IMG/VR virus record: IMGVR_UViG_3300037780_000088
Coordinates: 1-34,490 of that record
Reading direction: 5' to 3' (one strand)
Length of the DNA: 34,490 bases
Origin: a virus
Taxonomy: Duplodnaviria; Caudoviricetes
Shown one piece after another: positions 1 through 34,490 of the stretch (within the stretch, counting starts at the first letter, position 1; every line of letters starts with the position of its first letter). The position numbers and the translations under genes were made by a program. The notes under the pieces were generated by a model. The model was not told the origin of the DNA and made no database searches. It saw nothing but the letters and a program-made list of their open reading frames with translations.

Positions 1-37
1 AGCGGGCCCTGAAACGGTACGGGATCACGGAAGGGGA
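1..37. repeat. Terminal overlap, left copy (circular/permuted assembly)
   Basis: 1..37 AGCGGGCCCTGAAACGGTACGGGATCACGGAAGGGGA matches 34454..34490 with one mismatch (A32 vs C34485); the reading frame continues across the join. Confidence 0.95.
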
Positions 38-911
38 TTGGGAGGCGGCCAGCAAGGCGGACCTGCTGGAAGAGCGCGGCGCCACGTTCCTGGATATCCG
101 CGGCATTGATGGGGTGAACCGCGAAGCGGCGGCCAAGATCATGGAAATGGTGGTGCAGGAAACGGAATTTGCCGTGCCCACGAATTCGTCCCGGGTCCGC
201 CACCAGTTGCGCGGCGGCACCCGGCCCGGGTCGTTCGCGGCGGAAGTCCTGGCGTCCGTCGCCATGTACAAATCGTTCCCGGTGTCGATCGTGCACCTGC
301 ATATTATGCGGGGGTTGAACCTGGACAGTCTCCCGCGTTCCGCCGGGTATATGGCGGATTTCCTGATTTCCACCACGATCATGGGCGGCCTTGCGTGGCA
401 GTTTAAGAAGCTGTCGAAGGGCCAGGATCCCCAGGACATGACGACGCCCGAGTTTTGGGGCCAAGCCTTGATGCAGGGCGGCGGCCTGGGCCTGTTCGGG
501 GATTTCCTGCTGTCCGACGTGAACCGGTTTGGCCAATCCCTGGGGGAACAAATGGCCGGCCCGGTGGTGAATTTCGGAAACGATATCCTGCGCCTGACCG
601 CGGGCAATGTCCGGCAGGCGCTTCGCGGTGAAAACACGCGGGTATCCCAGGAACTTATCCAATTCGCCAGGCGTTACATGCCCGGCGGTTCGGCGTGGCA
701 AAGCCGGTTGATCCTGGAACGTGAGTTGTTCAACCGCCTGGAACGCTGGGCCGATCCCTCCGCGCCCCGGCGCTGGGACCGGATCAAGCAGCGGTTGGCC
801 AGCGAAACGGGCGGGGCCTATTACTTCCCGCCGGGATCGAGCCTGATCAACAACCGGGCCGCGATTCGGCCACCGGACGTTTCGGCGGTGGTCGGTGGAT
901 CGGAGAGATAG
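1..911 (+). CDS. C-terminal part of large internal virion (ejection) protein; starts at 32842 and wraps
   Basis: Frame-3 ORF, open from the window start, in frame with 32842..34490 across the overlap (~840 aa total). C-terminus 'ALMQGGGLGLFGDFL...GPV' resembles epsilon15/BPP-1-type internal virion proteins. Confidence 0.8.
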   Translation, partial: RALKRYGITEGDWEAASKADLLEERGATFLDIRGIDGVNREAAAKIMEMVVQETEFAVPTNSSRVRHQLRGGTRPGSFAAEVLASVAMYKSFPVSIVHLHIMRGLNLDSLPRSAGYMADFLISTTIMGGLAWQFKKLSKGQDPQDMTTPEFWGQALMQGGGLGLFGDFLLSDVNRFGQSLGEQMAGPVVNFGNDILRLTAGNVRQALRGENTRVSQELIQFARRYMPGGSAWQSRLILERELFNRLERWADPSAPRRWDRIKQRLASETGGAYYFPPGSSLINNRAAIRPPDVSAVVGGSER

Positions 912-913
912 CC

Positions 914-1312
914 ATGCAGATTTCAGTTATGGACCTGGTGGCGATAATCGGCGGGGTGCTGATCCCGTTGGGCTTGGCCATGGCGGCGGCGTGGCGGGCC
1001 CAGACACGCCGGGACAAAGAACAAGATGACGCCTTGAACAAGGCCCTTAAGGAAAGTTCCGACAATCTGAACACGGCGTTGCGATCCGTCCGCAAGGAAT
1101 TCGAAGAGGACGATAACAAGATTTGGTCCGAAGTGAACGCGATCAACAAGGGCCTTGCGGATTACCGGGAACGGGTGGCCAACACCTATGTGTCCAAGGC
1201 GGAATTGCGGGACGAAGTGCAAAAGCTGGAACGCCAGTTGGAAAGCATGTCCGCCGATATCAAAACCATTTTGGCCCGGGTTCCGGTGCCGGTGACCGGT
1301 GGGGACGATTGA
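914..1312 (+). CDS. Putative holin / membrane-anchored coiled-coil lysis protein (132 aa)
   Basis: One N-terminal hydrophobic helix (LVAIIGGVLIPLGLAMAAAW), then heptad-like coiled coil; GGAG SD; stop overlaps endolysin start (TGATG). Confidence 0.55.
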   Translation: MQISVMDLVAIIGGVLIPLGLAMAAAWRAQTRRDKEQDDALNKALKESSDNLNTALRSVRKEFEEDDNKIWSEVNAINKGLADYRERVANTYVSKAELRDEVQKLERQLESMSADIKTILARVPVPVTGGDD

Positions 1313-1830
1313 TGAACAAGACCGATTTCCTTGAAACGGTGGTGGCCCCGACGCTGGCCGCCATGGATGCCGACAATTTGGCGGCGCGGCGGCTGGTGAT
1401 GGCCACGGCGCTGGTGGAAAGCGGCGATCTTGAATTCACGCGGCAACGCCTGGGCCGGGGGCGCTACGGCGCCGGCCTAGGCTTTTTCCAGATGGAAATG
1501 GCGACGGCCATATGGCTGGCCCATGATTATCTGGTGCGCCGTCCCGACGTTGGGGACCGCCTGGAAGCTGCGTTCAACCTTCTATCCGCCGTGGACCTTG
1601 ATTGGTCCGACGTGGACACGGCGGCGTTGGAAGCGAAGATGTTAACGGATCTTCGGTTCCAGTGTGCCATGTGCCGCTTGCGATACATGGTGGTCCCGAA
1701 GCCCTTACCCCATGCGGATGACCTGGACGGGTTGGCCAAATATTGGCTTCGTCATTACAACGCCGGCGGCAAAGGAACCCTGGACAAGTTCCGAACCCAT
1801 GCCGCCTGGGTAATGGAGCAAGTCAAATGA
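1312..1830 (+). CDS. Putative endolysin, lysozyme/transglycosylase-like fold (172 aa)
   Basis: ATG at 1312 is coupled to the upstream stop. Motifs 'ATALVESG' (catalytic Glu-like), 'GLGFFQME.AT', 'CRLRY', 'YWLRHYNAGGKG' fit small phage peptidoglycan hydrolases; lysis-cassette position. Confidence 0.7.
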   Translation: MNKTDFLETVVAPTLAAMDADNLAARRLVMATALVESGDLEFTRQRLGRGRYGAGLGFFQMEMATAIWLAHDYLVRRPDVGDRLEAAFNLLSAVDLDWSDVDTAALEAKMLTDLRFQCAMCRLRYMVVPKPLPHADDLDGLAKYWLRHYNAGGKGTLDKFRTHAAWVMEQVK

Positions 1831-2882
1831 TACGACGCCTGAAAATCTCCGCGGCGGTGGCCGTCGCGGTGCTGTGTCTGTCCGCCTGCGAAGCGGTGGA
1901 CACGCTGGTTGACCGGGTTTCCGATGGTCTGGTGGTTGCCCATGACCGCGTGGCCTTCGCCCGGGAGAACATATGCGGCCTGCCCGAAGGGCTGCGAAAG
2001 GTGGTCCGGGCCATGGTCCTGGCCAAGACCGATGGGAAGGTGAACACCGGCATTCTGTGCGAGTTCGCCACGGAACCTGCAGGACCGCCGAAACCGGCGG
2101 TGGCGCCAGGTTCCGAGCCGGGAAAGGAGGCCGCCGCCATGGTCCCTTTCGTTGACCTGGCGCGGGCCAGTCAGGCGGTTTATTCGCCGGACCCGGCGCC
2201 GCGCCTGCGGGCGCTTTTCGGTTCCAACGCCAAGGTGGAGGCGATCGCCGCCGGCCCGCATTTCTGCGCCGTCTGCACGTTCGCCGCGGACAAGGAACGG
2301 GTTACCGTCGTCGTGAACCGGGGAACCGAAAAGGATTTCGGGGATATCCTGACCGACATGCGGGCCTATCCCTGGTATTCGCGGGCGTTGGGTATCCATC
2401 ACCGCGGGTTCGGATCCGGCGCCGGCGCCCTGTGGGACGCCGGCCTGGGTGAGCGGATCCAGGGGGCCGCGGATGTGAAACGCCCGGTGATCCTGACCGG
2501 TCATTCCCTCGGCGGCGCCCTGGCCGCCTGTGAAGCCGGCCTGATGATCGAAAAGACGGGTAAGGCGCCCGTGGGTCTGGTGACCTTTGGCGCCCCGCGC
2601 GTCGGCCTTCGTGTGTTCGGGGTGGCCGATATCCAGGACCGCCTGGACGCCCGGGGCCGTGAGGCCGGCAAATTCTATCGGGTGCAGTTTCGCCACGGCG
2701 ACGACGTGGTGACGGAAGTTCCCACGTTCCTGCCGGGGTGGCGACATGCCGCCGGATATCTGATTAAGGTGGGGTTCGGGTCCGGTGACGGGTTCCGGGA
2801 CCACATGGCGGCGAAATACGTTGCCGCGGTCGGACTGTGGGTGACCGAAGCCCGCCAGAAGAACGTCATTGAAGGTGTTTAA
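1827..2882 (+). CDS. Lipoprotein fused to class-3 lipase (alpha/beta hydrolase), 351 aa
   Basis: ATGA overlap with endolysin. Signal peptide with lipobox (MIRRLKISAAVAVAVLCLSA-C). Lipase_3 motifs 'NRGT', 'HHRGF', 'TGHSLGGALA', 'TFGAPRVG', 'DDVVTEVP', 'DHMAAKY' give a Ser-Asp-His triad. Confidence 0.85.
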   Translation: MIRRLKISAAVAVAVLCLSACEAVDTLVDRVSDGLVVAHDRVAFARENICGLPEGLRKVVRAMVLAKTDGKVNTGILCEFATEPAGPPKPAVAPGSEPGKEAAAMVPFVDLARASQAVYSPDPAPRLRALFGSNAKVEAIAAGPHFCAVCTFAADKERVTVVVNRGTEKDFGDILTDMRAYPWYSRALGIHHRGFGSGAGALWDAGLGERIQGAADVKRPVILTGHSLGGALAACEAGLMIEKTGKAPVGLVTFGAPRVGLRVFGVADIQDRLDARGREAGKFYRVQFRHGDDVVTEVPTFLPGWRHAAGYLIKVGFGSGDGFRDHMAAKYVAAVGLWVTEARQKNVIEGV

Positions 2883-3174
2883 CGTCCGCCGATAAAAAGA
2901 CTTTCCGTCGCAGGATTTCGCGGGCGTCGTTCCATGAGCGGCGCCCGTTTCTTTGGGCCTTGTCCTCGGCCCGCCAATGGGTGGCCATGCGGGAAAGCAC
3001 GGTCATCAGTTTCAGGGCCTTAGCCAATCCGCGTTCGAAGCGGAAGGCCATGACCACATCGTATAGTTCCGCGCCCCTGGTATATCGCCGCTGGTTGTAG
3101 GCCCGTTTATGGGCGTCCCGGCAAAACCGGCCCTTCCGTTCGTGGCTTTCGCCGCATTCAGGGCAACACGACAT
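2866..3174 (-). CDS. Small basic protein with putative Zn-binding N-terminus (102 aa)
   Basis: ATG at 3174; 'CCPECG...RFCRDAH' Cys/His cluster followed by Arg-rich helices; last gene of the leftward operon. Confidence 0.65.
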   Translation of the reverse strand: MSCCPECGESHERKGRFCRDAHKRAYNQRRYTRGAELYDVVMAFRFERGLAKALKLMTVLSRMATHWRAEDKAQRNGRRSWNDAREILRRKVFLSADVKHLQ

Positions 3175-3478
3175 GTTCCCATTCCCCTTGCCAGAAACGA
3201 TGGGTGACCATGATGTATCCGGGTTCCAGGCCATGCATGGGGCCGTGTTCGATGTACCAGATTTCACGGCGAAGCGGATTGCCCACCAGAATATCCCGGC
3301 GGGGGTCGTAGCACCGGAATTCCAGCACGTCCCCGACGTGCCAAAGGCGATCCTTGGGCAAAATTTCGCAGCACCGGCGGTTTACCAGAATGGCGTCCAT
3401 GACGTGTTTCTGGCGGCGGACCTCGATAAACTGCGGGATCCTACCGCCATTTTTGGCGGGATCGGCCGGCGGGCTCAT
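3158..3478 (-). CDS. ASCH/PUA-like (DUF3850-like) protein (106 aa)
   Basis: 'CEILPKDRLWHVGDVLEFRCYD...GNPLRREIWYI...GLEPGYIMV' follows the DUF3850 pattern; start overlaps the upstream gene's stop. Confidence 0.65.
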   Translation of the reverse strand: MSPPADPAKNGGRIPQFIEVRRQKHVMDAILVNRRCCEILPKDRLWHVGDVLEFRCYDPRRDILVGNPLRREIWYIEHGPMHGLEPGYIMVTHRFWQGEWEHVVLP

Positions 3479-4095
3479 GGCTCAAGATCCCGGGCCATAC
3501 GTTCGACCTGGACGATAGCGGATTGGACCGTCTGGGCCGTCTGGTCACCGCCGAAGGCTATAGACAGGTTGGCGATCAAGTCCCCGAAGGCGTTGATTAC
3601 GTCGCTTGGCGCCATGGGGAATTTCTTTTCCATGCGCGAAACCTTGCCCACCAGCCGATCCGCCAGGATCTTGACGTATCCGGCCCGGGTGTCGGCAAAC
3701 GACGCCAGAAGCGGCGCCGCGCCGGGGTTGTCCTTGTCGAAGGGATAGGTTGCAAGGACGGTGGCCGCCCGGTCGATGACCCGTTGTTGCAGATGCATGA
3801 CGATAGCCTGGAAGGGTGGAGCGCATGGGGTTTCGGCCAGTTGGTGACACCAGACCGCGCCGGCCCGGGACGCGGCGGAAATCACTTCCGCCGGCGTCAT
3901 TTGGTTGCGGGCCTTCGGATCGGTGCGGATTAGGGTGGTAAGCGCCTGCCGTATGCTGGTGGAAATCAGGGTGGCGCCCATGGCGTCGGAATGGGCGGTG
4001 GCGGCGGCCTCCATGCGCTGGGCCTTCGCCTCCGCTTCGTCAAAGGTTTTCAGTGCTGCGGCCTTGGCCGCCGCGTCGTTGTCTCGGGTATCCAT
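3475..4095 (-). CDS. Hypothetical helical protein (206 aa)
   Basis: AGGAAG SD before ATG; stop overlaps the next start; no recognisable motif. Confidence 0.7.
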   Translation of the reverse strand: MDTRDNDAAAKAAALKTFDEAEAKAQRMEAAATAHSDAMGATLISTSIRQALTTLIRTDPKARNQMTPAEVISAASRAGAVWCHQLAETPCAPPFQAIVMHLQQRVIDRAATVLATYPFDKDNPGAAPLLASFADTRAGYVKILADRLVGKVSRMEKKFPMAPSDVINAFGDLIANLSIAFGGDQTAQTVQSAIVQVERMARDLEP

Positions 4096-4125
4096 CGAGC
4101 ATCTTCCTTTCTGCTGGTGCCGGAA

Positions 4126-4863
4126 TCATTCATCGGCGGTTTCGCTGGTGCTCGATCGGTTTTGCAAGGCGTCTTGGAAGACTTCGGGCGCCTGATCCAT
4201 CATCATGGAAATAATCGCCCGTTGGTAATCCCGGGGCTGGCGTTGCAGGCGGTTGGCCCAATTGCGGGCCTTTTTCTTGATGTTCTCCCGCTCCCGGTAG
4301 TTGTCCCCAAGGTACTGATAATCATGCAACACCATGGGTTCGTCGTAGTTCATGTAAAGGCTTTCCGTGGCCGGCCCACCCCGCGTGGTGGCGGTGAAGT
4401 CGATCCGCCGCCAGTCGGCCAAGGCACGGTCGTACAGCGGGTTCGCATAGGCGGAAATCGCGACGGGGCAGGGGATCCGCGTGGCGATGGCCAGGAATAG
4501 ATTATGGTCCTCCAGCGTCAATTCATGGGTGTAAAGATCCCGCTGGCCCTTCCTGGTTTCCAGGATATATGGCGGATCGAAATAGCCGAATTCGCGCCCG
4601 GTCCATTGATACCCACCGATGAATTCCAGGGCGTCCCCGTGAATGACGGTGACCGCCGGCGGGCGGTGGAAGGTGTCGCGGATCAAACCGTATTGGGCCT
4701 GTTCGCGTTCAATCAGGATCGCCCGGTGGGGCCGCCGCATGTGGCGGAAAACGCCGAGGTTGCCGCCGAAGGCTTCAATGTACACGTCGTGTTTGGGGAT
4801 CTGGTTTATGATCGTCTGATAGACGCCGGCACCGGATTTGCCCCCTGGGTATGTCTGTCGCAC
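4126..4863 (-). CDS. DNA N6-adenine methyltransferase, D12 (Dam/EcoRV-like) class (~245 aa)
   Basis: Likely GTG start at 4863; 'YPGGKS', motif I 'YIEAFGGNLGV', catalytic 'FDPPY', 'ISAY', 'ESLYMNY'. No cognate endonuclease nearby. Confidence 0.88.
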   Translation of the reverse strand: MRQTYPGGKSGAGVYQTIINQIPKHDVYIEAFGGNLGVFRHMRRPHRAILIEREQAQYGLIRDTFHRPPAVTVIHGDALEFIGGYQWTGREFGYFDPPYILETRKGQRDLYTHELTLEDHNLFLAIATRIPCPVAISAYANPLYDRALADWRRIDFTATTRGGPATESLYMNYDEPMVLHDYQYLGDNYRERENIKKKARNWANRLQRQPRDYQRAIISMMMDQAPEVFQDALQNRSSTSETADE

Positions 4864-4897
4864 GGTATTTTCCCTTTCCCGTGGTTGCGGAGACGGC

Positions 4898-5158
4898 TTA
4901 GGCCGCCGAAGGCGGGCGAAAGAAGATGACGCCCGAGGCGGACATGTTCCAGGCGGCTCGGCCCACCATCTTTTCCGGACGGAGAAGATAGGCGCCGGCC
5001 TTGCTGAACCCTTCGTAAATGAAGATTTCCTGGTTTGGATCGCCGGTGGCCTTAAGCCATGCCTTGGCCGCGTCGATCGCAGCGCCCGTGCTGGGGAACT
5101 GGCGGTCAATGACTTCCGTCTGGATATCGTCCTGGTGATAAGCGAATGCGAAATACAT
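4898..5158 (-). CDS. Hypothetical protein (86 aa)
   Basis: Fits between neighbouring genes in the leftward operon; plausible composition. Confidence 0.55.
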   Translation of the reverse strand: MYFAFAYHQDDIQTEVIDRQFPSTGAAIDAAKAWLKATGDPNQEIFIYEGFSKAGAYLLRPEKMVGRAAWNMSASGVIFFRPPSAA

Positions 5159-5161
5159 GGC

Positions 5162-5533
5162 TCACCCCGCTAGATCATCGGCGGTCAGGGTGTAGGGAAG
5201 GCCGTCCGGCCCGCGCACGGTGACCAGCCATCCGTCCGTGGTTGTGACGGTGACCAGCCGGTAATCCTGGGGCCCGAAGCGCATCCGGGTTCGTTGGCCG
5301 GGCTGGAATGTCGGGATCGCCGGCGGCCAGGGGATAACCGGCATGTCTCCGGATCCTGCACCGCCGGATCCGCCGGTGGTCGACGGCCCGGGCGCCGGTA
5401 AGGCCGGCATGCGCCCGGATCCGCCACAAGACCGGCAGGTGTGTTTTTCGGAATGGGGGAAATAAGGCACGGAACGCCGGTGGGCGTTCCAGCCCCGCCC
5501 GTGGCAAGACGGGCAAATACGGGTGTTGTCCAT
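5162..5533 (-). CDS. Hypothetical protein with DnaJ-type CxxCxGxG zinc-finger pair (123 aa)
   Basis: 'CPSCHGRG' and 'CRSCGGSG'; AGGA SD. Confidence 0.65.
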   Translation of the reverse strand: MDNTRICPSCHGRGWNAHRRSVPYFPHSEKHTCRSCGGSGRMPALPAPGPSTTGGSGGAGSGDMPVIPWPPAIPTFQPGQRTRMRFGPQDYRLVTVTTTDGWLVTVRGPDGLPYTLTADDLAG

Positions 5534-5586
5534 GAATGATCATCCTGTTTTCTCGTTCGGATGGGGTGGGGTAGGGGGTCACGTCG

Positions 5587-5847
5587 TTATCCCTGGTCGC
5601 GGTCCAGCTTTTCCAGGATTGCTTCCAGAACATAGGTGGTCATAGGTTTAGCCACCGGCCCGCGCTGGCATACGCCATGGACGCGATCACGGATGTTGTC
5701 CGGGACGCGCGGGCGGAAGGGGGTTGTTACCTCGGGCGCGGGCGCCGGCTGGCTGGCCGGTGCGCCGCCCTTGTTGATTACGTCGGCAACGGCCTTGGGG
5801 TCCGCCGTGGTGCCTTTCGTTGGGCGCTTAGGAAGTGCCATGGTCAT
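5587..5847 (-). CDS. Small partition adaptor, ParG-like ribbon-helix-helix (86 aa)
   Basis: Overlaps the parA stop. Flexible N-terminal tail, then 'FRPRVPDNIRDRVHGVC...KPMTTYVLEAILEKL' (beta-alpha-alpha pattern), as in type Ib partition systems. Confidence 0.7.
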   Translation of the reverse strand: MTMALPKRPTKGTTADPKAVADVINKGGAPASQPAPAPEVTTPFRPRVPDNIRDRVHGVCQRGPVAKPMTTYVLEAILEKLDRDQG

Positions 5848-6536
5848 TTCTCCGGGGTGTTGGTGGCGCGTTCAATCGCATGGAAAAGGGCCGCCATTTC
5901 TTGGCGGGCGGGTTCTTCCTTGGCGGACGTGGTTTCGCCAATGGACAGGCCCTTGGCCTGGGCCCGCTTGAACGCAACGCGGGATCCGAGGGCCAGGGCC
6001 TTGGAGGCCGGCGCGGCGAAGCTGGGGAGAAGAATGCTTAGATTGTCCAATTCCATGATGTATTCCAGCACGTCCTTTGCGTCCGGGTCGTTGGGGTGGA
6101 CCATGCTTAAGAAGACGTAGGCCGGAAGATCCGGGTTCACGGTCTTGATTTCGGACACCAGCGTGTCCACCCGGTCCAAAACCCAGGCGTCGAAGGCGCC
6201 GGGCACCACCGGGATAATAAACAGGTCTGCGACGGTCAGGGCCGCCCGCTGGCTGGTGGTGTCGCGCCCGCCCACGTCAATAATGATATCGTCGTGTCGC
6301 TTGGCCAGTTTCAGGGTTTCCGTTCGGACGGCCTCGCCGGACAGTTTGATGGTGATGGGGGTTGGCCGGTCGGGGTGGAGTTGTTCACGAAGTTCCATGA
6401 AGTCGGCGGCGCTGGCCTGTTCGTCCGCGTCGATCAATAGAACATCCCGCCCGGCCAGGTGCCGGGCCAGGGAGAGATTTACGGCCAGGGTTGACTTTCC
6501 TTCGCCACCCTTGATGCCTCCGCATACAATGATCAT
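5844..6536 (-). CDS. parA: ParA-family partition ATPase, type Ib (230 aa)
   Basis: Deviant Walker A 'GGIKGGEGKSTLAVN', A' 'LLIDADEQAS', Walker B 'IIIDVGG'; no N-terminal HTH. Confidence 0.92.
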   Translation of the reverse strand: MIIVCGGIKGGEGKSTLAVNLSLARHLAGRDVLLIDADEQASAADFMELREQLHPDRPTPITIKLSGEAVRTETLKLAKRHDDIIIDVGGRDTTSQRAALTVADLFIIPVVPGAFDAWVLDRVDTLVSEIKTVNPDLPAYVFLSMVHPNDPDAKDVLEYIMELDNLSILLPSFAAPASKALALGSRVAFKRAQAKGLSIGETTSAKEEPARQEMAALFHAIERATNTPEK

Positions 6537-6566
6537 GTCTTGGGTCCATGTCGGTTTTGCAACGCT

Positions 6567-6604
6567 GGATCCGGTGGGATCCTTCGGGGATCCAATATGG
6601 ATCC
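6567..6604. promoter_or_regulatory. Phased GGATCC array upstream of parA (candidate centromere/operator)
   Basis: GGATCC at 6567, 6577, 6588, 6599 (10/11/11-bp spacing), overlapping the -10 of the parA promoter. Confidence 0.7.
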
Positions 6605-6623
6605 TTCATATTTGAAATGTCAA
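6595..6623 (-). promoter_or_regulatory. sigma70-type promoter of the parA operon
   Basis: Minus strand TTGACA (6623-6618) - 17 bp - CCATAT (6600-6595), close to the alphaproteobacterial CTTGAC-N17-CTATAT consensus. Confidence 0.7.
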
Positions 6624-6801
6624 CCCCGCACCGCCCGGCGCGGTCAAATTTGCCATAATGGCTGTAATGCGATTTACGAGGATGGCCCGGCCAAATCCGC
6701 CATGGTCCTATTTCAAGGATAAAATTCCGCAACCTGGGGGACCATGAAAACAAGATTTTGGGGGCGGGGGTGCCGACAAAGGCCAGGACCAAAATCATAT
6801 C

Positions 6802-6892
6802 CACGGGATTTCGCGGACGCCTGCACGGGATAACGCGGACGGGCACCGGGCCACGGGATATCGCGGACGCTTGACACGGGATATCGCGGACG
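6802..6892 (+). repeat. Iterons upstream of repA (4 x 18 bp)
   Basis: CACGGGAT(A/T)(T/A)CGCGGACG at 6802, 6824, 6852, 6875. Confidence 0.9.
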
Positions 6893-6951
6893 CCTACCGT
6901 TCCGGCACCCCAACCGGACGGACGCCACCATGGATAGAAGGGCGCCTGGCT

Positions 6952-8052
6952 ATGAACGATGGCCGCGAGATTTTCCAGCCGGACCTATTCCTTGACCAGT
7001 TGACGGACGTTTCCCCGATCAAGGGTGAACGTGCGTCCATGGAGTTTCCCTTTTTCAGTTTGGAGAAGGGCCGGCGCATGGACCCGATGGTATATGCGGA
7101 CGATTACGTGACGATCCGCATTGAGCCCAGCACCAAGGGCATGGCGACGATTTGGGACAAGGACATATTGATGTATGTCATTTCCCTGATTAACGAAAAG
7201 CTGGAACGGGGCGAAGAGGTAGACCGGACGGTGACCTTTGCCGCCTGGGATTTTCTCAAGGTGACGGGCCGGCACAAGGGTAAGACCGAATACGAACGGT
7301 TCATGGATGCCCTGGAACGCCTGGACGGGACGCGGATCCGCACGAATATAGAGGCGGGCGGCGATCGAGAGCGCCGCGGCTTCGGCTGGATCGAAAGTTG
7401 GCGGGTGATCGAGCAAGGCCGGCCAGACGGTTCCAAGCGCATGGTGGGCGTGAGCATCACCCTTAATCAGTGGATGTTCCGGGCGGTGGTCCAGGAACGC
7501 CGGGTGCTGACCGTCAACCGGGCGTATTTCCGCCTGACCATGGGCCTTGAACGGCGCATGTACGAACTGGCCCGCAAGCATTGCGGCGGCCAGCCGGAAT
7601 GGTTCGTGAGCCTGAAACGCCTTCACCAGAAATCAGGATCCCGGCGGGAGTTCCGCAAGTTCAAGGCGGATATCGTCAAAATCATAGGCCGGGACAGCAT
7701 CCCGGATTACCGCCTGGCGCTGGTCGATCCGGCGGAAGCGGCAACGCCGTTCAAGCCGAAGGACGGCGGATTGCTGGTGCGCGTCACGCCGCGCGAAATC
7801 GAGCCGGCGGCACCGGCGGAACCGGCGGTGGCCGAATCGGTCACCAGAAAAACCGGCGGTGTCGGCCAGAGTGACCTGCTTTTGAAGACGGCCACGGTAG
7901 AAGAGGCCCGGTCGATCCTGCCTGGATATGACGTGTATTATGTCGAGAATGCGTGGAAGGATTGGACCCGGAAACGGGGCGAAGTGATCGACAATCCAGA
8001 CCGCGCATTCCTGGGCTTCTGCCGGTCCTATAAGGATCGAAACCCCCTCTGA
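6952..8052 (+). CDS. repA: Plasmid replication initiator RepA (RPA-like family), ~366 aa
   Basis: 'SMEFPFFSL', 'GMATIWDKDILMY', 'AL.RL.GT.I.TNI', 'YFRL...LERRMYELARKHCG.Q' match alphaproteobacterial RepA initiators; ATG 6952 with AGAAGG SD; iterons on both sides. Confidence 0.9.
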   Translation: MNDGREIFQPDLFLDQLTDVSPIKGERASMEFPFFSLEKGRRMDPMVYADDYVTIRIEPSTKGMATIWDKDILMYVISLINEKLERGEEVDRTVTFAAWDFLKVTGRHKGKTEYERFMDALERLDGTRIRTNIEAGGDRERRGFGWIESWRVIEQGRPDGSKRMVGVSITLNQWMFRAVVQERRVLTVNRAYFRLTMGLERRMYELARKHCGGQPEWFVSLKRLHQKSGSRREFRKFKADIVKIIGRDSIPDYRLALVDPAEAATPFKPKDGGLLVRVTPREIEPAAPAEPAVAESVTRKTGGVGQSDLLLKTATVEEARSILPGYDVYYVENAWKDWTRKRGEVIDNPDRAFLGFCRSYKDRNPL

Positions 8053-8139
8053 CACGGGATATCGCGGACGAATTGCACGGGATATCGCGGACGCTGGCCA
8101 CGGGATATCGCGGACGCCCTTAACGGGATATCGCGGACG
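8053..8139 (+). repeat. Iterons downstream of repA (4 x 18 bp, 23-bp period)
   Basis: CACGGGATATCGCGGACG at 8053, 8076, 8099 and AACGGGATATCGCGGACG at 8122, starting right after the repA stop. Confidence 0.92.
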
Positions 8140-8260
8140 CAAGAATCCGGCCAAGTGTCTGAAATTCCCTCCGTTTCGCCGCGCCTTAACTTCTCCCTTT
8201 TTAACGATAGGGTTTAAGACCCTTAACCCTTCGGGGCTTTCAATCCAATTGAAAGCGGGT
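8140..8260. other. AT-enriched stretch next to iterons (candidate unwinding region of the plasmid origin)
   Basis: Runs such as CCTTAACTTCTCCCTTTTTAACGATAGGGTTTAAGACCCTTAACC in an otherwise GC-rich genome, adjacent to phased iterons. Confidence 0.55.
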
Positions 8261-8663
8261 AGGGAATGTGCGCGGCCCGGCGGGATCCGACCGGCCAATA
8301 ATTTGTGGTCTGGATTAGCATTTACCGCTGCACGTGTTTCAGCTATAGAAGCGGTGGAAGCCCTTGAAAGATCATAATTCAATGACAACGGGCGCCGGCG
8401 TTTCGTTGAGGGTAGGTGAGAACGGTTAGGCCACCGGAGCCTGTAACAAATCGCCAACGGCTGTTTTGTCGAACCGGAAACCCTGAACCATGACCCAGGA
8501 TAAAATCTCATTCTTCGATTTTATAAGCCCGCAAACCGTTATGCCGGCTAAACCCGTTAGGGCCGTGAACCCGGCCACCAGGCCGAGCGCCCGCTTTGCG
8601 GGCCGAATGTGATCGCTGCGCGATCTTCGCTGTTGAGGGGAAGCGTGGTGCCGCCGGTGTGTC

Positions 8664-8751
8664 TGTCAAGGCCAACGGCGCGTTTTCCACAGAGGCCAAC
8701 CGAACGCCGGAAGGTGGCCGGTTGACACCGAGCCCGGCGCAAACATAGCTT
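8664..8751. promoter_or_regulatory. Divergent TTGACA promoters with a DnaA-box-like site between them
   Basis: Leftward TTGACA at 8669-8664; rightward TTGACA 8722-8727 with TAGCTT 18 bp later; TTTTCCACA at 8683-8691 fits TTWTNCACA. Confidence 0.45.
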
Positions 8752-8838
8752 GCCCGGCTTTTCTGATTTCACGTTTTCATCCGGACGAACCGGCATGATC
8801 TTTACGGTGATACCCAGCATCTAAGGGCGCGGATCCAG

Positions 8839-8922
8839 GTCCGGGGGCGGTGTGGCGTATGTCCAGGGCTTCGGCCTAAAGGCCCATCGGCTCCGCTTCT
8901 GTGGGGTTTTCTCCCCCCGGGC
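8839..8922 (+). ncRNA. C4-like (c4-2 type) antisense RNA candidate
   Basis: Outer stem 8839-8847/8914-8922, inner stem 8848-8856/8882-8889, cUUCGg hairpin 8865-8877. 8896-8911 is complementary to 9050-9065 (16 nt, one G:U) and 8890-8895 to 9042-9047. Confidence 0.65.
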
Positions 8923-9002
8923 TGCTTTCCGAAATCCACCAGGCGTAGCGTGGCGCCGGCGGGCGTTGAGGCCGCCGCGCGATTGGGGTTTTTTCAGGCG
9001 GC

Positions 9003-9065
9003 TTGACAACCGGCGCGGGCGCTGTTCAAGATTGCGGCCAACGGAGCGGGAAAACTCCACAGAAG
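9003..9065 (+). promoter_or_regulatory. Rightward promoter followed by the antisense-RNA target site
   Basis: CTTGACA at 9002-9008, CAAGAT 18 bp later, then CGGAGC-GG-GAAAACTCCACAGAAG (9042-9065). Confidence 0.6.
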
Positions 9066-9260
9066 ATGCAGCGCCCCAAATGTCAGCGGGGCCAACGATC
9101 AAGAAGAAACGACGCCTGGGCACCCTCGCTGATCTACGGGACGTTCATTCGGAACGAACCCCACCCTTTCCACCTGTGGTTTTCTCGCAGTCCGCACCCC
9201 CGAAAAGCCGATCAATCGGGGGGTGGTCTATCAACCCATTGTCTCGGGGGGTACGAGGAA

Positions 9261-10028
9261 ATGACGACACGTGGAAACCCGGTCTTTGTCCAGTACTGTT
9301 CCAAGGATCGAATTGTGGAGACGGGGCCGCTTACGCCGGCGGCGGAACTGGCCTATCGGCGGATCTGCGATCATGTCTTGGCGACGAACGACCACCTAAA
9401 ATTCACCCGGCGGACCATCCGCCAATTGGCCAAGGCGGACCGGTCTTTTGATCGGATCTGGCAGGAGTTAAGCACGGCCCGTGATGACCAGGGCCGCCCG
9501 CTGGTGAGCCTGCGCCATGACGCGATCGACGACGCGGAATATGTCGTGGTGCCCTGGGCGTCGGAAACCCTGGCCAAGACGGAGAACCTACGTAGTCAGC
9601 GATCCGACGCCGGCAAGGCATCGGCGGAGGCCCAGCGGCGCCGGGCGGAAGAACCGGACATGACGGTGACCGATCCGACGTTTGAAAGTTTCTGGAAAGA
9701 ATGGCCGGGCCGGAAGCACAAGGACGCGGCCAGGGAACAATGGGCCGGGATGATGGCCGAGGCCCCGGGCGGTGACACCGGGGCCGCTGAACTTGCCGTC
9801 ACCATCATCCAGGGGTTGCGCCGCTACATTTCGACCGCGCCAAGCGTGAAAGTCGGGCGCATGTGGGACCGGCCAGACTGGTGGCTGGAAAACAAGATCT
9901 ACACGAAATCATCCGATGACCATGAACAACGCTGGGCCGCCAAGACCGAAGAGGGTTTGCGGCCCAAGTATTGGCATGAGCGGATGAAGGCAAAGAACGG
10001 TGGCGCCGATTCCGCCACCGCCGGATAG
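9261..10028 (+). CDS. Phage replication-initiator-like protein (YdaU/DUF1376-like N-terminus), ~255 aa
   Basis: GAGG SD before ATG 9261. N-terminal 'LTPAAELAYRRICDH', 'RSDAGKASAEAQRRR' linker and C-terminal 'FESFWKEWPGRKHKDAAREQW' are typical of phage replisome organisers. An upstream in-frame ATG at 9066 is possible. Confidence 0.65.
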   Translation: MTTRGNPVFVQYCSKDRIVETGPLTPAAELAYRRICDHVLATNDHLKFTRRTIRQLAKADRSFDRIWQELSTARDDQGRPLVSLRHDAIDDAEYVVVPWASETLAKTENLRSQRSDAGKASAEAQRRRAEEPDMTVTDPTFESFWKEWPGRKHKDAAREQWAGMMAEAPGGDTGAAELAVTIIQGLRRYISTAPSVKVGRMWDRPDWWLENKIYTKSSDDHEQRWAAKTEEGLRPKYWHERMKAKNGGADSATAG

Positions 10029-10042
10029 GGCGGTACTCGATC

Positions 10043-10375
10043 ATGTATGACGGACCAATAGCCGAAGCGTTCGCAAGGGTGGTGGAACTGGCCCTGGCCG
10101 CGGGTGCGGAAAATCTGAAAGAGAAGCCGGGGTGCTGGGAACATCAGGTGGACGCCCGATGGTGGGTGGCGCTGAACCCGCATGCCGATCCGGTGGACTG
10201 TTCGACCGGCGCCAACGTGCCGCCGTTCTGCGTCTACGTCACCTACAACGAATTGCCGGCGGCGACGTTCTGGGTTCACGACGGCGCTTTTATCGTCGGA
10301 TCCGAAGTGAACGAAGGGACGTTTATTGCGGCGGTGGTCGCCGCCATTGAAGCCTTGGAAGGGGAGAAACCATGA
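10043..10375 (+). CDS. Hypothetical protein (110 aa)
   Basis: In a coupled operon; its stop overlaps the next ATG. Confidence 0.7.
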   Translation: MYDGPIAEAFARVVELALAAGAENLKEKPGCWEHQVDARWWVALNPHADPVDCSTGANVPPFCVYVTYNELPAATFWVHDGAFIVGSEVNEGTFIAAVVAAIEALEGEKP

Positions 10376-10605
10376 AAGCACGATGGGGAAGTTATCGCGA
10401 ACGGGCCATAGATCTGGCGCTAACCCACCGCCTTGGCGACCATGACGGAATGTTGGTCCGCCTCTGGCCGCGCCGGGTGCCCATGGGCACGGTCCATGAC
10501 CAGAAAACCAAGCGCATGCGATCCGGTCTGGTGCCGATCGGCGCCGGGATCCGGTCCAAGCGGATCTTGCCCAACATGTTCTTTTCGGGGAGGCGGACGC
10601 GATGA
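10372..10605 (+). CDS. Hypothetical basic protein (77 aa)
   Basis: GGAG SD; ATGA overlaps at both ends. Confidence 0.6.
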   Translation: MKARWGSYRERAIDLALTHRLGDHDGMLVRLWPRRVPMGTVHDQKTKRMRSGLVPIGAGIRSKRILPNMFFSGRRTR

Positions 10606-10835
10606 TACACCCGGCAGGGTTTTATTGGGCCTGGGACGAAGACGGGAACGCGCAGCCGGTGGAATGTCTGGGCAACGGCAATGTCCTTACCTTCGGCGTC
10701 GGTGGTCCGGTCCCTGAAAACTCGTTCGTTCATATCGACAAAAACCCGATCCCGCCGCCGGCCGATCCCGCCAGAAACGGCGGTGGTCGGGCCGGTGGCA
10801 GCTTGACGAACACCGGATTGACGGGGGGTGGGTGA
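10602..10835 (+). CDS. Hypothetical protein (77 aa)
   Basis: GGAGG SD and coupled start; 'GFYWAW' N-terminus; tail encoded by the dispersed palindromic element. Confidence 0.6.
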   Translation: MIHPAGFYWAWDEDGNAQPVECLGNGNVLTFGVGGPVPENSFVHIDKNPIPPPADPARNGGGRAGGSLTNTGLTGGG

Positions 10836-10838
10836 TCC

Positions 10839-11153
10839 ATGGTTGAAGGACAGGAAAAATGCCTCCGGGCTCTGGCTGAACTGACCCTGCCCGGCGGGGA
10901 GTGGTGTTCCGCGTTTAGGTCGATCATAGAGGCCACGGGGATGGACCGCCGCACGGTGCGGATCAACGTCCGGGCTTTGGCCCGGAAGGGTTTGGCCGAA
11001 TATCACAAGGCCCTTTGGACCGATGACGGTACGCCCGCCGGCGCTGGATACTGCATTACCCAGGAAGGGCAGGCGGTTGCCGCCAAGCTGGTGGAGTCCG
11101 ATCCCGCCGGATCCGGCGGTGCTGCAGGGGCCGGCGAAAGGACTGTGAGATGA
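10839..11153 (+). CDS. Putative winged-helix DNA-binding protein (104 aa)
   Basis: 'FRSIIEATGMDRRTVRINVRALARKGLAE...GYCITQEG' is an HTH + wing pattern. Confidence 0.6.
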   Translation: MVEGQEKCLRALAELTLPGGEWCSAFRSIIEATGMDRRTVRINVRALARKGLAEYHKALWTDDGTPAGAGYCITQEGQAVAAKLVESDPAGSGGAAGAGERTVR

Positions 11154-11647
11154 AAGCGATTTCCATATGGCAACCATGGGCAACGGCGGTGGCGGTCGGA
11201 TCCAAGCTGGTGGAAACCCGGTCCTGGTCCACAAATTACCGGGGGCCCCTGGCAATCCATGCCGGCAAGCGCCTTCATAGGGGGGAACTTCTGGGCCTGC
11301 AATGCTGCTGGAACTGGTGCGCCGCGCTGGCCCCGATCGGCAAGAAGATGGGGGACAAGCAAGATCTAGAAACCCTATTGCCGTTCGGCGCGGTGGTTGC
11401 GGTCTGTGATCTGATCGACGTGAAGCCCACGGATCAATTCACTTTGGCCGAAGTCCGCACCCCACGTTATCCGGGCGGATCCGGGCGGCCCGGCACATGG
11501 GATACCTGGACCGAAGAGCAGTTGGGGGATTTCTCGCTGGGCCGGTTCGGCTGGATCCTGGGCAACGTGCGTCCGTTGGAAAAGCCGGTTCCGGTGCTTG
11601 GGCGGCAAGGGCTGTTCAATATCCCTGATAATCAGGTGGCCCCATGA
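11150..11647 (+). CDS. ASCH domain protein (165 aa)
   Basis: 'KAISIWQPWATAVAVGSKLVETRSWSTNYRGPLAIHAGK...PVPVLGRQGLFNI' is the canonical ASCH signature. Confidence 0.9.
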   Translation: MKAISIWQPWATAVAVGSKLVETRSWSTNYRGPLAIHAGKRLHRGELLGLQCCWNWCAALAPIGKKMGDKQDLETLLPFGAVVAVCDLIDVKPTDQFTLAEVRTPRYPGGSGRPGTWDTWTEEQLGDFSLGRFGWILGNVRPLEKPVPVLGRQGLFNIPDNQVAP

Positions 11648-12063
11648 AGTTGACAGATAAACAGGCGAACTACTTGAAAAAGCATTGGTTGGATTTTGGT
11701 CCAGTGCGTGGGGTGGCGGGTAAGCACAAGGGCGTCACGCTCTCGGCGTATGTAAAGAATTGCTGGGCCAGCGGTCGGGCCAGCCCGGATATGCTGGGGC
11801 ACGTTCGATCCACCGCCGTGCAATTGGTGAGTAAAGGTCTTTTGAAGCCTGTCCACGAACGCCTTAAAGAGCGCGTTCGGCTTTACGAATTGACGGACGG
11901 TGGCCAGAGATATTGCGAAGTGACGTGGCCAGATGATTGGTGGGCTTTGATGCGGGTTTATAACGAAACGCACCCAGGCACCTACGATCTGGATATACCT
12001 ACATCCACGCAATGCAAGATCCTTTCTGCCAGGGACGCGGACAGGATCCACCCCGGATCCTAA
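11644..12063 (+). CDS. Hypothetical protein, possibly winged-helix (139 aa)
   Basis: 'MKLTDKQ...QLVSKGLL...LYELTDGG'; ATGA coupling; lower GC than neighbours. Confidence 0.6.
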   Translation: MKLTDKQANYLKKHWLDFGPVRGVAGKHKGVTLSAYVKNCWASGRASPDMLGHVRSTAVQLVSKGLLKPVHERLKERVRLYELTDGGQRYCEVTWPDDWWALMRVYNETHPGTYDLDIPTSTQCKILSARDADRIHPGS

Positions 12064-12071
12064 AAGGATCC
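12044..12071. repeat. Phased GGATCC array
   Basis: GGATCC at 12044, 12055, 12066. Confidence 0.85.
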
Positions 12072-12080
12072 TTGCTGGAA

Positions 12081-12100
12081 TTCATACCGGGTGGTATGAA
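12081..12100. promoter_or_regulatory. Operator-like palindrome TTCATACC-GGGT-GGTATGAA
   Basis: Perfect 8-bp arms; lies within a possible TTGCTG-N17-TATGAA promoter. Confidence 0.55.
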
Positions 12101-12128
12101 ATCGAGATTGCCGAATGGAGGCGAAGCC

Positions 12129-12275
12129 ATGGACCATCCGATGAATGCCGAGGAATACCGGGTCTACCGTTCGACGAAGGCGCGGTGGTGCGCCGTCTCG
12201 TTCTGTGTCGGCGCGATTGCGGCCTTTCTTCTGGTGATCCTGATTGCCGGTGGAGGGTATCCCAATGGTCTGTAA
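12129..12275 (+). CDS. Small membrane protein (48 aa)
   Basis: GGAGG SD before ATG 12129; C-terminal hydrophobic helix. Confidence 0.55.
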   Translation: MDHPMNAEEYRVYRSTKARWCAVSFCVGAIAAFLLVILIAGGGYPNGL

Positions 12276-12660
12276 ATCCGCGATCAACCAGTGTTCCCTG
12301 TCCTGGGATCCGTCCGGCGGGTTCGTCCCGTCCATTCGGGTGTTCCTGGAAACCATTGATCTGGCCATTCCGCGCCGCCAGGACCAGCCGCCCGCCGTCC
12401 ACCAGGTGCGCGACATGATGGGCGATAGCGCCTTTTCGCCGGAAATCCCCACCGCGTCCCTGGAATTCCAGTTGCGCCGGGCCTATGCCGCATTGGACGG
12501 CGCGGCCCTGGCGTTGGGCTATTCGCGGGGCCTGTTCGAAATGGTCAAGAAGTTCCCCGGCCTGGGTGGCCCGGCAAAATTCCTGGACATGGCGCCGGGC
12601 TGTGCGGTAATGCCGAAGGGTCATGCCCCTTCGCCCGTTCCGCTGGATCCGCCGGGTTAA
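12265..12660 (+). CDS. Hypothetical protein (131 aa)
   Basis: GGAGG SD before ATG 12265. Confidence 0.6.
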   Translation: MVCKSAINQCSLSWDPSGGFVPSIRVFLETIDLAIPRRQDQPPAVHQVRDMMGDSAFSPEIPTASLEFQLRRAYAALDGAALALGYSRGLFEMVKKFPGLGGPAKFLDMAPGCAVMPKGHAPSPVPLDPPG

Positions 12661-12754
12661 TTGGGAAACCCGTTACGTCTGGATCATTTTCGCCGCCGCC
12701 TGCGTCGTCGTGGGCTGGTGGGCTTGGGGGTTTCTAAAACATGCATTTGGATAA
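12623..12754 (+). CDS. Possible small membrane peptide (43 aa; not in the ORF track)
   Basis: MPLRPFRWIRRVNWETRYVWIIFAAACVVVGWWAWGFLKHAFG*: basic N-terminus plus one TM helix; fills the gap between neighbours. SD spacing is poor. Confidence 0.4.
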   Translation: MPLRPFRWIRRVNWETRYVWIIFAAACVVVGWWAWGFLKHAFG

Positions 12755-13025
12755 TTTCGAATTGATTACCTGCCCGTCGTGCGGGCGGGCGAACGAGCCG
12801 GAAGAACTGGCGCCGGCGGGTTTCACCATGAGCCCGTCCGGAACTTGTCATATTTCGATGACGTGGCAGGCGATGTGCTGGAACTGCGAAGCGCCGTTGA
12901 AGGTTTCGGCCACGTTGGACCTTAAGGACGGCCAGGGCTCTTGCTGCATTACCAGCGTGCGCCCCATGCCGACGCCTGCCGATATCAGCTATTGCCGGGA
13001 ATTCGGGATCTTATCGCCGGATTAG
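12741..13025 (+). CDS. Small zinc-ribbon-like protein (94 aa)
   Basis: 'CPSCG' and 'CWNC' pairs. Confidence 0.55.
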   Translation: MHLDNFELITCPSCGRANEPEELAPAGFTMSPSGTCHISMTWQAMCWNCEAPLKVSATLDLKDGQGSCCITSVRPMPTPADISYCREFGILSPD

Positions 13026-13158
13026 GCGGTGACGGATTCGAGCCCCGCCGGATCCGGCGGTGATCGATGACAGTCCTTTTACACCCGTGATTTAGAGCCG
13101 CGATTTGCGCCAGGGCGCGATTAGATGCACACTTGGCCCAATTTCATACCAACCGGTC

Positions 13159-13174
13159 TGTTTCACGTGAAACA
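13159..13174. promoter_or_regulatory. parS: Chromosomal-type parS site
   Basis: Exact TGTTTCACGTGAAACA, the consensus bound by bacterial ParB/Spo0J. Confidence 0.8.
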
Positions 13175-13188
13175 ATGGGGCCCGCGCG

Positions 13189-14220
13189 ATGGCTGAAACG
13201 ACGCATGTAACCGTTAACAACGATCCGCCCGTGGTCAAATACGTGGGCAACGGCGCAACGGATGCCTTTGATTTCGACTTCACGGCGTTCAGCATTTCGG
13301 AGGTCCAGGTTTATCTGGATGACGATTTGCAGGAAGACGGCTTTACCGTCGTCGGCAATGCCGGGTTCTTCGGCGGCTTCGAAGGCGGGACGGTGACCTT
13401 TGACACACCGCCCGGCAACGGGGTTCGGGTGACAATCACCTATTACGTTCAGTTGATCCGGGTTTCCGATTTCTCCCCCGGGTTCCTGGACGAAAACGTG
13501 TTGAACACGGAATTGGACCGCCTGGTGGCCGGGCAACGGCAACTTGAGAATGCCCAGGTTCGCGCACTCACCTTTCCGGTGACGGATCCCGCCGGCCTGA
13601 CGATCGCCATTCCGCCGGCGGCGACACGGGCAAACAAGGTGCTGGGCTTCGGCGCGGACGGATCCCTGGCCATGTCCAACCTGACCCTGGCCGAAATCGA
13701 AGACGGAGCCACCGGCCCACAAGGCGAGGAAGGCCCGCAAGGCCCCGCCGGCAATGACGGGTTATTCTCTGGCGGCGAAGCCACGGTGACGGTATCCGGA
13801 TCGGATAAGGTGCCCGTTCTCGATGCCGACGACGGAGACGCGCCCAAATTAGTTTCCGCCCAAGGGATCGCGGACCTGGCGCCCGCCGGCGCGGCGAAGG
13901 AAGCATTCGTGGCGGGCGGCTCGGGAACGTCGCTGGTGTTGGATGGCGACGGCAAAAGCGCCGTCGCCTACGAAATGACCGGCAACACCACGATTTCGTC
14001 AACGAACATCACCGCCGGCAGCGTCTACACCTTCGTTATCCAGATGGCGCAGGACGGCACCGGCGGCCATACCGTCACAATGCCGGCTGGCACGGTCTAT
14101 CCCTACGGGGAAATTCCGGAGTTCCCCACGGATCCGGATGAAGTGTTCTATTTCTCGCTTTCAACTTGGGACGGCGGGACAAGCTGGCTCGTCTCCATGA
14201 TCGGTGCGGAGTACGCCTAA
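13189..14220 (+). CDS. Tail fibre protein (T7 gp17-like N-terminal anchor), 343 aa
   Basis: 'VKYVGNGATDAFDFDF...EVQVYLD...GTVTF..PP..G.RVTI' anchor; short collagen-like GPQGEEGPQGPAG; C-terminal 'QDGTGGHTVT...TWDGGTSW'. Confidence 0.82.
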   Translation: MAETTHVTVNNDPPVVKYVGNGATDAFDFDFTAFSISEVQVYLDDDLQEDGFTVVGNAGFFGGFEGGTVTFDTPPGNGVRVTITYYVQLIRVSDFSPGFLDENVLNTELDRLVAGQRQLENAQVRALTFPVTDPAGLTIAIPPAATRANKVLGFGADGSLAMSNLTLAEIEDGATGPQGEEGPQGPAGNDGLFSGGEATVTVSGSDKVPVLDADDGDAPKLVSAQGIADLAPAGAAKEAFVAGGSGTSLVLDGDGKSAVAYEMTGNTTISSTNITAGSVYTFVIQMAQDGTGGHTVTMPAGTVYPYGEIPEFPTDPDEVFYFSLSTWDGGTSWLVSMIGAEYA

Positions 14221-15242
14221 TGGGCGCCGTCGCACGTGCACTTCACCGCGCGGGCCGGCCTGTCCGGATCAAGCCGGCGGGGGCGCACGTGGAGTTGATC
14301 GCGCCTGGAAACGATATCCGCCCGTCTCTGCCTCGGGCGGTCGATGTTCGAAAGTCCATGGGTGACGGCTTCGAAATTCATCTTTGGGGATCCGGCGGCC
14401 AATACGGTGGCGCGTCCCCAGCGTACCGCGCCGGATACGGAGCGGCCCTGGTTGGTCAATTGAAGGTGGGCCGGTTCACCCTTTCCGTGGGGAATAACGA
14501 CAGCACTACGGATGGGATACATACCGATTTCGGCGAGGGTCGAGGCGGTGCCAGTACGTCGGATCGGCATGGCGGCGGCGGAACAGGGCTCCGGTTAGCG
14601 GACGGATCCCTTTATGCGGTGGCCGGTGGTGGGGGTGGTGGGTACACGGAGAACACGGGCGCTGGCCGATATTCGTACAACGGTGGCGATGCCGGCGGCC
14701 TGGGCAACGATGGTGGCCAAGGTGGGCAAGGCGGGCGAACGTATACTGGTGATAGTACAGGCGCGGCGGCGAACGGGTCCGGATCGGCGGCAGGGGCGGG
14801 GCATGCCGCCACGTCAGTAGTAGCGCAGGCATGCGCCGGATCTGGCGGCGGCGGCGGCGGTGACGGATCCGGCGGTGGCGGTGGTGCGGGTAGCGTCGGC
14901 GGGGATGGTGCGGGGTCCGGCGGGGCGGCAGGCACGGGCGGCGGCGATGGGGGCAATGGAACGGGCGGTGCCGGTGGCGCGAATTGTGTTGGCTACGGTG
15001 GCTTCGGGAAAAATCATAGCACCCGGCCAGGTGCGGGCGGCGGCGATGTAAATATTGCCGGCGGCGGCGGCGGCGGTTACGGCGGCGGCGGCGGTGGCGG
15101 ATATGCTTATGGGGCCGGCGGGGCCGGTAGTTGTTTGACGCCGGCGGGCTGGACCCGTTCCCGAGCGGATGGGGATGCGGACGGCGACCGCGGAACCAAA
15201 GGCAATCCGGAGAACAATGGTGGCGCCAAGATTATTTATTAG
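14220..15242 (+). CDS. Glycine-rich putative receptor-binding/adhesin protein (340 aa)
   Basis: TAATG coupling to the tail fibre; 'IHLWGSGGQYG', 'AVAGGGGGG' and many poly-Gly tracts (polyglycine-II-type domain). Confidence 0.7.
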   Translation: MGAVARALHRAGRPVRIKPAGAHVELIAPGNDIRPSLPRAVDVRKSMGDGFEIHLWGSGGQYGGASPAYRAGYGAALVGQLKVGRFTLSVGNNDSTTDGIHTDFGEGRGGASTSDRHGGGGTGLRLADGSLYAVAGGGGGGYTENTGAGRYSYNGGDAGGLGNDGGQGGQGGRTYTGDSTGAAANGSGSAAGAGHAATSVVAQACAGSGGGGGGDGSGGGGGAGSVGGDGAGSGGAAGTGGGDGGNGTGGAGGANCVGYGGFGKNHSTRPGAGGGDVNIAGGGGGGYGGGGGGGYAYGAGGAGSCLTPAGWTRSRADGDADGDRGTKGNPENNGGAKIIY

Positions 15243-15253
15243 GAGCGGTGGAT

Positions 15254-15883
15254 ATGGAAAAATTTATTGATGTTTCGGCGGGCGGTGTAGTGGTCAGCGA
15301 GGCGGAATTACAATCCCGTTTACCGCTGGTCGTTCCGGCTAAGTCCATTTCGGATACTGACCTGGTGAACTTGGGTTTCGCGCGGTTGACCATCCATGAT
15401 CCGGAGCCGTGCGATCCGGATACGCAGGTGCGGCTGGTTCCTGTGATTGAGAAAGATTTAGATGGCACGTGGCACCAGCGAACAAAGACGCGGGATAAGA
15501 CGGCCCAGGAATTGGCCGCCGAAGAGGCCGCGGCGCTGGCGGCGGTGCTTTCGGCCATCCGGGACGAAGCGGAACGCCGTCTGCGGGCCGGGGTGTTGGT
15601 CGATGGTTCGCCTTTCATGGCGGATGACGGTTCGACGCTGCGGCTTGAACAGGCCATTACCGGCCTGACTTCTGGCATTCGATCGAGCGTGAAATTTACC
15701 ACCGCCGCCGGCGCGGTGATCGAGGTTTCCGACGCGGCGGTGTTGCAATCGCTGCTTGTCGTGGTTCTCGGTTACCGGGCGGACGTTTTGGCGGCCTCCA
15801 CCGAATTGCAAGCCGACCCGCCGGCGGATCCGGCGCTTGACGATCATTGGCCGGCGCGTCCGAGTGTCAGCCTTTCAGCGTAA
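15254..15883 (+). CDS. Tail fibre assembly/chaperone-like protein (DUF4376-like), 209 aa
   Basis: AGGAG SD; 'IRDEAERRLRAGVLVDGSPFMADDGS...DPALDDHWP'; follows the fibre genes. Confidence 0.6.
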   Translation: MEKFIDVSAGGVVVSEAELQSRLPLVVPAKSISDTDLVNLGFARLTIHDPEPCDPDTQVRLVPVIEKDLDGTWHQRTKTRDKTAQELAAEEAAALAAVLSAIRDEAERRLRAGVLVDGSPFMADDGSTLRLEQAITGLTSGIRSSVKFTTAAGAVIEVSDAAVLQSLLVVVLGYRADVLAASTELQADPPADPALDDHWPARPSVSLSA

Positions 15884-15895
15884 GGAGAAGGCCAG

Positions 15896-16909
15896 ATGGC
15901 TTTGAGCGAAGAAGACCGCGGGGTTATCCACGCCGCGTTGGGAAATCTGACAATCGGGGAGAAAAACTCCGGCGATTGCTGGATTGAAGACCAGAAGACG
16001 GGCCGGCTTCGGCCCAACGCCCGTTTCGTCAACAATCTTATCCCCGGCCAGAAATTCAAGGTGGCCGAAATCGTGGAGGTCTGGCGGGCCGGTGTCGAAG
16101 CCGGGACGCTGGTCGATCCGAACGCCGGCGGATCCGGCAAGCGCCCGCCGGCGGCCCCGCCCGAAACGGCGGTGCAAGATCCGGAGAAGATGGCGGAAAC
16201 CGTGCAGGATCCCACCGCCGAAACCGGCGGTGAAGCGGGTCCGGATGAAGGATCGCAGGACGGCGGCCAGGAATCCGACACCGGCGAAACCGGCGGTGAA
16301 CCGGAGGCACCGGACGCGGCGGGAGAGGGTGAGAAATCCCCGCAATCCACAGAGCCGGAAGAACGGTCTTCCACAGACGACGCGGGAGAGCCGGAACAGT
16401 CCACAGGCGATAAACCTGGCGATGACCCGGGACAGGCGCCAGGCGCACCGGAGGCGGCCCCACAGGCCGCAAAGAAACGCCCGCGGATGGAATTCGGTAA
16501 GGGCCGGTTCGTCGAAGAGGCGGATTTTATCGCCGTGGCCGAATTCGTGGCCGAACGGACGGTGAAGGAAGCCGATCGCCAGGGCGTGAAATGGGGCGAT
16601 CTGCCGCAACTGGCGGAACTGGTGGCCGCGTTGATGACGGTTCCGGATATCGAAGCGGCGGCGCTGTGGGGCGACTTCCACCCGAACGGCAAGTGGGACG
16701 AAATCCGCGAAGCGGAACGCGAGGTCTGGCGGGTCATGGTCCAGGCGTTCCAGGCCCGGCGGGGGTCGTTCAGCTACCACCAGACGGCGGAAGACGAGGC
16801 CCCGCGGATCCCGCGCCGCCCGAGCGGCAAGCCCGGGTTTATGACCCTGGGCCTTCGGAAACTGACGGTGGGCAAGGACGGTGACCGGATCGAAACCACG
16901 GACGCCTAA
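15896..16909 (+). CDS. Hypothetical protein with long acidic disordered linker (337 aa)
   Basis: AAGGAG SD; two globular-looking ends joined by an E/D/P/G-rich region. Confidence 0.75.
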   Translation: MALSEEDRGVIHAALGNLTIGEKNSGDCWIEDQKTGRLRPNARFVNNLIPGQKFKVAEIVEVWRAGVEAGTLVDPNAGGSGKRPPAAPPETAVQDPEKMAETVQDPTAETGGEAGPDEGSQDGGQESDTGETGGEPEAPDAAGEGEKSPQSTEPEERSSTDDAGEPEQSTGDKPGDDPGQAPGAPEAAPQAAKKRPRMEFGKGRFVEEADFIAVAEFVAERTVKEADRQGVKWGDLPQLAELVAALMTVPDIEAAALWGDFHPNGKWDEIREAEREVWRVMVQAFQARRGSFSYHQTAEDEAPRIPRRPSGKPGFMTLGLRKLTVGKDGDRIETTDA

Positions 16910-17489
16910 ACGCCAGAGCGGAGCAAACGCGGCCAAGAAGCCGCCGCCGAAATCGAAGGCGGCGGCGAAGGCATCCCCCCCGAAGAAACGACCGGCGCGG
17001 AAGGCGGCGGGGAAGGGGCCGGCAAAAGCGCCGGCCCCGCCTGGCCGTCCGCCGGAATTCACGGAAGCATTGCAGGCCACGTTCCTGGATCTGATCCGGG
17101 GCGGTATGAGCATGCGCCAAGCCTGCATGGTCGAAGGGATGGTTTCCCGGGAGACGGTGCGCCGGCACCTGGCCGAAACGGAAGAGGTTGAGGGCGGGTT
17201 TTGTGGCCAGTACGCGCGCGCATGCGAGGAACGAACCGAATTGCGTTTCGATGAATGCATTGAAATTGCTGATAATTCCGAAGGCGATACGATCCTGACG
17301 GACAAGGGTTATATGCCCAACTTTGCCAAGATCCAGCGGGACCGCCTGCGCATTGATACGCGCAAGTATTACGTGGCGATCATGGAGCCGAAAAAGTACG
17401 GCAAGAAACCGGCGGACGAAGGCGACGGCGGGGTGGTCGTTCATGTCCATGCGGACGGGAAATCGCCGGAAGAAAACGAGCCGGTTTAA
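16881..17489 (+). CDS. terS: Terminase small subunit (Sf6 gp1-like)
   Basis: 'GRPPEFT...SMRQAC...QYARACEER...IEIADN...IQRDRLRIDTRK...PKKYG'; directly before TerL; start uncertain. Confidence 0.85.
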   Translation: MTGSKPRTPKRQSGANAAKKPPPKSKAAAKASPPKKRPARKAAGKGPAKAPAPPGRPPEFTEALQATFLDLIRGGMSMRQACMVEGMVSRETVRRHLAETEEVEGGFCGQYARACEERTELRFDECIEIADNSEGDTILTDKGYMPNFAKIQRDRLRIDTRKYYVAIMEPKKYGKKPADEGDGGVVVHVHADGKSPEENEPV

Positions 17490-17490
17490 C

Positions 17491-17529
17491 GGATCCCAAC
17501 ATGATCCATTTAGGATCCACCATGGATCC
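17491..17529. repeat. Phased GGATCC array between terS and terL
   Basis: GGATCC 17491, TGATCC 17502, GGATCC 17513 and 17524. Confidence 0.85.
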
Positions 17530-17544
17530 TGGTGACGGGGCAAA

Positions 17545-18942
17545 ATGGCCGTATCAATTCACCTGCCTTACAAGTGGTCGACGCGGGATTATCAGGAACC
17601 GCTGTGGAACTACGTGATGGGCGGCGGATCCCGCGCCGTGGGCGTCTGGCACCGGCGTAGCGGCAAGGACGCCACCATTTTGAACCTGGAATGCTGCAAG
17701 GCCCATCAGCGGGTGGGCCTGTACTGGCATATGTTGCCGACGCTGACGCAAGGCCGGAAGGCCGTCTGGAACGCGATCGACGGGCAGGGGCGGCGGCTGA
17801 TCAATCAGGTGTTCCCGCATGAAATCCGCCGGACGAAGAACGAGCGGGATATGCTCATTGAACTGAAAAACGGGTCCATGTGGCAGGTGGTGGGCTCGGA
17901 TAATTTTGACAGTCTGGTGGGATCGAACCCGGTAGGCGTCGTGTTCTCGGAATGGTCCCTGACGGATCCGGCGGCCTGGGACTACATCCGGCCTATCCTG
18001 GCGGAAAACGGCGGGTTTGCGGTGTTCATCTACACGCCGCGCGGGCGAAACCATGGATACCGTTTGTTCCGCCATGCCGAGGCACACCCGGATTGGTTCG
18101 CCCAGGTGCTTACCGTTGACGACACCAAGAAACCGAAAATCGGCCATAACGGCGGGCCGCCGTTGCTGGACGAATTCGACGAACCGTTAATGGTCCCGGT
18201 GATCGGCCCGGAGGCGATCCAGGAAGATCGCGACACGGGCATGTCGGAAAACCGGATTGAACAGGAATACTACTGTTCGTTCGATGCCGAGATTGAAGGG
18301 GCCTATTACGGCAAGCAAATGGCCCTGGTGCGCAAGGAAGGGCGCGTGGGGCCGCTGGAAATCCTGGCGGATATCCCGATTGAAACGTGGTGGGATATCG
18401 GCGTGGGGGACAGTACCTCAATCGTCTTCGTCCAGCCGGTCGGATCCTGGTTCCACATTGTCGATTACTACGAGAACACAGGCGAAGGTCTGCCGCATTA
18501 CGCCTCGGTCCTGGCGGACAAAGCCAAGGAATACGGCTGGACCTATTCGGACCACCTGTTGCCCCATGACGTGCAGGTGAGAGAGTGGGGCACGGGTAAT
18601 ACCCGGATCGAGACGGCACGGAAACACAATCTGAAATTCCAGCGCGTTGCGCGTATGCCGGTCGAAGATCGGATTGAAGCCGTGCGCGGTAACCTTCAAT
18701 GGTGCCGGTTCAACAACACGACGCCGGTTATGCGGCTGCTGGACTGCCTGGAAACCTATCGCAAGGAGTGGAACGAGGCCCTTTCCGTATGGGGTGACAA
18801 GCCGGTTCACGATTGGGCAAGCCACGGTGCGGACGCATTCGGGACGGGGTTCCAGGCGCGGCGATCGACGCACAAGGGCAAGACCTATCAGGCGACGACG
18901 GACAAGGATCCGTTGGGATCCGCCCTGGCGGGCCGGCGGTGA
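17545..18942 (+). CDS. terL: Terminase large subunit (465 aa)
   Basis: 'RDYQ', Walker A 'WHRRSGKD', 'VFSEW', 'YTPRGRNH', nuclease 'WWDIGVGDST', 'HDWASHGADAF'. Confidence 0.95.
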   Translation: MAVSIHLPYKWSTRDYQEPLWNYVMGGGSRAVGVWHRRSGKDATILNLECCKAHQRVGLYWHMLPTLTQGRKAVWNAIDGQGRRLINQVFPHEIRRTKNERDMLIELKNGSMWQVVGSDNFDSLVGSNPVGVVFSEWSLTDPAAWDYIRPILAENGGFAVFIYTPRGRNHGYRLFRHAEAHPDWFAQVLTVDDTKKPKIGHNGGPPLLDEFDEPLMVPVIGPEAIQEDRDTGMSENRIEQEYYCSFDAEIEGAYYGKQMALVRKEGRVGPLEILADIPIETWWDIGVGDSTSIVFVQPVGSWFHIVDYYENTGEGLPHYASVLADKAKEYGWTYSDHLLPHDVQVREWGTGNTRIETARKHNLKFQRVARMPVEDRIEAVRGNLQWCRFNNTTPVMRLLDCLETYRKEWNEALSVWGDKPVHDWASHGADAFGTGFQARRSTHKGKTYQATTDKDPLGSALAGRR

Positions 18943-19071
18943 CCTGCAGCACCAGCGGTTCCGGCGGTGACCGAATCCAACACCGCCATTTTGGCCGATA
19001 GCCGGCGGCCGATCCCGCCGAATTCGGCGGTAAGCGCCGGCGAAATCGGCAGGGAAAAGGAGGAAGAGAAG

Positions 19072-19524
19072 ATGGACCATGGCGATATCGGCATGCGGAA
19101 GGCGCCCCATTCGTGGCTGGTTGTGTTCTGCGATCCGGCACCCATGCGCCCGGATGCAGACGGCTGGGAACGATGGGTGCGGAAGCTGCTGGCCGTTTGG
19201 CTAAAGCGCGGAATGCGCCATGTTTTTTGCCTGCGCCGGTCGGATGCTTTTGACGGCTGGGTGGCGTTCCACCCGGAAATCTACCGAACCGCCGTGCTTG
19301 AATATCACGGCGATGCATACGTGGAATTCCTCCGGAAGATGGCTGAAACTGGATCCGTCACGCTGGTGGAATTCGAAGGCCGGACGGAACCGGGCTGGTT
19401 CCCCTGGGGGACGAAATCTTGTGTAGGCCGGGTGAAAGGGGTATTAGGAATTCGCAGCCGATCAATTACGCCCGCCGGTCTTTACCGGGATCTACAGCAA
19501 CGCCTTAGCGTGGAGCGCGATTGA
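19072..19524 (+). CDS. Phage protein, possible permuted papain-like fold (150 aa)
   Basis: AGGAGG SD before ATG 19072; His ('MRHVF') precedes Cys ('SCVG.VK.VLGI...ITP..LY'); fold call is tentative. Confidence 0.55.
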   Translation: MDHGDIGMRKAPHSWLVVFCDPAPMRPDADGWERWVRKLLAVWLKRGMRHVFCLRRSDAFDGWVAFHPEIYRTAVLEYHGDAYVEFLRKMAETGSVTLVEFEGRTEPGWFPWGTKSCVGRVKGVLGIRSRSITPAGLYRDLQQRLSVERD

Positions 19525-19526
19525 TT

Positions 19527-19727
19527 ATGTTTGGCAGCCCCCCCGATCCGGAACCCGTTGACACGTCCTTGCAGGAAGAAAGCCTGGACCTGCAAAAGAA
19601 GGAAAACGAGCGCGTCAAGGCGCAGAACGCCGCGGCCCGCCGGAACGCCCGAAAGCGGGGAACCCGCGTGAACCGTGGGTTCCTTGGCGATCTGTCGTCC
19701 GGATCCACCAAGGATACCGTGGGTTAG
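19527..19727 (+). CDS. Small putative virion-associated protein (66 aa)
   Basis: 'MFGSPPDPEP' plus charged helix; typical small gene immediately before the portal in this phage type. Confidence 0.6.
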   Translation: MFGSPPDPEPVDTSLQEESLDLQKKENERVKAQNAAARRNARKRGTRVNRGFLGDLSSGSTKDTVG

Positions 19728-19731
19728 GTCG

Positions 19732-21384
19732 GTGACTTCGCAAACGCCGACCACCGCCGCCGGCGCCGTCAAGGACTTCAAAGCGTCCGAATTGAAGCTG
19801 TATGCCCGCGGCCTCAAGAAGCTGAACAGTTGGCGGTCGCTGATCGACGCGGCCAATACCTATGCCCTGCCGGCCTTCAATCCGACGCACCAGGCGGACG
19901 GCGGCGCGGAGGATCCGGCGGCGGCCCTTCGGATCCGCTTCGAATTCGAAGCCTCGGACGCGGTGCGCGAAAAAGGCCACCGCATGCATTTCAAGATCTT
20001 CCCGATTGGCCAGCGGTGGGCCGGCTTCGCGCCTGGCGCCCTGCCCAACGGCCAAGGTCTGACGGACAAGCAGGCCGAAGGGTTGAAGTCCGAAATGGAA
20101 GAGGTTGGCGAACGCTTCCATGGGGCGATTGAAACCAGCAATTTCCATTCGGAAATCGCGCCGGCTTTCGAAGAGGTCCAGATTTCCTATGCCGCGTTGA
20201 TGATCCATGAAGGGACGCTGGACAATCCATTGCGTTTCGAGGCAATCCCGGCCAGCACGGTTGTTCCGATGGAGAGCCGAGACGGCGTAATCCGGACGGT
20301 GTTCCGCCGGGAAAAGATGACCTGGGAGAAGATCGAAGAACGGTTTAAGCGGGTCGCCGGCGACAAGTTCAAGGAACCGCAAAACTCCCAGGTGGTCACG
20401 AACCTGAAAAGCCATCCCGGCGACGAGACGGCGGTGATTGAATGCGTGATCCATAAGCCGGACAACGATCCGGCCAAGCGGTATCAATACGCGGTGTTCC
20501 TGGAAGACGACGAAAGCCAGTTGGTGGACGCATTCTTGAAGTCGTCGCCGTTCGTCGTGTTTCGGATGGGCAAGGCGCCAGGTGAGAACGTGGGCTGGGG
20601 TTCCGTCCTGTCTGTGGTGCCGAAGATCAAGGTTCTGAACGCGGTGCGGGAACTGTGGCTGCAACACCTGGCGATCGGCATTTCGGGGATCTGGCAGGCG
20701 GATGACGATGGGGTGTTGAACCCGCAAAACATCGTTTTGAAGCCCGGGACGATCATTCCCAAGGCCGTTGGGTCCGCCGGCCTTACCCCGCTTTCTACCG
20801 GGATCAACGTCGAATTGACCATTCAGGCGATCCAGGAAATGGAAGAGCAGGTGCGCCGGGCGATCCTGGGCCCGAGCATGCCGCCGGTTGATGCCGGGGT
20901 GCGGTCGGCCTATGAGAACGCGGCCCGCCTTGCCGAAGGCCAGGAAGTCGAATTGCCGGCAACGCTTCGGATCCTGACCGAGTGCCACGAACCGATCGTG
21001 GAACGGTGCCTGCATATCCTGTCCCGGGATCATATGCAGGGATCCCCGTTCTATATCGGCCCGGTCGAGGTCGAGGATAGCCAGCTTGAAGTGGTGCCGT
21101 TGTCGCCGCTGATCCGCGTTATGAAGGAAGCTGAGGCAAACCGGAAGGTGAACGCCTATGCCACGGGCCTGAATTTGAACCCCGAGCGGACGCAGCGGAT
21201 TACCAAGGCGGACAATATCCTGCGCGATATCATGGAAGGCATGGGCCTTGAGCCTGACATGTTCCACGACGAAGACACGGTGAAAGCCAACGACCAAGCC
21301 GAACAGGAAGCCCAACGGATGGTGGTCGAAGCGCAATTGGCGTCGGCCCAGGGCGGCGGCCAGGGCCAGCCCGGCCCGCAATAA
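19732..21384 (+). CDS. Portal (head-tail connector) protein, ~550 aa
   Basis: Likely GTG at 19732; 'SNFHSEI', 'SPFVVFRMGKAPGENVGWG', 'LNPQNIVLKPG', 'SAYE', 'LSPL' resemble T7-like/BPP-1 connectors. Confidence 0.9.
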   Translation: MTSQTPTTAAGAVKDFKASELKLYARGLKKLNSWRSLIDAANTYALPAFNPTHQADGGAEDPAAALRIRFEFEASDAVREKGHRMHFKIFPIGQRWAGFAPGALPNGQGLTDKQAEGLKSEMEEVGERFHGAIETSNFHSEIAPAFEEVQISYAALMIHEGTLDNPLRFEAIPASTVVPMESRDGVIRTVFRREKMTWEKIEERFKRVAGDKFKEPQNSQVVTNLKSHPGDETAVIECVIHKPDNDPAKRYQYAVFLEDDESQLVDAFLKSSPFVVFRMGKAPGENVGWGSVLSVVPKIKVLNAVRELWLQHLAIGISGIWQADDDGVLNPQNIVLKPGTIIPKAVGSAGLTPLSTGINVELTIQAIQEMEEQVRRAILGPSMPPVDAGVRSAYENAARLAEGQEVELPATLRILTECHEPIVERCLHILSRDHMQGSPFYIGPVEVEDSQLEVVPLSPLIRVMKEAEANRKVNAYATGLNLNPERTQRITKADNILRDIMEGMGLEPDMFHDEDTVKANDQAEQEAQRMVVEAQLASAQGGGQGQPGPQ

Positions 21385-21412
21385 GGATCCCACCAGGATC
21401 CCTAAAGGATCC
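21385..21412. repeat. Phased GGATCC array after portal
   Basis: GGATCC at 21385, 21396, 21407. Confidence 0.85.
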
Positions 21413-21464
21413 TGATTGCAAAGACCGATCATTGACCTTTTCCCTTTGAAATGGAGCGGAGCAA

Positions 21465-22442
21465 GTGAGCAAAACGAAAACCCTTCCCCGTCCGGTCGAT
21501 GATTACGACGTGGCCGCATGGCGGAATTACTACGTGGTGAACCCGGACTATCTGCGGGCGGTTGGTGCCGATGTGGCGCCCGGCGGCCTGATCGACATGG
21601 GCGGCGGTGGCGGCGCCCCGGATCCCACCGGTGAAAACGGCGGTGGCGCCGGCGACGGTGCCGGCGACGGTGCCGGGCCGGACGGTGGCGCGGGCGGTGA
21701 TAACGCCTGGATGACGGAATTGAACGGGGAGCAATTCCAGATCCCCGAGAATTTCCGTGGTCAGAACCCGGGCGAAATCAACGCGCCGGCGGCCCTTAAG
21801 GCGGCCATGGACCTGCGCCAGAAGGTCGAGGAAATGGGCAAGGGTCCGGAAATCCCCGACGCCTATGAACTGCGCGTTCCGGACGAAATCAAGGAACAGG
21901 TGGAGCGCATGGGCGGCCTCAATGCCCAGCATCCCCTGGCCCAAGGTCTGTTCGCCTTTGCCAAGGAAAACAAGCTGGGCCAGGACGTGGTGGACGGCCT
22001 GGTGGCGATCTATGCGAAAAATCAGGTGGAAGACACCATTGATCCGGGCGAGGAACACAAGCGCAACCTGGACATGCTGGGCGATCATTTCGGGGACCAG
22101 AAGGAAGGCAAGCTGACCGAAATCACCCAATGGGTGAACGCCCGGTTCAAAAAGAACTTCGACGCACACGACCCGGACGCGGGCAAGATCGACCCGGTGG
22201 CCCAGGAACTTCTGCTGATGAACGAAAGCGCCGGCGGGATCATGCTCCTGGACATGATGCGCCAGGCGTCCCGGGATGTTCAGGTGCCCGGTGGTGACGG
22301 CAACGGCGCCCCGCGGGTGACGGAAGCGGATCTGGACAAGCTGATGGCGTCGGACAAGTACCTGGCGGGCGATCCGTCCACCGTGGCCGAGGTCGAAGCC
22401 ATGGCCAAGGCCCTGAAACCCGGGGTGCGGAACGTCCGGTAG
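21465..22442 (+). CDS. Capsid scaffolding/assembly protein (325 aa)
   Basis: Lies between portal and capsid; acidic and helical; 'IPENF', 'IPDAYEL', 'FAKENKL.QD', 'KY..GDP'. Confidence 0.75.
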   Translation: MSKTKTLPRPVDDYDVAAWRNYYVVNPDYLRAVGADVAPGGLIDMGGGGGAPDPTGENGGGAGDGAGDGAGPDGGAGGDNAWMTELNGEQFQIPENFRGQNPGEINAPAALKAAMDLRQKVEEMGKGPEIPDAYELRVPDEIKEQVERMGGLNAQHPLAQGLFAFAKENKLGQDVVDGLVAIYAKNQVEDTIDPGEEHKRNLDMLGDHFGDQKEGKLTEITQWVNARFKKNFDAHDPDAGKIDPVAQELLLMNESAGGIMLLDMMRQASRDVQVPGGDGNGAPRVTEADLDKLMASDKYLAGDPSTVAEVEAMAKALKPGVRNVR

Positions 22443-22481
22443 GCGCGGAATTCCCGCCTTTGGGGTGGCGGGATGCAAGAG

Positions 22482-22518
22482 AGGGCGCGGATTGTCCATG
22501 GTCCGCGCCCTTTCGTTT
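22482..22518 (+). terminator. Probable intrinsic terminator after the scaffold gene
   Basis: AGGGCGCGGA / TCCGCGCCCT 10-bp stem followed by TTCGTTT. Confidence 0.55.
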
Positions 22519-22650
22519 GCCCTGATGGCCAGCACCGCCGGATCCACCGGTGATCGATGCCCGCCGGTTTCGGCGGTGTGTGATTCGGCCACCGCCATTA
22601 TGGGCGGTGTAGGCCCGGCCCGTTACGGATCAACGGTTTAGCCCGCCGGT

Positions 22651-22679
22651 TTGACAACATACCAGTTGGTATGTATTCA
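22651..22679 (+). promoter_or_regulatory. Capsid-operon promoter with embedded palindromic operator
   Basis: TTGACA-N17-TATTCA; the spacer is ACATACCA-GT-TGGTATGT (22657-22674). Confidence 0.65.
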
Positions 22680-22686
22680 AGCGGGT

Positions 22687-22947
22687 GATCGGCTTTTGCA
22701 AGACGGACCACCGGCCCGGAACAAAGGCCCTCCCTACCCCCCGGGCCTTACGCCGGGCCGGTGGGAAGTTTTAAGCCGATCCACAGGCCGGCCTATCAAT
22801 GGGCGGACCCGGCCTTAGAAGCCCCGGTGGTGGCCCGATATGCCCCCCTCATGCCGCGTCGGCGGCCTTGCGGCCTATCCAGGCACAGACCCGCAAGTAA
22901 CGGCCCGCTGGTGGAAGCGAATTCCGCACAGTCAACGGGCCGGCTTT
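22687..22947 (+). ncRNA. Candidate structured leader / cis-regulatory RNA upstream of major capsid gene
   Basis: Nested stems 22687-95/22773-81, 22708-19/22753-64, 22724-30/22743-49; further stems 22785-91/22809-15 and 22901-07/22936-42; no convincing ORF. Confidence 0.5.
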
Positions 22948-23006
22948 TCATTTCCGATACGCGATGCCGCCGGCCCTCATACCGTTAGGAATGAGGAAAG
23001 ACGACT

Positions 23007-23831
23007 ATGGACACCATCGAAAATTGGTTTGAAACCGTCTTCAACAAGGACGTCCATCACCGCTATCAGCAAATGGGCTCCAAGGTTCGCGGCACCGTCC
23101 GGACGGATGGCACCGTGAAGGGCGAAAAGGCGGAATACCGTCTCTACGGCAAAGCCGAGGTTGGCGACAAGGTGAGCGGCGGTGAAATCCCGATCGCGAA
23201 CCCGAAGAAGGACAAAGAAACGATCAACCTCTACAAGAAATACCTGGGCATCTACGTCGATGACCTGGACGCCCTGAAACACAACATCAACGAGCGCATG
23301 GGCGCGGCCAAGGCCGCGGTGGCGGCGCATTCCCGCTATACGGATAGCATCTTGGTTGCGGCCTTCGCGACCACCACCAAGTCCGTGGGCGACTACTCCA
23401 CCGGCCTGACGAAGACGCTTATTCAAGGCGGCTTCGAAATGCTGAACGGCGCCGACGTGCCGGACGATGGCGAACGCTACGCCCTGATCGGCGCCCACCA
23501 GTGGGAAGAACTGCTGAACATCGACGCCTTCGCGAAATCCGACTACGTGGGCGACAAGTATCCGTGGCTGCAAGGCGCCGACGCCAAGCGGTGGCGGAAC
23601 ACGCTGTGGATCATGCATTCCGGCCTGCCGCTTTCGGGCACCCAGCGTTCGTGCTTCCTCTACCACAAATCGGCGGCGGCCCATGCGATTGGCCGTGATG
23701 TGGTGACCAAATGGTCGTGGGAAAACGACAAAGACCAGTTCTTGCTGAACACGAACATGATGCAGGGCGCCGGCCTGATCGAAGATGTCGGCATGGTCGA
23801 ACTCAAGTGCAAGGAGAATACGACGCTCTAG
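23007..23831 (+). CDS. Major capsid protein (274 aa)
   Basis: GAGG SD; 'FNKDVHHRYQQMGSKVRGTVR', 'DVPDDGERY', 'F..SDYVG', 'WRNTLWIMHSGLP', 'GAGLIED.G'; strongly biased codons. Confidence 0.9.
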   Translation: MDTIENWFETVFNKDVHHRYQQMGSKVRGTVRTDGTVKGEKAEYRLYGKAEVGDKVSGGEIPIANPKKDKETINLYKKYLGIYVDDLDALKHNINERMGAAKAAVAAHSRYTDSILVAAFATTTKSVGDYSTGLTKTLIQGGFEMLNGADVPDDGERYALIGAHQWEELLNIDAFAKSDYVGDKYPWLQGADAKRWRNTLWIMHSGLPLSGTQRSCFLYHKSAAAHAIGRDVVTKWSWENDKDQFLLNTNMMQGAGLIEDVGMVELKCKENTTL

Positions 23832-23917
23832 CGGCGCCGTAGGCCGCGGACGGGCGCCCCTGGCGCCCTTCCCGGCCCTCCCCTCGCCTTTACCCAGCCA
23901 GATAAGGAGATTTCCAA

Positions 23918-24187
23918 ATGGCCTACGATCCGGACACCAACCCGATCGCCACCGTGGCGCAAACCGGTTCCTTCAAGTTCATGCATTACGCCACCGGCGA
24001 CGACGCCTTGGCCGACGTGGCGGCCTCGGGCTACTTCAACAAATCGGCGGCGATCATGCCGGTGAATTCGCTTCTGTTCATCGTGGCTTCCGATGGTTTC
24101 GGCCTGATGGTCGTTCTTTCGAACGCCGCCGGCGTGGTCGATCTGTCCGACGCAACGCCGATCGACGACACCAACACCGAGGCATAA
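23918..24187 (+). CDS. Putative capsid decoration/cement protein (89 aa)
   Basis: AAGGAG SD; immediately after the capsid gene; 'DALADVAASGYFN' motif. Confidence 0.65.
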   Translation: MAYDPDTNPIATVAQTGSFKFMHYATGDDALADVAASGYFNKSAAIMPVNSLLFIVASDGFGLMVVLSNAAGVVDLSDATPIDDTNTEA

Positions 24188-24256
24188 CCCAGACCTGGCC
24201 AACCGAAAGGCGTTTGCTCCGCTCAAGCTGGCCACAGTAGGAAGGAACCCGCGGAT

Positions 24257-24835
24257 ATGGCTATTACGGCAGAAGAGTTGTGTTCGCGGGCCCTTCTTAA
24301 AAACTCCCTGCAACCGATCCAGAGTTTCGAGGAACAGACGGCGCGGGCCATTCTGGCCAAGGAACTCTATCCCCAGACGCGGGACGCCCTGCTTTCGGCC
24401 CATCCCTGGACCTTCGCCGTTGACGTGAAGGTGATTGCCCAGGCCCAGGAAGCGCCCAAGGCGGATTTCGCCTATCAGCACCCCCGCCCCGCAAACTTCC
24501 TGCGGGCCCTGTCCGTAGGATCCGGCAGCAGCACCCACGGGGTGCGCTACAAGATCCAAGGGAAGTTCATCCTTGCCGATGTGACGCCCATCACCCTGAA
24601 ACATATCTACCGGCCCGCGGAAGCGGACTGGCCGGCCTATTTCGACGACTGCTTGATTGACTTCCTGGCGGCGGCATTCTGCGAGCCGTTGACCGAAAGT
24701 TCCTCCAAGGCGGATCGCCTCTTGGCCATTGCCGAGAACAAGTCCCTGCCCCGCGCCCGGCTGATTGACAGCCAATCGCAAACCCCGTCCACCATCGCCG
24801 CCGGGTTCCTGGTTTCCGCCCATATGGATGTGTAG
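24257..24835 (+). CDS. Tail tubular protein A / adaptor (192 aa)
   Basis: 'LCSRAL...IQSFEE...LY...RDALL..HPWTFA...YQHP.P..FLR'. Confidence 0.85.
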   Translation: MAITAEELCSRALLKNSLQPIQSFEEQTARAILAKELYPQTRDALLSAHPWTFAVDVKVIAQAQEAPKADFAYQHPRPANFLRALSVGSGSSTHGVRYKIQGKFILADVTPITLKHIYRPAEADWPAYFDDCLIDFLAAAFCEPLTESSSKADRLLAIAENKSLPRARLIDSQSQTPSTIAAGFLVSAHMDV

Positions 24836-24837
24836 CC

Positions 24838-26823
24838 ATGCCGATCAAGGAACCCTCGGAAACTATCTCGTTCGCTTCCGGGGCCGTCCCGGGCCTGGAA
24901 GTGCGCAAGGACGTTCAGAAGTATTACGACGGCGCCTTGCGCATGGAGAACGTCGAAACGGGCGCCACGGGTGAATTTTACCGCCGTGGCGGCCTGTTGT
25001 TCACGGGCAACACCCTGGCCGCGAACGAAATTGAAGACGTGGACGGGATCGGCGGGGTGTCGGTCATTCTGGCCGAATTCGTGTTTTCCCGGACGGACAA
25101 GTACCTGTGGATCTTCAAGCCTCTGGAAGTGGAAATCTATTACCAGGACGAACTGCAAACCACGCTGGAAACGCCCTGGGGTGCCACCCACCTGCCGGAT
25201 CTGCGCTATGTCCAGGCCGGCGTCACAATGGTGATCATGCATGAGGATGTGGAATGGCAGCGGATCGTCCGCGGTGAGACGCACGACGATTGGAGCATTT
25301 CGGAAATCCCGGTCAAGACGCCGCCGACATTTCAGTTTGAAGAGGACACGGCGGGCACCCTGACCGTGCCCGGTACGTCGGGCGATCAAACCTTTACGTC
25401 GTCGGAAGACGATTTTGCCAACGTGCCGGCGGATCCGGACGGCTTGGGCTGGATGATCTTCGCCAACGATGGCCGGGCCCGGATCAAGGCCAAGAATAGC
25501 GACACGTCGGTGGATGTGGAAATCCTGGAAAGCCTGGGTTCCGACGACAATCCGAAGGCCGGTGACTGGTCGATTGAAGAGCCGGTGTTTTCCGATGAAC
25601 GGGGCTGGCCCCGGTGCATGGAATTGCACGAAGGCCGGCAGGCGGTAGGCGGCACCCGGGATCTGCCGGGGCATTCGTTCGCCGGGAAAACCGGATCCTT
25701 CTTCGATTTCACGTCCACGGTGGAAGGGTTCCCCGATGACGCCACGGATACGCAAGTACCGTCGCGCCAGCGGGCGGAAATCCTGGACATGCTTTCGTCG
25801 GACGGCCTGGTGATCTTCTCCACCACGGGCGTTTCGGCGGTGGATCTTACGCCGCTGGACGCCAACAACTACGTGGCCACCATGCAATCCGACATTCCGG
25901 TGGCGAACGTCCGGCCCGTCGTGTTCGACGACGAACCGGTGTATGTGGCCGCCGACGACAAGGGCAACCCGCTTTCCGTGTTTGAACTGGTGCCGGATGA
26001 CCGCCGGGAAGTCGGGCGGGACGCGGCGGACCTGGGCCTTTTGGCGCATACGCTGATCCGCCGGCCCGTTGATATGGATGTTCGAAAGGGGATTGGAAAA
26101 ACGACGGTCCAACACCTGTTCGTCGTCAATGAAGACGACGGCACCATGCCGGTTCTGCAAAGCCGCCGGAAACAGAACGTGGCCGGCTGGACGCTGTGGA
26201 ATACGAAAGGCGAATTTCTGCGCGTGGCGGTGGTCGCCGGCGATGTTTACGTGTTGGTGCGCCGGACGCTGGACGGTTCGACGGTCTACGCCCTGGAAAA
26301 GCTCGATCCGGACGCCTGGTGGGATTGTTCCCTGACCGTGACGGCGGAAGAGCCCACGGATTTGTTTGAAGGGTTCGACCATCTGGCTAACGAGGTTGTC
26401 CGGGTCCGCCTGGACGGATCGGACTACGGCAAATTCACGGTGGGCGCGGACGGCGCGATTGACGTTTCGGCACATGGCACGTTCACCACCTGCGAAGCGG
26501 GCCTGGAAGTGTCCTGGGAAGTCGAAACCATGCCCATTGCCTCGCAGCTATCCAACGGAACGCCGGTGGGGGCGACGACGCGGATTGTATGGGCCGCGGT
26601 GAAGGTCAAGGACGCCCTGGAACTGACCCTATCCGCGCATGGCATGGATATTCCGTTGCATTTCCGGAAATTCGGATCCGGTGCCTTCGGGGCCTTGCAG
26701 CCGTATACGGGCGTGAAAAAGGAACAATTCCTGAATTGGGAAAGCGAGGCGCCCCCTACCCTCACCATGAAAGGAACCCTGCCCATCACGATCCAGTCCG
26801 TAACCCTGTGGGTTGCCGGATGA
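24838..26823 (+). CDS. Tail tubular protein B / nozzle (661 aa)
   Basis: 'SFASG...G...RRGG..F', 'LRYVQ', 'FSDERGWP....HEGR', 'QNVAGW'; beta-rich; expected size and position. Confidence 0.88.
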   Translation: MPIKEPSETISFASGAVPGLEVRKDVQKYYDGALRMENVETGATGEFYRRGGLLFTGNTLAANEIEDVDGIGGVSVILAEFVFSRTDKYLWIFKPLEVEIYYQDELQTTLETPWGATHLPDLRYVQAGVTMVIMHEDVEWQRIVRGETHDDWSISEIPVKTPPTFQFEEDTAGTLTVPGTSGDQTFTSSEDDFANVPADPDGLGWMIFANDGRARIKAKNSDTSVDVEILESLGSDDNPKAGDWSIEEPVFSDERGWPRCMELHEGRQAVGGTRDLPGHSFAGKTGSFFDFTSTVEGFPDDATDTQVPSRQRAEILDMLSSDGLVIFSTTGVSAVDLTPLDANNYVATMQSDIPVANVRPVVFDDEPVYVAADDKGNPLSVFELVPDDRREVGRDAADLGLLAHTLIRRPVDMDVRKGIGKTTVQHLFVVNEDDGTMPVLQSRRKQNVAGWTLWNTKGEFLRVAVVAGDVYVLVRRTLDGSTVYALEKLDPDAWWDCSLTVTAEEPTDLFEGFDHLANEVVRVRLDGSDYGKFTVGADGAIDVSAHGTFTTCEAGLEVSWEVETMPIASQLSNGTPVGATTRIVWAAVKVKDALELTLSAHGMDIPLHFRKFGSGAFGALQPYTGVKKEQFLNWESEAPPTLTMKGTLPITIQSVTLWVAG

Positions 26824-26833
26824 TGGTCGAGGC

Positions 26834-26886
26834 GGATCCTAAAAGGATCCTGGGTGGATCCGGTGCAGGATCCTACCGCCGGATCC
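26834..26886. repeat. Phased GGATCC array after the nozzle gene
   Basis: GGATCC at 26834, 26845, 26856, 26868, 26881. Confidence 0.85.
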
Positions 26887-26948
26887 GGCGGTGATTGATT
26901 CCACCCCCGCCGATTTCGGCGGGGCGAGATCTCGGAAAGGACAAAGGC

Positions 26949-27824
26949 ATGTCGAGCAACGGCGCGAAAATTGGGATCGGTATTCTGGCCCTGGCGGCGG
27001 CCACGGTAATGACCGGCGGGTTTGGCCTGGCCGGTGCGGGTGCGGCGGCTGGGGCGGCTGGGGCTGGTGCGGGTGCCGGCGCGGCGGCTGGGGCGGCGGG
27101 TGCGGCGGCGGCGGGAACGGCGGTGGGAACCGGCGCCACGGCGGCAGGCACGGCGGCGGCTGGTGCGGCAGCGGCGGGAACGGCAGCGGCAGGCACGGCG
27201 GCGGCTGGGGCCGGTGCAGGGTTCGCGGCGGGTGGCATGTCGGCAGTGAGCGCCGCGGGCCTGCCCATGTCCACGACGGCGGCCCTACAGGCCGGTGCGG
27301 GCGCCGGCGCGGCGGCTTCCGGGGCCAGCGCGGCGGGAAGCGCCGCCGCAAGTGAGGGGCTTTTTGCGGGGCTTCTGTCCTCCACAAAGCTGCGCCTTGG
27401 GATCGCCGCCGGCCAGTTGATGGCCACCGGGTATCAGTCCCACCAGCAGAACGCCGCCGCACAGCGGGCTATTGCGGTGCAGGAAGAAAACGAGCGGGTC
27501 AACCGGGTCAATACGGAACTGGATCTGGAATTCCGCGAAGGCGACAACCAGAACCGCCTGGCGCGGGCCTTGTCGGAACAGAGCGTCCTTTACAACGCCC
27601 GCGGCGGCGCCGGCACGGGTGCCGCTCGATCGGCGGTTAACCGGCTGGTTTCCGAAGCGAACCGGGAAAGCAGCCTGATCAACATTGCCCAGGGGATCAA
27701 TGCCCAGGGCGGCAACCTGGGGACCGTCTCGCGGGCCTTGCAGGCCCGGCGGGCGCGGGATCGGTCGTTGGGCGGCGCCGTTGGCGGCCTTCTCGATTTC
27801 GGAAGGGAAGTGGCGCGGGCATGA
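26949..27824 (+). CDS. Internal virion (ejection) protein, Ala/Gly-rich (291 aa)
   Basis: ATG 26949 with AAGG SD; hydrophobic N-terminus, long A/G/T tract, helical C-terminus; position of T7 gp14-like genes. Confidence 0.7.
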   Translation: MSSNGAKIGIGILALAAATVMTGGFGLAGAGAAAGAAGAGAGAGAAAGAAGAAAAGTAVGTGATAAGTAAAGAAAAGTAAAGTAAAGAGAGFAAGGMSAVSAAGLPMSTTAALQAGAGAGAAASGASAAGSAAASEGLFAGLLSSTKLRLGIAAGQLMATGYQSHQQNAAAQRAIAVQEENERVNRVNTELDLEFREGDNQNRLARALSEQSVLYNARGGAGTGAARSAVNRLVSEANRESSLINIAQGINAQGGNLGTVSRALQARRARDRSLGGAVGGLLDFGREVARA

Positions 27825-30712
27825 AACAGGCATTCACAACCCCCAAGTTTGACCGCCGGTTCTACAGCCTAAACCGCCTTCGGGGCGCGTCCCGGGCCGG
27901 CCAGCAATCCCTGGCGTCCATCGGCATGGAACAAGGGGTGGTCGGGGCGACGTTGGCCGGGATTACCCGGCTTGGCTCGGACCTGGCGGACCAATTGGAA
28001 AAGGACGAAAACGAGAAGGCCGCCCGCACCGGCACCCGCCTTGGGACCGTGGCCGGCCAGGAAAACTTCCGGGCGGGCCGCCCGCTGCAATTCCGCGAAG
28101 GCGACGACGTGGGAACAACGGCCTTCAATCAGGCCCTTGAGGCGTCCTATCTGTCGGAACTGGATTTGAACATTGACGACAATATGGGCCGCCTGGCGCG
28201 GGCGTTCCCCACGTCGCCGTCCTCGTTCGACGATGCCTTTGAAAACGAGATCCGGACCAAGTTGCTTCCGATGGTGGATGCGGACATGCGCCCTGCCCTG
28301 TCCATGGAACTGGACCGGCGGAAACGGAAGGCCCTGGAAGGGATTTTCAGCGCCTATGAACAACAGACGGCGGCGGAAACCAACGCCAGCCTTATCCGGG
28401 CTATGGATATCTACGGCGGCCAGAACGCCAGCGCGTGGCGCCACGGTGACCTTGAGACGGCCAGCGAGACGGATATGAAGTTCCGGGGCGTCCTGGATAG
28501 CCGCACGGATCTGACGCCCCAGCAAAAGGAAAAGGCCCTGCTGGATTTCGAGGCGGAAGGCCGCCGCCAGACGATCCTGGCGGCCTTCGACGAAGCCCAG
28601 GGCCAGGGATTGCCGGCGGCGGAAGCCTTTATCAAGGAATTCCGCAAGGGCCGACATAAGGACATAGATCCGGACGTGGTGGAAAGCCTGGCCGGGGAAA
28701 TGACGCAATCGTTGAACCTTGCCCGAGCCGACGCCAAGGCCATGGCCAAGCAGGCCCAGGAGCAAATTTCCCGCGTGGTTACCGTGCTGGAACAAGGCCA
28801 CCCGGTGGGGGACGCGCTGGAAAAGGCGGAACGCCTGCTGGGATCCGTGATGGATCCTGACGTGGCCCAGGAACTGAACCGGGCGAAGGATCTGTTTCGG
28901 CTGCAAAAGACCTTCCGGGGCATGACGCCGGTCACCCTGGCGGCCCAGGTGCGGGCCATGGACCAGGATATTTCCGGCGCCCGCAAGGTCACCCCGGAAA
29001 TGCTCCAAACCCGGGATTTGGCGGCCAAGATGTTGGACAACATGGAACGGGGCTTGAAGGACGATCCGCTGGAATACGCGAACCGCGTAGGTGTCGTGTC
29101 CCTGCCGGCGTTGGACTTGGAAAACCCGGCTTCTCTCACGGGGCGGGTGGAAGCCGCCGCCAGGGTGTCCGAGTTCTACGGGCGCCCTGCCCTGCCCTTC
29201 ACGGGCCAGGAAATGGACAGTATGGCCGCCGGGTATGCGGAAGCCGACGCCACGCAACGGTTGGCCTTCCTGGAACGCCTGGGGGCCTTTGACATGCCGG
29301 CGGACATGGAACGCCGGGTGCTGGACCGGATCGCCGGCAAGGCCCCTGCCCTCGGTCTGGCGGTCGAAATGGTCCGCCGGGATCCGATGACGGCCCGCGG
29401 GATCCTGCTTGGCCAAGATCTGATCAAATCCGGTGCCACGAACCGGCCCAAGGCCGCCGACGTGCAAGACCATTTCAACGCCTACGTCCAGGATGCCTTT
29501 CGGGCGGATCAAACCGGGGCCTCGCGCCGGGCGGCCCAGGAAGCAACCCTGGCCCTCTACATGCACATGTCGCAGGGCGACAATTCGGCGGAATTCGATC
29601 CCGACCGGTTCAACGAGGCCGCGGCCAAGGTGATTGGCACGGTGGCGGAACGTGAGGGCCAACATTTCGTCCTTCCGCCGGGGGTGACCGAAAGCCAGTT
29701 TGATGACCGCATGGACGCCCTGGCGGAAGCGGACCTGCACCCGGAACGCCTGCAATTCGAGGAAACGTCTTCCGGCCCGCACCGGTTGACGCGGGACGGC
29801 TTGGAGCCGATCGGCGCGGAAGAGGTCCGGGACGATGGGGTGTTGGTATCGGTCGGCCCCGGCCAATACATGGTCGGTTTCGAGCGTGAAGGCGGTATGC
29901 GCTTTGCCGTGCGGGCGGATGGGAAACCCTACGTTCTCGATTATGGCGCCCTGCCCTCGCCCAATCCTGCAGCACCGCCGAAATCGGCGGGATCGGCCGC
30001 AGCAAGCGACGAACTGGCGATGGGAAATGCCCGGGCCCTATTCCTGGCCGCACGGCGCTATGGCCGGACGCTGAAAGAGAAGTTTCAATCGTTGATCCCG
30101 CGCAGCACGGCGGACGAGGCAAAGCGGCAATTCCGTTCATCGGCGGCCCAGATTTCGGCCTCTGCCGCCGCGCGGACGCTGGAACACCTGTTCAACGAGG
30201 AAAGCCGCCGGCGCCTGGATGCCGGCAAGCGCGGCCCGGCGTCCAAGGTGACCTTTTCCCAGGATGACCTGGTGCCCAACGGCACGGATCAAGACGCGAT
30301 CGAAGCCCTGGCGCAAGCGGTCTGGAATAACGACGTGGATTTCAGGCAGCGGGTGGCCGAAATCCGTTTCGGCACGTTCGATGACGAATGGGTGGACCGG
30401 GTGAAGGCCGCCACGGGCCAGGATCTTTCCGGGCTGGTTGACGCGATCGACACCGGGCAGATCCAAAAGGCGTTCAAAAGCCATGGGCCCTGGGGTGAGA
30501 CGGCGGAAGATCAAGAGCCGGTTTCGCCCGAAGCCCTGTCCATTTACCGGGGCGTGGTGCGCCACTTCGATAGCGTGAGCGTCCGCCGGCACAAGAATGG
30601 GGACACCTTCCTGTTTGAAAAGCGGATCAACGGCGTGGTGGCCGTAATCCAGCAGCGCCGCACGGCCCAGGGGACGCTGGCATTTTTCAACATGTGGATG
30701 AAGAAACCGTAA
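27821..30712 (+). CDS. Internal virion protein with C-terminal PBECR3-like nuclease-fold domain (963 aa)
   Basis: ATGA coupling; long helical body; C-terminal 'IDTGQIQKAFKSHG...DQEPVSPE...FLFEKRINGVVAVIQ...LAFFNMWMKK' follows the PBECR3 pattern. Confidence 0.72.
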   Translation: MKQAFTTPKFDRRFYSLNRLRGASRAGQQSLASIGMEQGVVGATLAGITRLGSDLADQLEKDENEKAARTGTRLGTVAGQENFRAGRPLQFREGDDVGTTAFNQALEASYLSELDLNIDDNMGRLARAFPTSPSSFDDAFENEIRTKLLPMVDADMRPALSMELDRRKRKALEGIFSAYEQQTAAETNASLIRAMDIYGGQNASAWRHGDLETASETDMKFRGVLDSRTDLTPQQKEKALLDFEAEGRRQTILAAFDEAQGQGLPAAEAFIKEFRKGRHKDIDPDVVESLAGEMTQSLNLARADAKAMAKQAQEQISRVVTVLEQGHPVGDALEKAERLLGSVMDPDVAQELNRAKDLFRLQKTFRGMTPVTLAAQVRAMDQDISGARKVTPEMLQTRDLAAKMLDNMERGLKDDPLEYANRVGVVSLPALDLENPASLTGRVEAAARVSEFYGRPALPFTGQEMDSMAAGYAEADATQRLAFLERLGAFDMPADMERRVLDRIAGKAPALGLAVEMVRRDPMTARGILLGQDLIKSGATNRPKAADVQDHFNAYVQDAFRADQTGASRRAAQEATLALYMHMSQGDNSAEFDPDRFNEAAAKVIGTVAEREGQHFVLPPGVTESQFDDRMDALAEADLHPERLQFEETSSGPHRLTRDGLEPIGAEEVRDDGVLVSVGPGQYMVGFEREGGMRFAVRADGKPYVLDYGALPSPNPAAPPKSAGSAAASDELAMGNARALFLAARRYGRTLKEKFQSLIPRSTADEAKRQFRSSAAQISASAAARTLEHLFNEESRRRLDAGKRGPASKVTFSQDDLVPNGTDQDAIEALAQAVWNNDVDFRQRVAEIRFGTFDDEWVDRVKAATGQDLSGLVDAIDTGQIQKAFKSHGPWGETAEDQEPVSPEALSIYRGVVRHFDSVSVRRHKNGDTFLFEKRINGVVAVIQQRRTAQGTLAFFNMWMKKP

Positions 30713-30740
30713 GGGGTGCGCGGGATGACGGTTGGCCAGT

Positions 30741-30768
30741 GGATCCCTGGTGGATCCCCCAAGGATCC
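30741..30768. repeat. Phased GGATCC array
   Basis: GGATCC at 30741, 30752, 30763. Confidence 0.85.
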
Positions 30769-30834
30769 GGAAAGGCCCGCCGCCCTTAGCGCCGAAGCGA
30801 TCCCGCCCCGGCAATATAGTGGAAGGTCGATCAA

Positions 30835-32790
30835 ATGTTAATAGACACCCGGGACTTTCAGATGCAGGCGGCCTTAAGGCCGGAAGGCGAAAAGCCCACG
30901 GGGCTGGTGGAAAACATGCAGGCCGCCTTCCGAGCGACGGCGTTTTCGGATCTGTTCGTGTCCGAGTTCACCAATCTGCATTCGGCCTTTGACGGGTACG
31001 CGGCGGAAATCGAGGCCGCCACCGGCAAGCGCCTTCGGAACCCGTTGGACGTTGGGCCGGCCTATAACCAATTCGGCGTGGCCAGCCTGTCCGACGCGGC
31101 GCGGGCGCGTAAGGAAGCCTTGGACGAATTCATGGCCGAAGCGCGGTCCCTGCACGTCGTGGCGGACACGGAAGGCGGCGAGAACTTCCGGTTTCGCACC
31201 CTGGCCGATATCGAAGCGGCGATTTCCGCAGAGGCCCAGGCCCGGGACAAAACCCAAGCCGACGTGGCGGGCCGCCAGACGACGGCGGGCGCCTTCGGTC
31301 AATTCTTCGGATCCGCCGGCGCCTTGATGATGGACCCGCCGGTGGGTGGAACCCTGGCCTTCGGGGCGCAATGGGCACAGGGGATCCTACGCCCGTTGAT
31401 CGCGGAAACCCTGATTGCCGGCACGGTAGAGGCCGCGATACAGCCGAAGGTGCAGGAATATCGCCGGCGGCTGGGGTTGGAGGCTGGATTTGCGGAAGGG
31501 GCCTTGAACGTGGCCACCGCCGCCGGTGGGGCCGGCCTGTTCGGCGTTACGGCCAAGCTGGCTGGGATCGGATCGCGTGGGTTGTTGCGCATGTCCCGGG
31601 ATCTGATCCACGCCCGCACCGGTGCCGTGCGGGACGCGGAAACCATCCTGGAACGTGCCGCCGAACAGGAAGCCCTGGTGCCCCATGAAGACTATGAACG
31701 GTTCCTGGGGGACATGGACCGCGCCCAGGGGGCCGTCCGCGAAGGCCGCCCGGTGCGGGAAGACGATGTTGCCGGGCCGGCGCCGGCGCGTACCGCCGAA
31801 AACGAAGGGGCCGCCGGCGCCACCGCCGAAACCGGCGGGAATCGATCACCGGCGAAATCGGCGGTGGTCGACGAAGATCTGGCGACGGTTCGGGCCCCGG
31901 AGGCGGTGGAGGGTTTCCGCGCGGCGCGTGGCAACCGCACCAGCTTTGAACAGGTGGAAGAGACGATAGACCGCGGCGTGGTCACCGTAGGATCCGCTGT
32001 GGAGCCTTCCGGGATCCTGCCGTTTTCCGAAGAACTGGCGATTTTGCGGGGTAAGGCGCCGGCCCCGAAGCTGGAAAACTACCCGGTTCTTATGGCGATC
32101 AAGCGGGCCGGCGGGATCCGCCCGGACGCGATCGGGGCGGATGACCTGCGGGCAATCGGGGTGACCAGCCGCACCTTGCCGGGCCTGTTCAACAAGGCCA
32201 GCGAGTTCCGAGCCGTCGATAACCTGGGGGAAGTTCTGCACGATACAGGACTTTTCGGAACCCGGGCGGATGGGCGGGTGAGCCCGGACGATATCCTGGA
32301 AGCCATTGACGAGGAATTGCGCGGGCGCCCGTTGCGGCATGCCGACGACGCCGATACGGAAGTGCAATTGGACATTCTGGGGGCCTTGGACCGGATCCTG
32401 ACCGAAGAAAACATTTCGCTGGATCTGCCAGACGCGGAGATTGTCCGCCGGATGCAGGTGGCGGGCAGGGGGGTGGAGGAAGCCTATTACCCGGGCGGCG
32501 AGGAATTCGCCCGGTCGGTCGATGCCGCCACCCGTGAAGAACACGCCATGGCCGCCGAACGGGCGTTGGATGAACTTGACGGCGGCGAAGCCGAGCGGGA
32601 CGCGCTGGTGTCCCAGGAACTTCAAGACCTGATCGACGAGGATCCGGAAGCCCTGGTGCCGGTGGACGTGGCCATTGACCCGTCCACGGGCCGGGAAGTG
32701 CCGGTGTTCGTCACCCGCCAGGAATTGGCCGAAGGGTTCCAGCGGGAAGAAGCGTTCATTTCGGAGTTTGAAGCCTGCGCGGGTCTGTAG
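30835..32790 (+). CDS. Internal virion protein (651 aa)
   Basis: GAAGG SD; Gly/Ala amphipathic segment 'GQFFGSAGALMMDP', acidic C-terminus ending 'ACAGL'; synteny. Confidence 0.72.
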   Translation: MLIDTRDFQMQAALRPEGEKPTGLVENMQAAFRATAFSDLFVSEFTNLHSAFDGYAAEIEAATGKRLRNPLDVGPAYNQFGVASLSDAARARKEALDEFMAEARSLHVVADTEGGENFRFRTLADIEAAISAEAQARDKTQADVAGRQTTAGAFGQFFGSAGALMMDPPVGGTLAFGAQWAQGILRPLIAETLIAGTVEAAIQPKVQEYRRRLGLEAGFAEGALNVATAAGGAGLFGVTAKLAGIGSRGLLRMSRDLIHARTGAVRDAETILERAAEQEALVPHEDYERFLGDMDRAQGAVREGRPVREDDVAGPAPARTAENEGAAGATAETGGNRSPAKSAVVDEDLATVRAPEAVEGFRAARGNRTSFEQVEETIDRGVVTVGSAVEPSGILPFSEELAILRGKAPAPKLENYPVLMAIKRAGGIRPDAIGADDLRAIGVTSRTLPGLFNKASEFRAVDNLGEVLHDTGLFGTRADGRVSPDDILEAIDEELRGRPLRHADDADTEVQLDILGALDRILTEENISLDLPDAEIVRRMQVAGRGVEEAYYPGGEEFARSVDAATREEHAMAAERALDELDGGEAERDALVSQELQDLIDEDPEALVPVDVAIDPSTGREVPVFVTRQELAEGFQREEAFISEFEACAGL

Positions 32791-32817
32791 GATCCGGCAA
32801 GGATCCTGTGTGGATCC
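32790..32817. repeat. Phased GGATCC array
   Basis: GGATCC at 32790, 32801, 32812. Confidence 0.85.
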
Positions 32818-32841
32818 TGATTGGTGCCAAGGGGAAAAGCC

Positions 32842-34490
32842 ATGTCCATTCGTGATTGTCTGAAAGCCAAGGAAAAACAAGGGCGCGTCGATAAGCAGGA
32901 CGTGGACGAAATGTTGGACCTTATCGAAGCCCTGCAATTGGAACGCCGGGGCAAGATGAATGACGATGACGCCATGCGCCTGGCCATCCGGCGGGCCCGA
33001 GACATGAAGAAAGCGGATGCGGCCCGCAAGCGCCTGAACAATACCCGGGCGGCGATCATGGCAAAAAACATTGAACACCAAATGCTGGCCTATCGCGAAG
33101 GCCCGTCCAAGTTCGCCAGCGAACCGGGCGTGGTGGACAAGGGCGAAGGATTGCCGAACCCGGGCCGGGCAGGGATCGCTATTCTGACCCGGGACATTTT
33201 CGAGCGGGCAGGGCGCCCGAACGTCGAAGCCCGCCACCAGGCGGTCCTGGGCATGCTCCACAGCCGCGCGGAAGCCCTGTTGTCCGAATTCCGGCCCAAG
33301 CTGGCCGGCCTGAAACGCAACAAAGCCCGCATGGACAACGTGATAAGGGAACTGTTCGGCGGTGAGACGGGCGACGAAGCCGCGTCCCTGGCCGCCAAGG
33401 CGTGGTCTGCGGCGGCGGAATACGGGCGCCGGCGTTTCAATGCGGCGGGCGGCGATATCAAGAAGCGCCTGGATTGGGGGATGCCCCAACGCCATGACGC
33501 CTTCGCCGTGGCCGAAGTGCCGGCGGAAGACTGGATTGATTTCATTTGGCCCAAGCTGGACCGGAAAATGATGATTGATCCGGTGACCGGGCTTCCGTAC
33601 TCGGACGGCGGCCTTTTGATCGCGCTGCATAACAGCCATGAAGCGATCCGCACCAACGGCCTGGCGTTCCAGGAAGTGGGGCGGAAGCTGGGCGATCGGG
33701 CGAAGGCGAACACCCGCCAGCAGGTGCGAGAATTCATTTTCAAGGACGCCGATAGCTGGTTGGAATACCAGCACCGGTTCGGATCCACCGATGTGTTTGA
33801 AACGATGGTGGACCACCTGGACAAGCTGGCCATGGACATTGCCCAGATGGAAGTCCTGGGCCCGAACCCGGAACGCATGGTGACCTTTATCAAGGACGTG
33901 GTGCGGCGGGAAGCGGCGAAGGACGGGCCCAAGGCCCTGCAATCCGCCGTCAGTTTCGAAGACGTGATAGACGGCGTTTGGAACGAATTGACGGGCCGTT
34001 CCCGGATCCCGGTGGAAGCCGGCATTGCCCGCGGGTTCCAGGGGGTGCGGAATTTCCTGACTTCGGCGCAATTGGGATCGGCGTTCTTCCCGGCCTTGTT
34101 CGGGGATCTGGCCACGCAACGCCTGGCGCGGTCGTTCAATGGCCTGCCGCCCGTCCGCCAGTCAATCCCGCGCCTGCTTAAGATGTTCACGCCCCTGACG
34201 CTGGACGATCAACGGTTGGCCGTGCGGGCGGGGCTGGTGGCCGAAAACTGGTCTGGTACGGCGCTGGCCCAGCAACGGTTCGCCGGCAACATCATGGGTC
34301 CGAAATGGAGCCAGCTATTTTCCGACGTGGTGTTGCGGGCGACGGGCCTTAGCCCCTGGACCCAGGCGGGCCGCTTCACCTTCGGTCTGGATTTCCTGGG
34401 CCACCTGGGGGATCTGCGCGGCAAGAAGGTGGCGGAAATGCCGGCGCCGACACAGCGGGCCCTGAAACGGTACGGGATCACGGACGGGGA
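32842..34490 (+). CDS. Large internal virion protein, N-terminal part (continues at 1..911; ~840 aa)
   Basis: ATG 32842 (MSIRDCL...), open to the window end and so absent from the ORF track; 'RRFNAAGGDI....DWGMPQRHD', 'FKDADSWLEYQHRFG', 'LGPNP' resemble epsilon15/BPP-1-type internal proteins. Confidence 0.82.
   Translation, partial: MSIRDCLKAKEKQGRVDKQDVDEMLDLIEALQLERRGKMNDDDAMRLAIRRARDMKKADAARKRLNNTRAAIMAKNIEHQMLAYREGPSKFASEPGVVDKGEGLPNPGRAGIAILTRDIFERAGRPNVEARHQAVLGMLHSRAEALLSEFRPKLAGLKRNKARMDNVIRELFGGETGDEAASLAAKAWSAAAEYGRRRFNAAGGDIKKRLDWGMPQRHDAFAVAEVPAEDWIDFIWPKLDRKMMIDPVTGLPYSDGGLLIALHNSHEAIRTNGLAFQEVGRKLGDRAKANTRQQVREFIFKDADSWLEYQHRFGSTDVFETMVDHLDKLAMDIAQMEVLGPNPERMVTFIKDVVRREAAKDGPKALQSAVSFEDVIDGVWNELTGRSRIPVEAGIARGFQGVRNFLTSAQLGSAFFPALFGDLATQRLARSFNGLPPVRQSIPRLLKMFTPLTLDDQRLAVRAGLVAENWSGTALAQQRFAGNIMGPKWSQLFSDVVLRATGLSPWTQAGRFTFGLDFLGHLGDLRGKKVAEMPAPTQRALKRYGITDG
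34454..34490. repeat. Terminal overlap, right copy
   Basis: Matches 1..37 with one mismatch. Confidence 0.95.

Follow-up and report, generated by a model that had tools for sequence, protein, structure and literature searches.

What a phage gains from carrying the same short palindrome at gene ends, in linkers, and within coding sequence is the question raised by the window analyzed here, i.e., the whole 34,490-nt stretch of a Caudoviricetes genome (IMGVR_UViG_3300037780_000088), which encodes phage genes together with an RPA-family RepA, ParA, and an RHH-like partner. The window also contains a host-type parS, and no ParB/KorB match was found among the 41 window proteins scanned. The original prediction had described a genome-wide palindrome family, proposed codon-preserving shuffles and relatives as checks, and interpreted the copies as distributed protein-binding sites, REP-like elements, or recombination linkers. 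The family is real: exact CCGCCG-N4-CGGCGG occurs 10 times, compared to 0–1 occurrences at each other spacer from 0 to 12 when arms and arm order are kept, a mean of 0.19–0.69 (max 5) in Markov nulls of orders 2, 5, and 6 (300 runs each), and a mean of 0.43 (max 3) in 300 codon-preserving shuffles. When scanned with a matrix covering the core and two flank bases only, the window yielded 27 palindromes at ≥14 bits, against 0–2 in Markov nulls of orders 2 and 5 (12 runs each) and a mean of 1.57 (max 6) in the codon-preserving shuffles. The four shared-flank pairs reported earlier were recovered (3/31, 2/29, 5/42, and 3/29 mismatches), as were the 26- and 31-bp pair spacings, and the earlier list of copies mostly holds, except that it left out 4133, 13014, and 16157 and included a weak copy at 19037 (9.6 bits).

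These 27 copies (16 coding, 9 intergenic, and 2 across gene ends) are dispersed through the window, one every 0.3–4.3 kb. Coding copies use two of the three reading frames (6 and 10 copies), mainly inside Pro/Ala/Gly-rich stretches. Sequencing runs contained no strain variation at the palindromes, and the exact 20-bp pattern was found once across five alphaproteobacterial genomes. Deviations in the arms were one-sided at 45 of 52 positions, and 5 were compensated where 4.2 are expected under random pairing. The arms thus vary independently, as would be expected of sites bound in double-stranded form and not of hairpins. A distributed binding site is further supported by the relative G001 (~50% protein identity), which keeps palindrome positions and spacings. 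This part of the earlier interpretation is therefore supported, while the hairpin element and the binders named with it are not supported.

Table 1. Palindromes of the window and their proposed partner gene.
Feature	Position	Strand	Flanking sites and remarks
Upf31-family amino-methyltransferase-like gene, proposed repeat binder	4126..4863	-	PHROG 56, orthologs, co-occurrence with arrays
Palindrome	873..888	.	GANTC in register, left
Palindrome, lipoprotein-lipase linker	2085..2100	.	left CTGCAG, right CCWGG
Palindrome	3444..3459	.	left GGATCC, right CGGCCG
Palindrome, 3' end of Upf31-type gene	4133..4148	.	GANTC and GATC; G001 pair at same place (12888/12919)
Palindrome	5361..5376	.	left GATC, right GTCGAC
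31-bp pair inside repA	7813..7859	.	one common GANTC, both adenines at +7
Palindrome	10018..10033	.	left GANTC, right GATC
Palindrome	10768..10783	.	left CGGCCG
Palindrome	11104..11119	.	left GANTC, right CTGCAG
31-bp pair, common GANTC	13014..13060	.	outer RGATCY and ATCGAT; ~100 bp from parS-type site
Three palindromes (16157, 16215, 16281), acidic linker of ORF 15896	16157..16296	.	
Three palindromes 3' of terL	18952..19030	.	spacing 31, 32; G001 same place (31, 31)
Palindrome, scaffold gene	21628..21643	.	left GGATCC, right CCGG
Three palindromes before capsid gene	22535..22607	.	26-bp pair, ATCGAT; 31-bp pair, GANTC; G001 same place (31, 26)
31-bp pair, common GANTC	26876..26922	.	
Palindrome, 963-aa ejection-protein linker	29975..29990	.	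left CTGCAG, right CGGCCG
26-bp pair, common ATCGAT, 651-aa ejection-protein linker	31823..31864	.	G001 matching place: 30-bp pair, CCGG

The flanks of the palindromes follow a single-base rule. The base at +7 outside the arm is the target base of a host methyltransferase in 47 of 54 flanks, compared to at most 7 flanks at any other position and a mean of 7.5 (max 16 in 5000) when columns were shuffled. The sites found in this register are GANTC, GATC, CTGCAG, ATCGAT, GTCGAC, CGGCCG, RGATCY, GGCC, and CCGG, with one site common to the two palindromes of the 26- and 31-bp pairs. The +7 base is A or C in 49 of 54 window flanks and never T in the 82 flanks of the window and G001, although T does occur in the plasmid sets described below at 10 bits (2/30 and 4/38 flanks). 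Rarer sites are purged away from the palindromes, and the survivors are mostly in register (GANTC 11/12, CTGCAG 4/4, ATCGAT 3/3, CGGCCG 4/4, GTCGAC 2/3). GANTC, the site of the orphan methylase CcrM, occupies 16 of 54 flanks. Enzymes of this panel cut at differing positions; what stays constant across sites is where the methyl group goes. Most methyl positions, other than those for GTCGAC, CTRYAG, CYCGRG, and GGTACC, were confirmed in Tables S3–S4 of PMC4752239, where some positions also vary by enzyme, with the second C of CCGG methylated in 2/6 rows, C of RGATCY in 4/7, and m6A in the sole GGATCC row. This register and the tie to the Upf31-type gene had been overlooked in the original prediction. 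Literature searches returned no description of a methyl-base register, and older IncP-1beta work and the Upf31 supplements may bear on its novelty.

The same register was recovered in held-out sequences, using the motifs defined in the window. Orthologous palindromes in G001 keep it with other sites (12/22 flanks vs 2.3 expected, max 8). In the IncP plasmids pAKD14 and pBP136, where a window and G001 matrix at ≥10 bits identified 15 and 19 sites, mostly clustered and including the upf31 promoter region, 16/30 and 20/38 flanks were in register, compared to 3.1 and 3.2 expected, and ten viral cassettes gave 14/42 vs 3.7 (null max 9–10 in 3000 for plasmids and cassettes). Survivors in pBP136 were also mostly in register (CTGCAG 5/6, CTCGAG 2/2, TGGCCA 3/4). 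GANTC fills 8 of 28 G001 flanks and the 16 of 54 in the window, but none of the GANTC sites of the two IncP plasmids is so placed (0/77 and 0/65), so that the panel differs with the likely host group.

Given these observations, it is very improbable, and already largely refuted, that the palindromes are a mobile hairpin repeat of the REP, MITE, or CIR type that lacks a partner in the phage. CIR repeats of Caulobacter and Brucella, of unknown function, do carry GANTC, but are chromosomal hairpin elements of ~110 bp that have a single site type (PMC2229807), unlike the window unit, which spans 16–20 bp and occurs with nine or more site types in place of two arms and one GANTC. Besides the uncompensated arms, the flanks are different sites in one register rather than copies, and orthologous G001 copies carry other sites.

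In its co-occurrence, the palindrome element follows one gene across phages and plasmids. The product of 4126–4863 matches PHROG 56 (E 3.5e-21) and contains motif I (YIEAFGGNLG), motif IV (FDPPY), and a basic C-terminal helix (YRERENI); sequence searches returned no relative with a solved structure. Its G001 ortholog is 58% identical, and Upf31 of pBP136 is 45.6% identical over 204 aa, including the C-terminal region after residue 174. Six of the top-ranked 8 of 426 other loci carry a homolog, whereas just 22 of the 426 had been fetched for that gene, and no other window gene is common to the methyltransferase-bearing loci, apart from DUF3850, matched in two loci that lack arrays. The geometry is preserved among homologs whose palindrome differs: in a matrix-free test of 13 such loci (5 of them near copies of one another), 19/220 flanks had a methyl-target base at base 15 from the dyad, equivalent to +7, compared to ≤3 at any other position and a flat 15/1348 in distant flanks. 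The same test was noisy in the CGCC group (17/266 at base 15, 12 at base 17). The C-terminal helix reads (F/Y)RERE in 14/14 CGCC-type and T(D/E)RQ in 12/12 CTAC-type rows, a match resting on about two changes on the tree. Loci L492 and L493 had no array in the range tested, and each has, by eye, an in-register palindrome 0.7–1.2 kb downstream. Among ~320 capsid- or terminase-related loci (those <3 kb skipped in part), an array was found in G001 only, and pattern scans of viral contigs returned 119 and 21 loci, nearly all with single chance copies. A generic k-mer-offset detector run on 223 stretches did not place G001 among its 22 highest-ranked, so a blank from it carries little weight.

Several other candidate binders were considered. 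The wHTH gene at 10839 and ORF 11644, both named earlier, have no BLASTP match in G001, nor does ASCH 11150; RepA, also named, has its own iterons; and ORF 2869 (zinc-finger-like) has a homolog in G001 only and no atlas match. Binding by another shared phage protein for partition or packaging, with the Upf31-type gene a passenger here, is an improbable reading for which the ORF 15896 N-terminal domain, the RHH partition protein, an ejection-protein module, and TerS are the candidates. Such genes are common to the window and G001, the 15896 domain is found in these two genomes only, and sites are genome-wide and not at the methyltransferase promoter. The predicted 15896 model, while giving no clear fold match, may weakly resemble winged helices (best Z 6.0, rmsd 4.2, 67 aligned); that of the ejection-protein middle domain was unusable (pLDDT 40, atlas matches <0.9). 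Yet plasmids and viral contigs that have only the Upf31-type gene in common with the window show this palindrome in the same register.

We therefore consider the Upf31-type protein the best candidate partner, and propose, with a probability of roughly 0.5, that the repeats are operators of an Upf31-family dimer, each copy being a switch that reads host methylation at +7. The proposal builds on a palindrome with a fixed methyl-target base and rarer sites purged elsewhere, on its association with the gene in phages and plasmids, and on the behavior reported for plasmid Upf31, which represses its own promoter in a manner dependent on its C-terminal part, with an inverted repeat of the IR family as proposed operator (PMC11997246; bioRxiv 10.1101/2024.02.05.579024). 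Basic C-terminal helices would read the arms, and the DPPY pocket of each methyltransferase domain would receive the +7 base. The dimer may then sit at unmethylated sites, on DNA new to the host or just replicated, and host methylation, by CcrM at GANTC or by any panel restriction methylase, would weaken binding. More speculatively, an occupied site might serve as a roadblock or anchor a ParB/KorB-type clamp, thereby timing establishment against the settled plasmid state.

In the main rival, the dimer would be a methyltransferase that recognizes the palindrome and modifies whichever A (N6) or C (N4) stands at +7, beyond the sequence it recognizes, so that adjacent restriction sites are pre-methylated and safe or self-marked, and its own -35 box is modified for feedback. 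This we judge doubtful, though several observations fit it: motif I (SAM-binding) and DPPY are intact in 27/27 homologs, A or C predominates at +7, purged sites survive nearly only in register, and in 8 of 10 promoters examined the +7 position falls on the -35 box C, not on a known methylase site (L479 by eye). A palindrome at the gene's own promoter was present in 8 of 10 other loci examined. SMRT sequencing detected no methylation of E. coli DNA by plasmid Upf31; the assay relied on motif finding in E. coli ER2796, and the protein came from an expression vector, not from a repeat-bearing plasmid (PMC11997246; bioRxiv 10.1101/2024.02.05.579024). Chance palindromes occur at ~25 per Mb at 12 bits, which gives this negative some weight against methylation by the dimer. 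Together with promoter repression by plasmid Upf31, it favors reading over protecting, as does the large share of flanks filled by GANTC in the window and G001 and none in IncP plasmids. CcrM sites are not known to need protection in alphaproteobacteria, and protection alone would leave neutral sites, not 87% occupied. Against reading, retaining unprotected restriction sites should be costly, and neither the window nor G001 has a palindrome upstream at the gene's own promoter, the site at the window gene being at its 3' end.

Recombination linkers, the remaining earlier suggestion, would take the form of a natural polylinker in which host enzymes cut the sites flanked by bound dimers and the ends are rejoined or capture DNA, favoring insertions and module shuffling. 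The arrays do resemble polylinkers, the linkers with coding copies precede modules that can be swapped, the middle module of the 651-aa protein differs in L157, and repeat regions were reportedly treated as insertion regions in older IncP-1beta work. Nevertheless, we regard this as unlikely to be their role: the methylated base is constant and the cut position is not, the panel includes GANTC and Eco57I-type sites, many copies are within essential genes, linkers simply tolerate insertions, and module shuffling leaves the +7 register without explanation.

The closest known system is the IR/Upf31 pair of IncP-1beta plasmids (R751, pBP136, pAKD14), whose palindromes are of the same type and are recovered by the window's matrix, with a homologous partner and the same +7 register. 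IR clusters are said to have been described in 1998 by Thorsted, and older work reportedly noted restriction sites clustering with them. The window differs as a podovirus-type phage-plasmid with dispersed palindromes instead of four or five clusters, a GANTC-rich panel, no promoter operator, and no KorB. Methylation of an overlapping or adjacent site likewise switches protein binding at Mu mom and agn43 (OxyR/Dam), pap (Lrp/Dam), the CfrBI promoter, RctB 12-mers, and P1 pac, but each of these reads one methylase at one locus, whereas the window combines one operator type with at least nine motifs and both A and C targets, and its proposed binder resembles a methyltransferase itself. Cluster A mycobacteriophage stoperators and the dispersed centromere or KorB sites of N15 and RK2 likewise represent tens of sites for one protein in a temperate element; stoperators are asymmetric and oriented with transcription, unlike the symmetric window palindromes, and we know of no methylation link for any of these.

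Taken together, we lean toward a broader view in which Upf31-family proteins are methyltransferase-fold dimers acting 7 bases outside a palindrome on any A or C, which mobile elements combine with natural polylinkers made of host methylase sites so as to read or forge the host methylome, for CcrM and many restriction systems simultaneously, i.e., a general host-methylation sensor whose palindrome and reading helix change together. Reading would be a new kind of system, with one operator geometry for many host methylases, and would explain the IncP-1beta repeats; writing would be a new kind of methyltransferase, modifying outside its recognition site. IncP-1beta plasmids are major carriers of resistance and degradation genes, and the +7 register provides a directly testable single-base rule for their IR clusters and suggests why a methylation test on chromosomal DNA could be negative. 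Available sections of the Upf31 accounts mention no methyl register and give no function for these IRs (PMC11997246; bioRxiv 10.1101/2024.02.05.579024), which the 2025 paper leaves without any explanation of purpose (PMC11997246). The repeat system now extends to phages, including P2-like SW3, alphaproteobacterial phage-plasmids, and other viral contigs. Finally, a Chi-like reading was rejected as a by-product of the arm: the Chi-like 8-mer occurs 11 times in the window, where 3.7 are expected, and 4 times in G001, where 3.3 are expected.

The family of CCGCCG-N4-CGGCGG palindromes put forward in the original prediction is clearly above chance: across 300 codon-preserving shuffles, the window's 10 exact copies compare with a mean of 0.43 and its 27 matrix copies with a mean of 1.57. 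Arm changes were one-sided at 45 positions and compensated at 5 (expected 4.2), and since they are mostly one-sided, the arms behave as paired half-sites of duplex DNA.

Many restriction or methylase sites are avoided in this genome (GANTC 12 vs 75 and CGGCCG 4 vs 68 in codon shuffles), and the remaining ones adjoin palindromes (GANTC 11/12, CTGCAG 4/4, ATCGAT 3/3, CGGCCG 4/4, GTCGAC 2/3). Sites start at +3 (CTGCAG, ATCGAT, GTCGAC, GGATCC), +4 (CGGCCG), +5 (GGCC) or +6 (GANTC, GATC, CCGG), and every offset brings the methylated base to +7, 3' of the arm. Of the 54 flanks, 31 have A at this position, 18 have C, 5 have G and none has T; 47 carry a methyl target there, and no other position had more than 7. 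When flank columns were shuffled, 7.5 flanks were in register on average and 16 at most, so the register is not a mere base preference. The pair spacings of 31 bp (16+5+GANTC+5) and 26 bp (16+2+ATCGAT+2) both set the target adenines of the two strands at +7, and arise because two palindromes share one site in this geometry. For GTCGAC, CTRYAG, CYCGRG and GGTACC, the usual methylated position was assumed. In the matching rows of published supplementary tables, the position agreed for GANTC, CTGCAG, ATCGAT and CTGAAG, for GGCC (7/7 rows), TGGCCA (4/4), CGGCCG (3/4), RGATCY-C (4/7) and the second C of CCGG (2/6), while the sole GGATCC row was m6A (PMC4752239).

Because the motif list was picked after inspecting the window, we tested held-out sets, namely a relative phage, plasmids and viral contigs. 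The relative, G001 (IMGVR_UViG_3300032274_000031; 33,999 bases, 53% GC), keeps the gene order, with main shared proteins 32–60% identical, and carries 11 palindromes at ≥14 bits, or 14 counting weaker ones. Six clusters stand at places that correspond to those of the window, with other sites in their flanks (CTGAAG/CTTCAG, CTGTAG and TCGA, as well as CCGG between the members of a 30-bp pair). With the window's motif list, 12/22 flanks were in register (shuffle 2.3, maximum 8), and 18/22 with motifs added afterwards. The window's wHTH and ASCH genes had no match in G001, and about 320 loci related more distantly by capsid or terminase lacked the array.

For the candidate partner, an Upf31-family methyltransferase-like protein, 160 plasmid records gave matches, 133 of them over 80% of its length and many bearing the annotation upf31.0; P2-like Salmonella phages matched as well. 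Restriction sites cluster with the inverted repeats (IRs) of IncP-1beta plasmids. Two of these plasmids, pAKD14 and pBP136, carry clusters of the window's palindrome; 16/30 and 20/38 of their flanks, respectively, fall in register, where about 3 were expected. In pBP136, most CTGCAG, CTCGAG and TGGCCA sites were in register, but GANTC was so at 0/77 and 0/65 sites in the two plasmids. In 8/10 promoters examined, TTGAC is followed by the palindrome as spacer, with the lower-strand C of the −35 box falling at +7. In unrelated viral contigs, palindromes cluster polylinker-like in and around the methyltransferase gene, with 14/42 flanks in register vs 3.7. Across 426 other loci, 31/316 matrix flanks were in register; of the 8 top-ranked loci, 6 came from the 22 that the methyltransferase alignment had retrieved and 2 from a GANTC-palindrome pattern. 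At 13 homolog loci of other subfamilies (5 being near copies), whose palindromes differ from the window's, a matrix-free test peaked at base 15 from the dyad (19/220; elsewhere ≤3; distant flanks flat), the same distance as +7; the CGCC group was noisier (17/266). The C-terminal basic helix tracks arm type (RERE 14/14, T(D/E)RQ 12/12), with a switch at one CGCC-type locus (L479) and a third form in Salmonella phage SW3, although this match amounts to about two changes on the tree. In SW3, a tractable model, GGTACC, TGGCCA, TCGA, CTGCAG and CAGCTG are packed upstream of the Upf31-like gene, TCGA and CTGCAG being in register as judged by eye.

According to the published Upf31 work, Upf31 autorepresses its own promoter, where the most obvious operator is a 5'-CAGCATCG-3' inverted repeat; repression requires the C-terminal domain, modelled with KorA-like dimerisation and a KorB-binding part; Upf31 lacked Dam activity and yielded no SMRT signal in ER2796 bearing an expression vector; and the purpose of the four IR groups is unexplained (PMC11997246; bioRxiv 10.1101/2024.02.05.579024). 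The window repeat is a new variety of the IncP-1beta IR/Upf31 system, dispersed and carried by a phage; since two features of the plasmid system, the promoter operator and KorB, are missing here, it does not count as a plain member. The +7 design rule, of which we found no mention in the openly accessible papers searched, among them passages of the Upf31 preprint and paper, makes a long-standing question testable at a single base.

These comparisons establish the geometry, the conservation and the co-occurrence of palindrome and Upf31-type gene. The C-terminal helices of a putative Upf31-type dimer would read the arms, its catalytic pockets facing base +7 on each strand. We favour, at a probability of about 0.5, that the protein reads host methylation at +7, because this supplies a positive reason for keeping host sites, because the orphan CcrM site is the commonest bait in both phages and absent from the plasmid panels, and because it fits the repression of an operator whose flanks E. 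coli K-12 would presumably not methylate. That the protein itself methylates +7 is less likely; in favour of this are the intact catalytic motifs, the C of the −35 box at +7 and the survival of otherwise purged sites, and the published work was no proper test of it. The protein may also both read and write. The output in this phage is the weakest step of the mechanism, with promoter operator and KorB lacking, though a parS-type site lies near one palindrome pair.

Coordinates of the features discussed
Record	Positions	Feature
Window	4126-4863 (-)	Upf31-family methyltransferase-like gene
Window	6567-6604, 12044, 17491, 21385, 26834, 30741, 32790	GGATCC/GATC arrays, three or four at 11-bp period; mostly intergenic
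Window	6790-6894, 8053-8141	RepA iterons on both sides of repA, period about 23 bp
Window	1-40, 34455-34490	Ends overlapping by ~30 bases inside phrog_684 gene
Window	13159-13174	Perfect palindrome of chromosomal-type parS
Window; L303	15896-16180; 3466-3729	Small N-terminal domain upstream of terS
Window; L157	31885-32450; 17671-20055	Swappable slot, middle of 651-aa ejection protein
L218 (distant capsid relative)	3311-18944	Six dispersed CGAAC-N3-GTTCG palindromes
L496 (Salmonella phage SW3, cultured, P2-like)	8420-8540	Third palindrome type

GANTC is also strongly depleted in several array-free capsid-related loci (L190, L191, L197, L205, L343; 1–2 vs 23–47 expected), and its avoidance therefore extends beyond the palindrome system. 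The distant capsid relative L218, with 1 GANTC vs 54 expected, has six dispersed CGAAC-N3-GTTCG palindromes, which showed no obvious restriction-site register. In the seven GGATCC/GATC arrays of the window, triplets number 8, where codon shuffles give 0.01. This second repeat family is absent from G001 and is possibly a separate GATC-reading site.

The window is a complete virus contig record of 34,490 bases. On predicted gene content it is a phage-plasmid, with ParA, a small RHH-like partner and an RPA-family RepA with iterons beside a podovirus-type module for head, tail and ejection; it also codes a D12-like methyltransferase. Its terminal overlap is consistent with circular assembly, and the occurrence of capsid relatives, mostly in alphaproteobacterial genomes, suggests an alphaproteobacterial host group. 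The parS-type site, matching the consensus, is present though the phage codes ParA with an RHH-like partner; it lies 100 bp from one palindrome pair and has no exact match in G001. The domain upstream of terS, with weak winged-helix-like matches, was found only in the two genomes of the window and L303 among 1.84 billion representatives. The ejection-protein slot holds an unnamed domain in the window and G001, and a different, ParB-like-looking module in L157.

Follow-up and report, generated by a model that had tools for sequence, protein, structure and literature searches.

A host-type parS site in front of the virion genes of a podovirus-type phage-plasmid that encodes no ParB

Why should a phage that encodes no ParB carry a perfect copy of a bacterial chromosomal parS? 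The question arises from a stretch of 34,490 nucleotides (here called the window) that makes up the whole of IMG/VR record IMGVR_UViG_3300037780_000088 and encodes podovirus-type terminase, portal, scaffold, capsid, and tail proteins. One exact copy of parS, the 16-bp palindrome TGTTTCACGTGAAACA, lies at positions 13159 to 13174 of the window. It matches the 16-bp consensus of chromosomal parS (TGTTTCAC-GTGAAACA) and is the sequence given as consensus parS in PMC7383237. No other match was present in the window, even at up to 3 mismatches (shuffle mean of 0.03 at this level), and Markov models of order 0 to 4 built from the window predicted 2e-6 to 8e-6 exact copies (a chance of about 1e-5 in rounded terms). 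A preliminary description of this DNA had reported an exact 16-mer that was very unlikely to arise by chance in 34 kb, and both statements were confirmed. Chromosomal sites occur in clusters close to oriC, on a replicon that also bears parAB, whereas the window has a single site on a 34-kb phage and no parB.

The site is placed at the front of a long plus-strand run of virion genes headed by the tail fiber gene. The distance to the start codon of that gene (ATG at 13189) is 14 bases, as described before, and the gene product matches PHROG tail families. On the plus strand, parS sits in the gap between the open reading frame (ORF) of a 94-aa zinc-ribbon protein (12741 to 13025) and the tail fiber gene. 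The site can be called intergenic with respect to this plus-strand gap, but it is spanned by two minus-strand ORFs (67 and 198 aa) that run antisense to the tail fiber gene; the 67-aa ORF had no Pfam match. The GC content around parS (57 to 59%) is the same as that of the genome. A scan of positions 11800 to 13400 found no promoter or terminator, including no sigma-70 promoter by consensus. One contig from a possible source sequencing run covers the site with identical letters, which is not independent evidence; a second run covers short pieces only, the site not among them, and no RNA run was listed.

The element is a podovirus-type phage-plasmid: it is circular and combines a plasmid Rep and iterons with virion genes, and a scan of 55 ORFs revealed no integrase. 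IMG/VR lists the record as linear and 66% complete. However, its ends overlap by 37 nt (1 mismatch), and the frame read across this overlap is 847 aa long, as is the open frame at the homologous gene of a sister genome (G006), which CheckV rates at 68% despite its terminal repeats. We therefore took the genome as a complete circle, and the equal length of the end-spanning frame makes a missing ParB-bearing piece unlikely. Searches in six frames with the ParB_N, HTH_ParB, and TIGR00180 profiles gave no match at E ≤ 10 while the controls were positive, which speaks against a hidden ParB and upholds the earlier claim that the phage encodes none. We also ruled out a fragment of host chromosome or a chimera, as phage genes flank the site and the ends of the genome join. 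The best 25 Rep matches listed on plasmids were all alphaproteobacterial, and the named genomes with related capsid genes were mostly Alphaproteobacteria. From these relatives, the host probably belongs to the Alphaproteobacteria.

Other features of the genome deserve mention. No gene was recognizable at 8143 to 9260 (ca. 1.1 kb, from the downstream iterons to the lytic replication gene), and no CI-like repressor was found in the window ORFs scanned; in the sister genome, the replication gene is followed by an XRE-type HTH ORF (assigned by eye). A class 3 lipase gene (1743 to 2882), common to both genomes, adjoins the lysis region, and a PBECR3 nuclease-like domain ends the 963-aa internal virion protein (27821 to 30712). 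The palindrome CCGCC-N6-GGCGG occurs in 16 copies versus 0.6 expected, from 2085 to 31838 (one at 13045), in coding and noncoding DNA and often beside GATC or GANTC, and is nearly absent from G006. As a host repeat it was rejected: across 151 genomes, one variant pattern was about as frequent as the control.

The phage appears to have its own means of partition (Table 1). Its ParA lacks an N-terminal HTH and starts at the Walker A strand, as expected of type Ib ParA proteins, and further matched NF041546 (E of 5e-36, under the cut-off) and ParF (4dzz; E of 6e-6). We rejected an identification of this ParA as MipZ: MipZ structures were the top PDB matches, but at an E of 4e-7 they were level with ParF. 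The partner encoded just downstream is likely a ribbon-helix-helix (RHH) protein, as the preliminary description had it, although the signals behind this assignment are weak. There was no Pfam match at E ≤ 1. The nearest named Atlas clusters were mostly RHH (RHH_1, Antitox_RHH, and ParG) but included Lsr2, the profile matched CopG-family structures with an E of 0.13, and the predicted model (pLDDT of 77) has two C-terminal helices, with PutA RHH and Arc as the best folds (E of about 1).

Repeats accompany these genes. The arrangement GGATCC-N5-GGATCC, with a period of 11 bp, occurs 14 times in the window versus 0.01 times in shuffles, and the arrays are dispersed, lying upstream of parA and in at least six intergenic places round the circle. 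In the sister genome, 8 GATATC pairs have a period of 11 bp, and periods of 8 to 10 and 12 to 14 bp gave none; the hexamer was picked after viewing its parA region. One of these arrays lies about 30 bp upstream of the sister's parA and another in its terS-terL gap. The 11-bp arrays appear to form the phage's own dispersed type Ib centromere or operator, with a hexamer that would differ between the two genomes. Since the phage thus appears to have its own ParA, partner, and arrays, the host parS is probably unneeded for plasmid inheritance. Beyond the arrays, GGATCC is abundant in the window as a whole (86 copies versus about 20 in dinucleotide shuffles), and an adenine methyltransferase-like gene lies within 4126 to 5109.

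Table 1. Positions of the replication, partition, operator-like, and virion features discussed (window coordinates unless another genome is named)
Feature	Position	Strand	Evidence or remark
Predicted RHH partner of ParA, 84-86 aa	5587..5847	-	Weak matches, all toward RHH
Short ParA, 230 aa, Walker A at N terminus, ParF-like	5844..6536	-	phrog_164, E 5e-33
GGATCC array (x4) just upstream of parA, candidate own centromere/operator	6567..6604		Repeat scan
Iterons upstream of repA	6801..6896	+	Repeat family D12
RPA-family plasmid replication initiator (repA)	6952..8052	+	PF10134, E 7e-80
Four iterons downstream of repA, 23-bp period	8052..8143	+	Repeat family D12
Predicted winged-helix protein, 104 aa, candidate box reader	10839..11153	+	Weak Pfam HTH matches
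GGATCC x3, 11-bp period	12044..12071		Repeat scan
Operator-like box (perfect), directly after GGATCC array	12083..12098		
Operator-like box CATACC-N4-GGTCTG (1 mismatch), TG (2 bp) common with parS	13145..13160		
parS (exact)	13159..13174		
Tail fiber/tail protein gene	13189..14220	+	PHROG tail/tail fiber families, E 3e-10, 1e-6
GGATCC array in terS-terL gap	17491..17529		Sister has GATATC pair in same gap
GGATCC x3, 11-bp period, after portal gene	21385..21412		Repeat scan
Sigma-70-like promoter TTGACA-N17-TATTCA upstream of major capsid gene	22651..22679	+	By eye
Operator-like box (perfect) filling 17-nt spacer of capsid promoter	22658..22673		
Operator-like box (1 mismatch), ribosome-binding region of major capsid gene (ATG 23007)	22978..22993		By eye
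GGATCC array	26834..26886		Repeat scan
GGATCC array, 11-bp-periodic	28841..28857		Repeat scan
GGATCC x3, 11-bp period	30741..30768		Repeat scan
GGATCC x3, 11-bp period	32790..32817		Repeat scan
GATATC arrays of sister genome (G006:C1)	4484, 10058, 12550, 13891, 14601, 19519, 27276		11-bp-periodic
parS sites of L323 (metagenome capsid-gene cluster)	304, 1144, 2943		Each in head-tail module gap

A second kind of repeat touches parS directly. The box CATACC-N4-GGTATG is present in 4 copies within 1 mismatch in the window, against a shuffle mean of 0.045 and a maximum of 1 in 200 shuffles, a somewhat flattering comparison given that the motif was defined post hoc from the window itself. Three of the four boxes precede virion genes. 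It had been stated that parS overlaps the end of a CATACC site; the hexamer itself (13145 to 13150) is clear of parS, and the overlap concerns the last two bases of the palindromic box to which it belongs. The sister genome has no such box within 1 mismatch, and none of the 490 fetched loci has a perfect one. A role as a general alphaproteobacterial host operator found no support, as single matches occurred in 3 of 61 genomes versus 2 for the control; one alphaproteobacterial genome has 39 copies, all inside an unrelated repeat element. A candidate reader of the boxes, on weak evidence, is the 104-aa protein listed in Table 1. Its model is of low confidence (pLDDT of 60), the best fold matches were mostly wHTH regulators at E ≥ 0.12 with none at E ≤ 0.001, and no homolog was found in G006. 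The overlap of box and parS suggests a gating of ParB loading, against which it counts that only 2 bp are shared.

Next to these features of the window stands the record of its relatives. We found none that is close at the species or genus level (best identities of 55% for terminase, 53% for capsid, and 59% for Rep); a direct capsid scan of viral contigs returned nothing, and plasmids gave no capsid match. The only syntenic relative found was G006, a complete genome of 33,999 bp with direct terminal repeats that shares with the window the Rep, ParA, partner, methyltransferase, lysis, and virion genes. It contains no parS within 2 mismatches. Its tail fiber gene follows the previous ORF after a gap of only 24 bp, and the stretch from the small early genes to the tail fiber differs between the two genomes. 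Because G006 does without parS, this phage group can dispense with the site; its absence there is the strongest result against a conserved role. Absence in close relatives, together with a lack of binding by host ParB, had been named beforehand as an outcome that would speak against recruitment of host ParB; it applies here in part, as the syntenic sister lacks the site but is only 32 to 58% identical to the window at the protein level.

Wider comparisons gave a similar picture. No parS was found in the 16 viral records with the same Rep type (G006, G007, 13 others, and Rhodobacter phage RcCronus). RcCronus resembles the window in its Rep family and in an annotated partitioning protein; it differs in having no host parS within 1 mismatch. 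Among terminase loci, exact parS was absent (0/80) and one-mismatch sites were present in 2 of 80, whereas 1 of 240 capsid loci (L323) has three sites and another has a match at 2 mismatches. Pooled, 3 of the 320 loci carry parS within 1 mismatch versus 0.044 expected and 317 do not, with the reservation that these loci are partial and not deduplicated and that many resemble chromosomal clusters of different gene order rather than phages. A whole-record search yielded a one-mismatch site after the lysis genes of G008 (1 of 4 records), and a separate set had parS in 2 of 5 records, both picked for existing matches. In the related podoviruses L061, L205, and L323, most sites lie in gaps, several of them 11 to 110 bp before virion-module genes; in L179 and L005, the sites are inside coding frames. 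The distribution among relatives is consistent with sporadic gain or loss, well above chance, and parS may have been gained in the lineage of the window. Many of the capsid relatives (L222 to L461) are found in alphaproteobacterial chromosomes (e.g., "Candidatus Enterousia") or on short contigs, forming compact portal-capsid-tail clusters with another gene order, possibly domesticated or gene-transfer-agent-like.

Host-type parS is by no means confined to this group. We estimate from 2 of 64 database parts that the exact site is present in about 5,700 viral stretches, versus 2 for the reversed palindrome used as a control. Phage hallmark Pfams flanked the site in 30 of 72 sampled viral contigs (17 of them phi29-like), and origin-region housekeeping families flanked it in none (counted by eye in 141 proteins from the two longest ORFs round each site, for the first 80 of 137 loci, excluding 8 second loci of the same contig). 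With no origin-region housekeeping family in these flanks, the viral excess is not accounted for by host contamination. By crude gene calls, 57 of 106 distinct viral sites are not wholly within an ORF, with ORFs making up 82% of the DNA. With a 30-nt query, matches were obtained in 501 of 50,697 phage records versus 39 of 72,556 plasmid records (12 of the 39 exceeding 2 Mb), a rough comparison in that the shortest matches were 16 bp for phages and 17 bp for plasmids, records are redundant, and some phage matches (P2 and Klebsiella phages) are not parS. As a share of all records, the site is thus present in roughly 0.2% for viral contigs and in up to about 1% for cultured phages.

The same parS is common in phages of Listeria, Clostridium, and Arthrobacter, and many of the cultured phages with parS are presumably lytic. 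Ruegeria phage RpAliso (OR257569.1) has one exact and two one-mismatch sites (at 140695, 147105, and 148087) and no ParB_N match. The exact 16-mer also turned up in small single-stranded DNA microvirus contigs (L009 and L037, with Phage_F capsid) and in Microviridae records. In the probable host class, it occurs in 44 of 61 genomes, versus 0 for the control (43 of 60 without the unpublished genome G059), and all five genomes with related capsid genes carry parS within 1 mismatch, in clusters.

Host-type parS on a phage is already known from phi29. PMC2731898 describes five parS sites in phi29 and the use of host Spo0J for spore entrapment, which is likewise stated in PMC9437464. Both phi29 and the window combine a host chromosomal parS with the lack of an own ParB. 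The primary paper on the phi29 sites is reportedly that of Meijer et al. from 2005. phi29 is linear and lytic and has five sites serving spore entrapment, whereas the window, a circular phage-plasmid, has a single site, a putative ParA/RHH system of its own, and probably an alphaproteobacterial host; to our knowledge, Alphaproteobacteria do not form endospores. By analogy, the window site may work like the borrowed parS of phi29, with membership in spore entrapment being a separate matter. In open-licence papers, we found neither a survey of phage-borne parS nor a functional study beyond Bacillus.

Other known systems resemble the window in part. Type Ib systems (ParF/ParG/parH of TP228 and delta/omega of pSM19035) combine a short Walker-type ParA, a small RHH partner, and tandem repeats. 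The window shares the short ParA, the small RHH-like partner just downstream, and the tandem repeats upstream of parA; its arrays differ in being scattered over at least seven places in the genome, and we know of no type Ib system that accompanies a host-type parS. As in P1 and N15, a plasmid replicon, partition genes, and virion genes are joined in one element; P1 differs in supplying a ParB and a parS of its own, and N15 in supplying a SopB. Phage-plasmid partition in P1 and N15 is covered by the review PMC11652158, which cites a title stating that the N15 partition system facilitates late gene expression. The ParABS system of the Caulobacter crescentus chromosome uses the same consensus 16-mer, whereas the window site is single, off the chromosome, and without parB in cis. 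PMC5815017 reports for Caulobacter that ParB spreads over ca. 2 kb per parS site, that extra or ectopic parS leads to elongation and abnormal MipZ foci, and that a single strong parS on a low-copy plasmid reduces viability 100- to 1,000-fold. The unusual point about the window is that its parS is borne on a plasmid, although in Caulobacter, a member of the probable host class, such sites do harm, and that it overlaps an operator-like box.

We tentatively favor, at somewhat less than an even chance, a reading in which parS serves infection or lytic growth, by positioning phage DNA via the host segregation machinery, rather than the partition of the resident plasmid. Host ParB clamps would quite probably load at the site. 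The earlier proposal that the phage recruits host ParB is plausible in view of the consensus site, the use of this 16-mer in the host class, the lack of a phage ParB, and the phi29 precedent. Silencing of the late operon and a coupling of lysis to host state, two further branches of that proposal, would be possible additional effects. Once loaded, ParB would spread from parS, and the phage DNA would be positioned through host ParB-ParA or a polar anchor, as in phi29 in another setting. We place the benefit in infection or lytic growth because the element seems to partition itself, parS is far more common on phages than on plasmids, and plasmid-borne parS is costly in Caulobacter. The single site, compared with five in phi29 and clusters in hosts, counts against this reading. 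A phage protein bound to the overlapping CATACC box could keep ParB from loading during one phase of the life cycle and permit loading during the other; the blocked phase would most simply be the lysogen, where a free plasmid parS would be costly. Spelled out as a switchable host centromere, the idea is that the regulator of the virion genes masks parS in the plasmid state and releases it on induction, when host ParB (with ParA, PopZ, and MipZ) would be captured by replicating phage DNA. We consider this specific version rather unlikely.

Several alternatives were weighed against positioning through host ParB. The site could be a recent neutral capture of host DNA or be read by a phage protein, with no selected role for host ParB. 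Its absence from G006 and the difference between the genomes in the stretch before the tail fiber agree with such an origin, yet the flanks hold no origin-region host gene, the local GC content is that of the genome, parS interlocks with a phage-wide box, parS recurs in phages, related and unrelated, much more often than chance predicts, and no ParB-type DNA-binding domain (HTH_ParB) was found in six frames; we give this explanation only a slim chance. Nor do we expect that parS acts as a decoy in the lytic phase, by which amplified phage DNA would titrate ParB and MipZ, stall division, and enlarge the phage-making cell. There is only one parS per genome, and the site is also common in phages of Listeria, Clostridium, and Arthrobacter, hosts in which we know of no MipZ. 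This improbable scenario draws on the Caulobacter phenotypes of extra parS described above and on the control of division by ParB-MipZ in several Alphaproteobacteria, where PopZ also acts (PMC7022226).

A role of ParB as a borrowed repressor, whose clamps would extend into the start of the virion operon and lower its expression, either jointly with the box protein or in alternation with it, accounts for the overlap of parS with one of four boxes, of which three precede virion genes and one fills a promoter spacer, and for the sites close before virion-module genes in L061, L205, and L323. It is further in keeping with Pseudomonas aeruginosa, in which ParB represses neighboring genes from intergenic parS, although regulation by ParB is demonstrated for few genes only according to the same review (PMC7022226). 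We nevertheless think it unlikely: no promoter consensus was found at the site, every gap in a one-directional run of genes precedes a gene, the sites of L179 and L005 are inside coding frames, and that of G008 follows the lysis genes. The main idea of the preliminary description, a second, host-driven partition route backing up ParA/RHH in the plasmid prophage, seems very improbable to us. Its gene content marks the element as a plasmid prophage, and chromosomal par operons with a single parS can stabilize unstable plasmids (PMC7022226). However, it has candidate centromere arrays of its own at positions common to G006, which itself lacks parS; none of the 16 viral records with this Rep type has the site; and plasmids seldom carry parS, which does harm in Caulobacter when placed on a low-copy plasmid (PMC5815017). 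Together, these results weaken the plasmid-segregation branch of the earlier proposal.

Spore entrapment in phi29 is the only functional study of a phage-borne host parS that we could trace. In the window element, the apparent partition system of the phage makes a partition role of parS look redundant. With partition apparently redundant and plasmid-borne parS harmful in Caulobacter, either the site must be masked or its benefit must lie elsewhere, be it in positioning, in control of late genes, or in arrest of division. RpAliso, with three parS sites, offers a cultured phage-host pair as a model for this question. If the switchable centromere were true, one genome would run two centromere systems in turn.
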